64,000 nucleotides of DNA, from assembly GCA_022841245.1 (NCBI GenBank), contig JALHRW010000006.1, forward strand, positions 823 to 64,822, read 5' to 3'. The translations under genes were made by a program, and so were the position numbers. Of this stretch, positions 1-64,000 are shown in pieces (the stretch's first letter is position 1; every line of letters starts with the position of its first letter). Source of the stretch: Planctomycetota bacterium (GTDB lineage: Bacteria > Planctomycetota > UBA11346). The notes beneath the pieces are model-generated. The model saw only the letters and a list, made by a program, of their open reading frames with translations, did not search any database and was not told where the DNA came from.

Positions 1-198
1 GCCAAGGTTCTGCTGTACCGTCGGGGTCACCGCCAGGACACCCGGTGGCGCTGGCACCGCCGCGTCAGGTGCCGGGGCTCCAGGACCATGACTGTGGCCA
101 TGGCCCTCGGGGCCGTGGTCGCCGCACCCGGCGACCAGCAGCAGGGTGGCACTGGCGGCGATGGCAAGCCGGATCGTGGAGATGCGTGGGTGGTTCAT
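1..198 (-). CDS. Efflux RND periplasmic adaptor (membrane-fusion) protein, N-terminal fragment running off the window edge
   Basis: The reverse strand from the ATG at 198-196 reads MNHPRISTIRLAIAASATLLLVAGCGDHGPEGHGHSHGPGAP... This is a lipoprotein signal with an LVAGC lipobox followed by a His-rich stretch. The start overlaps the stop of the upstream outer-membrane factor gene (ATGA at 195-198), the usual OMF-MFP order of czc/cus-type operons. It is absent from the ORF track because it is open at the window edge. Confidence 0.55.
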   Translation of the reverse strand, partial: MNHPRISTIRLAIAASATLLLVAGCGDHGPEGHGHSHGPGAPAPDAAVPAPPGVLAVTPTVQQNLG

Positions 199-1556
199 GG
201 CGTTTCGATCAGGTTGGTTGGCAGGTTGGGCAGGCCGCAGGCCTCGGCGATGTCGAGCGCGGCGGCGGCGGCCTGGCGGCGGGCGAGGCGCAGGTCGGTC
301 TGCACGGCGAGGACAGAGCGTCGGGCATCAAGGATGGCGTCGAGGTCCGTTGCGCCGGCGGCGAAGGCCGCTTGGCGCAGACGCAAGGCTTCGGCGGCAG
401 CGGGCAGGGCCTCGCCAGCGAGCGCCAGCGCCATCAGGCGGGCACGGTCATAGGCGCCCAGGGCCTGGGCGAAGCGCTCTGCCAGGCGGGCCTGCTCCTG
501 CCGCTGCGCCGCTTCGGCTGCGGTGATGCCGGCCTCGGCCTCGGCGATGCCGGCAGCGCCGCGGTCCCACAGCGGCAGTTCCAGTCCCAGCGTGGCGCCG
601 ACGGCATCCTCTTCGGCCTCACGGTCGGCGAAAATGCCGATGGTGATGCCCGGCTGTCCGGCTTGCCGGGCCAGTTCCAGGCGGCTGCGCTGGGCGCGTG
701 TCTGTCCCTCCAGGACGAGCACCTGCGGATGGCGGGCGAGCGCCGCCTGGGCCTGCGCCGCAGGCACCACGGGCCAGGATGCGGGCCAGGCATCGGCCAG
801 CACCAGTCCGTCAGGTAGGTTGCTCCCGCACCAGATGCGCAGCACCGCCAGAGCCGTGGCGACGTCGCGGTGGGCGGCATCGCGTTGAACGGAACCGATG
901 GTGGCCACCAGGCGGGCGCGGGACACGGCAGCGCGATCAGCCTCGCCCGCCGATCCCTGGCGCTCAACGCTCTGTGCCAGTTCGAGGGCGATCAGCACCT
1001 CGGCCTCGGCCGCGGCGGCAGCTTCCCGTGCGCTGACGTAGTCCAGGGCGGCCCGGCGCACCGCCAGGGCTATCTCAGTGGTGCGCATCCCGCCCGCCGC
1101 CTCGGCCTCGTCCAGTCCTGCCCGGGCCAGGGCTCGACGGGCGGTCGCCTCGCCCCAGGCCGGCAGGCGCTGACTGAGGCCAACACCATACGGTTGGTCA
1201 GACTCGCCACCCGGCTGACGCGCGCGTGTCCGTCCGTAGCTCAGGTCGAGGCTGGGATGCGCCCAACGGCCCGCCGTCTCGGCGCGAACCTGTGCGGCGG
1301 TCAGCGCCGCAGCCGCTGCTCGAGCCGAGGGATGACGGGCCTGGGCGTGTGCGACCAGGCGATCGACCGGAACCGGGCCGTCCCAGGCGGGAACCACGGG
1401 GGTGGCCGGTCCGCTGGGTTGCGATGCGGACGGCGCCAACGACGCGGCTGACGCACTCCGTGATGCGGGCACGGTGCACCCTGCACAGCACGTCAGGACG
1501 GCGAGGGTGGATAGGAGGTTCCTGCATGGCAGGAACCGGGGGACAAGGGACGGCAT
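195..1556 (-). CDS. Outer-membrane efflux protein, TolC/CzcC (NodT-like lipoprotein) family
   Basis: This is the ORF 195..1730 trimmed to the internal ATG at 1556: MPSLVPRFLPCRNLLSTLAVLTCCAGC (signal peptide plus lipobox Cys). The rest is Ala/Arg/Leu-rich coiled-coil repeats typical of OEP/TolC-family proteins. An MFP gene follows it. Confidence 0.8.
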   Translation of the reverse strand: MPSLVPRFLPCRNLLSTLAVLTCCAGCTVPASRSASAASLAPSASQPSGPATPVVPAWDGPVPVDRLVAHAQARHPSARAAAAALTAAQVRAETAGRWAHPSLDLSYGRTRARQPGGESDQPYGVGLSQRLPAWGEATARRALARAGLDEAEAAGGMRTTEIALAVRRAALDYVSAREAAAAAEAEVLIALELAQSVERQGSAGEADRAAVSRARLVATIGSVQRDAAHRDVATALAVLRIWCGSNLPDGLVLADAWPASWPVVPAAQAQAALARHPQVLVLEGQTRAQRSRLELARQAGQPGITIGIFADREAEEDAVGATLGLELPLWDRGAAGIAEAEAGITAAEAAQRQEQARLAERFAQALGAYDRARLMALALAGEALPAAAEALRLRQAAFAAGATDLDAILDARRSVLAVQTDLRLARRQAAAAALDIAEACGLPNLPTNLIETP

Positions 1557-1626
1557 GGACGCATCCGCGGGCTGAAGGATCGCCGTATGTCGACGGCGGG
1601 GTCCGGCACGCTGATGCGTGCCGGGA

Positions 1627-2124
1627 TCAGCCCGTTCGGACGGGGGGCGGATCCGGCGGGAAGACCGGTCCGTCAGGCATGTGCGTGGTCGGTCCCAGAG
1701 CACGGCGCACGACGCCAACCTCCATGGCAAGCATCATCGCACCCGGAGTCGACACCTCGTCACCATGGTGATGGCACTGGTGGGGGCATTCTCCGCCAGA
1801 CGGGATCCCGGGGTCAGTTGGCGTCTCCGGAGGCGCCAGCGGGACCGGCAGTGCGGCCACAACCGACACCAGTCCGGCGAACAGGACATGTGTATCGCAG
1901 TCCCCCGCACCATGGTGCGCCCCGTGCACCGGTGACATGGTGACAAGCGGCGGCAGCACGGCCATGATGATGGCCAGGACCCGCAAGAGCCAGGTGGATA
2001 TGAGAGACCGGATCACGGGGCTGGGGTACCTACGCACATCCGTGCGTGACGTCAAGGCCTCACGGCGCCCCGCTGCGTTGGCCCCGACGGAGGCATCTGC
2101 CAACCAGATTCCAGCAAACTCCAT
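1627..2124 (-). CDS. Hypothetical small membrane protein with His/Cys-rich segments
   Basis: This is the in-frame tail of ORF 1627..2385. The ATG at 2124-2122 shares one base with the ExoD stop (TGATG). It has two hydrophobic helices, LISTWLLRVLAIIMAVLPPLV and VLFAGLVSVVAALPVPLA. These flank HGAHHGAGDCDTH and are followed by ECPHQCHHHGDE. The start codon and even the coding status are uncertain. Confidence 0.35.
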   Translation of the reverse strand: MEFAGIWLADASVGANAAGRREALTSRTDVRRYPSPVIRSLISTWLLRVLAIIMAVLPPLVTMSPVHGAHHGAGDCDTHVLFAGLVSVVAALPVPLAPPETPTDPGIPSGGECPHQCHHHGDEVSTPGAMMLAMEVGVVRRALGPTTHMPDGPVFPPDPPPVRTG

Positions 2125-2732
2125 CAGAGCAGCCATTGGGCGCCTGCCCACGCGGCCCAGCCGATCAACGCGAAGAACGCCAGCGTGCCGAGGAAGACGA
2201 TCAGGCCGACGAGGATGGCGACGCCATCGCGCTGGGCGAATCCCACTCCAGTGACCAGAATGGTATAGGCGGGCAGCGCATTGGAGCATGGTACGGGCAG
2301 GGGCAGGGCCAGCAGCACCCCGCTGATGGCGATGACCATCCCAGCGAGCATGCGGGTCGATGGGCGATCGGCCAGCCAGGCCCAACGCGGACGCAGCAGA
2401 CTACGCAGGCGTCCCATCCGATGGGCGGTCGCTGCCAGAACGCGGGCGATGAATCCCGGCGGGCAGCGCATGGCGCGGATGCGCCCCGGGATCGTCGGCG
2501 TTCGGCCCAACCCGACTCCGATGCCGATAGCCGCGATGGCGATCCCGAAGGGCATCGACAACCCCATCATGGGCACCGGGGAGAGGAATGGCAATGGCAG
2601 CAGGATGAGCAGCACCAACCAGGTCCGCTCGGCCAGGTGGGCGTGCAGTTCATCGAGGGTGAAGCCCTGCGGGCCACCGCAGACAGTGGCGAGTTCCTGC
2701 AGGGCCTCTGCCAGATCGGCTGGCCGGCTCAT
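2124..2732 (-). CDS. ExoD-family (exopolysaccharide synthesis) membrane protein
   Basis: 202 aa. The pattern TLDELHAHLAERTWLVLLILLPLPFLSPVP...LRPRWAWLADRP...LLALPLPVPCSNALPAYTILVTGVGFAQRDG matches the ExoD family layout. The ATG at 2732 overlaps the upstream stop (ATGA at 2729-2732). Confidence 0.8.
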   Translation of the reverse strand: MSRPADLAEALQELATVCGGPQGFTLDELHAHLAERTWLVLLILLPLPFLSPVPMMGLSMPFGIAIAAIGIGVGLGRTPTIPGRIRAMRCPPGFIARVLAATAHRMGRLRSLLRPRWAWLADRPSTRMLAGMVIAISGVLLALPLPVPCSNALPAYTILVTGVGFAQRDGVAILVGLIVFLGTLAFFALIGWAAWAGAQWLL

Positions 2733-4285
2733 CCCGTCGTCGCCCGGTCGCCAGCGGCCAGCGCTTCCTGGACGGCGGTGGCATCGCCGGCCTGGTCGAG
2801 GCGCGCGAGGATGTAGTCGCTCTCCGCGATCTGGGCGATGCGCGCCAGCAGGCGCAGGTGCAGCCGCTGGGCCCCGGCAGGGACCAGCAGGATGAACAGG
2901 AAGCGGGCGCGCTCGTGGCGGTTGGCGATCGGGATGCCCGGCGTCAGCCGCGCAAAGACGGCGAGAGGTCGCTCCAGGCCGTCGATGCGCACATGCGGGA
3001 TGGCTATACCACGACCGACATAGGTGGAGAGGCTGCGTTCGCGCTCCAGCAGCCGCCGGGCCGCCTCGATGCCTCCGCCGACGGCGTCCAGGTCGGGCAG
3101 CGGAACCTGGCGCATGACCAGGCCGATGGCCTCGTCGATCGAAGCTGCCTGCACATCCAGCACGATGCGCTGCGGGGTGAGCAGTTCGTCGAGATGCAGC
3201 GGGTGCTCGCGCTCGAACTCGTCCTCGATCGAGCCGACGATCTCCTCGATGACATCCTCGAACGAGAGCAGCCCCACCCAGCGGCCCTCGGCATCGACCA
3301 CCGCCGCCAAATGGTTGCGGCTACGCTGGAACTCGCCCAGCGCCCGCTCCAGCGGCGCCTCGGCGGGGAAGGTGAGGAAGGGCCGCGTCATCGTCGCCAG
3401 GGCCGCGCCAGGGGCCAATCGGGCCAGGATCTCCTTGGCATGGACGATGCCCAGGGGCAGGACCCCAGGATCGGCCTCGCGAGCGACCACCGGATAGCGC
3501 GAATACCCATGCGAGACGATCGCCTCGACCATGGTCTCGCGGGTCCCCTCCGCCGGCAGCGCTTTCACCTGGCTGCGTGGACGCATGGCGTCGCGCACCC
3601 GCTCGGAACCGAGATCGAAGAGGTTCTCGAACAGCAGCAGCCGGCGGAAGGGCATGACGCCGCCATCCTGCGACTCGCCGAGGATGATGCGCAACTCCTC
3701 TTCGGAGTGGGTCTCCTTGAGATCCTTGCTGAAACCGAGCAGTCGCAGCAGCGCCCGGGCCGACCGGTTGAGGACCAGGATGAAGGGGTAGAAGAGGCCA
3801 TACAGGAGGCGCATCGGCTGGGCGGCGATCAGCGCTGCACGCTCAGTGTGACGGATGGCGATGGCCTTGGGGACCAGTTCGCTCGTGACGATGGTCAGGT
3901 AGGTGGCGACGGCGAACGCCAGGATCACCGAGACGATGCCGGCAGTGTCTCCGGACCACCCGATCGCTGCGAAGGCGTCCGTGATCAGTTGGCCGATGCC
4001 CTCGTCGATGACCACGCCCATGCCGATGGTCGCCCCGGTGATGCCGACTTGTACGACCGACAGGTATTCGTCGAGACGGCTCTTGATGTGCTGCAGCAAC
4101 GGCGCCCGCGGATCGTTGCTGAGCGCCAGCGCTGCCACCTGCGAATCGCGGATCTTCACGATCGCGAACTCGCTCATGACGAAGAAGAAGTTGCATCCGA
4201 GCAGGGCAAGGGCGGCCAGGGCGTAGACGAGGCCGGTCCAGGGATCACCGGCACCTGAAACCGGCGGGATAGTGGATGCCTCCAT
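2729..4285 (-). CDS. CNNM/DUF21 transmembrane domain, CBS pair, and C-terminal PtsN-like PTS EIIA (type 2) domain fusion
   Basis: 518 aa. The N-terminus (FVMSEFAIVKIR...TSELVPKAIA) is the DUF21/CorB-type membrane domain. The middle (VRDAMRPRSQV...YSRYPVV...NHLAAVVDAEGRWVGLLSFEDVIEEIVG) is a CBS pair. The C-terminus (RERSLSTYVGRGIAIPHVRIDG...FLFILLVPAG...HLRLLARIA) matches the PTS EIIA-2/PtsN signature, including the phospho-His (codon 2993-2995). Confidence 0.85.
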   Translation of the reverse strand: MEASTIPPVSGAGDPWTGLVYALAALALLGCNFFFVMSEFAIVKIRDSQVAALALSNDPRAPLLQHIKSRLDEYLSVVQVGITGATIGMGVVIDEGIGQLITDAFAAIGWSGDTAGIVSVILAFAVATYLTIVTSELVPKAIAIRHTERAALIAAQPMRLLYGLFYPFILVLNRSARALLRLLGFSKDLKETHSEEELRIILGESQDGGVMPFRRLLLFENLFDLGSERVRDAMRPRSQVKALPAEGTRETMVEAIVSHGYSRYPVVAREADPGVLPLGIVHAKEILARLAPGAALATMTRPFLTFPAEAPLERALGEFQRSRNHLAAVVDAEGRWVGLLSFEDVIEEIVGSIEDEFEREHPLHLDELLTPQRIVLDVQAASIDEAIGLVMRQVPLPDLDAVGGGIEAARRLLERERSLSTYVGRGIAIPHVRIDGLERPLAVFARLTPGIPIANRHERARFLFILLVPAGAQRLHLRLLARIAQIAESDYILARLDQAGDATAVQEALAAGDRATTG

Positions 4286-4333
4286 GCTTAGAGCCTCATC
4301 CGATCACCGTCGGTGCAACATCAGGGGTGCGAT

Positions 4334-5371
4334 TCATGGACGGCGTGCCGGAAAGGCCAGGCTGGCCAGCACGGAAGTCCCCAGGATACCGCCGATGATG
4401 GCGAGCGACCAGACGATGGGGAACTTGCCGTTCTCGTCGAGCAGCAGCGCGAAGCCGGGGACGACCTCGCCCAGCATCTTGAGCCCGACGAAGACGAGAA
4501 TCACCGCCAGGCCGTACTTGAGCAGGTGGAACCTGCCCATCACCCCGGCAAGCAGGAAGTACATGGCGCGCAGGCCGAGGATGGCGCAGATGTTGGAGGT
4601 GAAGACCAGCAGCGGTTCGTCGGTGATCGCGAAGATCGCCGGGACGCTGTCGACGGCGAAGATGATGTCCGAGACCTCGACCAGGACCAGGACGATCAGC
4701 AGCGGCGTGGCCATCAGCACGCCGTCGCGCCGTACCAGGAAGTGCTGGCCTTCCAGGTGCGGCGTCACGGGCAGGAGCCGGCGCAGCAACCGCACCACGG
4801 GATTGCGTTCGGGGTCCAGTTTCGGCTCTCCGACCACGGCCAGCTTCAGGCCGGTCAGGATGAGGAAGCCACCCGCCAGCCACACGATCCACTGGTACTG
4901 GAGGAGGATGGCGCCGGCGCCGATGAACAATGCCCGGAAGACGATCGCCCCGAGGATGCCGTAGAACAGGATCCGGTGCTGGTACTGCGCCGGCACGGCG
5001 AAGTACGAGAAGATCATCACCCACACGAAGACATTGTCGACCGCGAGAGCCTTCTCGACGAGGTAGCCGGCGGCGTACTCCAAGCCGATCCGGTTGGCCG
5101 CCTGGCTAGGGGTTTCGCCGAGCGCAGCGAGCGCGGCAGCCCGGCCGGGATCGGCCAGGGCGGTGCCCGCATACCACCACAGCGCCACCCCCACGGCCGC
5201 GCCCAGACTGATCCAGACGACGCTCCAGGTCGCCGCCTCGGTCAGGCCGACTGCATGCGCCTTACGATGGAAGACACCGAGGTCGAGGCCCAGGATGACG
5301 AGGACCAGCAGCGTGAACGCGCCGTATACCCACCAGTAGTCGGCGAAGGGGAAGAGGACGATGGTCTCCAC
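4334..5371 (-). CDS. TerC-family integral membrane protein
   Basis: 345 aa, GTG start at 5371-5369, multi-pass membrane protein. The motifs LEYAAGYLVEKALAVDNVFV and EVSDIIFAVDSVPAIFAITDEP are the duplicated TerC signature. Confidence 0.85.
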   Translation of the reverse strand: METIVLFPFADYWWVYGAFTLLVLVILGLDLGVFHRKAHAVGLTEAATWSVVWISLGAAVGVALWWYAGTALADPGRAAALAALGETPSQAANRIGLEYAAGYLVEKALAVDNVFVWVMIFSYFAVPAQYQHRILFYGILGAIVFRALFIGAGAILLQYQWIVWLAGGFLILTGLKLAVVGEPKLDPERNPVVRLLRRLLPVTPHLEGQHFLVRRDGVLMATPLLIVLVLVEVSDIIFAVDSVPAIFAITDEPLLVFTSNICAILGLRAMYFLLAGVMGRFHLLKYGLAVILVFVGLKMLGEVVPGFALLLDENGKFPIVWSLAIIGGILGTSVLASLAFPARRP

Positions 5372-6097
5372 TCAGCGCTCCCGGTTGCCGCCCAGGAAGC
5401 CCGCCTGCCAAGCCCAGTAGAGCAGCCACAGCACCGAGGTGGCGGCGGCGGCGACATAGGTCAGGCCGGCGGCAGTCAGCACGCGGTCGACCTGCCGAGC
5501 GTCCTCGTCGCGGCCGATGACGCCATACTCGACGAGCAGCACGCGGGCGCGGGCCGAAGCGTCGAACTCCACCGGCAGGGTCACCAGGGTGAATGCCGCT
5601 GCGAGGCCGAACAGGCCGAGCCCGACCGCAGCCAACCACCAGGCCAGGCCCGGAGCGGCGTGCTGCTGGACCGCGCCCAGGACGATGCCGCCGATGACCA
5701 GCCACGGCCCGAGCATCGAGCCGAGGTTTGCCGCTGGCACCAGCAGGCTACGCAGCCACATCGGGGTGTAGCCCTGGGCATGCTGGATGGCGTGGCCAGC
5801 CTCGTGGGCGGCGATGCCGACGGCGGCGGCATCGCGCCCATGGAAGACATCGTGGCTGAGGGCGAGGGTGCGGGTCATCGGGTTGTAGTGATCGCTGAGC
5901 ATCCCGGCGTGCTCCTCGATGCGCAGGCCATCGAGGCCGGAATGGCGCAGGATGAGCGCGGCGGCCTCGGCCCCGGTCAGGCCGCCGGCGCTGGGCACCC
6001 GCCGGGCCTGGGAGACGCGGAGGCGGACCAGTCCGGCTGCCGCCAGCGACAGCAGCATGGTGACGCCGGCGATGGCGAGGTAGAGCAGGTCGATCAT
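5372..6097 (-). CDS. Putative neutral zinc metallopeptidase (Zn_peptidase_2-like membrane protein)
   Basis: This is ORF 5372..6607 trimmed to the internal Met (MIDLLYLAIAGV...), giving 241 aa. HEAGHAIQH is an HExxH motif. An N-terminal TM helix and C-terminal TM helices are present. The upstream 170 codons of the track ORF overlap the HPF-like gene and look like shadow sequence. My hand count on the printed sequence places the ATG at 6096-6098, so the start is accurate to +/-1 nt. Confidence 0.75.
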   Translation of the reverse strand: MIDLLYLAIAGVTMLLSLAAAGLVRLRVSQARRVPSAGGLTGAEAAALILRHSGLDGLRIEEHAGMLSDHYNPMTRTLALSHDVFHGRDAAAVGIAAHEAGHAIQHAQGYTPMWLRSLLVPAANLGSMLGPWLVIGGIVLGAVQQHAAPGLAWWLAAVGLGLFGLAAAFTLVTLPVEFDASARARVLLVEYGVIGRDEDARQVDRVLTAAGLTYVAAAATSVLWLLYWAWQAGFLGGNRER

Positions 6098-6119
6098 GGC
6101 GGTTCCCCTCCGGGTGCGT

Positions 6120-6431
6120 TCAGCGGTGATCTTGGTGGCGCGACACGAGGCGGCGCAGACGGCTGGCCATGCGCCCGACGCCGTGGGCGATGGCCGCTTC
6201 CGGCGAACTGGCCGGATGCTCGATGCTGATCTCGCCACCATGTACCAAGCGCAGACGCACCAGGCAGGTGAGCCCCATCCCGCCCCGGGGGCCGTTGATG
6301 TCATCGAGCCGGATGTCGATGCCGCGCACCAGGTCGCTGAAGCGCGATAGGGCGAAAGCGACGCGACGCTGGGCGAAGGCGACCAGTTCGGGTTGGCGGA
6401 CGAGGTGGCGGGTGATGAGGCGGATGTCCAT
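6120..6431 (-). CDS. Small HPF/RaiA-family (ribosome-associated, S30EA-like) protein
   Basis: 103 aa: MDIRLITRHLVRQPELVAFAQRRVAFALSRFSDLVRGIDIRLDDINGPRGGMGLTCLVRL... This is the layout of the short HPF/RaiA-like proteins (N-terminal beta-alpha, then DxNGPxGGxDxxC). It is the first gene of the minus-strand chain and is divergent from a LysR gene. Confidence 0.65.
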   Translation of the reverse strand: MDIRLITRHLVRQPELVAFAQRRVAFALSRFSDLVRGIDIRLDDINGPRGGMGLTCLVRLRLVHGGEISIEHPASSPEAAIAHGVGRMASRLRRLVSRHQDHR

Positions 6432-6574
6432 GGCGTGCTCCGTTGCGGTGCGCCGATCCTAGGCTGCCGGCGTTGCGACGGCATCGGAAGTGGCATTGCG
6501 AAACTTCGGCGGGGCCTATGTAATGACGCAGGCGCCTCGGCGGCCTGCCCCCGTGCACCGTCTGCGAGGTCCTC

Positions 6575-7477
6575 ATGCCCACCCTGCCCGAGATCAACTA
6601 CCACCACCTACGCAGCTTCTGGGCGGTCGCCCGGGAGGGCTCCATCGCCAAGGCCTGCGTCCGCCTCAAGGTCTCGCAGCCGACGGTCAGCGAGCAACTC
6701 CGCCTGCTCGCCCAGGCGATGGGCGTTGATCTGTTCATGCGCGACGGCCGGCGTCTGCGGCTCACCGACACCGGTCGTCTCGTCCTCGACTACGCCGACG
6801 ACATCTTCGCGCTCGGCGGTGAACTGCACCAGACGCTCAGCAACCGGACCCACACCAGGGCCGTCCCGGTGTCGATCGGCATCAGTGATGCCGTATCCAA
6901 GCTCATCGCCTGTCGGCTGATCACGCCGACCATGCAGCTGCCCGATCCGGTGCAGGTGACGGTGCTGGAGGGCAGCCACGAGGCGTTGGTGCAACGGTTG
7001 GCGTCACACGAGATCGATCTGGTCATCTCGGACGCCATGCTGGAACCGCATCTGCGCATCCGGGCCTTCAACCACCTGCTGGGCCACAGCACGCTGGCCG
7101 TGTTCGGCGCCCCGGTTTTCGCCCGCCTGGCGCGCGGGTTCCCGCGCTCCCTCCAGGCGGCGCCGATGCTCGTCCAGCCGCCCACCTCGCCGCAGCGGCG
7201 CGCCTGGGATGGCTGGTGCGCCGACCAGGGTATCCAGCCGCGGGTGGTCGCCCAGGTCCAGGACAGCGCCCTGCTGAAGACGCTCGGCCAGGCTGGTTTC
7301 GGCCTGTTCGTGGCGCCCGACGTCATCGCCGAGGACATCACCGCCACCCATGGGGTGCGCCTGATCGGCCGCATCGCCAACGTGCGCGTGCACCACTACG
7401 CGATCAGCCTGGACCGTCGCCTGTCCAATCCGGCGCTGCTGGCCATCACCAAACAGGGGCGGCAACTCCTGTCCTGA
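6575..7477 (+). CDS. LysR-family transcriptional regulator, NhaR-like subtype
   Basis: 300 aa. The N-terminal wHTH INYHHLRSFWAVAREGSIAKACVRLKVSQPTVSEQLRLL resembles NhaR-type LTTRs. It is divergent from the 6431..195 chain. Confidence 0.9.
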   Translation: MPTLPEINYHHLRSFWAVAREGSIAKACVRLKVSQPTVSEQLRLLAQAMGVDLFMRDGRRLRLTDTGRLVLDYADDIFALGGELHQTLSNRTHTRAVPVSIGISDAVSKLIACRLITPTMQLPDPVQVTVLEGSHEALVQRLASHEIDLVISDAMLEPHLRIRAFNHLLGHSTLAVFGAPVFARLARGFPRSLQAAPMLVQPPTSPQRRAWDGWCADQGIQPRVVAQVQDSALLKTLGQAGFGLFVAPDVIAEDITATHGVRLIGRIANVRVHHYAISLDRRLSNPALLAITKQGRQLLS

Positions 7478-7526
7478 CCTCCGTGTCCGCCGAAGTGGCG
7501 GTCCAGCTCGCTCAACTGGTGCCCGC

Positions 7527-8429
7527 CTACGGCACCAGGCTGTCCAGTTCGCTCAGCGGCTGACTGCTATGCGTCACCAGCATGTAGCGTTCAGTCTCGC
7601 CCGCCTGCCTGCCGATCACCGTGACGGCATACTGCGTGCAGACCTGATCGGCGACGATGGCGGGCACGGGGAACATACCCATGCCCGAGGCACCAAGGGT
7701 CTTGACCAGGGCGCTTTCACTGCATTCCGCCACCACCAGCGGATCCAGCCCAAGCTGGGTCAGCCAGGCGTCGATCGACTCGCGCATGGCGGAACCGCGC
7801 ATCGGCAGGATGACGGCGGCGCGGTGCAGGCAGTCCGGGAAGGGCCGCTGGGGGTTGGCCAGGGCGCACCAGGCGATACCGCTGGCCTCGACCCAACGCA
7901 TCGTCAGGTCGATGCCGAAACGCGCCGCCGGGCGGTCGGTCAGCACGAGGTCCAGGCGATGGTGGGTGAGTTCGTCGAGCAGGGTGTCATGTCGGGTAGT
8001 CCGGCAGATGAGTTGCCGGTCGCCCATCCTGGCCCGCACAGCCGTGAGGATCCGCGCCGCCACCAGCAGCGGCACGCCGTTGGCGAGGCCGACATGCAGC
8101 GGTGGCGGCTTGCTGTCGGTCGACTTCTCGATGCATGCCAGCACCCGTCGGCCGGTCGCCAGCCAGGCGGACACGAGGATGTAGGCGCGTTCGCCGAAGG
8201 GACTCGGCAGCAACCGCTGCCGCCGGCGCAGGAACAGCTTCTGGCCGATGACGGCCTCCAGCGCCCGGATCTGCCAACTGATGGTCGTCGCGGTCACCCC
8301 CAGGTGCCGGGAAGCGGCCTGTACCCCCCCACAATCCATGACAGCGGCGAAGTACAGTAGGTGGTGGTGATTCAGGCGTAGCAGATCGCGTAAATCGTTG
8401 TTAGTTGGTGATTTGGATTCTTGGGACAC
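7527..8429 (-). CDS. LysR-family transcriptional regulator, NhaR-like subtype
   Basis: 300 aa, GTG start at 8429-8427. The wHTH is LNHHHLLYFAAVMDCGGVQAASRHLGVTATTISWQIRALE. It is divergent from the 8550 operon. Confidence 0.9.
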   Translation of the reverse strand: MSQESKSPTNNDLRDLLRLNHHHLLYFAAVMDCGGVQAASRHLGVTATTISWQIRALEAVIGQKLFLRRRQRLLPSPFGERAYILVSAWLATGRRVLACIEKSTDSKPPPLHVGLANGVPLLVAARILTAVRARMGDRQLICRTTRHDTLLDELTHHRLDLVLTDRPAARFGIDLTMRWVEASGIAWCALANPQRPFPDCLHRAAVILPMRGSAMRESIDAWLTQLGLDPLVVAECSESALVKTLGASGMGMFPVPAIVADQVCTQYAVTVIGRQAGETERYMLVTHSSQPLSELDSLVP

Positions 8430-8453
8430 GCGTGTCTCCGGCGGAAGGAGTCC

Positions 8454-8465
8454 TACTTATAAGTA
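8454..8465. promoter_or_regulatory. Perfect 12-bp palindrome TACTTATAAGTA in the LysR/operon divergent intergenic region (candidate LTTR box)
   Basis: Read directly from the sequence. It sits in the AT-richer 120-bp gap between 8429 and 8550. A second perfect palindrome, GACACGCGTGTC (8425-8436), overlaps the regulator start codon. Confidence 0.35.
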
Positions 8466-8549
8466 TTTTACGCACATCAATGAGTCAATATGTGTCTATC
8501 TCTCATGGTGAACGGTGTAGGGTGACGCTCCAACGTCCAGGAGGTCATC

Positions 8550-10421
8550 ATGCCGGCCCTTACCAACTCATCCAACATCGTGATTCCTGATGATCTGGCC
8601 AAGATCCTGGACGAGGCACCGTCCTGGTCCTTGCCGTTGACGCGCGAGGACCTCGTAGATCGAGCGGTTGGTGGGGTTGATTCCGACTCCTACCGCGTCG
8701 CCTACGATGTTCCTGGGGTCGGGCAGATCATCGAGGCCGAGGTGGTGCGCAGTCGCAACGGTGTCGTGGTCAACTACGCCGAGGCCTACATGCGTCGCCG
8801 CGACCCCGATTGCATGGTGGTGGCGGATGGGTTGCCCACTGACCAGACCACCTTCACTCAACGCTTCGGCAAACCATTCGACACCGTCCGCCACCAGATC
8901 CATCAGTGGTTGTCGACGCAGCACCTGCTGGTGCTGCCGTTCTGGGCCGGCGACCCAGCCCTCGGCCATGGTGCATTGCTCATTGCCCCAGCCAACGCCG
9001 GCTTCTTCGCCGCAGGATTGGCCGACCTCCAGGGCTTCATCCCGGCAGCCGAGTTGCCCGCTTCGTTCAAGCCCAAGGCGGTCATCCTGCTTGCTCCGAC
9101 CTTCCGTCACACCCTGTGCAAGGGGCGGCAAGTGGTGGTGCACAACCGTACCGAGGAGATGCACGAGTTGTACTCGCTGAACCTGTATCCCGGCCCCAGC
9201 GCCAAGAAGGGCATCTACGGCGTCCTGCTGCATATTGGCGAGCGGGAGGGTTGGCTGACCGCGCATGGCGCGACCGTGCAGGTGGTCACGCCGTACGACA
9301 ATGTCGTCACCATCCTCCACGAAGGGGCCAGCGGCGGTGGCAAGAGCGAGATGCTCGAATACGCCCATCGCGAGCAGGACGGCCAACTCCTGCTGGGCGC
9401 CAATGTGCAGACCGGCGAGACGCGGCACATCCGCATGCCGCAGGGCTGCCGCCTGCGACCGGTCACCGATGACATGGCCCTGTGCCATCCGCTCGACCAG
9501 GGACAGAAGCGGAAACTGGTGGTGCAGGATGCGGAGGATGCGTGGTTCGTCCGCGTCAACCACATCGAGAACTATGGCACCGATCATCAACTGGAACAGT
9601 TGACCATCCATCCGCCGCTGCCGTTGGTGTTCATCAACATCCATGGTGTACCCGGGGCGACGACCCTGATCTGGGAGCACCGCGAGGACAAGCCAGGCGT
9701 GCGCTGCCCCAATCCGCGCGTCATCCTGCCCCGGCGCATTGTCCCGGACATCGTCGACGGACCGGTCGAGGTGGATGTGCGCAGCTTCGGCGTGCGCTGC
9801 CCGCCATGCACCGCCAAGGTGCCGACCTACGGCATCCTCGGCATGCTGCATGTGCTGCCGCCAGCCCTGGCCTGGCTCTGGCGCCTGGTCGCCCCGCGCG
9901 GGCACGCCAACCCCAGCATCGTTGGCGCTGACGGCCTGCAGAGCGAGGGCGTCGGCTCGTATTGGCCCTTCGCCACCGGTCGGCGCATTGATCAGGCCAA
10001 CCTCCTGCTGCGCCAGATCCGCTCGACCCCCGACACGCGCTACATCCTGGTTCCCAACCAGCACGTTGGCGCCTGGAAGATGGGCTTCATGCCGCAGTGG
10101 TTGACCCGCGAATACCTCGCCCGGCGGGGTGGAGTCCGCTTCGATAAGGCGCAACTCGTGGCCAGCCGCTGCCCGCTTCTGGGTTGGACGCCGACCCATC
10201 TCCAGGTCGAGGGGGTGCCGCTCCCTGACTGGCTGCTGCGCACCAACGAGCAACCCGAGGTGGGCGCGGACGCCTACGATGCCGGGGCGCGCATCCTCCA
10301 GGACTTCTTCGCTGGGGTCCTCACGGCCTATGACCAGCCCGATCTCGATCCCGCTGGCCGCCGCATCCTGGCCTGCTTCCAGAGTGGCGGCGGCATCCGC
10401 GATTTCGAGGAACTGGCGTGA
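8550..10421 (+). CDS. Large P-loop protein of unknown function (DUF4914-like by my recollection)
   Basis: 623 aa. A good SD (CAGGAGG) lies 6 nt upstream. A Walker-A-like motif, HEGASGGGKSEMLEY, sits mid-protein and resembles PEPCK/HPr-kinase-type P-loops. No TM segments. The family assignment is from memory only. Confidence 0.8.
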   Translation: MPALTNSSNIVIPDDLAKILDEAPSWSLPLTREDLVDRAVGGVDSDSYRVAYDVPGVGQIIEAEVVRSRNGVVVNYAEAYMRRRDPDCMVVADGLPTDQTTFTQRFGKPFDTVRHQIHQWLSTQHLLVLPFWAGDPALGHGALLIAPANAGFFAAGLADLQGFIPAAELPASFKPKAVILLAPTFRHTLCKGRQVVVHNRTEEMHELYSLNLYPGPSAKKGIYGVLLHIGEREGWLTAHGATVQVVTPYDNVVTILHEGASGGGKSEMLEYAHREQDGQLLLGANVQTGETRHIRMPQGCRLRPVTDDMALCHPLDQGQKRKLVVQDAEDAWFVRVNHIENYGTDHQLEQLTIHPPLPLVFINIHGVPGATTLIWEHREDKPGVRCPNPRVILPRRIVPDIVDGPVEVDVRSFGVRCPPCTAKVPTYGILGMLHVLPPALAWLWRLVAPRGHANPSIVGADGLQSEGVGSYWPFATGRRIDQANLLLRQIRSTPDTRYILVPNQHVGAWKMGFMPQWLTREYLARRGGVRFDKAQLVASRCPLLGWTPTHLQVEGVPLPDWLLRTNEQPEVGADAYDAGARILQDFFAGVLTAYDQPDLDPAGRRILACFQSGGGIRDFEELA

Positions 10422-10448
10422 AGTGCACGCATCCCCACGGAGGCTAGC

Positions 10449-10964
10449 ATGGACACCGTCCCCCTCATTGGCGTGATCATGGGCTCGCGCAGCGACTGGT
10501 CGACGATCAGCCACGCCAGCGACACCCTGGAGAAGCTCGGGGTGGCGCACGAGGTGCGCATCGTATCTGCTCATCGCACCCCCGATCTGCTGATGGAGTA
10601 CGCCGCTCAGGCGGAGGGCCGCGGCCTGCGCGCGATCATCGCCGGGGCCGGCGGGGCGGCGCATCTGCCGGGCATGTGCGCCGCCAAGACCCGGCTGCCC
10701 GTGCTCGGCGTGCCGGTGGTATCGGCGGCACTCAACGGTCTTGATAGCCTCCTGTCCATCGTGCAGATGCCCGGCGGGATCCCGGTGGCGACCTTCGCCA
10801 TCGGCACGCCCGGGGCGATCAATGCTGCCCTCTTCGCCGCCGCCCTGCTGGCACCAGATCATCCGGACATCGCCCAGCGATTGGCCGCATGGCGGGCCGA
10901 GCAGACCCGGCAGGTGCTGGCCGTCCCGGATCCGCGCATGGTTCCGGGCGGGCATCCGCCATGA
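10449..10964 (+). CDS. purE: 5-(carboxyamino)imidazole ribonucleotide mutase
   Basis: [17 protein letters not shown]...[13 protein letters not shown]...[14 protein letters not shown]...PVLGVPV are textbook PurE motifs. Confidence 0.95.
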
Positions 10965-12091
10965 GCCAGGACTCCCGGGCGCTGGTCGCCGTGCTGGGGG
11001 GAGGCCAACTCGGCCGGATGCTGGCCGAGGCGGGCAGGCATCTCGGCGTCGACTGCCGCGTGCTCGTCCCCGACTCCGATGTGCCAGCCCAGGCGGTGGC
11101 GCCGGTGATCACCGCGTCGTGGCATGACGACGAGGCGTTGCGCTCCCTCGCCGCCGGTGCCGCCGTGGCGACCTGGGAGGTCGAACACGTGCCCGTGCAG
11201 ACCGTGGAGCGCTTGGCGCGCCTGGTGCCGGTACGACCGGCGCCTTCGGTACTGGCGGCCGTCCAGGATCGGATGCAGCAGAAGCGGCTGCTGGATAGCC
11301 TGAGCATCGCCACCGCGCCGTGGGCGGCCCCCGCCGATCTCGACGCCTGCCGCGAGGTGCTCGCCAGACTCGGCCTGCCCCTGGTCGCCAAATCGCGTCG
11401 CGGCGGCTACGATGGCCGCGGCCAGCGCATCCTGCGCCGGGAAGGCGACCTCGCGGCGGTCTGGCAGGAGTTCGGCCCGGACGGCCTGATCTTTGAACGC
11501 TTCGTCTCCTTCACCGACGAATGTTCGATCCTGTCGGTGCGTGGCCAGGACGGTGAGATCCGCCATTGGCCGGTGGTCGAGAACCGCCACCGCGACGGCA
11601 TCCTGATCACCACCCTGGCTCCGCATCCGGCCTGGTCGCCCGTGCTGCAGGCGCGGGCCGAGGCCATCGCCACCGCGCTCCTGCGACGGCTCGGATATAT
11701 TGGCGTCCTCGCGGTCGAACTGTTCCGCTGCAACGATCTGCTGTTGGTCAATGAGATCGCGCCCCGCGTCCACAATTCCGGTCATTGGACCATCGAGGGC
11801 TCGGATTGCAGCCAGTTCGAGAACCACCTGCGCGCCGTGCTCGGCTGGCCGCTGGGCGACACCACCGCCCGCGGCTTCTCCGCCATGGTCAATTGCCTGG
11901 GGACCATGCCGGACCCGCTGGTGGGCGATGCTCCTGGAACGCATCGCCATGACTATGGCAAGCGTCCCCGACCAGGGCGCAAAGTCGGGCACCTGACCGT
12001 CGTCAGTTCCACGGCGATTGAACGCGATGCCCGCCTGACGGCTCTGCTGAAGCGGTTGTCCGACCACGCCATCCCTGCAACCACGACCTGA
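10961..12091 (+). CDS. purK: N5-carboxyaminoimidazole ribonucleotide synthase (ATP-grasp, bicarbonate-dependent)
   Basis: This is ORF 10889..12091 trimmed to the ATG at 10961, which overlaps the purE stop (ATGA). The sequence [13 protein letters not shown]...[18 protein letters not shown]...[18 protein letters not shown] is PurK-like. Confidence 0.93.
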
Positions 12092-12096
12092 GGCAC

Positions 12097-13089
12097 ATGG
12101 ATCTCGGCCTCCTCGGCAACAACCTGCTCGCACCGGCCTTCCTCGCCTTCGCGGTCGGGATGCTTGCCCGCTTCGCCCGCAGCGATCTCGTATTCCCCGA
12201 GCCGCTGACCCAGGCCCTGGGCATCTACCTGCTATTCGCCATCGGGCTCAAGGGCGGAGCCGCGCTGGGATCGGTCGCCATCGGTGAGGTGGTGACCCCG
12301 GCCCTGGCGACGCTGGCGCTGGGCTGCGCCATCCCCCTGATCACCTACCCGTTGGCACGTCGGCTGATCGGCCTGGGCCGGATCGATGCCGCCGCGCTGG
12401 CGGCGCACTACGGTTCCACCTCGGCCGTCACCTTCCTCGCTGCCGCCGCCTACCTCACCCACCTGGGGGAGGCCTACGAGGGTTTCCTGCCCGGCCTGCT
12501 CGCCCTGATGGAGGTGCCGGGCATCGCGGTCGCCCTGTGGCTGGCGAACCGCGCCGCCGGTGATGGCGGCCAGGACCGTCCGGCGCTGCTGCCAGCCCTC
12601 GGTCGCGTGTTGGCGGGAAAGTCGATCATCCTGCTGCTCGGTGGCATGGCCGTGGGCTGGGTGGCGGATCGCGAGGCGCTGGGCAAGATCGACGCCTTCT
12701 TCGTCGACCCGTTTGTCGGCGTGCTGTGCCTCTTCCTCCTCGATCTCGGTACCGTCGCTGCCGAGCGGCTGAAGATGCTCGACCGCCGCTGGTGGCGCTT
12801 GGTGCTGCTCGCCCTGGTCATGCCGCTGCTGGGCGGCGGCCTTGGCGTGACGGTCGGCACCGTGTCCGGGCTCAGTAGCGGAGGCGCCACCCTGCTGGGC
12901 GTGCTGTGCGCCAGCGCCAGCTACATTGCCGCCCCGGCGGCCGTGCGCGTGGCATTGCCCAGCGCCGACCTCGGGCTGTGCCTGGCCTGCGCCCTGGGCG
13001 TGACCTTCCCCTTCAACCTCGCCGTGGGCATCCCGCTCTACCATGCCTTGGCCGCGTTTCTGGCGCAGGCGCGCCTGATGGGGCCGTAG
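12097..13089 (+). CDS. SbtA-like (DUF897) sodium-dependent bicarbonate transport family permease
   Basis: 330 aa polytopic membrane protein. The N-terminus LLAPAFLAFAVGMLARFARSDLVFPEPLTQALGIYLLFAIGLKGG and an internal duplication are typical of the SbtA/DUF897 family. It starts 5 nt after purK. Confidence 0.75.
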   Translation: MDLGLLGNNLLAPAFLAFAVGMLARFARSDLVFPEPLTQALGIYLLFAIGLKGGAALGSVAIGEVVTPALATLALGCAIPLITYPLARRLIGLGRIDAAALAAHYGSTSAVTFLAAAAYLTHLGEAYEGFLPGLLALMEVPGIAVALWLANRAAGDGGQDRPALLPALGRVLAGKSIILLLGGMAVGWVADREALGKIDAFFVDPFVGVLCLFLLDLGTVAAERLKMLDRRWWRLVLLALVMPLLGGGLGVTVGTVSGLSSGGATLLGVLCASASYIAAPAAVRVALPSADLGLCLACALGVTFPFNLAVGIPLYHALAAFLAQARLMGP

Positions 13090-13092
13090 TCC

Positions 13093-14295
13093 GTGGCCCC
13101 GCTCGCCGCATCCGGCCTCTACCGCGTGGCCGCCGCCATCGTCCTCGCCCAGTTCTCCCTCGGCGGTGTCTACGCTTGGTCCACCTATGTGCCGGGCCTC
13201 ACCGCCCAGCATGGCCTGGACATCTTCCAGACCCAGGCCGTGTTCGGCACCGTCTTTGCCGTGTTCGTCGGCACCATGCTGGCGGTGCGTTGGATCCTGG
13301 CCCGGACGGGCCCGCGTTCGCTCCTGCTGCTGGCTGGTCTGCTCTATGGCATCGGCCACGCCATCGCCTGGGCCGGTGCGGGCGGGTTCGCGCTGCTCTT
13401 CTTCGGCGTCGCTGTCGTCTCCGCCATCGGCACCGGCTTGGGATACGGCACGGCCCTGGCGGTGATGACGGCCTGGCTGCCGCAGCGCCCGGGCCTGGCC
13501 ACGGCCATCGCCGTCACCGGATTCGGCGGCGGATCGCTGGTGCAGGCGATCCTGGCGGAGGTGGCGTTGGAGGCCGGCTGGACAGCGCTGGCGGCGCTGG
13601 GCGGCATCGGCGTTGGAGCGGCGGTGGTGGTCGCTTCTGCCGCACTCCTGGTGCGCCTGCCGCCGGCCGAGTCGCCTGAGCCGGTCATGGCTGGGCGCAA
13701 GGGCGACGCGGTGGCCGGTGCCACGGCCGCCCACGTGCTGCCACTGTGGCTGGCGATCTTCTGCGCCACCGGTAGCGGTCTGCTGATTATCGGCATGCTC
13801 AAGCCGCTGCTGCTGATGTGCGATGCCGCCCCCTGGGTGGTCGCTGGCGGGGTCTCCGCCCTGGCCATCGGCAACCTCGTCGGACGCATCGCCTGGGGCG
13901 CTGCCTTTGACGCCTGGCGGCGGACTGTCCCGGTGATGGCGCTCGGCGGACTCGCCACCGTCCTGTTCGTGCTCCCCCTGGCCGTGGGCGGCAACGGCCT
14001 GGTGGCAGCCGGTCTCGTCCTACTGCTAGGGGCCTGCTTCGGCGCCTGCTTCGTGGTTTTCGCCGGCCTGGTGTCCCTGCGCTGGGGAACCGCCGGCATC
14101 ACCCGCGTCTACCCCTGGGTGTTCACCGGCTACGGCCTCGCCGGCCTCATCGTTCCCGCCAGTGCCGGCCTGCTGATGCGCCAGATCGCCAACCCGACGG
14201 CGATCTGCTGGTACGCCTCGGCCCTGGCCGCGACCGCTGCCGTGCTGGTCCACCTCTGGACTGGCGCATGGAAACCGTCGACCACGAGCGCGTGA
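13093..14295 (+). CDS. MFS transporter
   Basis: 400 aa with about 12 hydrophobic helices. GTG start 3 nt after the SbtA-like stop. Confidence 0.8.
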   Translation: MAPLAASGLYRVAAAIVLAQFSLGGVYAWSTYVPGLTAQHGLDIFQTQAVFGTVFAVFVGTMLAVRWILARTGPRSLLLLAGLLYGIGHAIAWAGAGGFALLFFGVAVVSAIGTGLGYGTALAVMTAWLPQRPGLATAIAVTGFGGGSLVQAILAEVALEAGWTALAALGGIGVGAAVVVASAALLVRLPPAESPEPVMAGRKGDAVAGATAAHVLPLWLAIFCATGSGLLIIGMLKPLLLMCDAAPWVVAGGVSALAIGNLVGRIAWGAAFDAWRRTVPVMALGGLATVLFVLPLAVGGNGLVAAGLVLLLGACFGACFVVFAGLVSLRWGTAGITRVYPWVFTGYGLAGLIVPASAGLLMRQIANPTAICWYASALAATAAVLVHLWTGAWKPSTTSA

Positions 14296-14310
14296 ACAGG
14301 AGGGTTCCAT

Positions 14311-15179
14311 ATGCCATCCCCCACAGCGGACCTCCACCACCCGACCTACGCCGGCCAGCGCATCGCGCTGCTGACCCAGCACGGCAAGGAGCGTGTCATC
14401 GCCCCGGTCCTCGACGCCGCGCTGGGCTGCCGGGTCGAACGCATCGGCTGCTACGATACCGACCAACTCGGCACCTTCACCCGGGATATCCCACGCCCGG
14501 GCAGCCAGGTGGACGCCGCCCGAACCAAGGCGCGCATCGGCATGGCCCTGTCCGGCCTGACCGTCGGCATCGCCAGTGAGGGCTCGTTTGGTCCGGATCC
14601 CATGCCGGCATGTTGGCCTGGAATACCGAGATCGTGATCCTGATCGATGACCGCTGCGCCCTGGAGCTCATCGGCAGCGCCGCAGGACCAGGCATGCACC
14701 GGATCCTCACCACGGCCAACTGGGACGAGCTTGAGCATACCGTCGCCATGGCTGGATTCCCGGAGCACCACCTCGTGCTGCGGCCGGACGGCGAGGACGA
14801 TCGGCGCATCCGCAAGGGCATCAATAGCCTGTCCGCTCTCAGGGAAGCCTTCGCCTGGGGGCGCACGCTGTCGACGAACGGCAGCGTCTGCGTCGAGAAC
14901 GACGTCCGAGCGCACGCCAACCCGACGCGCATGGCGATGATCGGCCTGGCAGCCGAGGATCTCGTTCAGCGGCTCGTCTCGTGCTGTCCCGCCTGCGGCG
15001 CGCCGGGATTCGCTGCCGTCGAGCGCGTCCGCGGTCTGCGCTGCGCCGCATGCGGAGAACCGACCGACCAACCGGTGGCGACGGTGTTCGGCTGCCTGCG
15101 CTGCGCCCATCGCGACATCCGGCCGATCTGCAGCGCGGAACCGGCAAGCCCGGAGCACTGCCCGGTGTGCAACCCATGA
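14311..15179 (+). pseudogene. Frameshifted gene for a conserved hypothetical protein with a C-terminal double CxxC zinc ribbon (DUF6671-like by recollection)
   Basis: Two same-strand overlapping ORFs, 14311..14637 and 14610..15179, read as one protein if one base is added in the run ccgg at about 14604-14610 (...EGSFGPDPMPG/MLAWNTEIVILID...). The C-terminus has CCPACG...CAACG and CLRC...CPVC. The ATGA overlap with pyrC at 15176-15179 argues that the downstream frame is the translated one. Confidence 0.6.
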
Positions 15180-16219
15180 GCGCAACCACCCTGACCATCA
15201 CCCGCCCGGACGACTGGCACCTGCACCTGCGCGACGGGGCGCTGCTGCGGGCCGTGCTGCCCGACAGCGCTCGCCGCTTCGGCCGGGCCATGGTCATGCC
15301 CAATCTCGACCCGCCGGTGCGCACCACGGCCGAGGCCATCGCCTACCGCGAGCGCATCCTCGCCACCAGCGGGGCGGCGGGATTCACGCCGCTGATGACC
15401 CTCTACCTCACCGAGCAGACGACTCCCGAAGAGCTGGCACGGGCACGTGCCAGCGGCGTGGTGTTCGCGGTCGGCGAGGCTTTCCTCGCCGGCGCGACCA
15501 CCCACTCCGCCTACGGCGTCCGCGATTTCCTGAACTGCACGCCGGCGCTGGCGACGATGGAGGAACTCGGCCTGCCGCTGCTGCTGCATGCCGAGGTGAC
15601 CGATCCCGCGGTCGACATCTTCGACCGCGAAGCCGTGTTCATCGAACGCCAGGCACGGCCGATCGTCGAGCGGTTCCCGCGGCTCAAGGTGGTGATCGAG
15701 CACATCACCACCCGCGAGGCGGTCGCGTTCGTCGCCGGCTGCGGACCGGCTGTCGCCGCCACCATCACTGCCCACCACCTGTTGCTCAACCGCAACGCCA
15801 TGTTCGCCGGCGGCCTGCGCCCGCATGCCTACTGCCTGCCGGTGCTCAAGGGCGAGGGCCATCGCCAGGTGCTGCTGGCGGCGGCGACCTGCGGCGATCC
15901 CAAGTTCTTCCTCGGCACCGACAGCGCGCCACATCCGCGTCGGGCCAAGGAGTCCGCCTGCGGCTGCGCTGGTATCTACACCGCGCACGCCGCGATCGAA
16001 CTCTACGCCGAGGTCTTCGACGCGGCCGGCGCCCTCGACCGGTTGGAGGCCTTCGCCAGCTTCCATGGCGCCGACTTCTACGGCCTGCCGCGCAATGCTG
16101 GCACCATCACACTGGTCCGCGACGCTTGGCGCGTGCCGGCGTCGCTGCCGGTGGGCGACGACGCGGTCGTGCCCTTGCGCGCCGGCGGCATGGTCGGCTG
16201 GCGGCTTGCCGATGGCTGA
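15176..16219 (+). CDS. pyrC: Dihydroorotase, class II (E. coli PyrC type), lacking the lysine at the carboxylated-Lys position
   Basis: This is ORF 14981..16219 trimmed to the ATG at 15176. [33 protein letters not shown] and LGTDSAPH all match class II DHOase. The segment aligned to AAKLYPA reads AVGEAFLA (see findings). Confidence 0.85.
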
Positions 16220-17585
16220 TGATGCGACGGATGGCCCGTGGCCGGATGGATGGAGCGCAGATCTCGCCTTCGACCGCGAGCACCTGTGGCATCCCTATGC
16301 CTCCACGACGGCACCGCCACCGGTGCTGCCGGTGGTGCGGGCTGCAGGCGTGCGCCTGACCCTGGCCGACGGACGCGAATTGATCGACGGCATGGCCTCG
16401 TGGTGGGCGGTGATCCATGGCTACCAGCATCCGGCTCTCCTCCAAGCGCTCGCCGACCAGGCCTCCCGGCTGACCCATGTCATGTTCGGCGGCCTGACGC
16501 ATGCGCCGGCCATCGCCCTCGCCAAACGGCTGGTGGCGCTCGCCCCGGCCGGACTGAACAAGGTCTTCCTCTGCGACTCGGGTTCGGTGGCGGTCGAGGT
16601 GGCGATCAAGATGGCCCTCCAGTACTGGCAGGCGGCGGGCCGTCCGGCGAAGCGGCGGCTGCTCGCTCTCGCTGGCGGTTACCACGGCGACACCCTCGGC
16701 GCCATGTCGGTCTGTGATCCGGTCACCGGCATGCACCGCCTCTTCAACGGCGTCCTGCCGCAGCAACTCATCGCGCCGCGCCCGGCCTGCCGCTTCGGCG
16801 AGCCGTGGGATCCGGACGATGCCACGGCCATCGCCCGCCTCATCGAGGAGCACCATAGCGAACTGGCCGCCGTCATCCTCGAACCCGTCGTCCAGGGTGC
16901 CGGAGGCATGTGGTTCTATCATCCCGAGTATCTGCGCACGGTGCGCGGGCTGTGCGACGAGCACCGCGTGCTCCTCATCGCCGACGAGATCGCCACCGGC
17001 TTCGGCCGTACCGGGCGCATGTTCGCGGGCGATCATGCCGGCATCGCCCCCGACATCCTCTGCTTGGGCAAGGCGCTCACCGGCGGCTGCCTGCCGCTCG
17101 CCGCGACCATCGCCAGCGAACGGGTCGCCACGACCATCTCCCGTGGCGCGGCCGGCTGCCTCATGCACGGCCCGACCTTCATGGCCAACCCGCTCGCCTG
17201 CGCTGTCGCTTGCGCCAGCATTGATCTGCTACTCGCCAGCGATTGGCAAGGACGGGTAGAGGCCATCGCTGACCGGCTACGGGACGGGCTGGTCGACTGC
17301 GCCGGCCTGGATGGCATCCGCAGCGTGCGCGTGCTCGGAGCGATCGGCGTCATCGAGTTGGAAGCCCCAGTCGACCTCCAGGCTTGCACCGGTGACGCCG
17401 TCGGCATCGGGGTGTGGTTGCGGCCGTTTGGCAGGCTCATCTATGCGATGCCGTCGTACACCATGGGGCCGGCGGATCTCCGCCGGCTGACTTGGGCGAT
17501 GCGGATCACCGCGCAACGGCAGGTGGCCCGTTCGCGCGCACGCGCTGCCACTGGCGCCCTCGTACCCGAAGGCGGCGAATCATGA
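16212..17585 (+). CDS. bioA: Adenosylmethionine-8-amino-7-oxononanoate aminotransferase
   Basis: This is ORF 15825..17585 trimmed to the ATG at 16212 (8-nt overlap with pyrC). It is near-colinear with E. coli BioA as I recall it: [66 protein letters not shown] (PLP Lys). Confidence 0.93.
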
Positions 17586-18493
17586 GTCAGGCATTCCTCC
17601 TCAACCACCTGGAGCAGCTCGAAGCCGAGTCGATCCACATCTTCCGCGAGGTCGTCGCCGAGGCCCAGCATCCCGTCATGCTGTTCTCGATCGGCAAGGA
17701 CAGCGACGTGATGCTGGAACTGGCTCGCCGGGCCTTCGCCCCGGCACCACTGCCGTTCCCGCTGCTGCACATCGATTGCCGCTGGGACTTCCAGGCCATG
17801 TACCGGTTGCGCGACGATCTGACGGCGCGGTACGATCTGCGGATGCTCGTCCATGCCCGTGCCGCCGCCGACGATCCTGCGATCAACCCCTTCGATCTGC
17901 CCAGCACCGAGTTCACGCGGCTGACCCTCACCGAATCGCTCAAGGAGGCGCTCAGCCTCCACGGGTTCGACGCCGCCTTCGGTGGCGGCCGGCGCGACGA
18001 GGAGAAGAGTCGGGCCAAGGAGCGCGTGTTCAGCTTCCGCGACCGCTTCCATCAATGGGAGCCGCGCACGCAACGCTCCGAGTTGTGGAACCTCTACAAC
18101 CCCAAGGTCCGTCCGGGCGAAAGCATGCGCGTGTTTCCGCTCTCGAACTGGACGGAACTGGACATCTGGCTGTACAGCGAGTTCCGCAGCATCCCCATGG
18201 TCCCGTTGTATTTCGCTGCACCCCGGCCGGTGGTGGAACGGAACGGGCACTGGATCCTGTGTGACGACCAGCGCATGCGCCTGCGGCCCGGCGAGGTGCC
18301 GGTCGTGCGGCAGGTGCGCTTCCGGACGCTGGGGGCGTATCCGCTGACCTCCGCCAGCGCCTCTACAGCCACCTCGGTACGCGAAGTCATCGCTGAACTC
18401 TTTGAAACCAGGACCTCCGAACGTTCAGGACGGTTGATCGACCGCGACGAGGACGCCTCCATGGAGAAGAAGAAGCGGGACGGGTACTTCTGA
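17582..18493 (+). CDS. cysD: Sulfate adenylyltransferase subunit 2
   Basis: This is ORF 17414..18493 trimmed to the ATG at 17582 (ATGA overlap with bioA). [53 protein letters not shown] and [20 protein letters not shown] follow E. coli CysD closely. Confidence 0.93.
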
Positions 18494-18517
18494 TGGTGCC
18501 GGCAATGCGACCGGAGG

Positions 18518-18548
18518 CCCCTGCTGGCCGTTTACAGGTCAGCAGGGG
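18518..18548 (+). terminator. GC-rich hairpin after cysD (candidate intrinsic terminator)
   Basis: CCCCTGCTG (18518-18526), a 13-nt loop, then CAGCAGGGG (18540-18548), 25 nt after the cysD stop. There is no clear U-tract, so the call is moderate at best. Confidence 0.4.
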
Positions 18549-18835
18549 TGCTGACACCACCGATGTGGCCGGTGGCCGAAGGGCGGCTTTGCTCAGTACC
18601 AGGCGACGCACGCGTGCAGTCCGCTTCGCCATAGCCGCTGGCGCCTGGACGCCGGAACTGGTGCACGCCAGCGAAGCCGAAGCCCACCGTCTGGGTGTCG
18701 GCCCACTCGATGTGCTGAGCAAAGCTGATCTCTTGCATGTGCGTCTGGTGCGCAAGGTCCTACCTCCGGCTTGCGGCTGGGAGGACGTCGTGGCAGCGAT
18801 TTGGCGCTATCAGGAACAGCCATGATCGGTGTGGC

Positions 18836-19477
18836 TCAGGGCGCCGATTCCACGGGGATGGGCAGTTGTTTGATCCATTCGCCGCCGTGGCTGCGTATCA
18901 GGCCGAAGGCCCAGACCGCGAGCAGGCCGAGCAGGACCACGACGACGAGGATCGCCAGGAGGGCCACCACGCCGGCCACGGCGAGTTGCCACGGCTTCCA
19001 CCGGGACAGCAGGCCACTGATGCCCGGCAGGCCCAGACGGGGCGGCATGGCCCGCAGCATCCCGGAACTGTCGCTGTTCGATTGCCGCCAGCGGTCGTGT
19101 GTCGGCAGCCGTCCTGAACTGTCGCTGGAGGATGGCCGGCGGACCGGACGGGCGGACGCATCTACTGACGGCGATGCCCCGATCGCGGCGCCATCCTGGT
19201 GCCATCGCGCCCAGGCCGGATCGTTGGAGCGGAAGCTGCCCATCGGCGTGGTGCAGCGCAAGCCTCCATCCGTCTCGTCGATCACGCACGAACCGGTGAC
19301 GTCGAAGATGACCAGGGGGGATCCGTCCGGAGCCTCCGCGACGACCAAGCCATCGGCCAGTTGCACCCGTCCGCGTAGTTCGCCGTCATATCCCGTGATG
19401 GTGATCGTGCCGACCACCATGCATCCGGGGCTGGTCCGTCGGATGTGGCTGCGGAGAGCTGGATATGCGTCGGACAT
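18836..19477 (-). CDS. Hypothetical protein with a C-terminal transmembrane anchor
   Basis: This is ORF 18836..19537 trimmed to the ATG at 19477, which is preceded by GAAGGAGG. The sequence is MSDAYPALRS...; the C-terminal hydrophobic helix is WQLAVAGVVALLAILVVVVLLGLLAVWAFGL. No recognisable domain. Confidence 0.5.
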   Translation of the reverse strand: MSDAYPALRSHIRRTSPGCMVVGTITITGYDGELRGRVQLADGLVVAEAPDGSPLVIFDVTGSCVIDETDGGLRCTTPMGSFRSNDPAWARWHQDGAAIGASPSVDASARPVRRPSSSDSSGRLPTHDRWRQSNSDSSGMLRAMPPRLGLPGISGLLSRWKPWQLAVAGVVALLAILVVVVLLGLLAVWAFGLIRSHGGEWIKQLPIPVESAP

Positions 19478-19621
19478 GGCTGCCTCCTTCGTGCAGTTTA
19501 TGGAACCGACCATGTCCAGACCACGCATGCGAACCATGCTGATCCGCCTATGCGTTGCATCGGCGGAACCGCATGGTCGTCACTGGCCTGGCCGTCCTAT
19601 CCTGGAAACGCAAGGCTCGGC

Positions 19622-22378
19622 ATGACCCATCACCCTACCTGCCCCGTCCACGCCCAGCCGTATCCGCAGGTGTTGCAGCGCCTGACGTCGCAATCGGACG
19701 GCCTGTCGACCGACGAGGCCGCGCGCAGACTGGCCGAGCACGGTCCCAATCGCCTGCCAACCGCCCGCAGCGAACCGGCTTGGCGCATCGCCTGGCGTCA
19801 GATCAACAACCCGATCTCCTGGGTGTTGGTTGGTGCCGGTGTCCTGGCCATGGTCTTGCGCCTGCCGACCGACGCGGCTGTGGTCTTCGCTGCCGTGTTC
19901 GTCAACGCCGGCATCGGCTTTGTCCAAGAGTGGCGCTCAGGCCGCGCCATCGCAGCCCTCTCAGCGATGGTGGCCGAGAGCACCACCGTGTTGCGTGACC
20001 ACCGCCCGCAGACCGTACCGGCCGAGTCTCTGGTGGTCGGTGATGTAGTCATACTCGCGGGCGGCGACAAAGTCCCCGCCGACCTGCGCCTGATCGAGAC
20101 CCGGAATCTGCGCGCCGAGGAGGCGGCACTTACCGGCGAATCAGTGCCCGTGATCAAGCAGACGGACGCGGTTGCCGCCGAGGCCGCGCTCGGCGACCGT
20201 CTGTGCCTGGCCTTCGCCGGCACCCACGTCACCCAGGGTGGCGGTCGTGGCGTGGTCGTCGCCACGGGTGGCGCCACCGAACTGGGCCGGATCAACGCCC
20301 TGCTGCAGGCTGCGTCATCCCTGCAAACGCCCCTGACCCGGCAACTGGCCAAGGTCGGACGCTGGATCACCGCCGGGGTCCTCGCCCTGTCGGCCACCCT
20401 CTTCGCTTATGCCGTCTGGGGCAAGGGCGGCGATCTGGGCGGTGCAGCCTTCACCGCCATCACGCTGGCCGTGGCCGCCATCCCCGAAGGTCTGCCAGCG
20501 ATCATCACCATCGCCCTGGCCATCGGGGTCCGGCGCATGGCCTCGCGCCGGGCTGTGGTGCGCCAGCTTCCCGCGGTCGAAACCCTGGGATCGACCAGTG
20601 CCATCTGCACGGACAAGACCGGCACGCTGACCCGCAACGAGATGACCGTGCAGGCGATCTGGAGCGCCGACGGGCAGCGGTACGCAGTGACTGGCATCGG
20701 CTATGCGCCAGACGGACAACTGCTCGCCGTCCCTGGCACGCTCCTCCACGATCGCCAAGCGGTCATGGACCTGCTCGCTGGCGCCTGCCTGTGTAACGAA
20801 GCCGGATTGGAGCAGGACCCGGAAGGCCGGTGGCGCATCGCCGGCGATCCGACGGAAGCCGCCCTCCTAACGGTCGCCCGCAAGGGCGGATTGGACGAGT
20901 CCCGGTTGCGGATGGACCATCCGCGCCTCGATGCCGTCCCGTTCGAGTCGGAGCACCGCTTCATGGCCACGCTGCATCGCGATCGGGCCGGAGCGACCGG
21001 CTGGATGAAGGGAGCGCCGGAGACGGTGGTGGCACGTTGCCGGCTCGCCGATGTCGAGCGAGCCTCTGTCCATGCCGTCCAGGAATCGTTTGCCGCCCGC
21101 GGCCTGCGCGTCCTGGCCGTGGCCCGCAAGGAGGCCGGGGCGCCATCGGAGGCCTTCCCCCCGGGCTTTCTGGATGACGGGTGGACCCTGTGCGGCCTGG
21201 TGGGCATGCTGGATCCGCCCCGGCAGGAGGCCATGGATGCGATCCGCGCGTGCCATGCAGCCGGCATCACCGTGACCATGATCACGGGCGATCATCCGGC
21301 CACCGCAGCGGCCATTGGCCGGGAACTTGGTCTGGGTGGAGCCGCGGCCTTGACCGGCAATGATCTCGATCACCTGGATGCCGAGGGTTGGCGAAACGCG
21401 GTGCGGGCCGTGCGCGTATTCGCCCGCGTAGCCCCGGAGCACAAGATCCGCCTGGTGGAGACCCTCCAGGAGGCCGGCCATGTCGTGGCGATGACCGGGG
21501 ACGGGGTCAACGATGCGCCGGCGCTGAAGCGGGCCGACATCGGCGTCGCCATGGGCATCACCGGCACGGCGGTGAGCAAGGAGGCGGCGAAGATCGTCCT
21601 GACAGATGACAACTTCGCGACCATCGCCGTTGCGGTCGAGGAAGGCCGCCGCGTCTACGACAACCTGATCAAGGCCCTGGCCTTCATCCTACCGACCAAT
21701 CTCGGCTTGGCCTTGGTCCTGGCGGCGGCCACCATCGGCTTCCCGGTGATCCAGGTCGAGGGCCTGGGTCCGGAACTGCTCCTGCCGATGTCGCCGACCC
21801 AGATCCTGTGGATCAACCTCGTGGCCAGCGTCGCGCTATCGCTGCCGATCGCCTTCGAGGTGCTCGAACCCCAGGCCATGTTGCGTCCGCCACGACGGCG
21901 TACCGAACCTGTCTTCTCGGCTTTCGTCATCTGGCGCACCGTGATGGTGGCGATGGTCATGGCCGCGGGCACCTGCCTGGTCTTTCTCTGGGAGTTCCGC
22001 CGGTTGGTCCCGGTTGGACTCGACACCGTCCCGACGGCGGTGTGGACCGCCGGGTTGGCGGAGGCGCAGAGCATCGCCGTCACGGCGGTCGCCCTCTTCC
22101 AGGTCTGCTATCTGCTGCACTGCCGCAGCCTGCACGGCGGACTGGGCGCAGTCGGTTGGTTCTCCAATCCGGTACTCTGGCCGTGCATCGCCCTGCTGGT
22201 CCTCCTCCAGGCGGCCTTCGTGCATCTGCCCGCCATGCAGGCCGTGTTCGGCACCGCGCCGCTCGACGTCACCGCCTGGTGGCATGCGATGCTGCCGGGG
22301 CTGGCCGTGCTGATCATCATCGACATCGAGAAGCGCATCCGCCGGGCTCGGCAGGTGCATCGCCTGGAACTGGCATGA
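19622..22378 (+). CDS. Cation-transporting P-type ATPase (P2-type, Ca2+/Mg2+-ATPase-like)
   Basis: This is ORF 19445..22378 trimmed to the ATG at 19622. Motifs present: LSTDEAARRLAEHGPN, TGES, ICTDKTGTLTRNEM (phospho-Asp), MITGDHP, VAMTGDGVNDAPALKRADIGVAMG, and about 10 TM helices. Confidence 0.92.
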   Translation: MTHHPTCPVHAQPYPQVLQRLTSQSDGLSTDEAARRLAEHGPNRLPTARSEPAWRIAWRQINNPISWVLVGAGVLAMVLRLPTDAAVVFAAVFVNAGIGFVQEWRSGRAIAALSAMVAESTTVLRDHRPQTVPAESLVVGDVVILAGGDKVPADLRLIETRNLRAEEAALTGESVPVIKQTDAVAAEAALGDRLCLAFAGTHVTQGGGRGVVVATGGATELGRINALLQAASSLQTPLTRQLAKVGRWITAGVLALSATLFAYAVWGKGGDLGGAAFTAITLAVAAIPEGLPAIITIALAIGVRRMASRRAVVRQLPAVETLGSTSAICTDKTGTLTRNEMTVQAIWSADGQRYAVTGIGYAPDGQLLAVPGTLLHDRQAVMDLLAGACLCNEAGLEQDPEGRWRIAGDPTEAALLTVARKGGLDESRLRMDHPRLDAVPFESEHRFMATLHRDRAGATGWMKGAPETVVARCRLADVERASVHAVQESFAARGLRVLAVARKEAGAPSEAFPPGFLDDGWTLCGLVGMLDPPRQEAMDAIRACHAAGITVTMITGDHPATAAAIGRELGLGGAAALTGNDLDHLDAEGWRNAVRAVRVFARVAPEHKIRLVETLQEAGHVVAMTGDGVNDAPALKRADIGVAMGITGTAVSKEAAKIVLTDDNFATIAVAVEEGRRVYDNLIKALAFILPTNLGLALVLAAATIGFPVIQVEGLGPELLLPMSPTQILWINLVASVALSLPIAFEVLEPQAMLRPPRRRTEPVFSAFVIWRTVMVAMVMAAGTCLVFLWEFRRLVPVGLDTVPTAVWTAGLAEAQSIAVTAVALFQVCYLLHCRSLHGGLGAVGWFSNPVLWPCIALLVLLQAAFVHLPAMQAVFGTAPLDVTAWWHAMLPGLAVLIIIDIEKRIRRARQVHRLELA

Positions 22379-22596
22379 AGCTGGTCGCCCCATGCGCCGC
22401 GTCCGCGACCCGTGTAGGCCTGCGGCACGCGCCACCTCCGCACCTTGCCGGCAGCACCATGGCTGCCGGGGCGGCACCCGCTGCGCTTTCTCGAACTCCG
22501 TACCGGCTATGGCACCACCAGCCATGATCCTCCACGCCCATGCGGCTGGATGCGGGACATCGGCGGCCTGCCGCCTACGATGACTGGCTCCGATGA

Positions 22597-23640
22597 TCAA
22601 CCGATGAATACGTGGCGTAGTCGTTCGTCGCCGGCGAGGAGATCGGCGACCTCGGGCACGCAATCGCGTTCGTTGAGCACGGTGTGGAAGCCGGCCTTGA
22701 TCCCCGGCGCGCGGCGTACCGCCTCCAACCACACGTGGCGGTCGAGCCGGTCATCGGCGAACGCCTGCCAGAAACCGACCCGGTCGAGCAGTCCGCCGAT
22801 GGCGGCATGATCGCCCCTCTGGAGATGGCTGATGATGTAGGTGGCGGTTCCGACTTGCAGGCCATGCAGACGTGGGCGGGCGCTGAACGCATCGAGGGCG
22901 TGTGATAGGAGATGCTCGGACCCGCTTGCCGGCCTCGACGATCCGCACATCTCCATGGCGATCCCATTGAGCAGCAGGGCCGTGGCCAGCAGTTGGACGC
23001 CGGCTGCGTCGCGCTCGGGACGGGCCATGAACTGGAAGACCGTGGCATCCGACAACAAAGCGGCCAGGTCGTCCACCTGCGTGCCATTGGCATGGAACGC
23101 GAGCTTCCAGTCGTGCACAGCCGTGAATTTGGAGACCAGATCGCCGATCCCAGACCACCACAACGGCAGTGGCGCCTCCAGGCAGATGGCGGTGTCGACG
23201 ACGACGCCGAAAGGCATCCGGGCCGGGAGCGAGCGTCGCCTGCCTGCCAGGGTCAGGCTGCTCTGCGGGCTACAGAAGCCATCATTGGACAGCGATGTCG
23301 GGACCGCGAGGTAGGGCAGGTGGGCGAGGAAGGCGATGTACTTGGCGACATCCATGGCCTTGCCGCCACCGCATCCGATGATGGCGTCGATGCCGGCAGG
23401 CAGGTTGCGGAACAGCGCAGTCGCCTGCTCGAAGGAGGCTTCGTCGACCGGTATGGCCTGGAGCACCGTCGCGCCGGGGAGAGCCGCCTGCAGCCGTCGC
23501 AGCAGCGGTGCTGCGAGATCAGCGCTGTGCAGGAGGGCGACCCGCGAGAACCCGTGTCGCGTAAGGTAGATGCCAAGACGGTCCATGGCGCCGGGCTTGA
23601 CCCGCACCAGCGTCGGAAGGAAGACCTGCCGGTTGTTCAT
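22597..23640 (-). CDS. Iron-containing alcohol dehydrogenase-fold protein, sn-glycerol-1-phosphate dehydrogenase-like
   Basis: This is ORF 22597..24024 trimmed to the ATG at 23640 (MNNRQVFLPT...). IIGCGGGKAMDVAKYIA, VPTSLSNDGFCSP and SGSEHLLSHALD resemble the EgsA/AraM G1P-dehydrogenase pattern. The start overlaps the upstream stop (ATGA). Confidence 0.7.
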   Translation of the reverse strand: MNNRQVFLPTLVRVKPGAMDRLGIYLTRHGFSRVALLHSADLAAPLLRRLQAALPGATVLQAIPVDEASFEQATALFRNLPAGIDAIIGCGGGKAMDVAKYIAFLAHLPYLAVPTSLSNDGFCSPQSSLTLAGRRRSLPARMPFGVVVDTAICLEAPLPLWWSGIGDLVSKFTAVHDWKLAFHANGTQVDDLAALLSDATVFQFMARPERDAAGVQLLATALLLNGIAMEMCGSSRPASGSEHLLSHALDAFSARPRLHGLQVGTATYIISHLQRGDHAAIGGLLDRVGFWQAFADDRLDRHVWLEAVRRAPGIKAGFHTVLNERDCVPEVADLLAGDERLRHVFIG

Positions 23641-24290
23641 GCTGTGGCCAGCAGGCGATCGGCTATCTCGGACCACACGGCGTAGGGCCGGAACGGTTGT
23701 CCCTGCTGCTGCAGCCGCTCCGCCAGGAAGCCGCGGGCAAAGCGGAGTTCCGGTGCGACCAGCAGGGCCGGTTCGAGGTCCGGAGGGCCGTCGCCGGCGA
23801 AGGCGACCTGCCGATGCCGCGCCAGCGCGTCTCGCACCACGGCTTGCTTGGCGATGCCGATGCGAGGATCGAAGAAGCGCGAGTGTCGCGGCAGGTCCAT
23901 GACCAGTCCGTGCCCAGGCTCCAGGCGGCCGGGATTGGCATGCACCGTCACACATACGCCGGCATGCGCGAGGAGGCGGTCGATATACCAGGCGCAACCG
24001 GCGGAAGCGACCACCACCTCCCAACCGGCGGCCTGCAAGCGTCCGACGGCCTGGCCAAGGTCGGGATCGAGATGCATCGCGGCGAGCATCGGCACGACAG
24101 CCGGTTCGTCGGCGTCGATGCGGGCGAAGAATCGGTTGAGAGCATCAAAGTGACTGATGCGGCCAGCGAGGTAGTCCTGCCACGGATCCTCGTTGCCGTC
24201 CGGCCACCAGCGAGCGCGCACCAACCCATAGAAATCCCGCTCGGTCATGGTGCCGTCAAAGTCGCTGACCAGGATACCAGCGGCAGGCAT
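23637..24290 (-). CDS. HAD-superfamily phosphatase (HAD-IB/MtnX-like)
   Basis: This is ORF 23637..24320 trimmed to the ATG at 24290. It has motif I, LVSDFDGTMT (DxDxT), and motif IV, FAGDGPPD. Confidence 0.75.
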   Translation of the reverse strand: MPAAGILVSDFDGTMTERDFYGLVRARWWPDGNEDPWQDYLAGRISHFDALNRFFARIDADEPAVVPMLAAMHLDPDLGQAVGRLQAAGWEVVVASAGCAWYIDRLLAHAGVCVTVHANPGRLEPGHGLVMDLPRHSRFFDPRIGIAKQAVVRDALARHRQVAFAGDGPPDLEPALLVAPELRFARGFLAERLQQQGQPFRPYAVWSEIADRLLATA

Positions 24291-25092
24291 GGCAGTGCAG
24301 CATGCACTCGAGCAGATCACAGCAACCGCCGACCGCCCGATGCAGCAGACGTGGAAACAAAAGGTTGTTCTGATGCTGCCCCGATTTGGCGGTGTCGGAG
24401 TATTACGAGACGAACACGGTCTGGCGTCTGGCCGGCGGGGTGCCGGTGGTCAAGATGGAAAGCGAGCCGGTCGGAAGGAGGAACCCAAACGGGATCATGC
24501 CGCCTGGCTCCGCAAGTTGGCGGCCTCGATGGCGTCTGGGCTGAGGTATCCCAGCGACGAGGAGGTCTACTGCACACTGCACGCCCGGCCGCTACGACTG
24601 GGCGGCGCTCAAGGCGGCGATCGTCCGCACGGCCTGCCTGCGTAACAGCCTGCTGGTCGCGCCGATGTCCACTCAAGGGATCATGGCTCGCCTGCCACTC
24701 GCACAACCGCACTGGGCCACCACAAGCGCAACGCTACTCAACCCTTCTTACAGTAGAGTTTTACAGGCGGCGATTCGTGTCCATGGACAGGGGGTCCTTG
24801 GTCTCATTGGTCTCGCCAACAGGTTCATCGTGGCATGTGCGGCATGTATATGCGGCGAGCAACATCGATGTTGGGCGTCAGTCAATTTCCAGATATGTGG
24901 CATTTTACGGATTCGGAAAACAGCAGGCGCAATAAACGCAGATGTTCGCATAGGTTCACCTCACGAGGTTGCTTTCGGGCGGAAAACCATCCGGAAATAG
25001 GCACGCCGCAAAGTCCGCGCGATGGGTTCGGGAGAAGTACCGACGCTCGTCCAGCGACCGGGGAAGAGAGTCCCTGTCGCAAGGGTACGCTT

Positions 25093-25110
25093 ATTACAGA
25101 CATTACAGAC
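25093..25110 (+). repeat. Tandem direct 9-mers ATTACAGAC ATTACAGAC upstream of the recombinase gene
   Basis: Read directly from the sequence, about 135 bp upstream of the recombinase ATG in the AT-richer non-coding leader. It is a possible recombinase or accessory binding site. Confidence 0.4.
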
Positions 25111-25245
25111 GCTAATTGCGGTTTGCATCTCTTGACATGACACCCATCGACCGATCCTCCTGAACATGCCCGCACGCCGCAAGCTCGCCCGGACCAGCAA
25201 GCTCTTGGGATTGCCAACAACCCGCTGAAGCCCACTGAGGTCCGG

Positions 25246-26211
25246 ATGGACGGTGAGCCCATCACGTCGATCGCCGATACCGACCGCCTGGAGAAGCTGC
25301 TCGAACGCCTGGCAGAGCGGGTCGCTGTCGGCACGGCCCGCACCTACCGATCGTATATCCGAGCCTGGTGGTCCCTGTGCGAGCGCCGGGATGCCGACCT
25401 GGGAGATGACGCACTGCTCCGTGGTTGGCTACGCGCCATGACCACCGGACCGCATGCGTGGGGCCCGTCTTCCACCCGCGTGGCCATGGCCGCCGTGACG
25501 GCCATGCGTGGCGTGCTGGATCTGCCCGCACCACGGTCCGATCATGGATTCCGCAGCTGGTTTGACGGCGAATTGCTGTCGCATCTGGCTGCGCCACCGG
25601 TTCGCAAAGCCCCACTGCTGCGCAAGGATCTCTTCGCCGCTCTGAGTCGGCTTGAGCTGGCAACACGTAGTCAGGTGGCGAGCGAACGGCTGCCGGCGTT
25701 GCGCGACCAAGCCCTCCTCCTCCTCGGATTCTCGGCGGCGCTGCGTCGGAGCGAACTGGCGGCCGTGCGCGTCGATGATGTGCGCGAAACACCGGCCGGT
25801 GGGCGGGTGCTGCTCATCCGGAAGAGCAAGACCGACCAGCAGCGCCAGGGCCAGACGGTGCCGCTCTATCCGTCCGGGAATCCGCGCCATGATGTCTGGC
25901 TCGCCCTCCAGCGCTGGCAGACGGCATCCGGCATCCGCAACGGACCCCTGTTCAGGCGCATCGATCGCCACGGGCACGTCGGTTCCCGAGCTCTCAACCC
26001 GACCGCGATCCGGTTCATCCTCAAGCGATTGCGACTCGGCACCGACGTCAGTCCCCACAGCCTGCGACGCGGCTTCATCACCGAAGCGCGACTCGCCGGG
26101 GCAAGCAACGTTCAGATCCGCCGGGTATCTCGCCACAAGGATGACAGGATGCTGGACACCTATACCGCCGACGTGGATTCACATCAGCAGGGTCCGGGCG
26201 CGCTCATATGA
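25246..26211 (+). CDS. Tyrosine site-specific recombinase (phage-integrase family; TnpI/XerC-like)
   Basis: 321 aa. The catalytic constellation is recognisable: ALRRSEL (Arg), KSKTDQQ (Lys), HSLRRGF (HxxR), SRHKDDRMLDTY (His...Tyr). Confidence 0.9.
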   Translation: MDGEPITSIADTDRLEKLLERLAERVAVGTARTYRSYIRAWWSLCERRDADLGDDALLRGWLRAMTTGPHAWGPSSTRVAMAAVTAMRGVLDLPAPRSDHGFRSWFDGELLSHLAAPPVRKAPLLRKDLFAALSRLELATRSQVASERLPALRDQALLLLGFSAALRRSELAAVRVDDVRETPAGGRVLLIRKSKTDQQRQGQTVPLYPSGNPRHDVWLALQRWQTASGIRNGPLFRRIDRHGHVGSRALNPTAIRFILKRLRLGTDVSPHSLRRGFITEARLAGASNVQIRRVSRHKDDRMLDTYTADVDSHQQGPGALI

Positions 26212-26304
26212 TGCGCAATACTCAGCGCTGGCCTGACCGATGTCGTCGGAAGGCAGTAACCTCCATGCGTTCCGGTCAGGGGACACGGAAGTCACGAGAG
26301 CATT

Positions 26305-29232
26305 GTGCATAGACAATGGTCCGATGACGATCTGGCCCGTTGGTGGACGTTACGGCCAGCCGAGTACCGATTCATCTGGAGAAAGCATGGGGCAATGCGA
26401 CTGGGATTCGCACTGCTGCTGAAGTATTTCCAAATTGAAGGCAGTTTCCCGACCAGTTGTGACGATGTGCCGCCCGGTCCTGTCCAGTTCATGGCCGATC
26501 AAGTTGCCGTTCCATGTGAATCGTGGACGGCATACACATGGGGTCAACGGGCACAACGCTATCATCAAACTGCCATTCGCTCATTCTGCGGATTTCACGA
26601 GGCATCCCAAGCCGATCGACGCGCCATCAGGCGTTGGCTTATCGACGATGTCATCCCTCGCGAGCATCGACCGGATCGTTTGATCGAGGACACCCTGCAA
26701 TACTGCAAGGGCAGAAATATCGTGCCTCCTGCGTCGAATCAATTGCGACGCCTGGTCCACTCGGCACTCCATGATCATGATGATCGGTTTTGTGCCATGA
26801 TTGGTGAGAGGGTCGATACACGCCAACTGTCCATGATGGATAGCTACTTGATGCCCATTCCAAGCAAGGACGACGCAACAGAGTGGACACTCTGGCAGCG
26901 CCTGAAAGGAGAGGTTGGTTCGCCAAGTATTGAAAGCGTGAAGGAAGCTGCGCTTCGCCTGGACCTTGTAACGGCCATTGGCCTCCCCGGTGACCTATTC
27001 CGAGGATGTTCACCGCAAGCTGTCGATCGGTATTGGAAGCAAGCCCGCGTCCAGGAACCGCACGAACTACGTCGACATACGCCACCACTACGCAGCACGC
27101 TGCTCGCGGCCTATGTCCATCGTCGCCGAGCAGAATTGACCGACCACTTTGTGGATCTATTCGCGGAGATCGTCCATAAATTCATCAAGAACGCGCAGAC
27201 GAAGGTCGAATCTGGCTTCAAAGAGGCCTTGAACAAGGCCAACATGAAAGTGCATACCATGTACAGGACTGGGAAGGCAATTCTCGCGCGTCCCAAAGGG
27301 ATCGTGGAGGATGTGATTTTCCCGGAGGCCTCTAGGGAATGGTGGTTGGCGCTGATTCGTGAGGTTGAAGGTGACGCTGTTCGCCGCGCAGGCATCATCC
27401 ACGCCATTCAGCGGTCCTACAGTCTGCATTACCGACGGATGCTGCCGGATATCCTACGACATCTGGAGTTCCGAACAACATCTACCGACGCATCGCTGAT
27501 CACGGCGATCCAATTGCTGCGCGACCATATGGGGTCGCCGTCCACCCATTATCCTGCGCAAACTCAGGTCCCAACACGAGGCATAGTTCCTAAGGATTGG
27601 ACATACTTGGTGATGGAGACGGTTGGTGGACGTCAGCGTGTCAATCGCATTGCATATGAGGCATGCGTCCTCATGGCATTGCGGGATAAATTGCGATGCA
27701 GGGAGGTGTGGGTTGACAATGGATACCGCTACCGGAATCCGGAAGAGGACCTGCCGCGTGACTTCCAGTCCAAGCGATCGGAATACTACAAAGTTCTGGG
27801 CATCAGCGACGGAGCATCGGCCTACGTGACTTCGCTGCGCCAGGAAATGCGCGATGCGTTGGTGGACATTGATCGCAACATCCCAGCGAATACCCATGTC
27901 AGCATCGTCAAACATGGCGATGGCCATCGCTTTTCGATCTCGCCGTATAAGCCCCTTGACGAACCCATGAATATTGGGGTTCTGAAGGAAGAGGTGTTCA
28001 GACGATGGAGTGGGACCAGTCTGCTCGATGTGCTCAAAGAAACAGACCTGCGATTGCACTTCACAAATCACTTCCGCAGCGGCACAGATCGTTCCCACCT
28101 GGAACGGAATACGTTGCGCCGGAGATTGCTGCTGTGTCTCTTTGCCATGGGCACAAATACGGGCATCAAGAGTATGGAATCAGGCCTCCAGGAGGAATAC
28201 AAGGAATTGCTCTACGTGCGCCGGAGATTCATCACCGCGGATACCCTTCGCGATGCCATTGCGGATGTCGCCAACGCTACCCTGAAGATACGAAACACGG
28301 CCATCTGGGGCGAAGCCACCTCGGCATGCGCATCAGACTCGAAGCAATTCAAGGCTTGGGATCAGAACCTGTTGACCGAATGGCATATGCGTTACGGTGG
28401 ACGCGGTGTTATGGTCTATTGGCATGTTGAGAACAGATCGACATGCATCTATTCGCAGATCAAACGCGTGTCTTCATCCGAAGCAGCGGCGATGATCAAT
28501 GGTGTTCTCCGGCATTCCACGGAGATGGATATCAAGAGGCAATACGTTGATACGCACGGCCAGAACACCGTCGCCTTTGCCATTGCGCGGTTACTTCAGT
28601 TCGAGTTGCTTCCTCGGATCAAGGGTGTCAATCGCCAGAAGTTGCATCGTCCATCGGTCGATCTCGTATTGCCAAATCTTGATAAGAAGGTGATGACGCC
28701 ATCCACGATAGACTGGGGTCTCATCGAGAGCAACTTTGATTCCCTGGTAAAATACGTTGTTTCCCTCAAGCTAGGCTTGGCCGACGCAGACAGCCTCATG
28801 CGCCAATTTACGCGCGATCATGTGCAGAGTCCTGTATACAAGGCATTTCTCGAATTCGGGAAGGTCATCAAAACGATCTTCCTGTGCCGCTATCTGTCCT
28901 CAGAAACGCTCCGACGTGAAGTCCATCACGGCCTCAACGTCGTAGAGTCGTGGAATAGCACCAATGGTTTCATCCATTATGGCCGCGAGGGCGAACTGTC
29001 GTCCAATAGGCGGGAAGACCAGGAAATGGGCCTCCTGAGCTTGCATCTTCTGCAAGCCTGCTTAGTCTATATAAACACCATCATGATCCAGCGCGTCCTT
29101 CAAGATCCGGTCTGGCTGGCCAAGCTTGATCCGCGCGACCTCGCTGCGCTGAGCCCACTTCTCACTCAGCACATCAACAGATACGGCCGATTTGAGTTGG
29201 ACCTCCGCAAGCGAATCCCCTTGAACGCTTGA
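26305..29232 (+). CDS. tnpA: Tn3-family transposase
   Basis: 975 aa, GTG start. The N-terminal DUF4158-like region (WTLRPAEYRFIWRKHGAMRLGFALLLKYFQIEGSFP) and the C-terminal DDE_Tnp_Tn3 region (YVDTHGQNTVAFAIARLLQFELLPRIK, ...NTIMIQ...) are typical of the family. G+C is clearly lower than in the flanks. Confidence 0.93.
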   Translation: MHRQWSDDDLARWWTLRPAEYRFIWRKHGAMRLGFALLLKYFQIEGSFPTSCDDVPPGPVQFMADQVAVPCESWTAYTWGQRAQRYHQTAIRSFCGFHEASQADRRAIRRWLIDDVIPREHRPDRLIEDTLQYCKGRNIVPPASNQLRRLVHSALHDHDDRFCAMIGERVDTRQLSMMDSYLMPIPSKDDATEWTLWQRLKGEVGSPSIESVKEAALRLDLVTAIGLPGDLFRGCSPQAVDRYWKQARVQEPHELRRHTPPLRSTLLAAYVHRRRAELTDHFVDLFAEIVHKFIKNAQTKVESGFKEALNKANMKVHTMYRTGKAILARPKGIVEDVIFPEASREWWLALIREVEGDAVRRAGIIHAIQRSYSLHYRRMLPDILRHLEFRTTSTDASLITAIQLLRDHMGSPSTHYPAQTQVPTRGIVPKDWTYLVMETVGGRQRVNRIAYEACVLMALRDKLRCREVWVDNGYRYRNPEEDLPRDFQSKRSEYYKVLGISDGASAYVTSLRQEMRDALVDIDRNIPANTHVSIVKHGDGHRFSISPYKPLDEPMNIGVLKEEVFRRWSGTSLLDVLKETDLRLHFTNHFRSGTDRSHLERNTLRRRLLLCLFAMGTNTGIKSMESGLQEEYKELLYVRRRFITADTLRDAIADVANATLKIRNTAIWGEATSACASDSKQFKAWDQNLLTEWHMRYGGRGVMVYWHVENRSTCIYSQIKRVSSSEAAAMINGVLRHSTEMDIKRQYVDTHGQNTVAFAIARLLQFELLPRIKGVNRQKLHRPSVDLVLPNLDKKVMTPSTIDWGLIESNFDSLVKYVVSLKLGLADADSLMRQFTRDHVQSPVYKAFLEFGKVIKTIFLCRYLSSETLRREVHHGLNVVESWNSTNGFIHYGREGELSSNRREDQEMGLLSLHLLQACLVYINTIMIQRVLQDPVWLAKLDPRDLAALSPLLTQHINRYGRFELDLRKRIPLNA

Positions 29233-29319
29233 GTAACCTGTTGATGCATAATGAGATACGCTAGGCCTTTGGAATTTGGAACTCAGATCCCAACTTCATT
29301 GTATGGCACCGCAAGTCCC

Positions 29320-29357
29320 TCTATTTTCCGTTTTAGCATGAATGTTGGGATACCCCC
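29320..29357 (-). repeat. Candidate terminal inverted repeat (right end) of the Tn3-family element
   Basis: Read inward it is GGGGGTATCCCAACATTCATGCTAAAACGGAAAATAGAG. It has the GGGG terminus and an AAAACGGAAAAT core that I recall from Tn21-subgroup IRs. The length (38 versus about 46 bp) is uncertain. Confidence 0.5.
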
Positions 29358-29373
29358 TATATCTGACGCGCAT

Positions 29374-30549
29374 TCAGCGCGCGTTCATCACCTGCTGGAC
29401 GAGCATCCGCCACGAACCGAAGCGACGAGCGGGGCTGCTGGCTAGGCGCAGGGCCAGCGGTTCCAGACCGGGATCGAAGGCGCAGGCGGCCTCGATCAGC
29501 TTGGCTGCCTGGGCGGGTTCGAACAGGCGGCCCGGACGGTAATGCTCCAGACCGGCCTCGGCCCGCTGCCGATCCAGGTCGACCGTGCTGTTGCGCCATT
29601 CCTCGCGGGTCTTCTCACCGGTGGCGTAGGGCACCACGAAATCGACGGACCGCTTCAGGGATCCGGCCTCAGGAGCGGTCCAGCGGTACAGCGCCAGACC
29701 GTCGGCGCCCATGATCAGCGCCAGATCGAGCACCGGCACCAGCGCGGAGCAGTGGTAGGTCAGCGAGTCGCGCCGTTCGAGATCCAGACTGGTGCCGTCA
29801 GCACGCAGGCTGGCGGCGACGAAGCGTTCGATGCCGCTGCGGCCCAGGGCGACCAGATCCGGTCGATCGATGGCGAGGCCGCAGTAGACCGCCAGCCGGA
29901 CATGCTTGGTGTAGCGATTGGTGAGATGCTGGGATTCTGTGACCGCCCGGGCGTGGCGTTCGCCCAGATCGGCGACCCACGCATCGACCTTCGCGTCAGG
30001 GGTCGCCGCGCGGATGCCCATCCAGGCGACCAGCAGCGGCGTCAGCTTGTTCTCGTTCACGTCGTTGCCAGTCGGCCGGTAGGTGGCGGCCCAGGCCGTG
30101 CAATGGCGCCGGAGCATGACGGCGAACCGCTCCTCGCCACTGGCCTGCCAGGCATCGACCGCCGCCGCCACCTGGTCGATCGTGCGCAGATGCTCGACAT
30201 CGGCCAACCGGCGGGGATCGGTGTTCACCAGGCCTTCGTAGCGGATCTCGGCCAGCGGCATGGGTGCGATCCCGACCAGCGGTGCGGCCTCCTGCACCAC
30301 CTGGGCGGCGAGCGCAGCGGCCTCGCCATCCGTGGCGATCAGGTGGCGGAGGCGTGCGGTCTGGGCGGCATCGAGCGGGATCACCGGGCGCAGGGAGAAC
30401 TCGCCGGCACCCTCGCTCGCCATCAGCCCGGCGATGACGAGCAGGGCGAGCATCCAGACCCGACAGCCTGACCCGGGTAGCGGGGGTGACGGGCGCCTGT
30501 GCGTGGCGGCATCCTCCGCAACGAGGCGGTGATCAACTGCGCTGTGCAT
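29374..30549 (-). CDS. Secreted alginate-lyase-family-like protein (tentative)
   Basis: This is ORF 29374..31284 trimmed to the ATG at 30549; alternative starts are 30567 or the later MLALLV. It has a hydrophobic signal-like segment, WMLALLVIAGLMA. All-alpha repeats with RYEGLVNTDP, NENKLTPLL, LTNRYTKH and DSLTYHCSALVPVLDLA recall the PL5/Alginate_lyase fold. The upstream 240 codons of the track ORF are antisense shadow over the IclR gene. Confidence 0.5.
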   Translation of the reverse strand: MHSAVDHRLVAEDAATHRRPSPPLPGSGCRVWMLALLVIAGLMASEGAGEFSLRPVIPLDAAQTARLRHLIATDGEAAALAAQVVQEAAPLVGIAPMPLAEIRYEGLVNTDPRRLADVEHLRTIDQVAAAVDAWQASGEERFAVMLRRHCTAWAATYRPTGNDVNENKLTPLLVAWMGIRAATPDAKVDAWVADLGERHARAVTESQHLTNRYTKHVRLAVYCGLAIDRPDLVALGRSGIERFVAASLRADGTSLDLERRDSLTYHCSALVPVLDLALIMGADGLALYRWTAPEAGSLKRSVDFVVPYATGEKTREEWRNSTVDLDRQRAEAGLEHYRPGRLFEPAQAAKLIEAACAFDPGLEPLALRLASSPARRFGSWRMLVQQVMNAR

Positions 30550-31303
30550 GTCGTGTCCTGTGTCCATGAGGGCGGCCGATCCATCGGGCGCCAAGGCGGC
30601 GGCTGATCGTGGCGGCGGCACGGCAGGCGGAGGCGACCACCGCTGGGCGCCAGCGGGCCTTCTCCACGGCGACACCGAGGGCGGCGATGCCACCCTCGGC
30701 ATCCGGCACGGGCAGGCCGATGCCGATGAAGGGACCAGCCGGGTCGTTGATGATCCAGCCCTGCCGGCGCGCTGTGGCGCAGGCGGTATGCAGGCCGGGC
30801 CAGTCGCTCGCCTCGCGCCACTGCCCGGCCTGCGGCAGGCCGATGGCCGCGACCAGGCGCTGACGATCGCGCCACCCCAGCTGCGCCACCAGCATGCGGC
30901 CGCTGGCGCTGCCGTAGAGGTCATCGCGCTCCTGCAGCTTGGCCGTTTCGCTGCCATGATGCTCGATGAGGACGATACGGCGGTTTTCGCGCAGCACGGC
31001 CAGGACGCAGCGGTAGCGCTGGCGGCCGGCCAGCCGGGCGAGGACCGGGGTGGCGGCGGCGACCAGACGGCCGTGGTACGGTTGACGGTTGACGAGCGCC
31101 TCCAGGCGGGGCCCGAGACGGTAGCGGCCGCGCTGGCCCTGCTGATCGGCCCAGCCGAGGATGCAGAGGTCGTGCAGCAGGCGGGTGGCGGTGGCGGGCG
31201 GCAGCCCGGCGCGGGCGGCGGCTTCGCGCAGGGCGAGGCCACCAGCACCAGCGGCTGCGAGTTGTTCGACCAGGGCGGCGGCACGGGCGAGGACGGAGAT
31301 CAT
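30533..31303 (-). CDS. IclR-family transcriptional regulator
   Basis: 256 aa. The N-terminal wHTH is LREAAARAGLPPATATRLLHDL. The C-terminal effector domain has the IclR pattern (...VAQLGWRDRQRL...INDPAGPFIGIGLPV...). Confidence 0.85.
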   Translation of the reverse strand: MISVLARAAALVEQLAAAGAGGLALREAAARAGLPPATATRLLHDLCILGWADQQGQRGRYRLGPRLEALVNRQPYHGRLVAAATPVLARLAGRQRYRCVLAVLRENRRIVLIEHHGSETAKLQERDDLYGSASGRMLVAQLGWRDRQRLVAAIGLPQAGQWREASDWPGLHTACATARRQGWIINDPAGPFIGIGLPVPDAEGGIAALGVAVEKARWRPAVVASACRAAATISRRLGARWIGRPHGHRTRHAQRS

Positions 31304-31371
31304 CCGGGTTCCATGCTGCGGAACCTGTGACGCCGCTCAAGCCGCGACGCGGCAGGCGATAGGATGGGGGC

Positions 31372-32508
31372 ATGACCTGGCACCTCGATCTCGACTTCCC
31401 CGGTTCCAACGCCTGCGGCGCCGCCGTCACCTGCGTGGATGGCGCACCGGCGATCAGCCTCACCCCCGACCCGAAGGACAGTCCGGAAGTCCTGTGGTTC
31501 CGCTTCCGCCTGCGCCGGCTCGACGCCGAAGCGCCCGCGCCGTGGCTGGTGCTGCGACACGTGCCGACCCTGCTCGGCGGTGGCGATGGCTCGGCGTTGC
31601 AGCCGGTGGTGCGCTGCGATGGTGGTGCCTGGTCGCGGCTGCCGCCGGGCCAGCCATGCCGGTATGCCGATGGACGCTGCGATGCGCGCTGGCCGCTCCC
31701 GGCCGCCGCCGCCTGCCTGGAGGTGGCCTTCTGCTTCCCCTACGGCCAGGAGGAACTGGATGCGCTGATCGCCGCCACTGGCCTGCGCGTGCAGGCGGTC
31801 GGTGCGAGCGAGCGCGGGCGACCGCTGCTGCGCCTCGACAACGGCCCGGGCGCGGAGGGATCGCAGCGGCCCGGTCTCTTCGTGCTCGCCCGCCAGCACA
31901 GCGGCGAAACCCCGGCATCCTGGGTGCTGGACGGCCTGCTGCGTCGCCTCGCCGAGCTGGGCGAGGCGGCGCCGCTGACCTGGGTCGTCCCCTTCGGCGA
32001 TCCCGACGGCGTGCTCGACGGCTGCTATGGCAAGGATCGCCACCCCGTCGACATCAACCGCGCCTGGCCCGGCGTCGACAGCAAGCCGCGCCGCCACGAG
32101 GTGCTGTGCTGGATGCAGGAGATCGAACGCTGGCGGAAGCGCTGCGCGCCGACCCTGCTGCTCGACCTGCATGCCCCCGGAGCGCACGAGCGTACCGGCG
32201 TCTACGCCTTCACCCCGATGGGAGCCGATGGCGTGGTGCCGGAACCGGTCGGGGCCTGGGCCGCCCGGCTGCAGTCCACCCTCGGCGCCCCGTGGGCTGC
32301 TGAACAGGATTTCGCCCGCGTCGGGCGCTATCCCAGCCGCTGGCCGCGCGAGACCCATCTGACCGGCTCGCGCTGGGCGGTGCATCAGGGCCTGCCGGCG
32401 CTGGCGGTCGAGACCAGCTATCAGGGCCAGGGCGGACGCGTTTTTTCGATCACGGATTATCGTGCCATCGGCGTGCGTCTCGCTGATGGCGTGGTCGCCA
32501 CAGGCTGA
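31372..32508 (+). CDS. M14-family metallocarboxypeptidase-like protein (cytosolic-carboxypeptidase subtype with N-terminal beta domain)
   Basis: 378 aa. ARQHSGETPASW (HxxE zinc motif), DPDGV, and LLLDLHAPG (third zinc His) are in the expected order. Confidence 0.7.
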   Translation: MTWHLDLDFPGSNACGAAVTCVDGAPAISLTPDPKDSPEVLWFRFRLRRLDAEAPAPWLVLRHVPTLLGGGDGSALQPVVRCDGGAWSRLPPGQPCRYADGRCDARWPLPAAAACLEVAFCFPYGQEELDALIAATGLRVQAVGASERGRPLLRLDNGPGAEGSQRPGLFVLARQHSGETPASWVLDGLLRRLAELGEAAPLTWVVPFGDPDGVLDGCYGKDRHPVDINRAWPGVDSKPRRHEVLCWMQEIERWRKRCAPTLLLDLHAPGAHERTGVYAFTPMGADGVVPEPVGAWAARLQSTLGAPWAAEQDFARVGRYPSRWPRETHLTGSRWAVHQGLPALAVETSYQGQGGRVFSITDYRAIGVRLADGVVATG

Positions 32509-32615
32509 GCCAGCGCATGGACGGGTGGTGGCGCGCTCTCCGCCACGATCCCTGCGGACCTGCACCCCGGTACCGGACACTGGACCGGCCGCTGATCGTC
32601 GCTGTGCTGTCCCAC

Positions 32616-33824
32616 ATGAGCACGTTCATGCGCACGATCCTCCCCGCGCTGGCTGCCGCCTGCGCCATGGGCGCCAGCATCGAGGACTCGCCAGCACGGC
32701 GCGGCGACTACCCCAACCACTTCCTCAAGATCGGCCGCAGTCAGGCAGAAGTCGACGAGCGGTTGGCGCAGGCCTGGGAGCACTTCTTCGCCGGCGGTGC
32801 GGAGCAGCGGATCTACTATGAGGCGCCTCCCGACCAGGGCTACATCCTCGACGTCCACTTCAATGACGTGCGCACCGAGGGCCTGTCCTACGGCATGATG
32901 ATCGCCCTGCAGTACGATCGTCGCGATGTCTTCGATCGGCTGTGGCGCTACGCCTGCGCCCACATGCGGTTCAAGGACGGACCGCGGCAGGGCTACTTCC
33001 TCTGGCACGTGCGCGCCGACGGCACCCCGGTGGACGACAAGCGCGCCTCGGCTCCCGACGGCGAACTGTGGTTCGCCACCGCCCTGTTCCTGGCCGCCAA
33101 CCGCTGGCGCGAACCCGCCTATCGCCAGGCCGCCGACGACCTGCTGCACGTCATGCTGCACCAGGAGGACGACAGCAGCGAGGATGGGGTCACCAACATG
33201 ATCGACAGGTCCACCGGCCTGGTGGTCTTCGTGCCGCGCGGTGATGCCGCCACCTTCACCGACCCCAGCTACCAGGTTCCGCACTTCCTCACCCTGTTCT
33301 CCCTCTGGGCCAAGGCCGACCGCGAGCGCTGGGCCCAGGCGGCAGTTGCCGCACGGGCCCACCTCAAGGCCGCCTGCCATCCGCTGACCGGTCTGGCGCC
33401 CGACTACGCCGAGTTCGACGGCCGACCGCGCGCCCGCAAGGATCGCGGCAGCGAGCACTTCCAGTCGGACGCCTGGCGCGTAGCGATGAACGTCGCGGTG
33501 GACTGGGCGTGGTTCCGAGCCGACCCGTGGGCCGTCGGGCAGAGCGACCGCATCCAGGCCTTCTTTGCCGGGCAGCCGCGCGGCTCGTTCTTCACGGTCG
33601 ATGGGCAGCTGCGCCCCAATGGCGACTTCCGCGCTTCCGGACTGACCATGATGAACGCGGTCGCCAGCCTGGCCGCCCAGCATGACCGGCGACTCGATTT
33701 CGTGCGGCGGGCCTGGGACCTCAAGCCGCCCAGCGGCCGCTCCCGGTATTACGACGGCTGCCTGTACATGCTCGGTCTGCTGCAGTTGTCGGGCCGGTTC
33801 CGCGTGTGGTGGCCGGCCGGATGA
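32616..33824 (+). CDS. Glycoside hydrolase family 8
   Basis: This is ORF 32517..33824 trimmed to MSTFMRTILPALAAACAMGAS (signal peptide). It has DVRTEGLSYGMMIAL (catalytic Glu region) and ASAPDGELWFATALFLAANRW (GH8 signature-like), and a C-terminal YYDGCLYMLGLL. Confidence 0.8.
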   Translation: MSTFMRTILPALAAACAMGASIEDSPARRGDYPNHFLKIGRSQAEVDERLAQAWEHFFAGGAEQRIYYEAPPDQGYILDVHFNDVRTEGLSYGMMIALQYDRRDVFDRLWRYACAHMRFKDGPRQGYFLWHVRADGTPVDDKRASAPDGELWFATALFLAANRWREPAYRQAADDLLHVMLHQEDDSSEDGVTNMIDRSTGLVVFVPRGDAATFTDPSYQVPHFLTLFSLWAKADRERWAQAAVAARAHLKAACHPLTGLAPDYAEFDGRPRARKDRGSEHFQSDAWRVAMNVAVDWAWFRADPWAVGQSDRIQAFFAGQPRGSFFTVDGQLRPNGDFRASGLTMMNAVASLAAQHDRRLDFVRRAWDLKPPSGRSRYYDGCLYMLGLLQLSGRFRVWWPAG

Positions 33825-34338
33825 ACCGCATGGCGGCGACGCCTGCGCCAGTGGACGCGTCGACCCGATAACGATGTGTCCAGGCGGCAAGACGGGACTA
33901 CTCCAACCTCCAACCGGCGCAGGCGCAGGATCGGCAGATAGGCGGCCATCGCGGTCGCCAGCATGGTCAAGGACATCTCCTGCAGCCCATGGGCGAGTTC
34001 GAACTCGCCGAGCACGGTGCCTGCTACCGGATAGTGCCGCCAACGTCGGCCCCGTTCAGGCAATTCGCCGCGCAGCACGGCGCGTACCCATCGACCACTA
34101 GTCGCTGCGTCCAGCGCCCATGCCAGATCCATCCGAGGTGCAGTGGCACGTTGACTGCGATCTGACGCGGCCAATTGCCTATGGCTGTCCTTGAGCCCGA
34201 CTTCCAGGACGCACGAGGAATGAAAGGGCGATGTCCGCAGCAGGCGGCGGGGTCATGCCAAGCCATGAGCGCTGAGCGCCGCCGTAACGGCGAAGATACC
34301 ATCATCCCACTCCAGCTCGACCGGCCCACTGACGGAAG

Positions 34339-36642
34339 TCAGGGTGCCGCCTGGGCCAGACGATCCAGCAGGGTGTTGCGCCAGCGCGTGAGCTTGGAGG
34401 CGTCGTCCAAGGCTTCGAAGAAGTTGGTCACCGTGTCATTGCCGCTGTTCTCGGAACGGCTGTCGGCTGATTCCTTGAGCACGGCCTGCAGGGCGGCCAT
34501 CGCCTCGGCGTCCTTGGCGAAGCGCTTCTGATAGGTGGCGATGATGCGCCGATCATCGAGCCCGATGCGCTGGCCCTCCAGCCACGGCGAGGGGATGGTC
34601 TCGTAGGGGGTCGCCCAGGCCATCACGGCCAGATCGCCCTTGCGGCCGGAGAGGTCCCACTTGTCGCCCCAGTTGTAGGCCCATTGCCCGAAGCCGGTCG
34701 AGCCGAACGCCGCGTAGTAGAAGCCGAAGGTGTAGCGCTGGTTGGCGGGGACGCCGCCGCCGGTCCCGGAGTACTGCCAGAACCACTTCTCCCTGCCGCC
34801 GCGCTTCAGCGATGATGCACTCGCGCCGCGGATCCTGTTGCCGATGTCCTTGTCCTCCATGACCGCGTTGGTGTTGTAGACGTCGATGTCATCGATGAAG
34901 ATGCTCCACAGGTCGGGGATGCCCTTCCAGTCCTTCACGTGATGGATGCAGCCGTAGATGCGGATGCGCGGATCGGCTTCGCGGATCGCGGCGCAGCCGT
35001 CCTTGAAGTACGGCTTGATCCACGGGCCGGTGCCGAGGGTGATGGCCTTGTCGCCCTTGACCGTCGAGCCCGCCCATTTCTGCGGCTCATCGTGCGGGGT
35101 GGGCAGCAGTTCCGGCCAACCCGCGGCCAGCGCATGCGCGTTGACATGCCGCATCCAATCGACGAACACGGGGCGCGTGCTCGGCAGGATGGCGTTGCGG
35201 TGCTCGGGGGCCATCTGCTCGCGGCACCACTGGTCGCGCGTGCGCTTGCCGTCCAGCGTGCCGAGATGGGCGAAGACGTTCATGGTCCGCGGGAAGCCGA
35301 ACGGATCGCCGCCCAGGTACCACACGGCGCAGTGGAAGCCGCGCTTGCGGATGCCGGCCATCCAGTCGTCGGCATAGGTGAAGTCTACCACCACCTTGCC
35401 ATCGCGGAGCACGGTCGGGAAGCTGAACGAATTGTACCAGAGCATGGCTCCGTTGTAGTTGTAGCGCCGCTGGAAGGCGATGTCCTGCAGCGGCGGGGTG
35501 TTCTGGTAGCAGCCGACCATGGTCAGGCCGGCCTCGTCCATGCTCAGGAGATCCACCGGCAGCACCTCGACCTCCAGCGGCAGCTCGCCGGTACCTTCCT
35601 TGGCCTTGATCAGGATGCGGCCACGGTACACGCCCGGCGCGCTCTCGCCGCGCCGGGTCTCGATGTTGAGGAATAACCACTGCGCGCTGCCGGCCGGGAT
35701 GTCGGCAGGGAAGGCCGGCCACAGACGCATCGGCGTCCACAGTCCATCCATCAGCGCGTATTCGGCGGTGCGCCGCTCGATGACCGCCTTCAGCGCGCGT
35801 CCGTTGGCGTCGACCAGCGGCGTCACCTCGTAGTCGACGGATCCCAGAGCGGTGCCGTTGGCATACACGCCGAAGGACGCGGATTCGATCTGGTTCAGGC
35901 ACATGCGGACCTGCACCGGCTTGCCGACCATGGCGGTAGGCACCGGGCTGTTGGGGAAGAGCCGGCACAGGGGCTCCCATGGATACGCCGCCAACGGACC
36001 CTGGACGGCCGGCTTCTCGGTGACCGCCGGTGGCGGGGTCGCCGCGCGCTCGGACTGCTGGTCGCCGGCGATCAGGGCGCGGCATTCCGCGTAGAAGCGG
36101 GCCTCGTCGTCGGGCACGGCCCGGCGTACCGTGATCGAGGCGACCGGCAGGTCCTTGTCGGCGGCGATCGCCACCGCGGTCATGTCCGGAGCGTGGGCGG
36201 CAGGATTCACCGTGCTCTGCAGACGCGCCACCATGCTCCATGGCACCGGTATGGCCGCGGTCCGCCACTGCCCATCGCTGGCGCCGCCGAAGCGGTGCAG
36301 CACGGAATCGCCGAAGTTCCGGCCCAGGCCGCTGAAGGCCAGGAACTGGGCCGGCCGCGTCAGGACATCGCGGTAGCGGACTTCGCAAACGAAGCGTTCG
36401 CCTTCGGCGGGGCGGAGGTCGCCCGCCTCCCACCAGGCCTTGATCCGCACATGGGCGTACTTCCCGGCCAGCGCCTGGCGGAAGGCGACCCCGCCCTCCT
36501 CCGCCGGCGCCGACCAGCCGCCGTCGAACTGCGCGGCTGGCAGCGTCGCCAGGTTGTGCGTCGTCGGCAGCGCCGGCCCATCCACGGCCCAGGCCGCCGA
36601 CGACAGGAGGCAGGTCAACAGGACCAGGGTGCTGTTGTTCAT
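34339..36642 (-). CDS. Secreted protein, DUF4091-like putative glycoside hydrolase
   Basis: 767 aa. The signal peptide is MNNSTLVLLTCLLSSAAWA. The central region with LPTPHDEPQKW, IYGCIHHVKDW and FWQYSG resembles the DUF4091 family as I recall it. The functional call is weak. Confidence 0.6.
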   Translation of the reverse strand: MNNSTLVLLTCLLSSAAWAVDGPALPTTHNLATLPAAQFDGGWSAPAEEGGVAFRQALAGKYAHVRIKAWWEAGDLRPAEGERFVCEVRYRDVLTRPAQFLAFSGLGRNFGDSVLHRFGGASDGQWRTAAIPVPWSMVARLQSTVNPAAHAPDMTAVAIAADKDLPVASITVRRAVPDDEARFYAECRALIAGDQQSERAATPPPAVTEKPAVQGPLAAYPWEPLCRLFPNSPVPTAMVGKPVQVRMCLNQIESASFGVYANGTALGSVDYEVTPLVDANGRALKAVIERRTAEYALMDGLWTPMRLWPAFPADIPAGSAQWLFLNIETRRGESAPGVYRGRILIKAKEGTGELPLEVEVLPVDLLSMDEAGLTMVGCYQNTPPLQDIAFQRRYNYNGAMLWYNSFSFPTVLRDGKVVVDFTYADDWMAGIRKRGFHCAVWYLGGDPFGFPRTMNVFAHLGTLDGKRTRDQWCREQMAPEHRNAILPSTRPVFVDWMRHVNAHALAAGWPELLPTPHDEPQKWAGSTVKGDKAITLGTGPWIKPYFKDGCAAIREADPRIRIYGCIHHVKDWKGIPDLWSIFIDDIDVYNTNAVMEDKDIGNRIRGASASSLKRGGREKWFWQYSGTGGGVPANQRYTFGFYYAAFGSTGFGQWAYNWGDKWDLSGRKGDLAVMAWATPYETIPSPWLEGQRIGLDDRRIIATYQKRFAKDAEAMAALQAVLKESADSRSENSGNDTVTNFFEALDDASKLTRWRNTLLDRLAQAAP

Positions 36643-36677
36643 CGATCATCCGTGGTGGTGGTGGAGCTGGGCCCGGC

Positions 36678-38654
36678 CTACTTGGCGACCGGCGCGAAGC
36701 GCACCCAATGGGTGACGGTGGAGGCGCCGGTGGGCACCTTCCAGGTCTGCGGCTTGTCCGAGGCGGTGAACACGTTCTTGGCCTCCTTCTTGGGGCCGCT
36801 GGCGTCCGTCCAGTTCACCGTCACCTCAAGATCCGACGGTTTCTCGCTGCTGACGTAGGTGGCGTAGACCTGGGTGTTGTTCTCGTCGCTGTTCTTCACG
36901 CGGATGTAGCCGACGGTCGCTGTGACATTGTCGGGATAGCTGCGGTCGCCCCACATGATGCCGTTGGTGCCATTGCCCCAGATTGAGCTGTTCTTCTCCT
37001 TGCCGGCCCGACCCAGGGTCACCGGCGCCATGGCCACATCCCAGGTCTTGCCATCGAGCGAGGTCTCCACCGACATGTCCTTGCGTCCGACCACCGTCGA
37101 CACGCCATGCAGCGAGCGGATCGGGCCGGCGGCCTCGATGCGGTAGACCTTCCAGGCTTCGCTGTCGAGTTCGGCATGGCGGAAGGTCCTGGCCATCTGG
37201 TGATCGGGTCCGCCGTGGATCGCCACCAGGTTGGAGGCCTGGTAGGTGATCTGGCTGCCATTGTCCTTGAGCCACGGGAACACTGCTGGTCCGATCTGCA
37301 CGACGGTGCGCAGCGAGAGGGCGCTGAGTTCGCCCTTGGCCGGGAAGCCCACCTTGAGCAGGTAGCTGAAGCGCCCCTTCACCTTCTCGGAGACGTCGAC
37401 GGCGCCCTTGCCGGCGGCGCCGAGGTCCTCCCAGGTCCGCCCGGCGTCGAGCGACAGCGCCAGGGTCAGTCCGTCGGAGCCGGTGCAGGTGAAGATGGCG
37501 GTCTTGTCGCAGGGGTTCTTGAACACATCCCACTTGTCGGCGGCGTTGTCGGCCTGGTGCGCGGCGATCTGGTAGGGTGCGGTGTGCGCCAGCACGATGC
37601 TGCCCTCGGCCGCCGCCACCAGCTTGCCGCCCTGCAGCTTGACGCTGTCGCTGGCAGTCCAGCCCTTGGCTGAGGCTGCGGACGTGAGGTCCGGGGTGTA
37701 TGCGAAGACGCCCTTGCCGCTGTAGACCAGCGGGTTCTTCGGCGACTTGCCCTGCTTGTTGGCGCGGCCGAAGGCGTCGTTGCCCACCGGGCCGTAGCTC
37801 AGGAAGGTCTCGCGTCGCGCCATGCCGTGGTGCTTGGGGAAGTCGAAGGCCTGCTCGAAGTAGTCCTTCGACCAGATCGCCTCGACGCCGTCGTCGCCGT
37901 CGGGCAGGCGCCAGCGGGTGAAGCTCTCTCCATCACGCAGGCTGTAGACGATCGGCATGCCCAGGTAGCCGAACATCTTCTGCTTGCCCTCGCCTTCCGG
38001 TTCGCGCACCGAATCGTAGGTGCTCAGCTTGTCGCCGAAGGGGTTGAGGCGGAGCTTCATGAAGCCGCCGTTGAGCTCGCCCGCCCGCCGCTGGGCGGCG
38101 GCGATGTCGAGGATGCCGATCGGCTTCTGCGGATCCTTGTCGAAGACCATGTGGCCGCAGGTCATGTCGGCGAGCCGCCAGGCCCCGTCGGTGAAGGCCT
38201 CGAAGGCGGTGTGGCCGGGCACCAGGGTGCAGGAGGTGGCGAGGTAGTCGCCCAGCGACTTCTGCAGGAACGGGGTGAACTGGGCATGGATCGAATAGCA
38301 CAGTCCGGTGGAGTGCGAGAACAGCCCGACCAGGCCGTCGCGGCAGAAGCCGAAGCCGGTCTCGCCGCCGAACTTGCTGCCCTTGCCGTAGAAGATGTTG
38401 TCGCCATCGGCGTGCTGGTGGTGCTCGACCCGCCAGATCCAGTGCGCGATCAGCTTGTCGGTCTGCGACTTCACCTCGCGGCCGTAGCGCTCCGTGAACT
38501 GGGCGAAGGCGGTGGCCTCGACGCGCTCGAATGTCGAGCAGGCCAGCTCGCCCTTCATCTGCGCATGGTCGGTGGCGATCTGCGGATCGGCTACCGCCGC
38601 CCCAGCCAGGGCGGCAAGGGCTAGGGAAGCGACAACGCGGGTCGGATGGGCCAT
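36678..38654 (-). CDS. Secreted protein with a transglutaminase-like (papain-fold Cys-His-Asp) core
   Basis: This is ORF 36678..38819 trimmed to the ATG at 38654, which is preceded by AAGGAG. The signal peptide is MAHPTRVVASLALAALAGAAVA. STGLCYSIHAQF ... VPGHTAFEAFTDGAWRLADMT gives Cys, His and Asp in the order and spacing of transglutaminase-like domains. Confidence 0.6.
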   Translation of the reverse strand: MAHPTRVVASLALAALAGAAVADPQIATDHAQMKGELACSTFERVEATAFAQFTERYGREVKSQTDKLIAHWIWRVEHHQHADGDNIFYGKGSKFGGETGFGFCRDGLVGLFSHSTGLCYSIHAQFTPFLQKSLGDYLATSCTLVPGHTAFEAFTDGAWRLADMTCGHMVFDKDPQKPIGILDIAAAQRRAGELNGGFMKLRLNPFGDKLSTYDSVREPEGEGKQKMFGYLGMPIVYSLRDGESFTRWRLPDGDDGVEAIWSKDYFEQAFDFPKHHGMARRETFLSYGPVGNDAFGRANKQGKSPKNPLVYSGKGVFAYTPDLTSAASAKGWTASDSVKLQGGKLVAAAEGSIVLAHTAPYQIAAHQADNAADKWDVFKNPCDKTAIFTCTGSDGLTLALSLDAGRTWEDLGAAGKGAVDVSEKVKGRFSYLLKVGFPAKGELSALSLRTVVQIGPAVFPWLKDNGSQITYQASNLVAIHGGPDHQMARTFRHAELDSEAWKVYRIEAAGPIRSLHGVSTVVGRKDMSVETSLDGKTWDVAMAPVTLGRAGKEKNSSIWGNGTNGIMWGDRSYPDNVTATVGYIRVKNSDENNTQVYATYVSSEKPSDLEVTVNWTDASGPKKEAKNVFTASDKPQTWKVPTGASTVTHWVRFAPVAK

Positions 38655-38754
38655 GTCATGCTCCTTGCTTCGCGCAGGCTGCCAGCGCCTGGTATTATTG
38701 ATGCACATCTGAACGAACCAATGCCAGCTCTTGTGACGGGGCATGCTCATGTTT

Positions 38755-38770
38755 GGCAGCGATGATGCCA
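38755..38770 (-). promoter_or_regulatory. Sigma-54-like -24/-12 element (TGGCATC-N4-CTGCC)
   Basis: The minus strand reads TGGCATCATCGCTGCC, about 100 nt upstream of the ATG at 38654. GG and GC have the canonical spacing. Four non-invariant positions deviate from TGGCACG-N4-TTGCW. No enhancer-binding protein gene is in the window. Confidence 0.25.
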
Positions 38771-38932
38771 TCTCCACAACAATGGTATTTGTCTGGTTCC
38801 TATCATACCGGGCTGCCATGGGACAACGTCATGCCGTCTGGTGCGACCGTGAATAGCCTAGACCCTTGGTCTGCATCCTCGCGACTATAACACCGATCCA
38901 TCTTGGTTCTTTGCTCTTACGTGATGGCTCAC

Positions 38933-39373
38933 TCAGGGCAGCAGGTAATCCTCGATACCGGATTCGACAACATTCCCGTCGCTGTGGGTCAGGCGCACGA
39001 AGGCGCGGGCCCCCGCTGGGATGACGGCAGGGAGCGCCATGCTGACCGCATAGCAGTCGGGGGACCGGGCGGTGGTCACGGTGGCCAGGCTGGCCACGGG
39101 ATCTCCGGCAACGGTCCAGCCGACCTCGACGCTGGCGATGGCGGGATAGCCGGCGGAGGTCTTGACCAGGAAGGTGCTGCTCGCTCCGGGATGGATGCCG
39201 CCCTCGACCGCCACGCTGACCGTCCCGTCGGGCATGGCGCGACTGCCCAGGGCGATCTGATTCGGCGTCGAACCTCCGTCCCCGCCACCGCCTCCGCCAC
39301 CACCTCCTCCGCCGCCACAGGCAGCCAGGAAGACGGTGACAAGCACGATCAGGGTGCTGGAAGCCCAAGACAT
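38933..39373 (-). CDS. Lipoprotein with a Gly12 linker directly after the lipobox cysteine
   Basis: This is ORF 38933..39400 trimmed to the ATG at 39373: MSWASSTLIVLVTVFLAAC-GGGGGGGGGGGG-DGGSTPN..., followed by a beta-rich domain of about 100 aa. It lies about 30 nt downstream of the giant gene stop. Confidence 0.7.
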   Translation of the reverse strand: MSWASSTLIVLVTVFLAACGGGGGGGGGGGGDGGSTPNQIALGSRAMPDGTVSVAVEGGIHPGASSTFLVKTSAGYPAIASVEVGWTVAGDPVASLATVTTARSPDCYAVSMALPAVIPAGARAFVRLTHSDGNVVESGIEDYLLP

Positions 39374-39404
39374 GATGGAAGCCCTCAGGGTGTGGTGCAT
39401 GGCC

Positions 39405-42400
39405 TCAACCTCCGCCGCTGGGGATGATCTGGACGTTGTCGAACACCGCCGTGCTGGGGGTCATGCCGGCATGCGAGGTCACCGCCAGGCCGACATACAG
39501 GATGGAACCCATCGGCCAGCTCGTGCTGCCGAGCTGCGTCCAGGCGACGCCATCGGCGGATTCTGACGCCGTGATGGTCGTACCGTTGCGCACCAGCCGC
39601 AGCCAGCGCGGAGCCGCTGATCGGCTGCCGGCGGTATGGGCGCTGGCTCCACCGGTGGTGGTCCGGCGCTGGAAGCCCACGCCACTGGTCGGTGTCACCA
39701 TCGCGAAGGCATGGCGGCTGCCGGACGTCAGGCTGTCACGGAACATCACGCCGGCCTTCGCCCACGCGTTGCTGTTGGTCTGCGAGCCGACGCGGGCGAT
39801 GATCGTTCCGTCCCCGGTCAGGGGCTGGCAGGCGAAGCGGAAGGCGTCCGTGCTGCCCCAGATGTCGTTGCCGCAGCCGGTCACGGTGACGCCCTCGCCG
39901 GCACCGACCATGCCCTGGTACGACACCGACCCGCCTGTCGTGCCGATGTCGCCAGCCGACCACGGCGTGGGCAGGGTTCCGGCCGCGGTCACGGTCAGGG
40001 TGGCGACGTTCGAGGTGATGCTGCCGCCGCTGTTGGCGGCCACGACGCGGAACTGGGCGCCGTGGTCGGCGAGGATGGTTGCGCTGGTGGCATAGGTGGT
40101 CGCATTGGCGCCGCTGATGGCCGTCCAGACGCCGCTGATCAACCGCTGCCACTGATAGGTCGGGGCCGGCGTACCCGTCGCCGCGACCGTGAAGCTCGCC
40201 GGCTGCCCCACCGTATGCGTGACGCTGGCGGGATGGCTGGTGATCAACGGGGCCACGGCGGTGACGGCCGCGGTGTAGGCCGAAGCGGCGGTGGCGCTCT
40301 TGGCGGGAGTCGGAGTGCCGGCGTCGGTGGCTGTCACCTGCACGCGCAGGAACTTGCCCAGGTCCGCAGCAACCGGCACATAGGCGGCGGCGGTGGCGCC
40401 GGCGATGGACGCCAGGTTGGCGCCGGTGGCATTGTCGGCGCGCTGCCACTGGTAGGCATAGGCGGCGATCGTGCCGGCATCGGCGGCGTCGTGCCAAGTG
40501 CCGGTGCTGGCGGTCAGGGTCTGGCCGACCTTGGCGGTGCCGGTGACGGCCGGGGCGACGGTGTTGACCGGCGCGTCATTGACCGCCGTCACGGTCAGCA
40601 CGAACGGCTCGCTGGCGGTCAGACTGCCATCGGAGACGGTGACGGTGATGGTGGCGCTGCCGCTCTGGTTGGCGGCCGGCGTCACGGTGACGGTGCGGGC
40701 GGAGCCCGAACCGCCGAGGACGATGCCCGCGACCGGCACCAGGGCCGGGTTCGACGAAGTGGCGGTGAGGGTCAGCGCGGTCGCCGCGGTCTGGGCGTCG
40801 CTGACGGTGACGGCCAGGGCGCCAGTGGCGGCATCCTCGGCCACAGTAAGGTCGGCGAGGGCGCTGATCGTCGGCGCGGTGTTGGTGGCCCCGGGCACGC
40901 CGAGGAGTTCGATCTCCGCGATCTGCACCGAGTTGGCCGTGGCAGGATTCGCCACCCGATCGATGCGCAGGCGGTGGATGTTGTAGCCGGTGGTATTGGC
41001 GATCGCGTAGGTCTTCTTCAGCAGGCGGCTGGCGAAGCTCTCGCCGGTCCTCGTATCCAGGGTCGTCCAGGTCGCCCCGCCGTCGTTCGAACCCAGCAGC
41101 GCCCAGTTCGCCGGATCGCGCTCGGGGGCGTCGTTGGCCGAGGTGATGGTGTAGCTGCTCACCACCCCCTGGTCCGTACCCGGGAACCGGTACTGGATCC
41201 AGCTCGCGCGGGTCGACGGGTTGGTGGCGGCGAAGTCGAGCCACTTGCGCGAAGTCAGGTTGTCGAAGGCGAAGAGCTTGGCCTCGGCGGGCGCATGCTC
41301 CCCCTGGGCGGTGATCGTGCCGGTGCCGGGATCGGTCAGGTCCGTGAGTGCGGCCGACACGGCGAGGCTGAACGTCTGGGTGGCGTCGGGAGGCACCCCG
41401 TTGGCCGCCGTGAGGGTGATCGGGCCGAACGTACCGCTCGCGGTCGGAGTACCCGACAGCGTGCTGCCGGACAGGGTCAGCCACGCGGGGGCGCCGCTGA
41501 GCGACAACGACGGGGCCGGCGTGCCGGTGGCGGTGATGGCATAGCTGTAGGCCGAACCCACCGTCGCAGTCAGGGTCGGGAGCGACAAGATCGCCGGCGA
41601 TCCGGTGACCGTCAGCACGAAGGGTTCGCTCGCCGTCAGGCTGCCGTCCGACACCGTCACCGTGATCGTGGCTAGGCCATGCTGACCGGCCGCCGGCGTC
41701 ACCGTCACCGTGCGGCTGGCGGCCGAACCGCCGAAGACGATGGCCGCGACCGGCACCAGGGCGGTATTCGACGAGGTGGCGGTGAGGGTCAGCGCGGTCG
41801 CCGCGGTCTGGGCGTCGCCCACCGTGAAGGCCAGCGCGCCGGTCGAAGTGCCCTTCGCCACCGTCAGGTCGGCGAGGACGCTGATCGTCGGCGCGGTGTT
41901 GGTGCCGCTGGTGATCGCGGTCGTGTAGGCCGAGGCGACGGTGGCGCTCTTCACCGGGGCCGGGGTGCCGGCGTCGGTGGCGGTAACCTGCACGCGCAGG
42001 AACTTGCCGGCATCGGCGGCGACCGGCACGTAGGTGGCCGCGGTGGCACCGGCGATGGCCGCCAGGTTGGTGCCGGTGGCGCTGTCGGCGCGCTGCCACT
42101 GGTAGGCATAGGTGGCGATCGGGCCGGCATCCGCCGTATCGTTCCAGGTGCCGGTGCTGGCGGTCAGGGTCTGGCCGACCTGGGCGGTCCCGGCGATGGC
42201 CGGAGCGACGGTGTTGACCGGGGCGTCATTGACGGCATTCACGGTCAGGACGAACGGCTCGTTGGCCGTCAGGCTGCCATCGGAGACGGTGACGGTGATG
42301 GTGGCGCTGCCGCTCTGGTTGGCGGCAGGCGTCACGGTGACGGTGCGGCCTGCCCCGGACCCGCCGAGGACGATGCCCGCGACCGGCACCAGGGCCGGGT

Positions 42401-45400
42401 TCGACGAGCTGGCGGTGAGGGTCAGCGCAGTCGCCGCGGTCTGGGCGTCGCCCACGGTGATGGCCAGGACGCCGGTCGCGGTGTCCTCGGCCACCGTCAG
42501 GTCAGCGAGGACGCTGATCGTCGGCGCGGTGTTGGTTCCGCTGGTGATCGCGGTCGTATAGGCAGAGGAGGCGGTGGTGCTCTTGGCCGGCGTCGGCGTT
42601 CCGGCATCGGTGCCGGTGACCTGCACGCGCAGGAATTTGCCCATATCGGCGGCGACCGGCACGTAGGTTGCCGCGGTCGCGCCGGCGATCGCCGCCACGC
42701 CGGATCCGGTGGCGCTGTTAGCGCGCTGCCACTGGTAGGCGAACGAGGCGATGGTGCCGCTGTCGTTGAGGTCGTTCCAGGTGCCGGAGGCGGCGGTCAG
42801 GGTCTGCCCCACCTGGGGAGCGCCGGTGATGGCCGGCAGCGCGGTGCAGACGGGCGGATCGTTGATCGGCAGCACCGTCACCGTGAAGGTCGTGGAGGCG
42901 GGGAATCCGCCCGTGTCGATCACCGTCACCTGGATGGTCGCGGATCCGGAGCGGTTGGCGGCCGGCGTGACCTTCACCGTGCGATTGGACCAGGACCCGC
43001 CCAGGACCACGTTGGACGACGGGATCAGGGTCGGATTCGACGAGGTGGCGCTGAGCGCCAGGAGATCCGCGGTGGTCTCGGCATCGCTGATGGTGAAGCC
43101 GATGGCGCTGCTGGTGGAATCCTCGTTCATGGTCAGGTCGGCGATGGTCGAGATCGACGGGGGCAGGGTGCCGGAGGCCGTCACCATCGTCGTCCACAGC
43201 GAGGCCGCGGCGGCGCTGGCCTTGGGCAGCGGCGAACCGTTGTCGGTGGCGATCTCGAGGACGCGCAGATAGGCACCGACATCGGCCGCCACCGGTACAT
43301 AGGTCATGGCGGTGGCGCCGGCGAGGCTCACCGCGGTGTTCTCCGGATCGCCGGGGTCGGCGATGCGCTGCCACTGGTAGGCGCGGGCGGAAAGGGAGCC
43401 GCCGTCCACCGTATCGTTCCAGGTGCCGGCGAGCGCGGTCAGGGTCTGGCCCGCCTGGATGGTGCCGCTGATGCGTGGCTGGTCGGTGCAGCGCGGCGGG
43501 TCGTTGACCGGAGCGACGGTGACGGAGAACGACTCGGTGGCGAGGTTCACCCCGTCCGACACCCGCACGGTGACGGTCGCGGTGCCATGCTGATCGGTGC
43601 CCGGAGCGACCGAGACCTGCCGATCGGTGCCGGTGCCGCTGAAGGTGATCTGCGCGACCGGCAGCAGGGTCGCGTTGGAGGTGGTGGCGCTCAGGGTCAG
43701 CACCGCGGGGTTGGACTGGGCGTCGCCGACCGTGAGCGGAATGGCGGCGGCGATGCCGTCCTCGGCGACGGTCTGGTTGGGGATGGCGGTGATGGTTGGC
43801 GGGGTGTTGACGGTGTGCCAGAGGACGGCATCGGGCACCAGGGCCTTGGCGATGCTGGGGCCCTGCCACCACAGTTCGAGACCCATGGCGGCAGTACCCT
43901 GGGCATAGGCCAGCACCAGGTCATGGAAGCCAGCCGACAGGGTCAGGCTGGCGCTCGACTTCTGGGTCATGTTGTTGGCGGTGTTGTTGACCACCAGCAC
44001 GCCGTCCACGAAGAGTTGCGAGCCATCGTTGGACGCCGTGGTGAAGATGTAGGTGCCGGCCGTGTCGATTTTGATCATGCCCGAGAAGCGCACCGCGAAG
44101 TTGAGCTCCTGGGTGCGCATGGCGAGGTTGACGTTGGGGCTCACGCCGCTGGCCACCGGGGTCAGCAGGGTGAAGTCGGGAACGGTGGCGCCGTTGCCGG
44201 TGAAGTAGTCCCACGCCAGACCGTTGGCCCGCGGGGTGTACTGGAAGGACATCTGGCTGCCGGCCTGGATGGTATTGGGCACCGCGGCGGTGTCCTGGAC
44301 GTTCGATACCTGCAGCAGGTAGGTCGTGCCGGCCACCAGGTTGGGGCTGACGGTCAGGGTGACGCTGCGGGTGTCGGCGTTGCGCACCGCCCCGACCACC
44401 GCGATGCCGTGGTCGAGCGTATAGTTGGCCGGATTGGCCGCGCCGTGCGGTCCGCTGCCATCGGCCAGCGGTTCGCTGGCGATCACCATCACCTGGTTGG
44501 CCGCCCCGAGGCTCTGCACCGCCACCAGGGTCGGCGGCGTCACATCGCCGGTCACCGTCACGGTGACCAGCCCGGTCGAGCTGGCGAGGCCGTTGCCGAC
44601 GGTGTAGCCGAAGGTCTCCGTCCCGGTCCAGGAGCGGTCCGAATTGGTGTAGATCACCGAATTGCCGGAGACGGTCCGCGTGCCGTGCAGGGGCGCCGGA
44701 GGAGGGAAGGTGGTGGCGAGGGTCAGCGGCCGTCCATCCGGGTCGGCGTCGTTGGCCAGCACCGGGATCACGACCGTGCCTCCCGCAGCCACCGTGGCGC
44801 TGTCGGCGACGGCGGTGGGCGGCGAGCACACGGTGATGGTCAGCTCCTTCCAGCCGCGCGCCTGCCACTCGTCGATCACCTCGACCCGCGCGGTGTAGAC
44901 GCCGGGGGTGCTGAAGGTGCGGGTGATCGAGGCCGTGGTGGCGCCGTTCAGGTCCTGGACGGCGACCGGCTCTTTGCGCCCACCATCGTAGCCTTCGAGG
45001 AACCATTCGATGCGGTGCTCGTAGGATGCATACGGGCTGTCGGAAGTCCCCAGGTCGGCATCGGTGAACGTCAGGTTGAAGGTGGCGCTGGAGCCGGTGT
45101 CGATCTTGCTCGCGCTGGCCGTGAAGGCCGTGACCACCGGCAATTCATTCGACGGTGACATCTTCACCCCCATCGACAGGTCGCCGTAATGGACGGTGCG
45201 GTTCCAGGCGTAGAACGGGTAGCGGTCGAGCAGGCTGCGCCCCCAGGACTCGCCGCTCGCGAGCAGGGACCGGACCCGGGTGGCATTCGGGTAATCGGGG
45301 GTCAGTCGCCAATCGCCGACGTAGTTGGTGATGGTGCCGCTGACCGCCCAGACCAGGCCGCCGCCGCGGGTGAAGATGTGGTGGTTGCCGATGCCGCCGA

Positions 45401-46790
45401 AGGCGCCCACGGTGCAGGATTCCAGCAGGCCGAAGCGCTGCTGGGCGATGAAGCGGAAGAGCTGGGCGGTGCTGAAGTTGGCATTCATGTAGACGCTGGA
45501 GTTGCCATGCGAGCATTCCTCGAACAGCTCGCCGCCCGCGACCAGGGCATCAGCCCCGGTGGGGGTGTCGGTGCGGGCCAGGAACTTCTCCTTGGAGGCC
45601 TTGTCGGACAGTTCTGTGCGCAATGCGACCCGCGACCACAGGCTGAGGAGGCTGTTGGCCAAGGTCGGCGTGGTGTAGGCGAAGGCATCGTAGACGTGGG
45701 CGGCGTGGGGCAGGCGCGAGCGGCCGGTGCGGTAGGCGTGGTTGGCCTCCAAGGCGCGCTTGATCAGCACCTTCTCGCTACCATAGGAACTGGTGTCTGC
45801 GATGATCCGGCTGACCCAGATCTGGCACGAGGACGTTTCAACGCTGTATTTCACATCTGCCGGGGCATCCATGTTCCAGTAGTGGAGGTCGTTGTAGGCG
45901 GTGCCATACGGTTTGGGCAGGGAGCCAATGAGGATGGCGCCCGTGAACACCTGATCGGTGCGATCATACTCAGCCTTGAAGTGGTTCCACATCTCCGTCA
46001 CGTTGGAAACCGCCGGCCAGGTGACGAGACGGGCAGCATAACCTTCGGCGAGCAGATCATCCCGCAGGCGATCGACCTCCAGCTTCACCTCGGGATAGAG
46101 CGTTTCGTTGACCACCACCTCGATGACCTCGCCCGCCCGGTCGGTCGGTTTGCGTACGACGAGGCTGACGGTCGCCGGGGCCGAGGTCGCCAAACCATCA
46201 CTGACCTTCCAGGTGAAGCTGTCCGGGCCTTCGTAGCCGGTGGCCGGGGTATACTGGAAGCTGGAACCGGTCAGGACGATCGTCCCATGGCTTGGCAGGG
46301 TGACCAGGGAGAAGACGAGCTTCTGCCTGTTGGGCGTCGGAATGTTGGGAATGTCCACATCAGGGTCGACATAGGCGAAACCGCTTGGCAGGACCTGGTT
46401 GGTATGGGCGATGAAGCGGCGGTACTTGGCCGTGGGCGGGACATTGGACTTGACGGAGATGGTGACGGTCGCGGTGTTGGATTTCAGGCCCGTCTGGTCC
46501 GTGGTCGTGAAGGTGAAGGTGTCCGTCCCGACGAACCCTGGCTTGCAGGTGTAGATCCAATAGTCGGCCCTGTGCGCAAAGCGACAGGCCAGCGTGCCTA
46601 CGGACGGTGGCGTGGTCACCTGATATGTCAGGACATCGCCAGCATCCGCATCGGTCGCTGTGATCTGGATGTACAGGGCCGAACTCTCGACAGTCGACAC
46701 GCTCTGGTTCACCGCCACTGGCGCTGTGGCCGCGGACAGTCCGGCCAGGGTGAGGCAGTACGCGACCAGGAGGGAGGCGAGGTTCTTCAC
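39405..46790 (-). CDS. Giant secreted multidomain surface protein (2461 aa)
   Basis: GTG start overlapping the upstream stop (GTGA at 46787-46790); signal peptide [23 protein letters not shown]. Domain order by eye: two cadherin-like (tandem-95-type) modules, a clan-CD peptidase-like module, a PKD-like module, another cadherin-like module, an SbsA-Ig-like module and PA14. Then come about 5 units of roughly 200 aa each (cadherin-like ...[21 protein letters not shown]...VNDAP plus an Ig-like module with YQWQR), He_PIG-like, F5/F8 type C, one more unit, an I-set-like Ig, and a C-terminal ConA/LamG-like (DUF1349-like) domain. Confidence 0.9.
   Translation of the reverse strand: [2461 protein letters not shown]
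40896..41318 (-). other. F5/F8 type C (discoidin) domain inside the giant protein
   Basis: Residues about 1825-1965: [13 protein letters not shown]...SWIQYRFPG...[34 protein letters not shown]...YNIHRLRI. It interrupts the repeat array. Confidence 0.7.
43821..44225 (-). other. PA14 domain inside the giant protein
   Basis: Residues about 856-990: [17 protein letters not shown]...[39 protein letters not shown]...LELWWQG. Confidence 0.7.
45201..46133 (-). other. Clan CD (gingipain C25/caspase-fold)-like module inside the giant protein
   Basis: Residues about 220-530. It has ...[11 protein letters not shown] (His428, codon 45507-45509), and 31 residues later the hydrophobic strand [11 protein letters not shown] (Cys459, codon 45414-45416). 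This is the His-Gly ... Cys dyad order and spacing I recall for gingipains. Confidence 0.45.
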
Positions 46791-47677
46791 GGTTGGGTCC
46801 CCATAGGGCGGTTCAGGGTGGCGATGACGTCGCTGGTCTGGGCGATGAGGCCATCGAGGTAGCCGCGGCCCATGGGATTGTCGGTCATGGCGTCGCGGTC
46901 CTGGCGCAGGCGCTCGATGTGCCGCTGCAAGGCCGGCACGGCCTCGGCCCGGCCGAGGCGTTGCGTGGCGGCGACGATCTTCTCGGCGTGCGGGTAGGAG
47001 AGGGTGCTGTCAGCAACGATGGCGGCCAGCGCGCGGGCCATGGGGGCGACCGCCTCTGGTGCACGCGTGTCGGCCAGAGCCTCGATGGCGGCCGCGCAGA
47101 TCACGTCCTGGTAGCCGTCATTGCGCCGCTGGTTGGCCAGCATGGTCTGCTCGATCAGCGGCACCGCCGCCGCACCGCGAGGCGCCAGCGCTCGGACGGC
47201 AGCGGCAGCGATCATGGGGTTCCCTTGGGTCACCGCGTGGTCGACGTACGCCTGCGCCGCTGGGGTGGCGACCTCGCCCAGGGCGCGGACGGCCTGCGGC
47301 GCGAGGTAGGCCCCGCTGTCGGCGACGGCGACCAGGGCGCGCACCGCGGTGGCGTCCCCCTTCGCAGCGGCAGCGGCGGCCTCGCCGATGGCGGCGACCC
47401 GACGTTCTTCTGGAACCGCCGGATCGGCTGCTTGGGTCACCAGGGTGCGCACGCGGACCTCGTCAGTGGCAGGCGGGGTGGCCGGTGGAGCGACCGGGGT
47501 CGCAGGCGCGGCAGCCGGCGCGACCCCGGGCGATGGGTGGACGGCCGGGACAGGACGGTCGACCGCGACTGGTGCGCCCTGGGCAGGGGCAGGGGCAGGC
47601 CTTGTGCCCCACCAGAGCAAGCTCGCCACCACGCCCAGCAGGACCACGACCAGGCCAGTGATGAGAAGGCGGCTCAT
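46787..47677 (-). CDS. Membrane-anchored HEAT-repeat (PBS-lyase-type) protein
   Basis: 296 aa. A GGAGGA SD is present. It has an N-terminal TM helix (LLITGLVVVLLGVVASLLWW), a Pro/Ala-rich linker, then repeated A..ALG/AV.AL...AVP.L units. Confidence 0.75.
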   Translation of the reverse strand: MSRLLITGLVVVLLGVVASLLWWGTRPAPAPAQGAPVAVDRPVPAVHPSPGVAPAAAPATPVAPPATPPATDEVRVRTLVTQAADPAVPEERRVAAIGEAAAAAAKGDATAVRALVAVADSGAYLAPQAVRALGEVATPAAQAYVDHAVTQGNPMIAAAAVRALAPRGAAAVPLIEQTMLANQRRNDGYQDVICAAAIEALADTRAPEAVAPMARALAAIVADSTLSYPHAEKIVAATQRLGRAEAVPALQRHIERLRQDRDAMTDNPMGRGYLDGLIAQTSDVIATLNRPMGTQP

Positions 47678-47850
47678 CCCTGGTCCTCCGGGTAGGCGGA
47701 CCTGGCGGCTGCCAGACCAGACTTCGGCGTGGCTATGCGATCAAGGCAGTCAAAGTAACTGCAGGGCGAAGGGTTGTATGAAACATGCGGTGCAGTGGCC
47801 TGACGCCTGGGGCGGCTTGGTCGACGATGTGGGTGCCTCATGCTCTAGGA

Positions 47851-47875
47851 TTTGCACCTCGCGGCCGAATCTCGC
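47851..47875 (-). promoter_or_regulatory. Bipartite motif copy A (minus strand GCGAGAT-N12-TGCAAA), 174 nt upstream of the HEAT/giant-1 unit
   Basis: The plus strand reads TTTGCA(47851-56)-cctcgcggccga-ATCTCGC(47869-75). About 26 nt are nearly identical to copy B, and patchy similarity continues about 45 nt into the leader. Confidence 0.5.
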
Positions 47876-47924
47876 ACGGCATTTGCGGCCATGCCTCAGG
47901 CCATCGAGGCCAGCCCCACCCGGC

Positions 47925-50900
47925 TCAGTGCCGCCGCTGGCGCCTGAGCCCCAGCAGATGCAGGCCGACGAGCAGCAATCCGAGCGCCCCACCGGCTCCG
48001 CAGCCACCGCCACCGCCACCGCCACCGCCACCGCCGCCCGCGGCCGCCGGCGGGGCAGGCACCGTGCTGACCTGCGCCGTGATCACATAGGAACCCGAGG
48101 TAGCGGTGATCGTCCACGGTCCGCCGACCGACGAACCGGCGTTGAAATGGCCGGTGGCATCGATGCTGCCACCACCCGAGACCGTCCAGGTCACGGCCGG
48201 CTGCACCGCCAGCGCCTCGCCGAACTGGTCGACCACGGTGGCGGAGAACGCCGTGCTGGTGCCGATCACGACGTCGCTGACCGGCGGCGAGACGATCATC
48301 GTGGTCGACGTCGCGGCCACGGTGACGGTGACCGAACGGACGCCAGTGAGCAGACCGACGTCCTGGGCGGTCACGGTCAGGGTGTAGGAGCCGGCGCGCG
48401 TGAAGGTCGCCGTCGATGCCTTGGCCGCGTTCGTGCCATTGGGGCTGAAGCTCACGGTGGCCGGGCCGCTGGAACTCCAGGTGTAGGTCAGGGCCGGTTC
48501 GCCGCCATCATCGGTGGCGGTGGCTGCGAGCGCCGTGGTCGTGGCAACGACCGTGGCAGGGGTGGCACTGGCGGCGCTCACCACCGGCGGGGTGTTGGGC
48601 AGCAGACTCACCGTCAGGACGAAGCTGTCGCTGGCCGACAGCGCCCCGTCGCTCGCCGTCACCATGATGGTGGTGGCGCCGACATCGCCGGCGCCCGGCG
48701 TGCCGCTGAAGACGCGGGTGGTGGCGTTGAACGACAGCCAGCCGAGCGTCTCGTTCGACGACCAGGTCAGGGTGCTGTCGATGTCGGTGAAGGTGCCGAG
48801 CGGGACGGTGTAGCTGAACGCCGCTCCGACCGTCGCCGTCAGGTCGGGGATCGCTGCGGCCGGCACCGGCGCGTCGTTGACCGCGGTCACGGTCAGGACG
48901 AACGGTTCGCTCGCCGTCAGGTTGCCGTCCGACACCGTCACCGTGATCGTGGCGCTGCCGTTCTGGTTGGCCGCCGGGGTCACCGTCACCGTCCGGCCGG
49001 CGCCAGAGCCACCGAAGACGATGGCCGAGACCGGCACCAGGCTGGGGTTCGACGACGTCGCGGTGAGCGTCAGCGAGGCCACGGGCGTCTCGGCGTCACC
49101 GACGTTGAAGGCCAGGGCGCTGGTCGCGGTGTCTTCGGCCACCGTCAGGTCGGCGATGGCGCTGATCGTCGGCGGCGTGTTGGCGGCGGCTGCCACTGCG
49201 GCGGTGTAGAGCGAGACCGCCGCGGCGCTGGCCGCCGGGGTCGGCGTGCCGGCGTCGGTGGCTGTCACCTGCACGCGCAGGAACTTGCCGAGATCCGCGA
49301 CGACCGGCACGTAGGTGGCCGACGTCGCCCCGACGATGGCCGCCAGGTTCAGGCCGCTGCTGTTGTCCGCGCGCTGCCACTGGTAGGCGTAGGAGGCGAT
49401 CGTGCCGGCATCGGTCGTGTCGTTCCAGGCGCCCGCGCTCGCGGTCAGGGTCTGCCCGACCTGCGCCGCGCCGGTGACGGTCGGGACGACGGTGTTCACC
49501 GGCACATCGTTGACCGGCGTGATCGTCACATGCACCGTGATCGTATCCGTGCCACCCAGGCCGTCCGCAACCTGCACCACGAAGCTGTCGGCGCCGTTGA
49601 GGTTCGCCGTCGGGGTATAGCCCACCGACTTCGACGCACCGGTGCCCGAGGCCGTCGCCACGCCCTTGGTACCCTGGGTGAGGATCGACCAGGTGATGGG
49701 ATCGCCGTTGGCGTCGGTGGCATTCAGGGTCTTGCTACCGGCCGTGTCCTCGTTCACCACCAGGGTCGTGCTGGTGCCCTCGGTGATCACCGGCGGGGCG
49801 TTGGCTGCAGCACTGACCGTCAGGACGAAGCTGTCGCTGGCCGACAGCGCCCCGTCGCTCGCCGCCACCGTGATGGTGGTGGCGCCGACGTCGCCGGCGC
49901 CCGGCGTGCCGCTGAAGACGCGGGTGGTGGCGTTGAACGACAGCCAGCCGAGCGTCTCGTTCGACGACCAGGTCAGGGTGCTGTCGATGTCGGTGAAGGT
50001 GCCGAGCGGGAGGGTGTAGGTGAACACTGCACCGACCGTCGCCGTCAGGTCGGGGATCGCTGCGGCCAGCACCGGCGCGTCGTTGACCGCGGTCACGGTC
50101 AGGACGAACGGTTCGCTCGCCGTCAGGTTGCCGTCCGACACCGTCACCGTGATCGTGGCGCTGCCGTTCTGGTTGGCCGCCGGGGTCACTGTCACCGTCC
50201 GGCCGGCGCCCGAGCCACCGAAGACGATGGCCGAGACCGGCACCAGGCTGGGGTTCGACGACGTCGCGGTGAGCGTCAGCGAGGCCACGGGCGTCTCGGC
50301 GTCACCGACCGTGAAGGCCAGGGCGCTGGTCGCGGTGTCTTCGGCCACCGTCAGGTCGGCGATGGCGCTGATCGTCGGCGGCGTGTTGGTGCCGTTGGTC
50401 ACGGCGAGGGTATAGCCCGACGCGGCCAGGACGCTCATCCCCGGCAGCGGCGTGCCGGCGTCGGTCGCCGTCACCTGCACGCGCAGGAACTTGCCGGTAT
50501 CTCCAGCGACCGGCACGTACGTGGCCGAGGTCGCGCCGGCGATCGATGCCAGGTTGGTGCCGGTGATCGTGTCCGCGCGCTGCCACTGGTAGGCATAGGA
50601 CGCGATGGTGCCGGCGTCGATCGTGTCGTTCCAGGCACCGGTGCTGGCGGTCAGGGTCTGGCCCACCTGCGCGGTGCCGCTGATGACCGGCACGACCGTG
50701 TTCACCGGCGGGTCGTTGACGGGGGTGACGCTCACAGAGAAGCTTGTGGTGGTGTTCAGGTTGCCATCGGAAACCGTGATGATGATGCCTGCATAACCGG
50801 ATTTCTGGGCCGCGGGAGTAATCGTCACTGTACGGTTGGCGCCCGTTCCACCGAAGACGATGTTGGCCACCGGCACCACCGTGGCGTTGCTCGAGGTGGC

Positions 50901-51695
50901 GCTCAGCGTCAGACCGCCGGCAGGCGTCTCGGCATCGCCCACCGTGAGGGCCAAGGCCGCGGTGGACGAGTCCTCGTTCACCGTCTGATTGACGATCGCC
51001 GTTATGGTGGGAGCCATGTTGGTGCCGGTGCTGGTTACTAGACCTTTCAAATTCGATGCCGCTTGGCCAGTTGCACCGTGGTTATCGGTGGCGCGCTCTG
51101 AGCAATAGACGTACCAGCCCACATCCGCGGTCTGGACGACATAACTGGTGCCCGTGGCGCCAGAAATTTCCTGATCGCTGAACAACCCCTGCACTCTAAG
51201 CCACTGGCGTGTGGTCGACACGATGGTGTCGCCAACATCCGGGTCGGTCCAACTGGCGCTTGAACTGAGGGTCAGGGTCTGACCGACCCGGGCCGTACCG
51301 TTGATCTGCGGATTCAAGGTGGGCACCGGATAATCGTTTTGAGCCGTGAAGGTCACGGTGAAGGCCCGGCTTGCTGTCAGGGCTCCGTCGGAGACGGTGA
51401 CGGTGATGGTCACGACGCCGTTCTGGTTGTGCACCGGAGTGACGGTGACCGTGCGGTTGGCGCCCGAACCGCCGAACACCACGTTGGCCACCGGCGCCAG
51501 CGTGGTATTGGATGAGGCGGCGGTCAGCGTCAGGCTGCCGGCAGGCGTCTCCGCATCGCCCACCGTGAAGGGCACGGCGAGGGTGGCAAAATCCTCGTTC
51601 CTCGTCTGATTGGCGATCGCCGAGATGGTCGGCGGCGTGTCAACCGCCGAGACGGCCGTCAGGATGACAAGCAGGGCGGCGAGGGTGCGCAGCAT
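47925..51695 (-). CDS. Giant repeat surface protein 2 (1256 aa) with a C-terminal Gly12-Cys sorting-signal-like tail
   Basis: The signal peptide is [17 protein letters not shown]. It has the same cadherin-like plus YQWQR Ig-like units as the 2461-aa protein, then PKD-like and Big_2-like domains. It ends ...[44 protein letters not shown]. Confidence 0.9.
   Translation of the reverse strand: [1256 protein letters not shown]
47928..48059 (-). other. C-terminal sorting-signal-like tail (GlyGly-CTERM / MYXO-CTERM-like)
   Basis: The tail is Pro/Ala, 12 Gly (codons 48003-48038), Cys (48000-48002), GAGG, a hydrophobic helix [14 protein letters not shown], and a basic tail RRQRRH followed by the stop. 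Confidence 0.55.
48586..49184 (-). repeat. Intragenic repeat copy 1 (about 0.6 kb), near-identical to 49792-50390
   Basis: Direct comparison of the printed sequence at an offset of exactly 1206 nt (402 codons) shows only scattered mismatches, roughly a dozen by eye. Confidence 0.85.
49792..50390 (-). repeat. Intragenic repeat copy 2 (about 0.6 kb), near-identical to 48586-49184
   Basis: As for copy 1. Similarity continues at lower identity on both sides. Related units recur at about 40585-40900, 41620-41925 and 42235-42545 in the other giant gene. Confidence 0.85.
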
Positions 51696-51863
51696 GGGTG
51701 AATCCTAAAGGAGAGGGGGATCAGTGGGATCAGTGGGTAAGGATGGCGGAGGAGGGCGCGGTGATGGATAATCCGGTGCCGTCCGGTCCCGGACGGCCGG
51801 AATGGAGACGACGTCTTGCTGGGGTGGCCTGGTCGGCGACGATCAGGTCCCATATGCACAGTG

Positions 51864-51888
51864 TTTGCACCTCGCGGCCGGATCTCGC
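51864..51888 (-). promoter_or_regulatory. Bipartite motif copy B (minus strand GCGAGAT-N12-TGCAAA), 169 nt upstream of giant gene 2
   Basis: The plus strand reads TTTGCA(51864-69)-cctcgcggccgg-ATCTCGC(51882-88). Confidence 0.5.
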
Positions 51889-51938
51889 GCGGGATCTTCT
51901 GCTCTGCCGCTGTGCCAGACCGGCCGGCTGCAGCGCGC

Positions 51939-53453
51939 TCAGGGCGCGGCGGACGGCCGGCTTCGAACGATCTCGTCGTTTGCCAGCACGCGGTCGTAGA
52001 TCGCCACCAGGTGCAGGACGCCACACAGAGGCTGGAGCTTGGAGTCCTTCGACAGGGAGGATTCCAGGCCACCAAGATGCAGGTGCAGGTCTCCAGGGTG
52101 GGAGAAATGGGCTGCCTCGAGCTTCCCGGTCGAGGTCTGGCCGCCATCGATGTAGTTGCCCCACAGACCGCTGCGCAGGTCGATGGTCAGCACCAGGTCA
52201 TGCGGGACCATGGACGGCGTCCTGAGGTCCAGTCCAAGGGCGGCCCTGCTGCCGACAAGGCTGACGATCGCCATGTCGCCGGGGGCATCGCGCTTGGCGC
52301 AGGCCAGCAGCGTGGCGCGACGGGATGCATCGATCGCCGTCTGCAGCCGTTTGACCGGCGCCAGCGAACGGATCGCCACCGGGCGCCGGATGTCCAGGCC
52401 GCCACCTGGCAGCCAGACGATGGCACCGGGATCCGCTATGCGCAGGTCGGCCGGTTCGCCTGCGCCAGAGACATCGAATATCGTATCACCTGCCCCCTCG
52501 CCGAAAGCGTAGAGGGCAATTAACCCCTCGCGCGGCACGTTGGGGAGCGGACGGCTGGCGAAGCAGACCCGACCGGCGACCACGGCCTGGGCGCCAGCGG
52601 CCACGTCCAGGCGCTGGCCGCCAGTGGCCGAGGTCAGCCGGACCAGGCCTTCATCGACGCGCAGCCGCGTCGACTCGGACCATACGCCGAGGGTGAAGCG
52701 CGTCCCCACCACCACGGCCTCGGCCTGCGGGGTGCGGATACGCAGCGGGCTGGCGGCCGGCTGCGTTGCCACCTCGCACCGGATCGAGCCGCGATCCAGG
52801 CGCAGGCTCTTGCCGCCGTCGGCGGCGACGTCCAGTCCCAGGACCCCGGCGTCGAGGCGTACGCGCGTCTCCTCGCCCAACCAGAGCAGGGCGACGTGGG
52901 CTGAAGCACCGGTCTCGAGAACGCCGCCGGCCGCCAGGCGCATGCCGGGCGCGGCCTTGGCGATGACGCCATCCGGGCTGCGCCAGATCGCCTCCCCGTG
53001 CATCTCGGCGATCTCGGCGACATAGGGGCTGTCGTCGCGTGGACCGGGGCCGGTCAGGAGGACCAGGGCGTAGCCCGCCACCGCCACCAGGATCGCGGCT
53101 GCAGCCGCAAGCGCCGGGCCGCGCAACCACCATGCGGCCATGCCACGGCGGCGGGATGGGATCCGGCTCATGACCCGGGCGGTGAAGCGCCGCTCGGCGG
53201 GTCGCACCGAGCCGATGGCCCGTCCGACCAGGCTGGCCAGTTCCGCGCAGGCGGCATCGGGATGCACGGTGCTGCACAGCCTGCCGTGCATGCGCATTGC
53301 ACCGACCAGTTCCCGTCGGAACTCGGCGTCGTTGGCCACCAGGTCCTGGACGAGGCGCAGGCCGGCCTCGTCCAGGGTCGAGTCGAGGAATCCTTCCACC
53401 AGCGCATGGCGGTCAGGCGTCACGCAACGCCCCCTTCCCGATGCATTCCTCAA
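51939..53453 (-). CDS. Anti-sigma factor: N-terminal anti-sigma domain, TM helix, FecR domain, C-terminal LamG (Laminin_G_3-like) domain
   Basis: 504 aa as in the track. A GTG at 53423 (VTPDRHALVEGFLD...) is an alternative start with a shorter overlap of the sigma gene. The TM helix is WWLRGPALAAAAAILVAVAGYALVLL. The FecR pattern is GMRLAAGGVLETG...RIRTPQAEAVVVGTRFTL. The LamG-like tail is LIALYAFGEG...VLHLVAIYDRVL. Confidence 0.85.
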   Translation of the reverse strand: MRNASGRGRCVTPDRHALVEGFLDSTLDEAGLRLVQDLVANDAEFRRELVGAMRMHGRLCSTVHPDAACAELASLVGRAIGSVRPAERRFTARVMSRIPSRRRGMAAWWLRGPALAAAAAILVAVAGYALVLLTGPGPRDDSPYVAEIAEMHGEAIWRSPDGVIAKAAPGMRLAAGGVLETGASAHVALLWLGEETRVRLDAGVLGLDVAADGGKSLRLDRGSIRCEVATQPAASPLRIRTPQAEAVVVGTRFTLGVWSESTRLRVDEGLVRLTSATGGQRLDVAAGAQAVVAGRVCFASRPLPNVPREGLIALYAFGEGAGDTIFDVSGAGEPADLRIADPGAIVWLPGGGLDIRRPVAIRSLAPVKRLQTAIDASRRATLLACAKRDAPGDMAIVSLVGSRAALGLDLRTPSMVPHDLVLTIDLRSGLWGNYIDGGQTSTGKLEAAHFSHPGDLHLHLGGLESSLSKDSKLQPLCGVLHLVAIYDRVLANDEIVRSRPSAAP

Positions 53454-53964
53454 GCATCTTCCGGCCGCGGAAAAGCAGGGAACTGATCGCCGTCGCCGAG
53501 GTCGCCAGGGCCTTGGCGATGCCGGTGACTGGCTGGGCCTCGAAGTAGCGCGCGTTGATCACCGTGCGGATCCGCCCCTCGAGCTTGTCCAGGCATTGCC
53601 GGAGGGTGGCGACCGCCTCGGCATCGTCGCCTTCCAGACCCTCGGCCACGTCGGCCGAGGTCTGGGTGAGGATGGCGCAGCGCAGCCGCTCCTTGCCGCG
53701 GACCGACTGGTAGGCCGAGCGCAGGTGCATGAGGAACTTGTTGCGCGCGATGCCGATCAGCCAGCGCGCCAAATCGCCCTCAAGGTCGAAGCGGTCGAGG
53801 CCCTCGTAGGCGGCGATGAAGGTCTCCTGCGCGAGGTCTTCGACATCCTGGGGATTGGACAGATGAGCGGCCAGGAAGGCGCGCACCCGTGGACCATAGG
53901 CCATGACGATCCCGCGGAACGCCTCACGGTCGCCGCCCAGCACCCGTTCGACCTCCTCACGCAT
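53413..53964 (-). CDS. ECF (sigma-70 family group 4) RNA polymerase sigma factor
   Basis: This is ORF 53413..54351 trimmed to the ATG at 53964 (MREEVERVLGGDREAFRGIVMAYGPRVRAFL...). Region 2 is DVEDLAQETFIAAY...WLIGIARNKF. Region 4 is INARYFEAQPVTGIAKALATSATAISSLLFRGRKML. Confidence 0.88.
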   Translation of the reverse strand: MREEVERVLGGDREAFRGIVMAYGPRVRAFLAAHLSNPQDVEDLAQETFIAAYEGLDRFDLEGDLARWLIGIARNKFLMHLRSAYQSVRGKERLRCAILTQTSADVAEGLEGDDAEAVATLRQCLDKLEGRIRTVINARYFEAQPVTGIAKALATSATAISSLLFRGRKMLEECIGKGALRDA

Positions 53965-53986
53965 GGCGCCACCCTCTGAACCAGTA

Positions 53987-54011
53987 TTTGCATGCCAAGT
54001 GCAGATCTCGC
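53987..54011 (-). promoter_or_regulatory. Bipartite motif copy C (minus strand GCGAGAT-N12-TGCAAA), 22 nt upstream of the ECF sigma start codon
   Basis: The plus strand reads TTTGCA(53987-92)-tgccaagtgcag-ATCTCGC(54005-11). It has the same 12-nt spacing as copies A and B, with a different spacer sequence. Confidence 0.5.
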
Positions 54012-54077
54012 ATGGCAATCCTGCCTGGTGGGGCGACGGCACTGGTTGGACCCCAGCGTTGGGCTGGGATTCGGGCC

Positions 54078-56984
54078 TCAGGGAGCCGGCAAGGCGATCC
54101 GCCAACGCGCGATGGCTTCGCCCTCGACGCTGGGCATCAAGGTCTCGAGCAGGCGCTGGGTTGGCGGCAGGGCCAGGTAGGCCTGCCACGAGGCCACGGC
54201 AGCAGTTCTGTCTCCGGCCAGTTCGGCGCGGAGGGCCCGGGCGATCAGCAGCCAGGCCCCGGCCTCGGTGCGCCAGGGCATGGCGATGACCGCCTCGTCC
54301 TTGGCCGGATCGAGGGCGGCGGCGCACACCAGGGCGCAGCGCCCGCCCCACCCGCTCGTCTGGGTCGCACCGTGCTCGATGGCTTTGCGCAGGGCCCCGG
54401 CCTCGCCGAGAGCCTCATCGATCATCGGCAGACCGACCATGAGCAGGAACCAGGGGACGTAGCAGTTACGGTTGCGGTACGGCTTGATGCGCTGGCGCAG
54501 GGCTAGCGCATCCTGGCTGCGGCCGCTGAGCAGCGCCTCCAGCAGGCGGTGGAGACTGGTGTCCACCTTGAGCCGCTCCGCCTCGTCGAGACGGCCGAGC
54601 AGCAGGTTGGCGGTTCCGCTGCGACCCGAGCGCGGTGAACCTGGCACGCCGCCACCGGCGGCTTCGGCGAGGCGGCCGGTGGCGATCAGTGCGACATTGG
54701 CCTGCCCATCGAGTGCGCCCGTGGCCAACAGGCGGTCGACCCCGCCGAGATAAATCTGGGCCGCTAGCGGATTCAGCCGGACCGCCTCGGCCGCCCGCCC
54801 GACCTGGCACAGGAGCAGGCCGCGGGGGGCTCGGCTCATCTCTGGCGCATCGGCCAGCCCAGCGAGATCACCAAGGTTCATGCGGGCAGCTAGCATCTCC
54901 TTCGTGGTTGCATGCGGGTCAGCCAACACCTCGGCGTTGCGCCCGAGGCAGAGCTGGGCTTTGATCATCTCGCGGCGCTGTTCAGGGAAGCGTCGGGCGG
55001 TCTCCTCCCAGCGCGACATCTGGTTGAGCATGGTGGCGACAAGCCAGGCGGAGGCGCGGTCCTCGGCGAAGGTCGCATCGCGCAGGGCGATCCACTCATC
55101 GATCGCGGTCATGCGCAGCGGCTGTTCCTTCTTGAGCTTCTGGGCGCACACCTGCCAGCGTTCGCGCAGGACGTCATGCAGGCCGGGATGTGCGGCCCAG
55201 AGCCGCTTGAACAGCGCGATAGCGTTGGCCATGCCGCTGTCTTGAACCACGTGTTCGATGCTCAGGCATTCAGACAGCCAGTGCAATTCGCCGTCGGGGA
55301 GTCCCGACCAGAGGTTGCGGGCCTGGCTGAACTGGCCTTGGCAGTGCTGGGCGAGACCCTGGTAATAGAGGGCCTGCAGACCGAGCGGCTGCCCGCGATG
55401 CGCCGTCGCGATCCGGCCATAGGCGGCGACGGCATCGGCATGGCGACCGCTGCGCAGGGCCTCGTCGCCGATCACCAGCGGCGAGACCTGGGCCGGCAGC
55501 GGCTGCTGCCAGATGCGCACATTGTCGAAGGACTTGCCCGAGTCCCAGGTGTAGAGGCCCAGATGGCCATCGCCCAACGGCACCAGCGGATGGTGCTCGA
55601 GTATCTTCACCCCGTCCACCCACATGGTGAGCCGCTGCACGTCGATCTCCACGCGGAAACGGTGTTCACGATCCGGAACCAGGCAGAAGTCGCTGAAGCC
55701 CAGGCGGAGCGTCTCCGGGGTCTGGGCGATGCAGCTCAGCGAGTTGGTGTAGGCACCGGCCTGGACGAACCAGGAACGGGTATCGTCGATGTTCTCGCCC
55801 TGGCGTACGCTGAAAGGATCGCTTTCGCACCACCACACCGACAGTTCGCCGGGACGGTCGGCGGCGGAGTTGATGCGCCCGGTGTATTCGATGGCCACCG
55901 GCGGCGACAGCCGCTGCCGCAGGATCAGGGCATTATCGTAATCGGCATCGGACAGCAGCTTGCCCTCGGCGTGCCGCCAACTCCCGTGCGTGCTCCAACG
56001 TGACTTCCAGGTGGCCTGCGGCCCGGCATCCTCGAAGTCGTCGTCGACCAGCGGATCGCCCCAGACGGCGTAGCTGCTGAGGGAACGCCAGTTCAACGCC
56101 AGCGCCGCACCAACGGCCAGCAGCGCCACCAGCAGGAGGGCGGCGACCCGCTGCCATCCGGCCCAGGCGCCGGTGACGGTGTCTGGGGTCCTGGGAGCCC
56201 GGCCGGCGAGGTAGCCGAGGAGTTCGGCGCGCACCTCGGCCATCGAGGCGAAGCCGCCGATCGCACTCGATCCGATCGCTTTGCGCACGGTCGCCAGGAG
56301 CATGCCGGGTATGCGCACGGCCAACTCAGGCGGAAGTTCACCCAGCCGATCTTCGTGGAGCGGTGGCGGCGATCCGGTCAGCGCGAGGAACAGGCAGCAA
56401 CCGACGCTGCGGATGTCGCGCTGCAGATCATCCGCCGCCAGGTCTGCCGGCACCGGAGTGCGGGCGCAGAAGCGCATGGTCAGCGGCCGCTGCACCGTGG
56501 TCATGGCCTTGGACCAGCCCTCGATCACGACCTGGTCGTCATCGGTGAGGAGGATCAGGTCCGGGCGGAGGTCGCCATGCACCACCCCGCGCAGATGCGC
56601 GGCGCGCAGGGCGTTGCAGATGGACAGGAAGGTCAGGGTGCAGGCGACGGGATCGGCGATCGCCGCAATCGACTGTCCGGCATCGCGGGCGGCCACCGCC
56701 CCCGACAGGGTGAGGCCGCTGAGCGCCGGCATCACCAGCGCCGCGCCAGCATCGTTGCGGACGAAATCGTGGACGCAGGGCAGGCCGGGATAGGGCATGC
56801 GGGCGAGGAAGCGTGCCTCCGCCAGGAGGTCCTCGGCGGACTCCGTTGGCGCACTGCGCAACGTCACCGGACGGTCGAGCAGCCGGTCCCGTGTGCCGTC
56901 AGCCTCGTCCGCATAGCGACCATAGCGCAGTGAACCGGTTTCCGGTAGTGGTGGTTCGCTAGGAGGGTAGCCGTCGGTCGCCAT
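54078..56984 (-). CDS. Membrane-spanning Ser/Thr-kinase-like protein with degenerate catalytic motifs (predicted pseudokinase), an extracytoplasmic DUF1080/ConA-like domain and TPR-like helical repeats
   Basis: 968 aa. The kinase-fold landmarks are present but altered: VTLRS for VAIK, VHGDLRPDLILL for HRDxKxxN, and IEGW for DFG. The TM helix is WQRVAALLLVALLAVGAALALNW. Then comes ...HLGLYTWDSGKSFDNVRIWQ (a DUF1080-like ending) and about 450 aa of helical repeats. Confidence 0.8.
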   Translation of the reverse strand: MATDGYPPSEPPLPETGSLRYGRYADEADGTRDRLLDRPVTLRSAPTESAEDLLAEARFLARMPYPGLPCVHDFVRNDAGAALVMPALSGLTLSGAVAARDAGQSIAAIADPVACTLTFLSICNALRAAHLRGVVHGDLRPDLILLTDDDQVVIEGWSKAMTTVQRPLTMRFCARTPVPADLAADDLQRDIRSVGCCLFLALTGSPPPLHEDRLGELPPELAVRIPGMLLATVRKAIGSSAIGGFASMAEVRAELLGYLAGRAPRTPDTVTGAWAGWQRVAALLLVALLAVGAALALNWRSLSSYAVWGDPLVDDDFEDAGPQATWKSRWSTHGSWRHAEGKLLSDADYDNALILRQRLSPPVAIEYTGRINSAADRPGELSVWWCESDPFSVRQGENIDDTRSWFVQAGAYTNSLSCIAQTPETLRLGFSDFCLVPDREHRFRVEIDVQRLTMWVDGVKILEHHPLVPLGDGHLGLYTWDSGKSFDNVRIWQQPLPAQVSPLVIGDEALRSGRHADAVAAYGRIATAHRGQPLGLQALYYQGLAQHCQGQFSQARNLWSGLPDGELHWLSECLSIEHVVQDSGMANAIALFKRLWAAHPGLHDVLRERWQVCAQKLKKEQPLRMTAIDEWIALRDATFAEDRASAWLVATMLNQMSRWEETARRFPEQRREMIKAQLCLGRNAEVLADPHATTKEMLAARMNLGDLAGLADAPEMSRAPRGLLLCQVGRAAEAVRLNPLAAQIYLGGVDRLLATGALDGQANVALIATGRLAEAAGGGVPGSPRSGRSGTANLLLGRLDEAERLKVDTSLHRLLEALLSGRSQDALALRQRIKPYRNRNCYVPWFLLMVGLPMIDEALGEAGALRKAIEHGATQTSGWGGRCALVCAAALDPAKDEAVIAMPWRTEAGAWLLIARALRAELAGDRTAAVASWQAYLALPPTQRLLETLMPSVEGEAIARWRIALPAP

Positions 56985-57399
56985 GATGTCCTGCGGGTCG
57001 AGCCAACCATCTTGGTCGTTCAGCGGGCGCGTTCACCTTGCGTCTCGATGTAGGCATTGTCAATCCAGGCTCGATGTCCCGGATCGACGCATGGTGATCA
57101 GCCGAGAGCAGCGAGCGCAATCCGTGTGAGACACGGAATGGAGCGGATTTTTCCGTACTTCCAGAATCTGAGTAGCGTTGACGGTAGCACATAATGATAT
57201 GCGGTATTGGAAGATCCGGCGATCGTAAAACACGAGTCGTTGTCTGACCGCAGCCGTCACCAAGTCTCGCGGACACCCTCCCGGATTAAAATATCACTGG
57301 TTTATCTGGCCTTTTTGCATCCAGTACGACACTTCACCAACTCGACCGTCACAGGTTGCCGGGTTACGACACTATCCGGATGGAGGCACGGAGGAACAG

Positions 57400-58383
57400 A
57401 TGAGACAGGTCCATTGCGGCTTCACCCTGATCGAACTACTCGTGGTGATCAGCATCCTCCTCATACTGCTGGGTCTGATCATGCCTCTGATCGGCATGGC
57501 TGATCGCGAGGCGAGGAAGTCTGCCACCCGTACGGTGATGGCCAAGGTCGATACGGCTCTGCGGTTGTTCCGGTCGGAACTCGGGCCCTATCCCTATCAA
57601 CAGACCTATGCCGACATCGGCTCCGGCGCGGCCTGGACCAACCGCCTGTTCTACCATCTCGGCACCGACATCAGCGATGCGGACAGGCAGCAGGTCATGG
57701 CCGATGCCAATGCGGCGGCCGCCCTCTACGCCTATCAGGGGGCCAGCCCCCATGCCTACCGCAATGCCCAGATGCCCTTCTACGGCGGTTCTGGTTCCCT
57801 GGTCGCCAACCGCATGGCCCGCGAGCGGGTCCGTCTGGCCATCATCTCCGGCCACATCAAGGTCACCGGTGGCGTCCTCGTTGACTTGACCCTGCCCGCC
57901 TTGCCCACTGGAGCGCTGCTGGTCTCGCCGCTCAGCGCCGCTCGGTCAGGATGGGCCAAGGACTACCTGCGGGGCGAATTGTCAGCCCGGCATGTCGATG
58001 GCGAGGCCATTCTCGACGCCTGGAGGCGCCCCATCATCTACGTCTGCCAGGTCGTCGAAGGCATGCGCACCGCGGCCATCTCCTATAGCGACACGGTCTG
58101 CCTAGGCCTCAAAGCCAACCAGATTGGTCTGCATCCGCAAGGTCGGCGTACGCTCGCTCCCATCGATGCGTATGATGCCAAACCATTGGTGTCCAATCCC
58201 CCCGCCCTGCCTGACCTCAACGATCTGCGGCGCTCCGACCGCCGACTCTACGCACCTCGCACCCTCGAACTCGAGTTCGAACTGTGGAGCGCCGGGCCCA
58301 ACGGCCGAGCCGACTGGATGCGCGATGCCGCGGACAACCGCGACAACATCGCCCCGTTGAATTACGACAAGGGCATTCCATGA
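57400..58383 (+). CDS. Type II secretion/type IV pilus-like major pseudopilin (GspG-like) with a large insertion
   Basis: 327 aa. A GGAGG SD is present. The prepilin-type N-terminus is GFTLIELLVVISILLILLGLI. The GspG-like tail is LDAWRRPIIYVCQ...FELWSAGPNGRAD. Confidence 0.8.
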   Translation: MRQVHCGFTLIELLVVISILLILLGLIMPLIGMADREARKSATRTVMAKVDTALRLFRSELGPYPYQQTYADIGSGAAWTNRLFYHLGTDISDADRQQVMADANAAAALYAYQGASPHAYRNAQMPFYGGSGSLVANRMARERVRLAIISGHIKVTGGVLVDLTLPALPTGALLVSPLSAARSGWAKDYLRGELSARHVDGEAILDAWRRPIIYVCQVVEGMRTAAISYSDTVCLGLKANQIGLHPQGRRTLAPIDAYDAKPLVSNPPALPDLNDLRRSDRRLYAPRTLELEFELWSAGPNGRADWMRDAADNRDNIAPLNYDKGIP

Positions 58384-59909
58384 ACCGTCGGCAGGCGTTC
58401 ACCCTGATCGAGATCCTGGTCGTGCTGATGATCGTCATGATCATGATCGGATTCGTCATTCCCTATTCGTCCACCGACCGCCGCGAGGCGGAGGTGCGCG
58501 GCGCCGCCGAGGAACTGGCGGCGGTGCTGCGGGAGACCCGCGAACGCGCCCTGCTGCGCAACTATACGCACGCGGTGGCCTTCAACATCACCAATGCACC
58601 GGGCAGCTCGGGGCGGATCCTCAACAACCGCAAGGGGGGTCACTGGTATCGCGTCATCGGCACGGCCGACCAGACGGGCGGCTGGAACATCGATGAACGC
58701 CTGTGGAACCGCTTCCCCTACTACGACTGGAGGGCTTCCCCGGCGAACGGCTACGAACCTGCGCTGGGCCACCACACCATCCCGATCAAGGACTATGTCG
58801 AACTCGTGTCCCGTTCCTGGGTCGATGAACCGCACATCCTGCCTCCAGGCAAGGTGCGGTTCCTCGCCCTGCTCGACCAGGACAATGGCGACAACCTGGC
58901 CCCGGATCGCGGCGGCTATTACACGGCGACCTACCCGCGGCCCTGGTTCGGCTGGTGGGATCCCAACGACGGCAAGTTGCACACTTGGGGCGGCTACGAC
59001 CCGGCATTGAAGGGCGAGAGCCAGGGCTTCCTCGGCTGGGAGTTGGGCAGCATGTCGCGGACCATGGTGGGAGGCCGTCTGGCCAGTCCCTCGGGCTTCT
59101 ATTACGAGGGTTGGGACGGCGAGATCCCCGGTTGCCGCAACCCCAGCGACCGGGTGGTGCTGCATGACAACGGGGGGATGACCCCGGGGATCGTCGACCA
59201 CGTTGACACCGCCACCTACACCCTGCACCGCGCGGGGGAACCGCGTCCCCTGATCAATGCGGAATGGCTCGACTACATGATCCTGTTCCACCCGGATGGC
59301 ACGGTCTGCGACGATTGGTTCCGCATGCGCCAGGGGTATTGGAAGCTCGACACCGCCCGACCCAACAACCAGGATCCCTTCGTGCCGACCTACCCCGCGC
59401 TCACCAGCAGGCATGCCGGCGTCATGGATCGCTGCAACGGCACGGCCTGGCGACGCAACTGGAGCGATCGTGACGCGTCATACCCCGGGCTATCTGCGGC
59501 CCAGCGCGAAGCCACCTCCTTCGTGAACCGCACCGGCTTCTACTGGATCACCCTCGCCCCCGACGCCCCGGACGACACGGCGACCTTCATGACGGCCCAG
59601 GCTGCCCTGCGTTCGATCTCGCCGATGTACCGCGTCGGCGTCAGCCCCGAGGGGCATGTCAAGGTCATCCGCGTGAAGAACACCAGCACCCGCGCCCTGG
59701 ACAACACCATCACCGGCAATGATTGGCAGGACAAGAGCAAGATCTGGGGCAAACCCGGCCCGACCTGGTCTGCCAGCACACCCATCGCCACGGAGAACTA
59801 CGTCAACCACGAACTGCGCAAGGCCAATGGTTCCGCGCTGGGGGCGCCGGTCCACGACACGGTGACGCAGGAGATGCTGAGCCGGCGCGCCTGGTGGTGG
59901 GCTCCATGA
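58380..59909 (+). CDS. Oversized pseudopilin, GspH/FimT-like N-terminal region
   Basis: This is ORF 58284..59909 trimmed to the ATG at 58380 (ATGA overlap). It has MNRRQAFTLIEILVVLMIVMIMIG and then EVRGAAEELAAVLRETRERAL (GspH-like). 509 aa. Confidence 0.8.
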   Translation: MNRRQAFTLIEILVVLMIVMIMIGFVIPYSSTDRREAEVRGAAEELAAVLRETRERALLRNYTHAVAFNITNAPGSSGRILNNRKGGHWYRVIGTADQTGGWNIDERLWNRFPYYDWRASPANGYEPALGHHTIPIKDYVELVSRSWVDEPHILPPGKVRFLALLDQDNGDNLAPDRGGYYTATYPRPWFGWWDPNDGKLHTWGGYDPALKGESQGFLGWELGSMSRTMVGGRLASPSGFYYEGWDGEIPGCRNPSDRVVLHDNGGMTPGIVDHVDTATYTLHRAGEPRPLINAEWLDYMILFHPDGTVCDDWFRMRQGYWKLDTARPNNQDPFVPTYPALTSRHAGVMDRCNGTAWRRNWSDRDASYPGLSAAQREATSFVNRTGFYWITLAPDAPDDTATFMTAQAALRSISPMYRVGVSPEGHVKVIRVKNTSTRALDNTITGNDWQDKSKIWGKPGPTWSASTPIATENYVNHELRKANGSALGAPVHDTVTQEMLSRRAWWWAP

Positions 59910-60298
59910 ACCGCCCCGACCGCGCCTTCACCCTCATCGAGGTCATGGCCAGCGTGCTGGTCCTGACCTTCGCCCTGACCGCAGCCTGCGCCATGATCCT
60001 CTACGGCCTGCAATTGGCGCGCTCGACCCATGGGATGTCCCTGGGCATGTCAACAGCGCTGGCCGTATTCGAGGATCCCAGCCCGATGAAGACCGACCCG
60101 ACCTTCACCAGCAGCGGAGGAACCGCCTCGGGATACCTCAACGGCCTCTGGGTGGAACGACGCGAAAGCGATGAGACCCCGTTGGAGGGCCCGCTCGGCA
60201 CCACGGTGGCGGTCACCGTCCACGTCGACGTCCGCGATGGGGCTGACGGCACCATGTACGCCTCCATCACCGGCCGTCTGATCAGGCGCAAGCCATGA
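59906..60298 (+). CDS. Small pseudopilin (GspI-like size)
   Basis: This is ORF 59723..60298 trimmed to the ATG at 59906 (ATGA overlap). It begins MNRPDRAFTLIEVMASVLVLTFAL. 130 aa. Confidence 0.75.
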   Translation: MNRPDRAFTLIEVMASVLVLTFALTAACAMILYGLQLARSTHGMSLGMSTALAVFEDPSPMKTDPTFTSSGGTASGYLNGLWVERRESDETPLEGPLGTTVAVTVHVDVRDGADGTMYASITGRLIRRKP

Positions 60299-61224
60299 AC
60301 CGCCATCATCCCCGTTGCCCCGGCTTCACCCTGATCGAACTGCTGATCGCCGTCGTCCTGACCCTGCTCGTCGCCGGAATCGCGACCATGTCGATTGCGC
60401 AGATGCTGCAGACCACCCGACGCCTGCAGGCCATGCAGACCATGGACGGCGATGCCCGGACCGTGCATGGGAAGCTGGCGGCGGAGTTCGCCACCCTGCA
60501 TCCCTGCGCCACCGTTTTCCTGAATTCGCATGTCACCGATCGCAGCATCGAATTGGTGTTCATGCATGTCCAACGCTCGCCGCTCAGCCACCTCTATGAG
60601 ACGCGCATGGAAACCCAGAGGAGCGTCGGTTCCTTCCCCGGTTACACGGACATCCTCTGGACTCGCTGGCATTGGAGCGGGAACACCGGACTCATCACGG
60701 TAGCGACCAGCAGTTCTGCTCGCTGGACGCGGGTGTTTGCGGATCAGACGCGCGATTACTGGAAGATATCCGGTGGATCGAGGATGAGCCACACCGTTCC
60801 CAACGGCTACAAGGATGCCGGCTGGCCATATTTCAACGGCTTTCTCTCGGTGCCGCGCCTGGTGCGCGAGACCGGGACGGGAAGCCCGCAGCCGCTCCTG
60901 GACACCAACTGCTGGGGCACGGGCGAGGACAGCGACATCGGCGACTACGAGGAACTCAAGCGCAAGGCCCGGCCCATCCTCTCGGATTGCACTGATCTTC
61001 GTCTCGAACTCGTTGATCGCCTGGGCAGGGCGACGGTCGTCGATGGCAGTTCCACCAAGGTCTGGGCATGCCCGGGCACCTTCGTGGATGGTCGCGGCAG
61101 AGGCAGCCTCGATGACCGTCCCAGCCAGGTGCGCATCATGTTCACCATCACCCATCCTACCGTCGCCGGACTCAGCCGCACCTACAGCTTCAGCTGCGCT
61201 GGCCCCGGCATCCCCACCTATTGA
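60295..61224 (+). CDS. Pseudopilin (GspJ/PilW-like)
   Basis: 309 aa, ATGA overlap at 60295-60298. It has PGFTLIELLIAVVLTLLVAGIATMSI. Confidence 0.8.
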   Translation: MNRHHPRCPGFTLIELLIAVVLTLLVAGIATMSIAQMLQTTRRLQAMQTMDGDARTVHGKLAAEFATLHPCATVFLNSHVTDRSIELVFMHVQRSPLSHLYETRMETQRSVGSFPGYTDILWTRWHWSGNTGLITVATSSSARWTRVFADQTRDYWKISGGSRMSHTVPNGYKDAGWPYFNGFLSVPRLVRETGTGSPQPLLDTNCWGTGEDSDIGDYEELKRKARPILSDCTDLRLELVDRLGRATVVDGSSTKVWACPGTFVDGRGRGSLDDRPSQVRIMFTITHPTVAGLSRTYSFSCAGPGIPTY

Positions 61225-61236
61225 CGGAACGCATCC

Positions 61237-64000
61237 ATGGTTGTCGCTCGCTCCGGTTCGGCCCTGCTGCTCTGCCTCGCTCTGGCTGCCTTTGCCGTCA
61301 TGGTCGGCTACGCCTTCCTGCGCAGCGCTGCCCGCAAGCAGATGACGGGACGCAGCGAGCAGTTCAACACCTTGGCCTACGTCGCGGCGCAGAGCGCTCT
61401 TGCCCACGCCACGGAGCAGATCCTCAAGGACTACAACGCCACGGACCTGGACATCGCATCGCGGGGAGCACTGGTCTCCGTGCCGCGGGCTCCGCAGCAT
61501 CTCGACGGGCCATACCGTGCCCCGTTCGTCGGCAGCAGAAGGCAGAACAGGCTCAGCTATGCCGATAGCTCCAACGCTCTCGAGGGCGTCGAGGTCAGCG
61601 AATACAACCATCTGGCCTTCACCCTGCAGACGATCGACTCCCAATACCGCTACGCCTGGTGGTACGATTTCCACAACAGCTACGATGGCCTGTACTCCCG
61701 GGCCAGCGGGAGCCAAGTCTACGACTCGCGAGGCCACCTCTACGAGCCGAACTACCATAACGTCACCCGTCCATCCCCGGCCATCGCCAATCCGACCCCG
61801 GTGGTGCATACCGTATTCATCGACGCTGCGGCACCGACGCCGGAACGCAACGAGGGTCTGTTCCTCGATGAGAACCTGCGCAGGATATCGGGCGGTACGC
61901 CTGATGACCGGCGTCGGAAGGCGCGCTACCGCCTGCGCTACGCGGTCGGGGTCGAGGATCTATCCGGTCATTTCCAGACCAATCCGCGCGCGGCCATGAA
62001 CCTCGACTGGTCAGACCCGGACAACGACTATCGGAAGGTCCCGGCCTGGGTCGAGCACAAGGGGTACGTCCTGCAGAACCACGTCAGCCGCTGGGACTCG
62101 GATATCCGCGATCTCCCTGGTCGGTTGCGTGCGAGCCATGTCTTCCTCGGTCGCGGCAGCGCCAGCAACGCCGACCGGGCCTGGGCGTCTGGTTCGCGCA
62201 ACGGACTGCCGGCCACCTTCCCCATGATGTTCCGCTCGGTCCAGAACCCGACGGGTTCACCCGCCGAGAAATTCCCTTGGTACGGCAATTTCAGCCACTG
62301 GCAGGGGAGCACGACGGATATGCAGGGCGGTAGGATCTACGGCTTCAGCAACAGCGTCGATGCCGCCTACGAGAGCATTGCCGCCAACCCGAATGGCGGG
62401 GAAATCCTCACGCCCGTCGGCCAGCCGCCGTCCTGCCCCTATGTCCATGCCCAGCTTGGACCCCAGCATTCCTGGTGGAACTTCCTCTATGCCACGAATG
62501 GCTACGCCATGCCGGACAACTGGCCGAGCGCCTTCGGGAACCGTGGCTGGTTCAAGGATGGCCAGAAGAGTTCGCCGGATTTCGCCACCGATTGGGCGCG
62601 GTGGAACACCTCTCTGACCCCGTTCGGGCGCAGGATCGTCGCCGTCCAGCCATGGAGGTCCGGTCATTATTACCGCCTCGACGATTGGGTGGAGGTCGGT
62701 GGCCGCCGCTTCGTCTGCGTCTCCCCGGGCGTCTCCTCGCTGTCTCCGACCTCCGGCGACCTCGTCGATAACAAGTTGGCTTGGCGCGATGAGGGGACGG
62801 AACGGCGCTGGTACCACGGCAAGCTCGACAATCCGTGGGAAATCAACCTGCTGACGGCGCCGGCCCTGACCATCTCCTCGATGATCACGTCCTACCTCCC
62901 GCCCTATGTGAAATCGTACCGCGATGCCGGCGGCAATCCGGTGATGTCCAGGGCGCATGATATCCTGAACGCGCAACTGAATTCGGGCTTGTCGGAATTC
63001 TCCGCTCCCCTCGACGGCGGCATCGTCAACTATTACCATAACTATAAACTCGACCCTCGCACACCGGAGCAGCGTTATCCTGGTCCGCTCTGCCGATCCG
63101 ATGTCGTGGCAGGCGACAACCTGGGGATGGTCGACAACCTGGGCAAGGACATCGACGTCGACCGGGCGGCCGGAACACGGGAACTCCATCAGCGGATCCG
63201 CAACATTGCCTGGTGCACCCACTCCTACAATCCGCTGCTGAACTACCTGCACAGCAATTCCCGATACGTGATCCAGCCGATGGTCTACACCGACAGCTAT
63301 TTCTTCGATCTCGCCCATGCCCTGAGTACGGCGATCTCCTACGTCCGAGCCACCTGGGTGCAGTACCCCAACCTGGTCTTCGATCCGAGGACCGGCTTCA
63401 GCCCACTTGGACTACGTGATCCGATGGCCTACGACACCATCGAGGAGGTTGATGCCCTGTTCCTGCGCCAACTCGGCGAGGACTGGAGCAATCCCGGCTA
63501 TCGCAATGGCGCCAATCCCATCAACAGCACTGCAACACCCAAATACATCTATAGTGTCGATCAGAATCCCGTGAAGAACACCATCCGTTCCCTGGTCGAC
63601 GATCCATCCAATCCGTTGGCGATCACCATCTCGCTCAAGGGCGTATCGAGAACGATCAACACCAGGGATCGTGCACGGGTCATGGAGCGCATGCTCAACG
63701 ACTGGCGCATGTCCTTCCTTGGCGCCAGTTCCGGGTACGTCGATTTCCGCCCCATGGACTTCGACCGCAACAACAAGGTCGATGCGTCCTGCTACGACAT
63801 CAACCCGGCGGCTACGACAGACGAAATGGAGTATTGCATCGCCCGCTGGAAACCGGTGGAAGCGACTGGTCGGGGACCGGCGCCGACGCCGTTCACCAAT
63901 TTCGACCCGGCCATCGGCAGCAATCCCTGGTTCTCCGCCACCGGCACCTTTTTCATCGGCAAGAGTCACTACTTCCGCGTCTTCACTCGCGGAGAAGTGT
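61237..64000 (+). CDS. Very large GspK-like minor pseudopilin/tip protein, 3' end beyond the window (more than 921 aa)
   Basis: It is not in the ORF track because the frame (61237 mod 3) stays open to the window end. I translated it by hand without meeting a stop: MVVARSGSALLLCLALAAFAVMVGYAFLRSAARKQ... through ...WFSATGTFFIGKSHYFRVFTRGEV. The last segment resembles the conserved GspK/PilX-type C-terminal core. Minus-strand ORFs 60001..61809, 62257..63318 and 63412..63969 are its shadows. Confidence 0.75.
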   Translation, partial: MVVARSGSALLLCLALAAFAVMVGYAFLRSAARKQMTGRSEQFNTLAYVAAQSALAHATEQILKDYNATDLDIASRGALVSVPRAPQHLDGPYRAPFVGSRRQNRLSYADSSNALEGVEVSEYNHLAFTLQTIDSQYRYAWWYDFHNSYDGLYSRASGSQVYDSRGHLYEPNYHNVTRPSPAIANPTPVVHTVFIDAAAPTPERNEGLFLDENLRRISGGTPDDRRRKARYRLRYAVGVEDLSGHFQTNPRAAMNLDWSDPDNDYRKVPAWVEHKGYVLQNHVSRWDSDIRDLPGRLRASHVFLGRGSASNADRAWASGSRNGLPATFPMMFRSVQNPTGSPAEKFPWYGNFSHWQGSTTDMQGGRIYGFSNSVDAAYESIAANPNGGEILTPVGQPPSCPYVHAQLGPQHSWWNFLYATNGYAMPDNWPSAFGNRGWFKDGQKSSPDFATDWARWNTSLTPFGRRIVAVQPWRSGHYYRLDDWVEVGGRRFVCVSPGVSSLSPTSGDLVDNKLAWRDEGTERRWYHGKLDNPWEINLLTAPALTISSMITSYLPPYVKSYRDAGGNPVMSRAHDILNAQLNSGLSEFSAPLDGGIVNYYHNYKLDPRTPEQRYPGPLCRSDVVAGDNLGMVDNLGKDIDVDRAAGTRELHQRIRNIAWCTHSYNPLLNYLHSNSRYVIQPMVYTDSYFFDLAHALSTAISYVRATWVQYPNLVFDPRTGFSPLGLRDPMAYDTIEEVDALFLRQLGEDWSNPGYRNGANPINSTATPKYIYSVDQNPVKNTIRSLVDDPSNPLAITISLKGVSRTINTRDRARVMERMLNDWRMSFLGASSGYVDFRPMDFDRNNKVDASCYDINPAATTDEMEYCIARWKPVEATGRGPAPTPFTNFDPAIGSNPWFSATGTFFIGKSHYFRVFTRGEV

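Follow-up and report, generated by a model that had tools for sequence, protein, structure and literature searches.

The closest described relatives of the locus analyzed here are prepilin-type systems. In the T2SS, the pseudopilins are encoded in the order GspG-H-I-J-K and typically measure roughly 150-330 aa. GspI-J-K form a tip complex (e.g. that of ETEC, PDB 3ci0). T4aP have minor-pilin/PilY1 priming clusters (fimU-pilVWXY1E), and several clusters are present in Myxococcus xanthus. Alternative clusters in one genome prime one machine and set its adhesive specificity. The Verru_Chthon cassette proteins A-D (TIGR02596-TIGR02600) presumably represent a multi-copy prepilin-type cassette of the PVC superphylum with one very large member. 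Prepilin-type proteins are abundant in planctomycetes, where the prepilin signal is suspected to serve them for anchoring or export only. Whole polysaccharides are reported to be bound and internalised by planctomycetes via fibres of unknown genes (Boedeker et al. 2017, cited in PMC11131199). Bitopic pseudokinases acting as scaffolds have precedents as well. EssB/YukC is a structural scaffold of the secretion machine T7SSb, and in M. tuberculosis MviN a pseudokinase is paired with an extracellular carbohydrate-binding domain (PMC12599244).

We analyzed a region of approximately 30 kb (34339-64000) from an uncultured planctomycete. The region is part of a 64-kb stretch of DNA (the window), and it was compared with 54 related loci from Planctomycetota MAGs and metagenomes. 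A sequence-only reading had treated all 30 kb as one surface system. Most of the genes that it listed are present on ORF, HMM and structure-model evidence, but the only parts that recur across the 54 loci are a five-pseudopilin set and a 968-aa bitopic pseudokinase (PKIN), and most of the other genes are non-syntenic there. The region is probably a mosaic of two functional modules and accessory genes and not one surface machine. Taken as a whole, it is best described, with somewhat better than even confidence, as a previously undescribed pseudopilin cassette beside an ordinary ECF-controlled adhesin island. The combination had not been recognized as a described system, and we found none in the literature. 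The literature on planctomycete pseudopilins, the Verru_Chthon cassette, prepilins together with glycoside hydrolases, and DUF1559 yielded no description of the cassette.

The first module (54078-64000) appears to be a recurring planctomycete cassette, in which oversized pseudopilins in GspG-H-I-J-K order are combined with the pseudokinase. Its features are as follows.

54078-56984, minus strand: PKIN, a bitopic pseudokinase with a cytoplasmic kinase-like domain, a TM helix, a periplasmic beta-sandwich and an alpha-solenoid
56985-57399, no strand: spacer between the divergently oriented PKIN gene and pilin operon, with the conserved palindrome TCCGTGTGAGACACGGA (57121-57137) and a TTTTGCAT box
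57400-58383, plus strand: J327, a GspG-like (major-type) pseudopilin with large insertions (N_methyl E 5.3e-7)
58380-59909, plus strand: K509, a GspH/FimU-like oversized minor pseudopilin (N_methyl; 4-bp overlap with J327)
59906-60298, plus strand: L130, a GspI/PilV-sized minor pseudopilin (N_methyl; 4-bp overlaps on both sides)
60295-61224, plus strand: M309, a GspJ-position minor pseudopilin (N_methyl; orthologues in related loci)
61237-64000, plus strand: N, a giant GspK-position protein with a lineage-specific CBM5/12-like insert (runs off the window end)

The five products of 327, 509, 130, 309 and 980 aa are GspG/H/I/J/K-like and translationally coupled. The successive genes from J327 to M309 overlap by 4 bp, and the four proteins match N_methyl (E 5e-7 to 4e-5) and carry a class III prepilin motif with Glu5. 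The earlier description of five coupled, oversized pseudopilins is borne out, with four N_methyl prepilins followed by a GspK-like ORF. The best NCBIfam families are GspG for J327 (E 3.3e-10) and GspH for K509 (E 2.9e-10), but both matches are N-terminal, spanning residues 7-68 only, and score below the cut-offs. L130 has a weak PilV match (E 0.0035), and M309 has weak N-terminal matches to HpsC and GspJ. Two C-terminal motifs of J327, ILDAWRRPIIYVCQ and ELWSAGPNGR...NRDN, are kept in six orthologues and are GspG-like by eye. The Pfam family T2SSG matches six of the eight J-family members weakly (best E 5.7e-4, below threshold). Orthologues of K509 are present in seven related loci (L002, L003, L004, L016, L019, L050 and L052).

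The last protein, N, has 921 aa inside the window and 980 aa at full length (P0031). Its N-terminus is hydrophobic and GspK-like, without Glu5. Its family comprises 62 proteins of 870-1250 aa that all lack Pfam domains, and N itself has neither a Pfam nor an NCBIfam match. A structure model of N (pLDDT 80.9, pTM 0.88) has an N-terminal helix (6-67) and then a large body. Foldseek found no significant match to this model in the PDB; the best E was 0.14, and GspK (3ci0_K) scored 0.3. The CBM5/12-like insert, at approximately residues 467-515, is present only in N and P0042. Homology to GspG-K past the N-terminal helices is weak or absent throughout the set.

The cassette shares much with the T2SS: the five-gene order, translational coupling, the class III signal ([GA]-F-T-L-I-E) carried by all proteins except the fifth, GspG-like C-terminal motifs in J, and a last protein that, like GspK, lacks Glu5 and is the largest. 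This order and coupling, together with the GspG/GspH-type N-termini, would fit lineage-enlarged housekeeping pseudopilins GspG-K of the T2SS, with the pseudokinase as an unrelated signalling gene nearby by chance, and motor genes are often encoded elsewhere. In contrast to the T2SS, however, the cassette proteins (327, 509, 309 and 980 aa) are two to five times larger than canonical pseudopilins, their bodies have no significant sequence or fold match, and no gspC, D, E, F, L, M or O is near the cassette. Several cassettes are present per genome, each in a CAZyme locus that differs from cassette to cassette, and a pseudokinase takes the slot after GspK, where GspL normally comes. At least two complete cassettes occur per MAG, as in at least two MAGs with two each (L002 and L003 in JAFLCQ01; L005 and L016 in JBBQCI01), and one metagenome holds many cassette paralogues. 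Adjacency of N and PKIN is kept in 10 loci down to approximately 34% identity, and in L050 PKIN lies beside the cassette in another position. With these observations, a chance neighbor of a housekeeping T2SS is improbable.

The T4aP minor-pilin clusters are also similar, as they are operons of minor pilins without a motor, end in one very large protein, and occur several to a genome. In contrast to these clusters, the N-terminal helix of N is pilin-like and the protein lacks any resemblance to PilY1 (no Pfam, NCBIfam or significant PDB fold match), J is GspG-like rather than PilA/PilE-like, and PKIN has no counterpart there. Membership in the Verru_Chthon cassette was considered and rejected because the scores are far below the family cut-offs. 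Matches are confined to the N-terminal helix at 15-17 bits against cut-offs of 70-256 (TIGR02596, 16.5-17.2 bits, cut-off 70; TIGR02599, 15.4 bits, cut-off 256.5), and N is unmatched in NCBIfam.

PKIN travels with the pseudopilins and not with the sigma/anti-sigma pair. It lies directly 3' of N on the same strand in 10 loci (L002, L003, L005, L016, L018, L022, L026, L027, L028 and L030), with N-to-PKIN gaps of 13-70 bp down to approximately 34% identity. The divergent layout seen in the window is found also in L019 (=L021), L024 and L035, and in L050 PKIN is upstream of a six-pilin cassette. The PKIN/pilin spacer, aligned with that of the 71% orthologous locus L019, has conserved islands, and the rest has diverged. 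Of 43 non-redundant loci, 22 have a pilin-type gene no more than 1 kb from PKIN. In the other half or so of the PKIN-family loci, no pilin gene lies that close; some of these loci are cut short in their flanks, and others represent distant paralogues. PKIN and the cassette are frequent but not obligate partners, since no PKIN gene was seen within 10 kb of at least one distant cassette (L052).

The architecture of PKIN agrees with what had been proposed, a membrane pseudokinase with an extracytoplasmic ConA-like domain, on the basis of degenerate motifs and an AlphaFold beta-sandwich of lectin or CBM type. The protein has one TM helix. Its Pkinase match (E 5.5e-6) reaches 26.4 bits, below the gathering score of 31.7. 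The motifs of an active Hanks-type Ser/Thr kinase are degenerate and are not conserved across orthologues, although the fold is nonetheless kinase-like. Across 22 aligned sequences, A, E, N, S or R stands in for the HRD Asp. Arg takes the position of the VAIK Lys and Leu that of the catalytic-loop Asn, the DFG motif has become EGW or DGW, and a Gly loop is missing. PKIN cannot phosphorylate. In the AlphaFold model (pLDDT 85.9), residues 313-493 form a CBM66/galectin-like beta-sandwich, and there is an alpha-solenoid of approximately 460 residues. Foldseek matched PknB (E 4e-9), YesU (1oq1, E 2.4e-7) and CBM66 (4b1m, TMt 0.78). A search of 1.84 billion sequences gave 889 cluster representatives of the PKIN family at E <= 1e-30.

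In architecture, PKIN resembles EssB/YukC and MviN, which likewise have a degenerate Hanks-type kinase fold in the cytoplasm, one TM helix and an extracytoplasmic domain. The likeness lies in the kinase fold, and PKIN comes from a different phylum and a different machine and adds the alpha-solenoid. No T7SS genes were seen in any locus. By analogy, PKIN may be a membrane scaffold or sensor that would bind glycan or pilins through its periplasmic CBM-like sandwich and solenoid and dock a partner through its cytoplasmic kinase-like domain, as in EssB/YukC of T7SSb or the MviN pseudokinase of mycobacteria.

The surroundings of the cassettes are rich in glycan-degradation genes. Alginate-lyase-like and GH8 genes adjoin the region in the window, and CAZymes and sugar regulators surround the homologous cassettes, in keeping with the glycan setting noted earlier. 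The neighbors include Peripla_BP_3/GntR, AraC, SASA esterases, GH5, GH35, fucosidase and CBM9, and also GH81, GH2, GH16, GH172, GH39 and an SSF transporter. No Rfam match was found in the window. A Tn3 transposase has no detectable terminal inverted repeats around it.

The module itself encodes no ATPase, platform, secretin or peptidase, and the 64-kb window contains no gspD/E/F, secretin, ATPase or platform genes. Motor and secretin families are also missing from the 25 commonest families of a 106-ORF neighbor census, and none is annotated in L050-L054. The cassette would equip a T2SS/T4P-type motor encoded elsewhere with an alternative fibre and tip (priming) complex, much as Myxococcus has several minor-pilin clusters. 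A genome has several paralogous cassettes, which lie among glycoside hydrolases and regulators of the AraC, GntR and LacI types; a pseudopilus or pilus that captures glycans or exports CAZymes in a substrate-specific way is therefore their most likely role. The enlarged pilin bodies may contain the binding functions, here including the CBM5/12-like insert in the tip protein N. The same insert, the CAZyme-rich loci, and bodies of two to five times canonical pseudopilin size with no detectable pilin-fold homology past helix 1 would also suit proteins that form no fibre. The large 'pilins' would then be periplasmic or surface proteins anchored in the inner membrane, either glycan-binding or enzymatic, whose prepilin signal serves solely to anchor or export them, with PKIN as a signalling partner. 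This is quite unlikely, as the strict five-gene order with a GspI-sized member and a Glu5-less member at the GspK position is a hallmark of a tip/priming complex, and GspG-like C-terminal motifs are conserved in J.

The second module (39405-54011) appears to be organized by an ordinary PVC-type ECF sigma/FecR pair. It is listed here together with the accessory genes.

53987-54011, minus strand: GCGAGAT-N12-TGCAAA, exact match, 5' of the sigma gene
53413-53964, minus strand: ECF sigma factor (Sigma70_r2 E 1.6e-16, r4_2 E 4.8e-7)
51939-53423, minus strand: FecR-type anti-sigma with a weak LamG-like C-terminus (FecR E 1.8e-8; overlaps the sigma gene)
51864-51888, minus strand: GCGAGAT-N12-TGCAAA, exact match, 5' of F1256
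47925-51695, minus strand: F1256, a giant tandem-95/Big_9/He_PIG/PKD adhesin-like protein with a Cys-containing tripartite C-terminal tail (HMM and sequence)
47851-47875, minus strand: GCGAGAT-N12-TGCAAA, exact match, 5' of the E296-D2461-C155 operon
46787-47677, minus strand: E296, N-terminally anchored, Ala-rich and weakly HEAT-like (HEAT_2 E 0.017; 4-bp overlap with D2461)
39405-46790, minus strand: D2461, a giant tandem-95/Big_9/Cadherin_5/PA14/Ig adhesin-like protein with a weak ConA-like end (DUF1349 E 2.7e-5)
38933-39400, minus strand: C155, a lipoprotein of 155 aa with LAAC followed by Gly12 (sequence)
36678-38819, minus strand: B713, secreted, no assigned family (no Pfam, NCBIfam or PDB match even at E <= 10)
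34339-36642, minus strand: A767, secreted, no assigned family (no Pfam, NCBIfam or PDB match even at E <= 10)

The proposed ECF sigma/anti-sigma pair is confirmed by Sigma70 regions 2 and 4 and an adjoining FecR-domain membrane protein. The best family of the sigma factor is TIGR02989 (Rhodopirellula/Verrucomicrobium), at 116.8 bits against a cut-off of 124.55, and TIGR02937 matches above its cut-off (82.5 against 42.9 bits). Module 2 shares with PVC-type ECF/FecR systems the sigma regions 2/4, the FecR domain, overlapping genes, a putative autoregulated promoter and large secreted proteins downstream. It differs in that the sigma factor falls just under the TIGR02989 cut-off and the FecR protein is without a close relative, with none at E <= 1e-10 among 5.8 billion proteins.

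The classical ECF promoter consensus is AAC/CGT. The motif found here, GCGAGAT-N12-TGCAAA, differs from it, and it occurs as three exact copies in the window compared with none in 100 shuffles. The motif is absent from the pilin/pseudokinase intergenic region, and no copy was found in 49 related loci searched. From this shared, promoter-like sequence, the pair probably controls its own expression as well as that of F1256 and the E296-D2461-C155 operon. The leaders of F1256 and E296 are similar partly from duplication, and the motif could instead bind another regulator.

Some domain labels of the sequence-only reading hold for the adhesin island, and others do not. The two giant repeat proteins are D2461 and F1256, with Big_9, Cadherin_5 and tandem-95 repeats in each, and D2461 also has PA14. 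The Gly12 lipoprotein is C155. The discoidin domain (F5_F8_type_C_2, E 0.015), the HEAT label of E296 and the LamG/ConA-like end of D2461 all stay under curated thresholds, as does the LamG end of FecR (Laminin_G_3, E 0.022). ConA/LamG-type folds had been assigned to three proteins, and the structure model supports that of PKIN, but the FecR and D2461 ends are weak. The protease-like segment of D2461 has no Pfam, NCBIfam or PDB sequence match even at E <= 10. The transglutaminase-like label of B713 and the DUF4091-like label of A767 likewise fail in Pfam, NCBIfam and PDB sequence searches; B713 has a C...H...D pattern visible by eye and nothing more.

F1256 ends in the sorting tail that had been noticed, with G12-C-GAGG, a hydrophobic helix and RRQRRH. 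MYXO-CTERM/GlyGly-CTERM tags consist of the same three parts, with a single Cys in the Gly-rich signature and a hydrophobic helix between it and a cluster of Arg. Known examples of such tags depend on the T2SS for surface delivery (PMC11980579; 10.1101/2023.06.07.544157). The F1256 tail matches a MYXO-CTERM-anchored family weakly (E 0.017), and no tag HMM is significant. In contrast to the described tags, the cognate protease gene (myxosortase/rhombosortase) is not in the window, and F1256 comes from a phylum outside those described for them. Display of the adhesins by the adjacent pilus is hinted at only by this Cys-containing tail.

This tail is also among the points in favor of a single system across the 30 kb, in which the pseudokinase and FecR would sense glycans, the ECF sigma factor would induce the adhesins, and a pseudopilus would display or secrete them. 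All genes are physically contiguous, ConA-type folds are present or weakly indicated in PKIN, FecR and D2461, and giant D-like proteins lie near PKIN paralogues in L001, L039 and L041. In L041 the D-like gene is followed by a C155-like gene, whose product is an orthologue of identical length (E 6e-64). PKIN and the sigma gene share a strand, with PKIN only 113 bp 5' of the latter, which makes some read-through coupling of the two conceivable in this genome. The neighborhood survey nevertheless argues for synteny of the pilins and the pseudokinase and against that of the rest. The sigma factor, FecR, E296 and B713 are missing in all 50+ related loci, including the 71% orthologue (L019), where the gene after the pseudokinase is unrelated and lies on the other strand. 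The giant adhesins, too, are absent from every orthologous locus. Phmmer and jackhmmer searches of the related loci for A767, B713, C155, E296 and FecR found only A767-like proteins in L020 and L022 and the C155-like protein in L041; A767 homologues come directly after PKIN in two loci, and the one in L020 is 35% identical. The promoter-like motif is absent 5' of PKIN and of the pilin operon, FecR is without relatives, and PKIN co-varies with the pilins instead. A single system is therefore unlikely, and Module 2 is specific to this genome lineage. The proposed signal pathway that switches on a surface apparatus keeps its probable link from the sigma factor to the adhesins, through the shared exact promoter-like motif, and loses the pseudokinase.

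These findings bear on how planctomycetes may handle polysaccharides. The multi-copy giant-pseudopilin cassette in CAZyme loci is a candidate for substrate-specific fibres or cargo-specific T2SS tips. More ambitiously, and with a low but real chance of being right, five-pilin cassettes, often with a pseudokinase, could encode the substrate-specific fibres with which Planctomycetota capture glycans. Every CAZyme locus would contribute a fibre/tip set of its own, whose pilins would include carbohydrate-binding modules. In this view the pseudokinase would be a component new to pilus machines, coupling periplasmic glycan or pilin binding to the cytoplasmic side in place of GspL or PilM-type proteins. 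The ECF motif points to a small, directly testable candidate regulon for the giant adhesins. The PKIN family is not rare, yet it is without annotation. A pilin-tied bitopic pseudokinase would be the third dead kinase built into envelope machines, after EssB/YukC and MviN, and the first to be tied to the type IV filament superfamily.

An operon of giant prepilin-type proteins that is ordered G-H-I-J-K, carries no motor genes and occurs in several copies per genome is found in CAZyme loci, where it is frequently partnered with the pseudokinase PKIN. This pseudopilin-pseudokinase cassette is the object of interest, smaller than and different from the single glycan-sensing surface system of about 30 kb that the sequence-only reading had proposed. 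No description of the cassette was found in the literature. The window is from an uncultured planctomycete, has a GC content of 67% and contains the following features.

25246-26211: phage-type integrase, in a low-GC island
26305-29232: Tn3-family transposase, in the same island
Upstream of the genes discussed here: a GH8 gene and an alginate-lyase-like gene
Minus strand, after C155: B713 and A767, secreted, family unassigned
Minus strand, after F1256: E296, the giant D2461 and the Gly12 lipoprotein C155
47925-51695, minus strand: F1256, giant
51939-53423, minus strand: FecR anti-sigma factor, overlapping the sigma gene
53413-53964, minus strand: ECF sigma factor
54078-56984, minus strand: PKIN, kinase-like membrane protein of 968 aa, divergent from the pilin genes
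From 57400, plus strand: J327, K509, L130 and M309 (327, 509, 130 and 309 aa), all four with a prokaryotic N-methylation motif
61237 to window end, plus strand: N, ORF cut by the window; full length 980 aa (P0031)

The low-GC island (25246-29232, 56-57% versus about 68%) lies just upstream of the lyase and GH8 genes, and a search for terminal inverted repeats at it found none. Unrelated to the cassette, a DUF4914 protein encoded at 8550-10421 shows a near-perfect full-length match (E 1.9e-293); its gene sits between two LysR regulators and purK.

The five pseudopilins are coupled and oversized, and each successive pair of the first four genes overlaps by 4 bp. Judged by N-terminus, the nearest match of J327 is GspG; K509 is closest to GspH, and L130 is of GspI/PilV size. 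The N-terminus of N is hydrophobic and, like that of GspK, has no Glu5. The C-terminus of J327 holds two conserved motifs, ILDAWRRPxIYVCQ and ELWSAGPDGR...NRDN, which by eye appear to correspond to the GspG core. Besides N_methyl, T2SSG is the only Pfam family that matches more than one J327-family member, and these matches are weak. The model of N (pLDDT 80.9, pTM 0.88) has an N-terminal helix of 60 residues and, after it, a large body. The body has no significant fold match in the PDB, with GspK (3ci0_K) reaching only E 0.3. Residues ~467-515 of N form an insert (WRSGHYYRLDDWVEVGGRRFVCV...) that gives a small, local hit to chitin-binding CBM5/12 domains. Since only the window's N and P0042 carry this insert among 36 aligned family members, individual lineages seem to have added binding modules to the tip protein.

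Conservation of the cassette was followed in 54 loci collected from genome contigs, metagenome contigs and individual look-ups, with ORFs tagged by tblastn and jackhmmer. All genome loci are labelled Planctomycetota, except L004, which is labelled 'bacterium'. In ten loci (L002, L003, L005, L016, L018, L022, L026, L027, L028 and L030), PKIN comes directly after N on the same strand, with a gap of 13-67 bp where it was read (L002, L003, L005 and L018). L019 (71% identity), L024 and L035 share the window's divergent layout, and there are other loci in which the pilin genes come after PKIN or are convergent with it. A pilin-type gene lies within 1 kb of PKIN in 22 of the 43 non-redundant loci, several of the rest having truncated flanks. 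In L050, a distant cassette whose N is 25% identical, a six-pilin operon is preceded by the gene for a PKIN-family protein of 885 aa (profile E 2.4e-28). Two MAGs have two cassettes each. L052 has the J-K-L-M-N genes and no PKIN within 10 kb, and the five-gene cassette is a deeper unit than the cassette with PKIN. Neighbouring genes in cassette loci encode sugar regulators (GntR/Peripla_BP, AraC and LacI-type), an SSF-type transporter, and enzymes or binding modules (SASA esterases, GH5, GH35, fucosidase, CBM9, GH81, GH2, GH16, GH172 and GH39).

In the divergent intergenic region between PKIN and the pilin operon, a perfect palindrome, TCCGTGTGAGACACGGA, lies at 57121-57137 and is likely an operator site. 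The orthologous L019 locus keeps it with one central-base change, and a conserved TTTTGCAT box is located nearer the pilin start. The conserved palindrome points to a dedicated DNA-binding regulator of this region and not to the ECF sigma factor.

PKIN has about 28 full-length orthologues of 34-71% identity in a word-indexed search. Searched with a profile, 1.84 billion cluster representatives yielded a family of 889 at E <= 1e-30, and more than 100 of the best 150 of these matches align to PKIN over nearly its full length. The HRD Asp is replaced by A, E, N, S or R in most family members, and DFG reads EGW or DGW. The VAIK Lys is an Arg, the catalytic-loop Asn is missing and the Gly-rich loop is absent. 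The AlphaFold model (pLDDT 85.9) has four parts: a PknB-like kinase fold (residues 20-260, Foldseek E 4e-9), a TM helix (274-308), a beta-sandwich (313-493) matching galectin-like YesU (1oq1) and CBM66 (4b1m, TMt 0.78), and an alpha-solenoid (504-964). The degenerate motifs and the model together characterize PKIN as a predicted catalytically dead, bitopic kinase with a CBM-like periplasmic domain, in agreement with the extracytoplasmic ConA-type domain read from the sequence alone. PKIN may act as a scaffold or sensor. Precedents for such a role are EssB/YukC in the T7SSb and an MviN pseudokinase with an extracellular carbohydrate-binding domain (PMC12599244).

The ECF sigma/FecR pair and the two giant repeat proteins are indeed present, but they do not travel with the cassette. 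The sigma factor, FecR, E296 and B713 were found in none of the related loci, and in L019 PKIN is followed by an unrelated gene on the opposite strand. The earlier observation is largely right, and its unifying interpretation is right in part only. Among its domain assignments, LamG, discoidin, HEAT and the ConA-like end of D2461 have HMM matches, but all are sub-threshold; the 'protease-like', 'transglutaminase-like' and 'DUF4091-like' labels received no support in searches. Among 5.8 billion proteins, FecR has no relative but itself at E <= 1e-10, which is unusual for so common a family. In the window, PKIN and A767 are 17 kb apart, with the genes from sigma to B713 between them. Because A767 homologues lie directly downstream of PKIN in L020 (3108-5456, 35% identity) and L022 (5141-7498), this sigma-adhesin block may have been inserted in this lineage. 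The giant and small-lipoprotein pair is a recurring unit in itself: at L041:15318-19406, a C155 orthologue (E 6e-64), a lipoprotein of 155 aa, begins 3 bp after a 1205-aa D2461-like giant, with three PKIN-family genes nearby.

The island has its own predicted regulation. The sigma gene, F1256 and E296 each have the exact motif GCGAGAT-N12-TGCAAA upstream, on the coding strand, at 53987-54011, 51864-51888 and 47851-47875, respectively. These are its only matches in 64 kb even with two mismatches allowed, and exact matches arose in 0 of 100 shuffles. It is absent before PKIN, the pilin operon and B713. Since the motif precedes the sigma gene itself and two downstream transcription units, its placement is what would be expected of an autoregulated ECF promoter. 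The E296 and F1256 leaders (47678-47924 and 51696-51938), about 165 nt long, resemble each other beyond the two promoter boxes (CATCGTCGACCAaGCCgCCCCA), which suggests that a promoter-leader unit was duplicated or that the two have a 5'-UTR element in common; Rfam gave no match in them. The sigma factor is closest to TIGR02989, a Rhodopirellula/Verrucomicrobium family (116.8 bits versus a cut-off of 124.55), and is an ordinary kind of regulator in its superphylum. F1256 and D2461 are adhesin-type proteins of the tandem-95/Big_9/cadherin-like kind. Apart from the unusual promoter motif, the ECF-adhesin island is ordinary. The tripartite C-terminal tail of F1256, with one Cys, is similar to tags of the MYXO-CTERM/GlyGly-CTERM class, in which surface delivery of the known members requires a T2SS (PMC11980579; 10.1101/2023.06.07.544157). 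The tail is the one feature that hints, and only indirectly, at a functional link with a pseudopilus.

The Verru_Chthon families, the nearest catalogued PVC analogue, were rejected as an assignment for the cassette, with scores far below the cut-offs. The cassette resembles T2SS pseudopilin and T4P minor-pilin sets in its N-termini and gene order. However, its globular domains give weak or insignificant matches to these sets, and it is not co-located with a motor: no ATPase, platform or secretin gene was found in the collected loci. The cassette may supply an alternative set of fibre and tip proteins to a T2SS/T4P-type motor encoded elsewhere, and would thereby serve substrate-specific glycan capture or CAZyme export.
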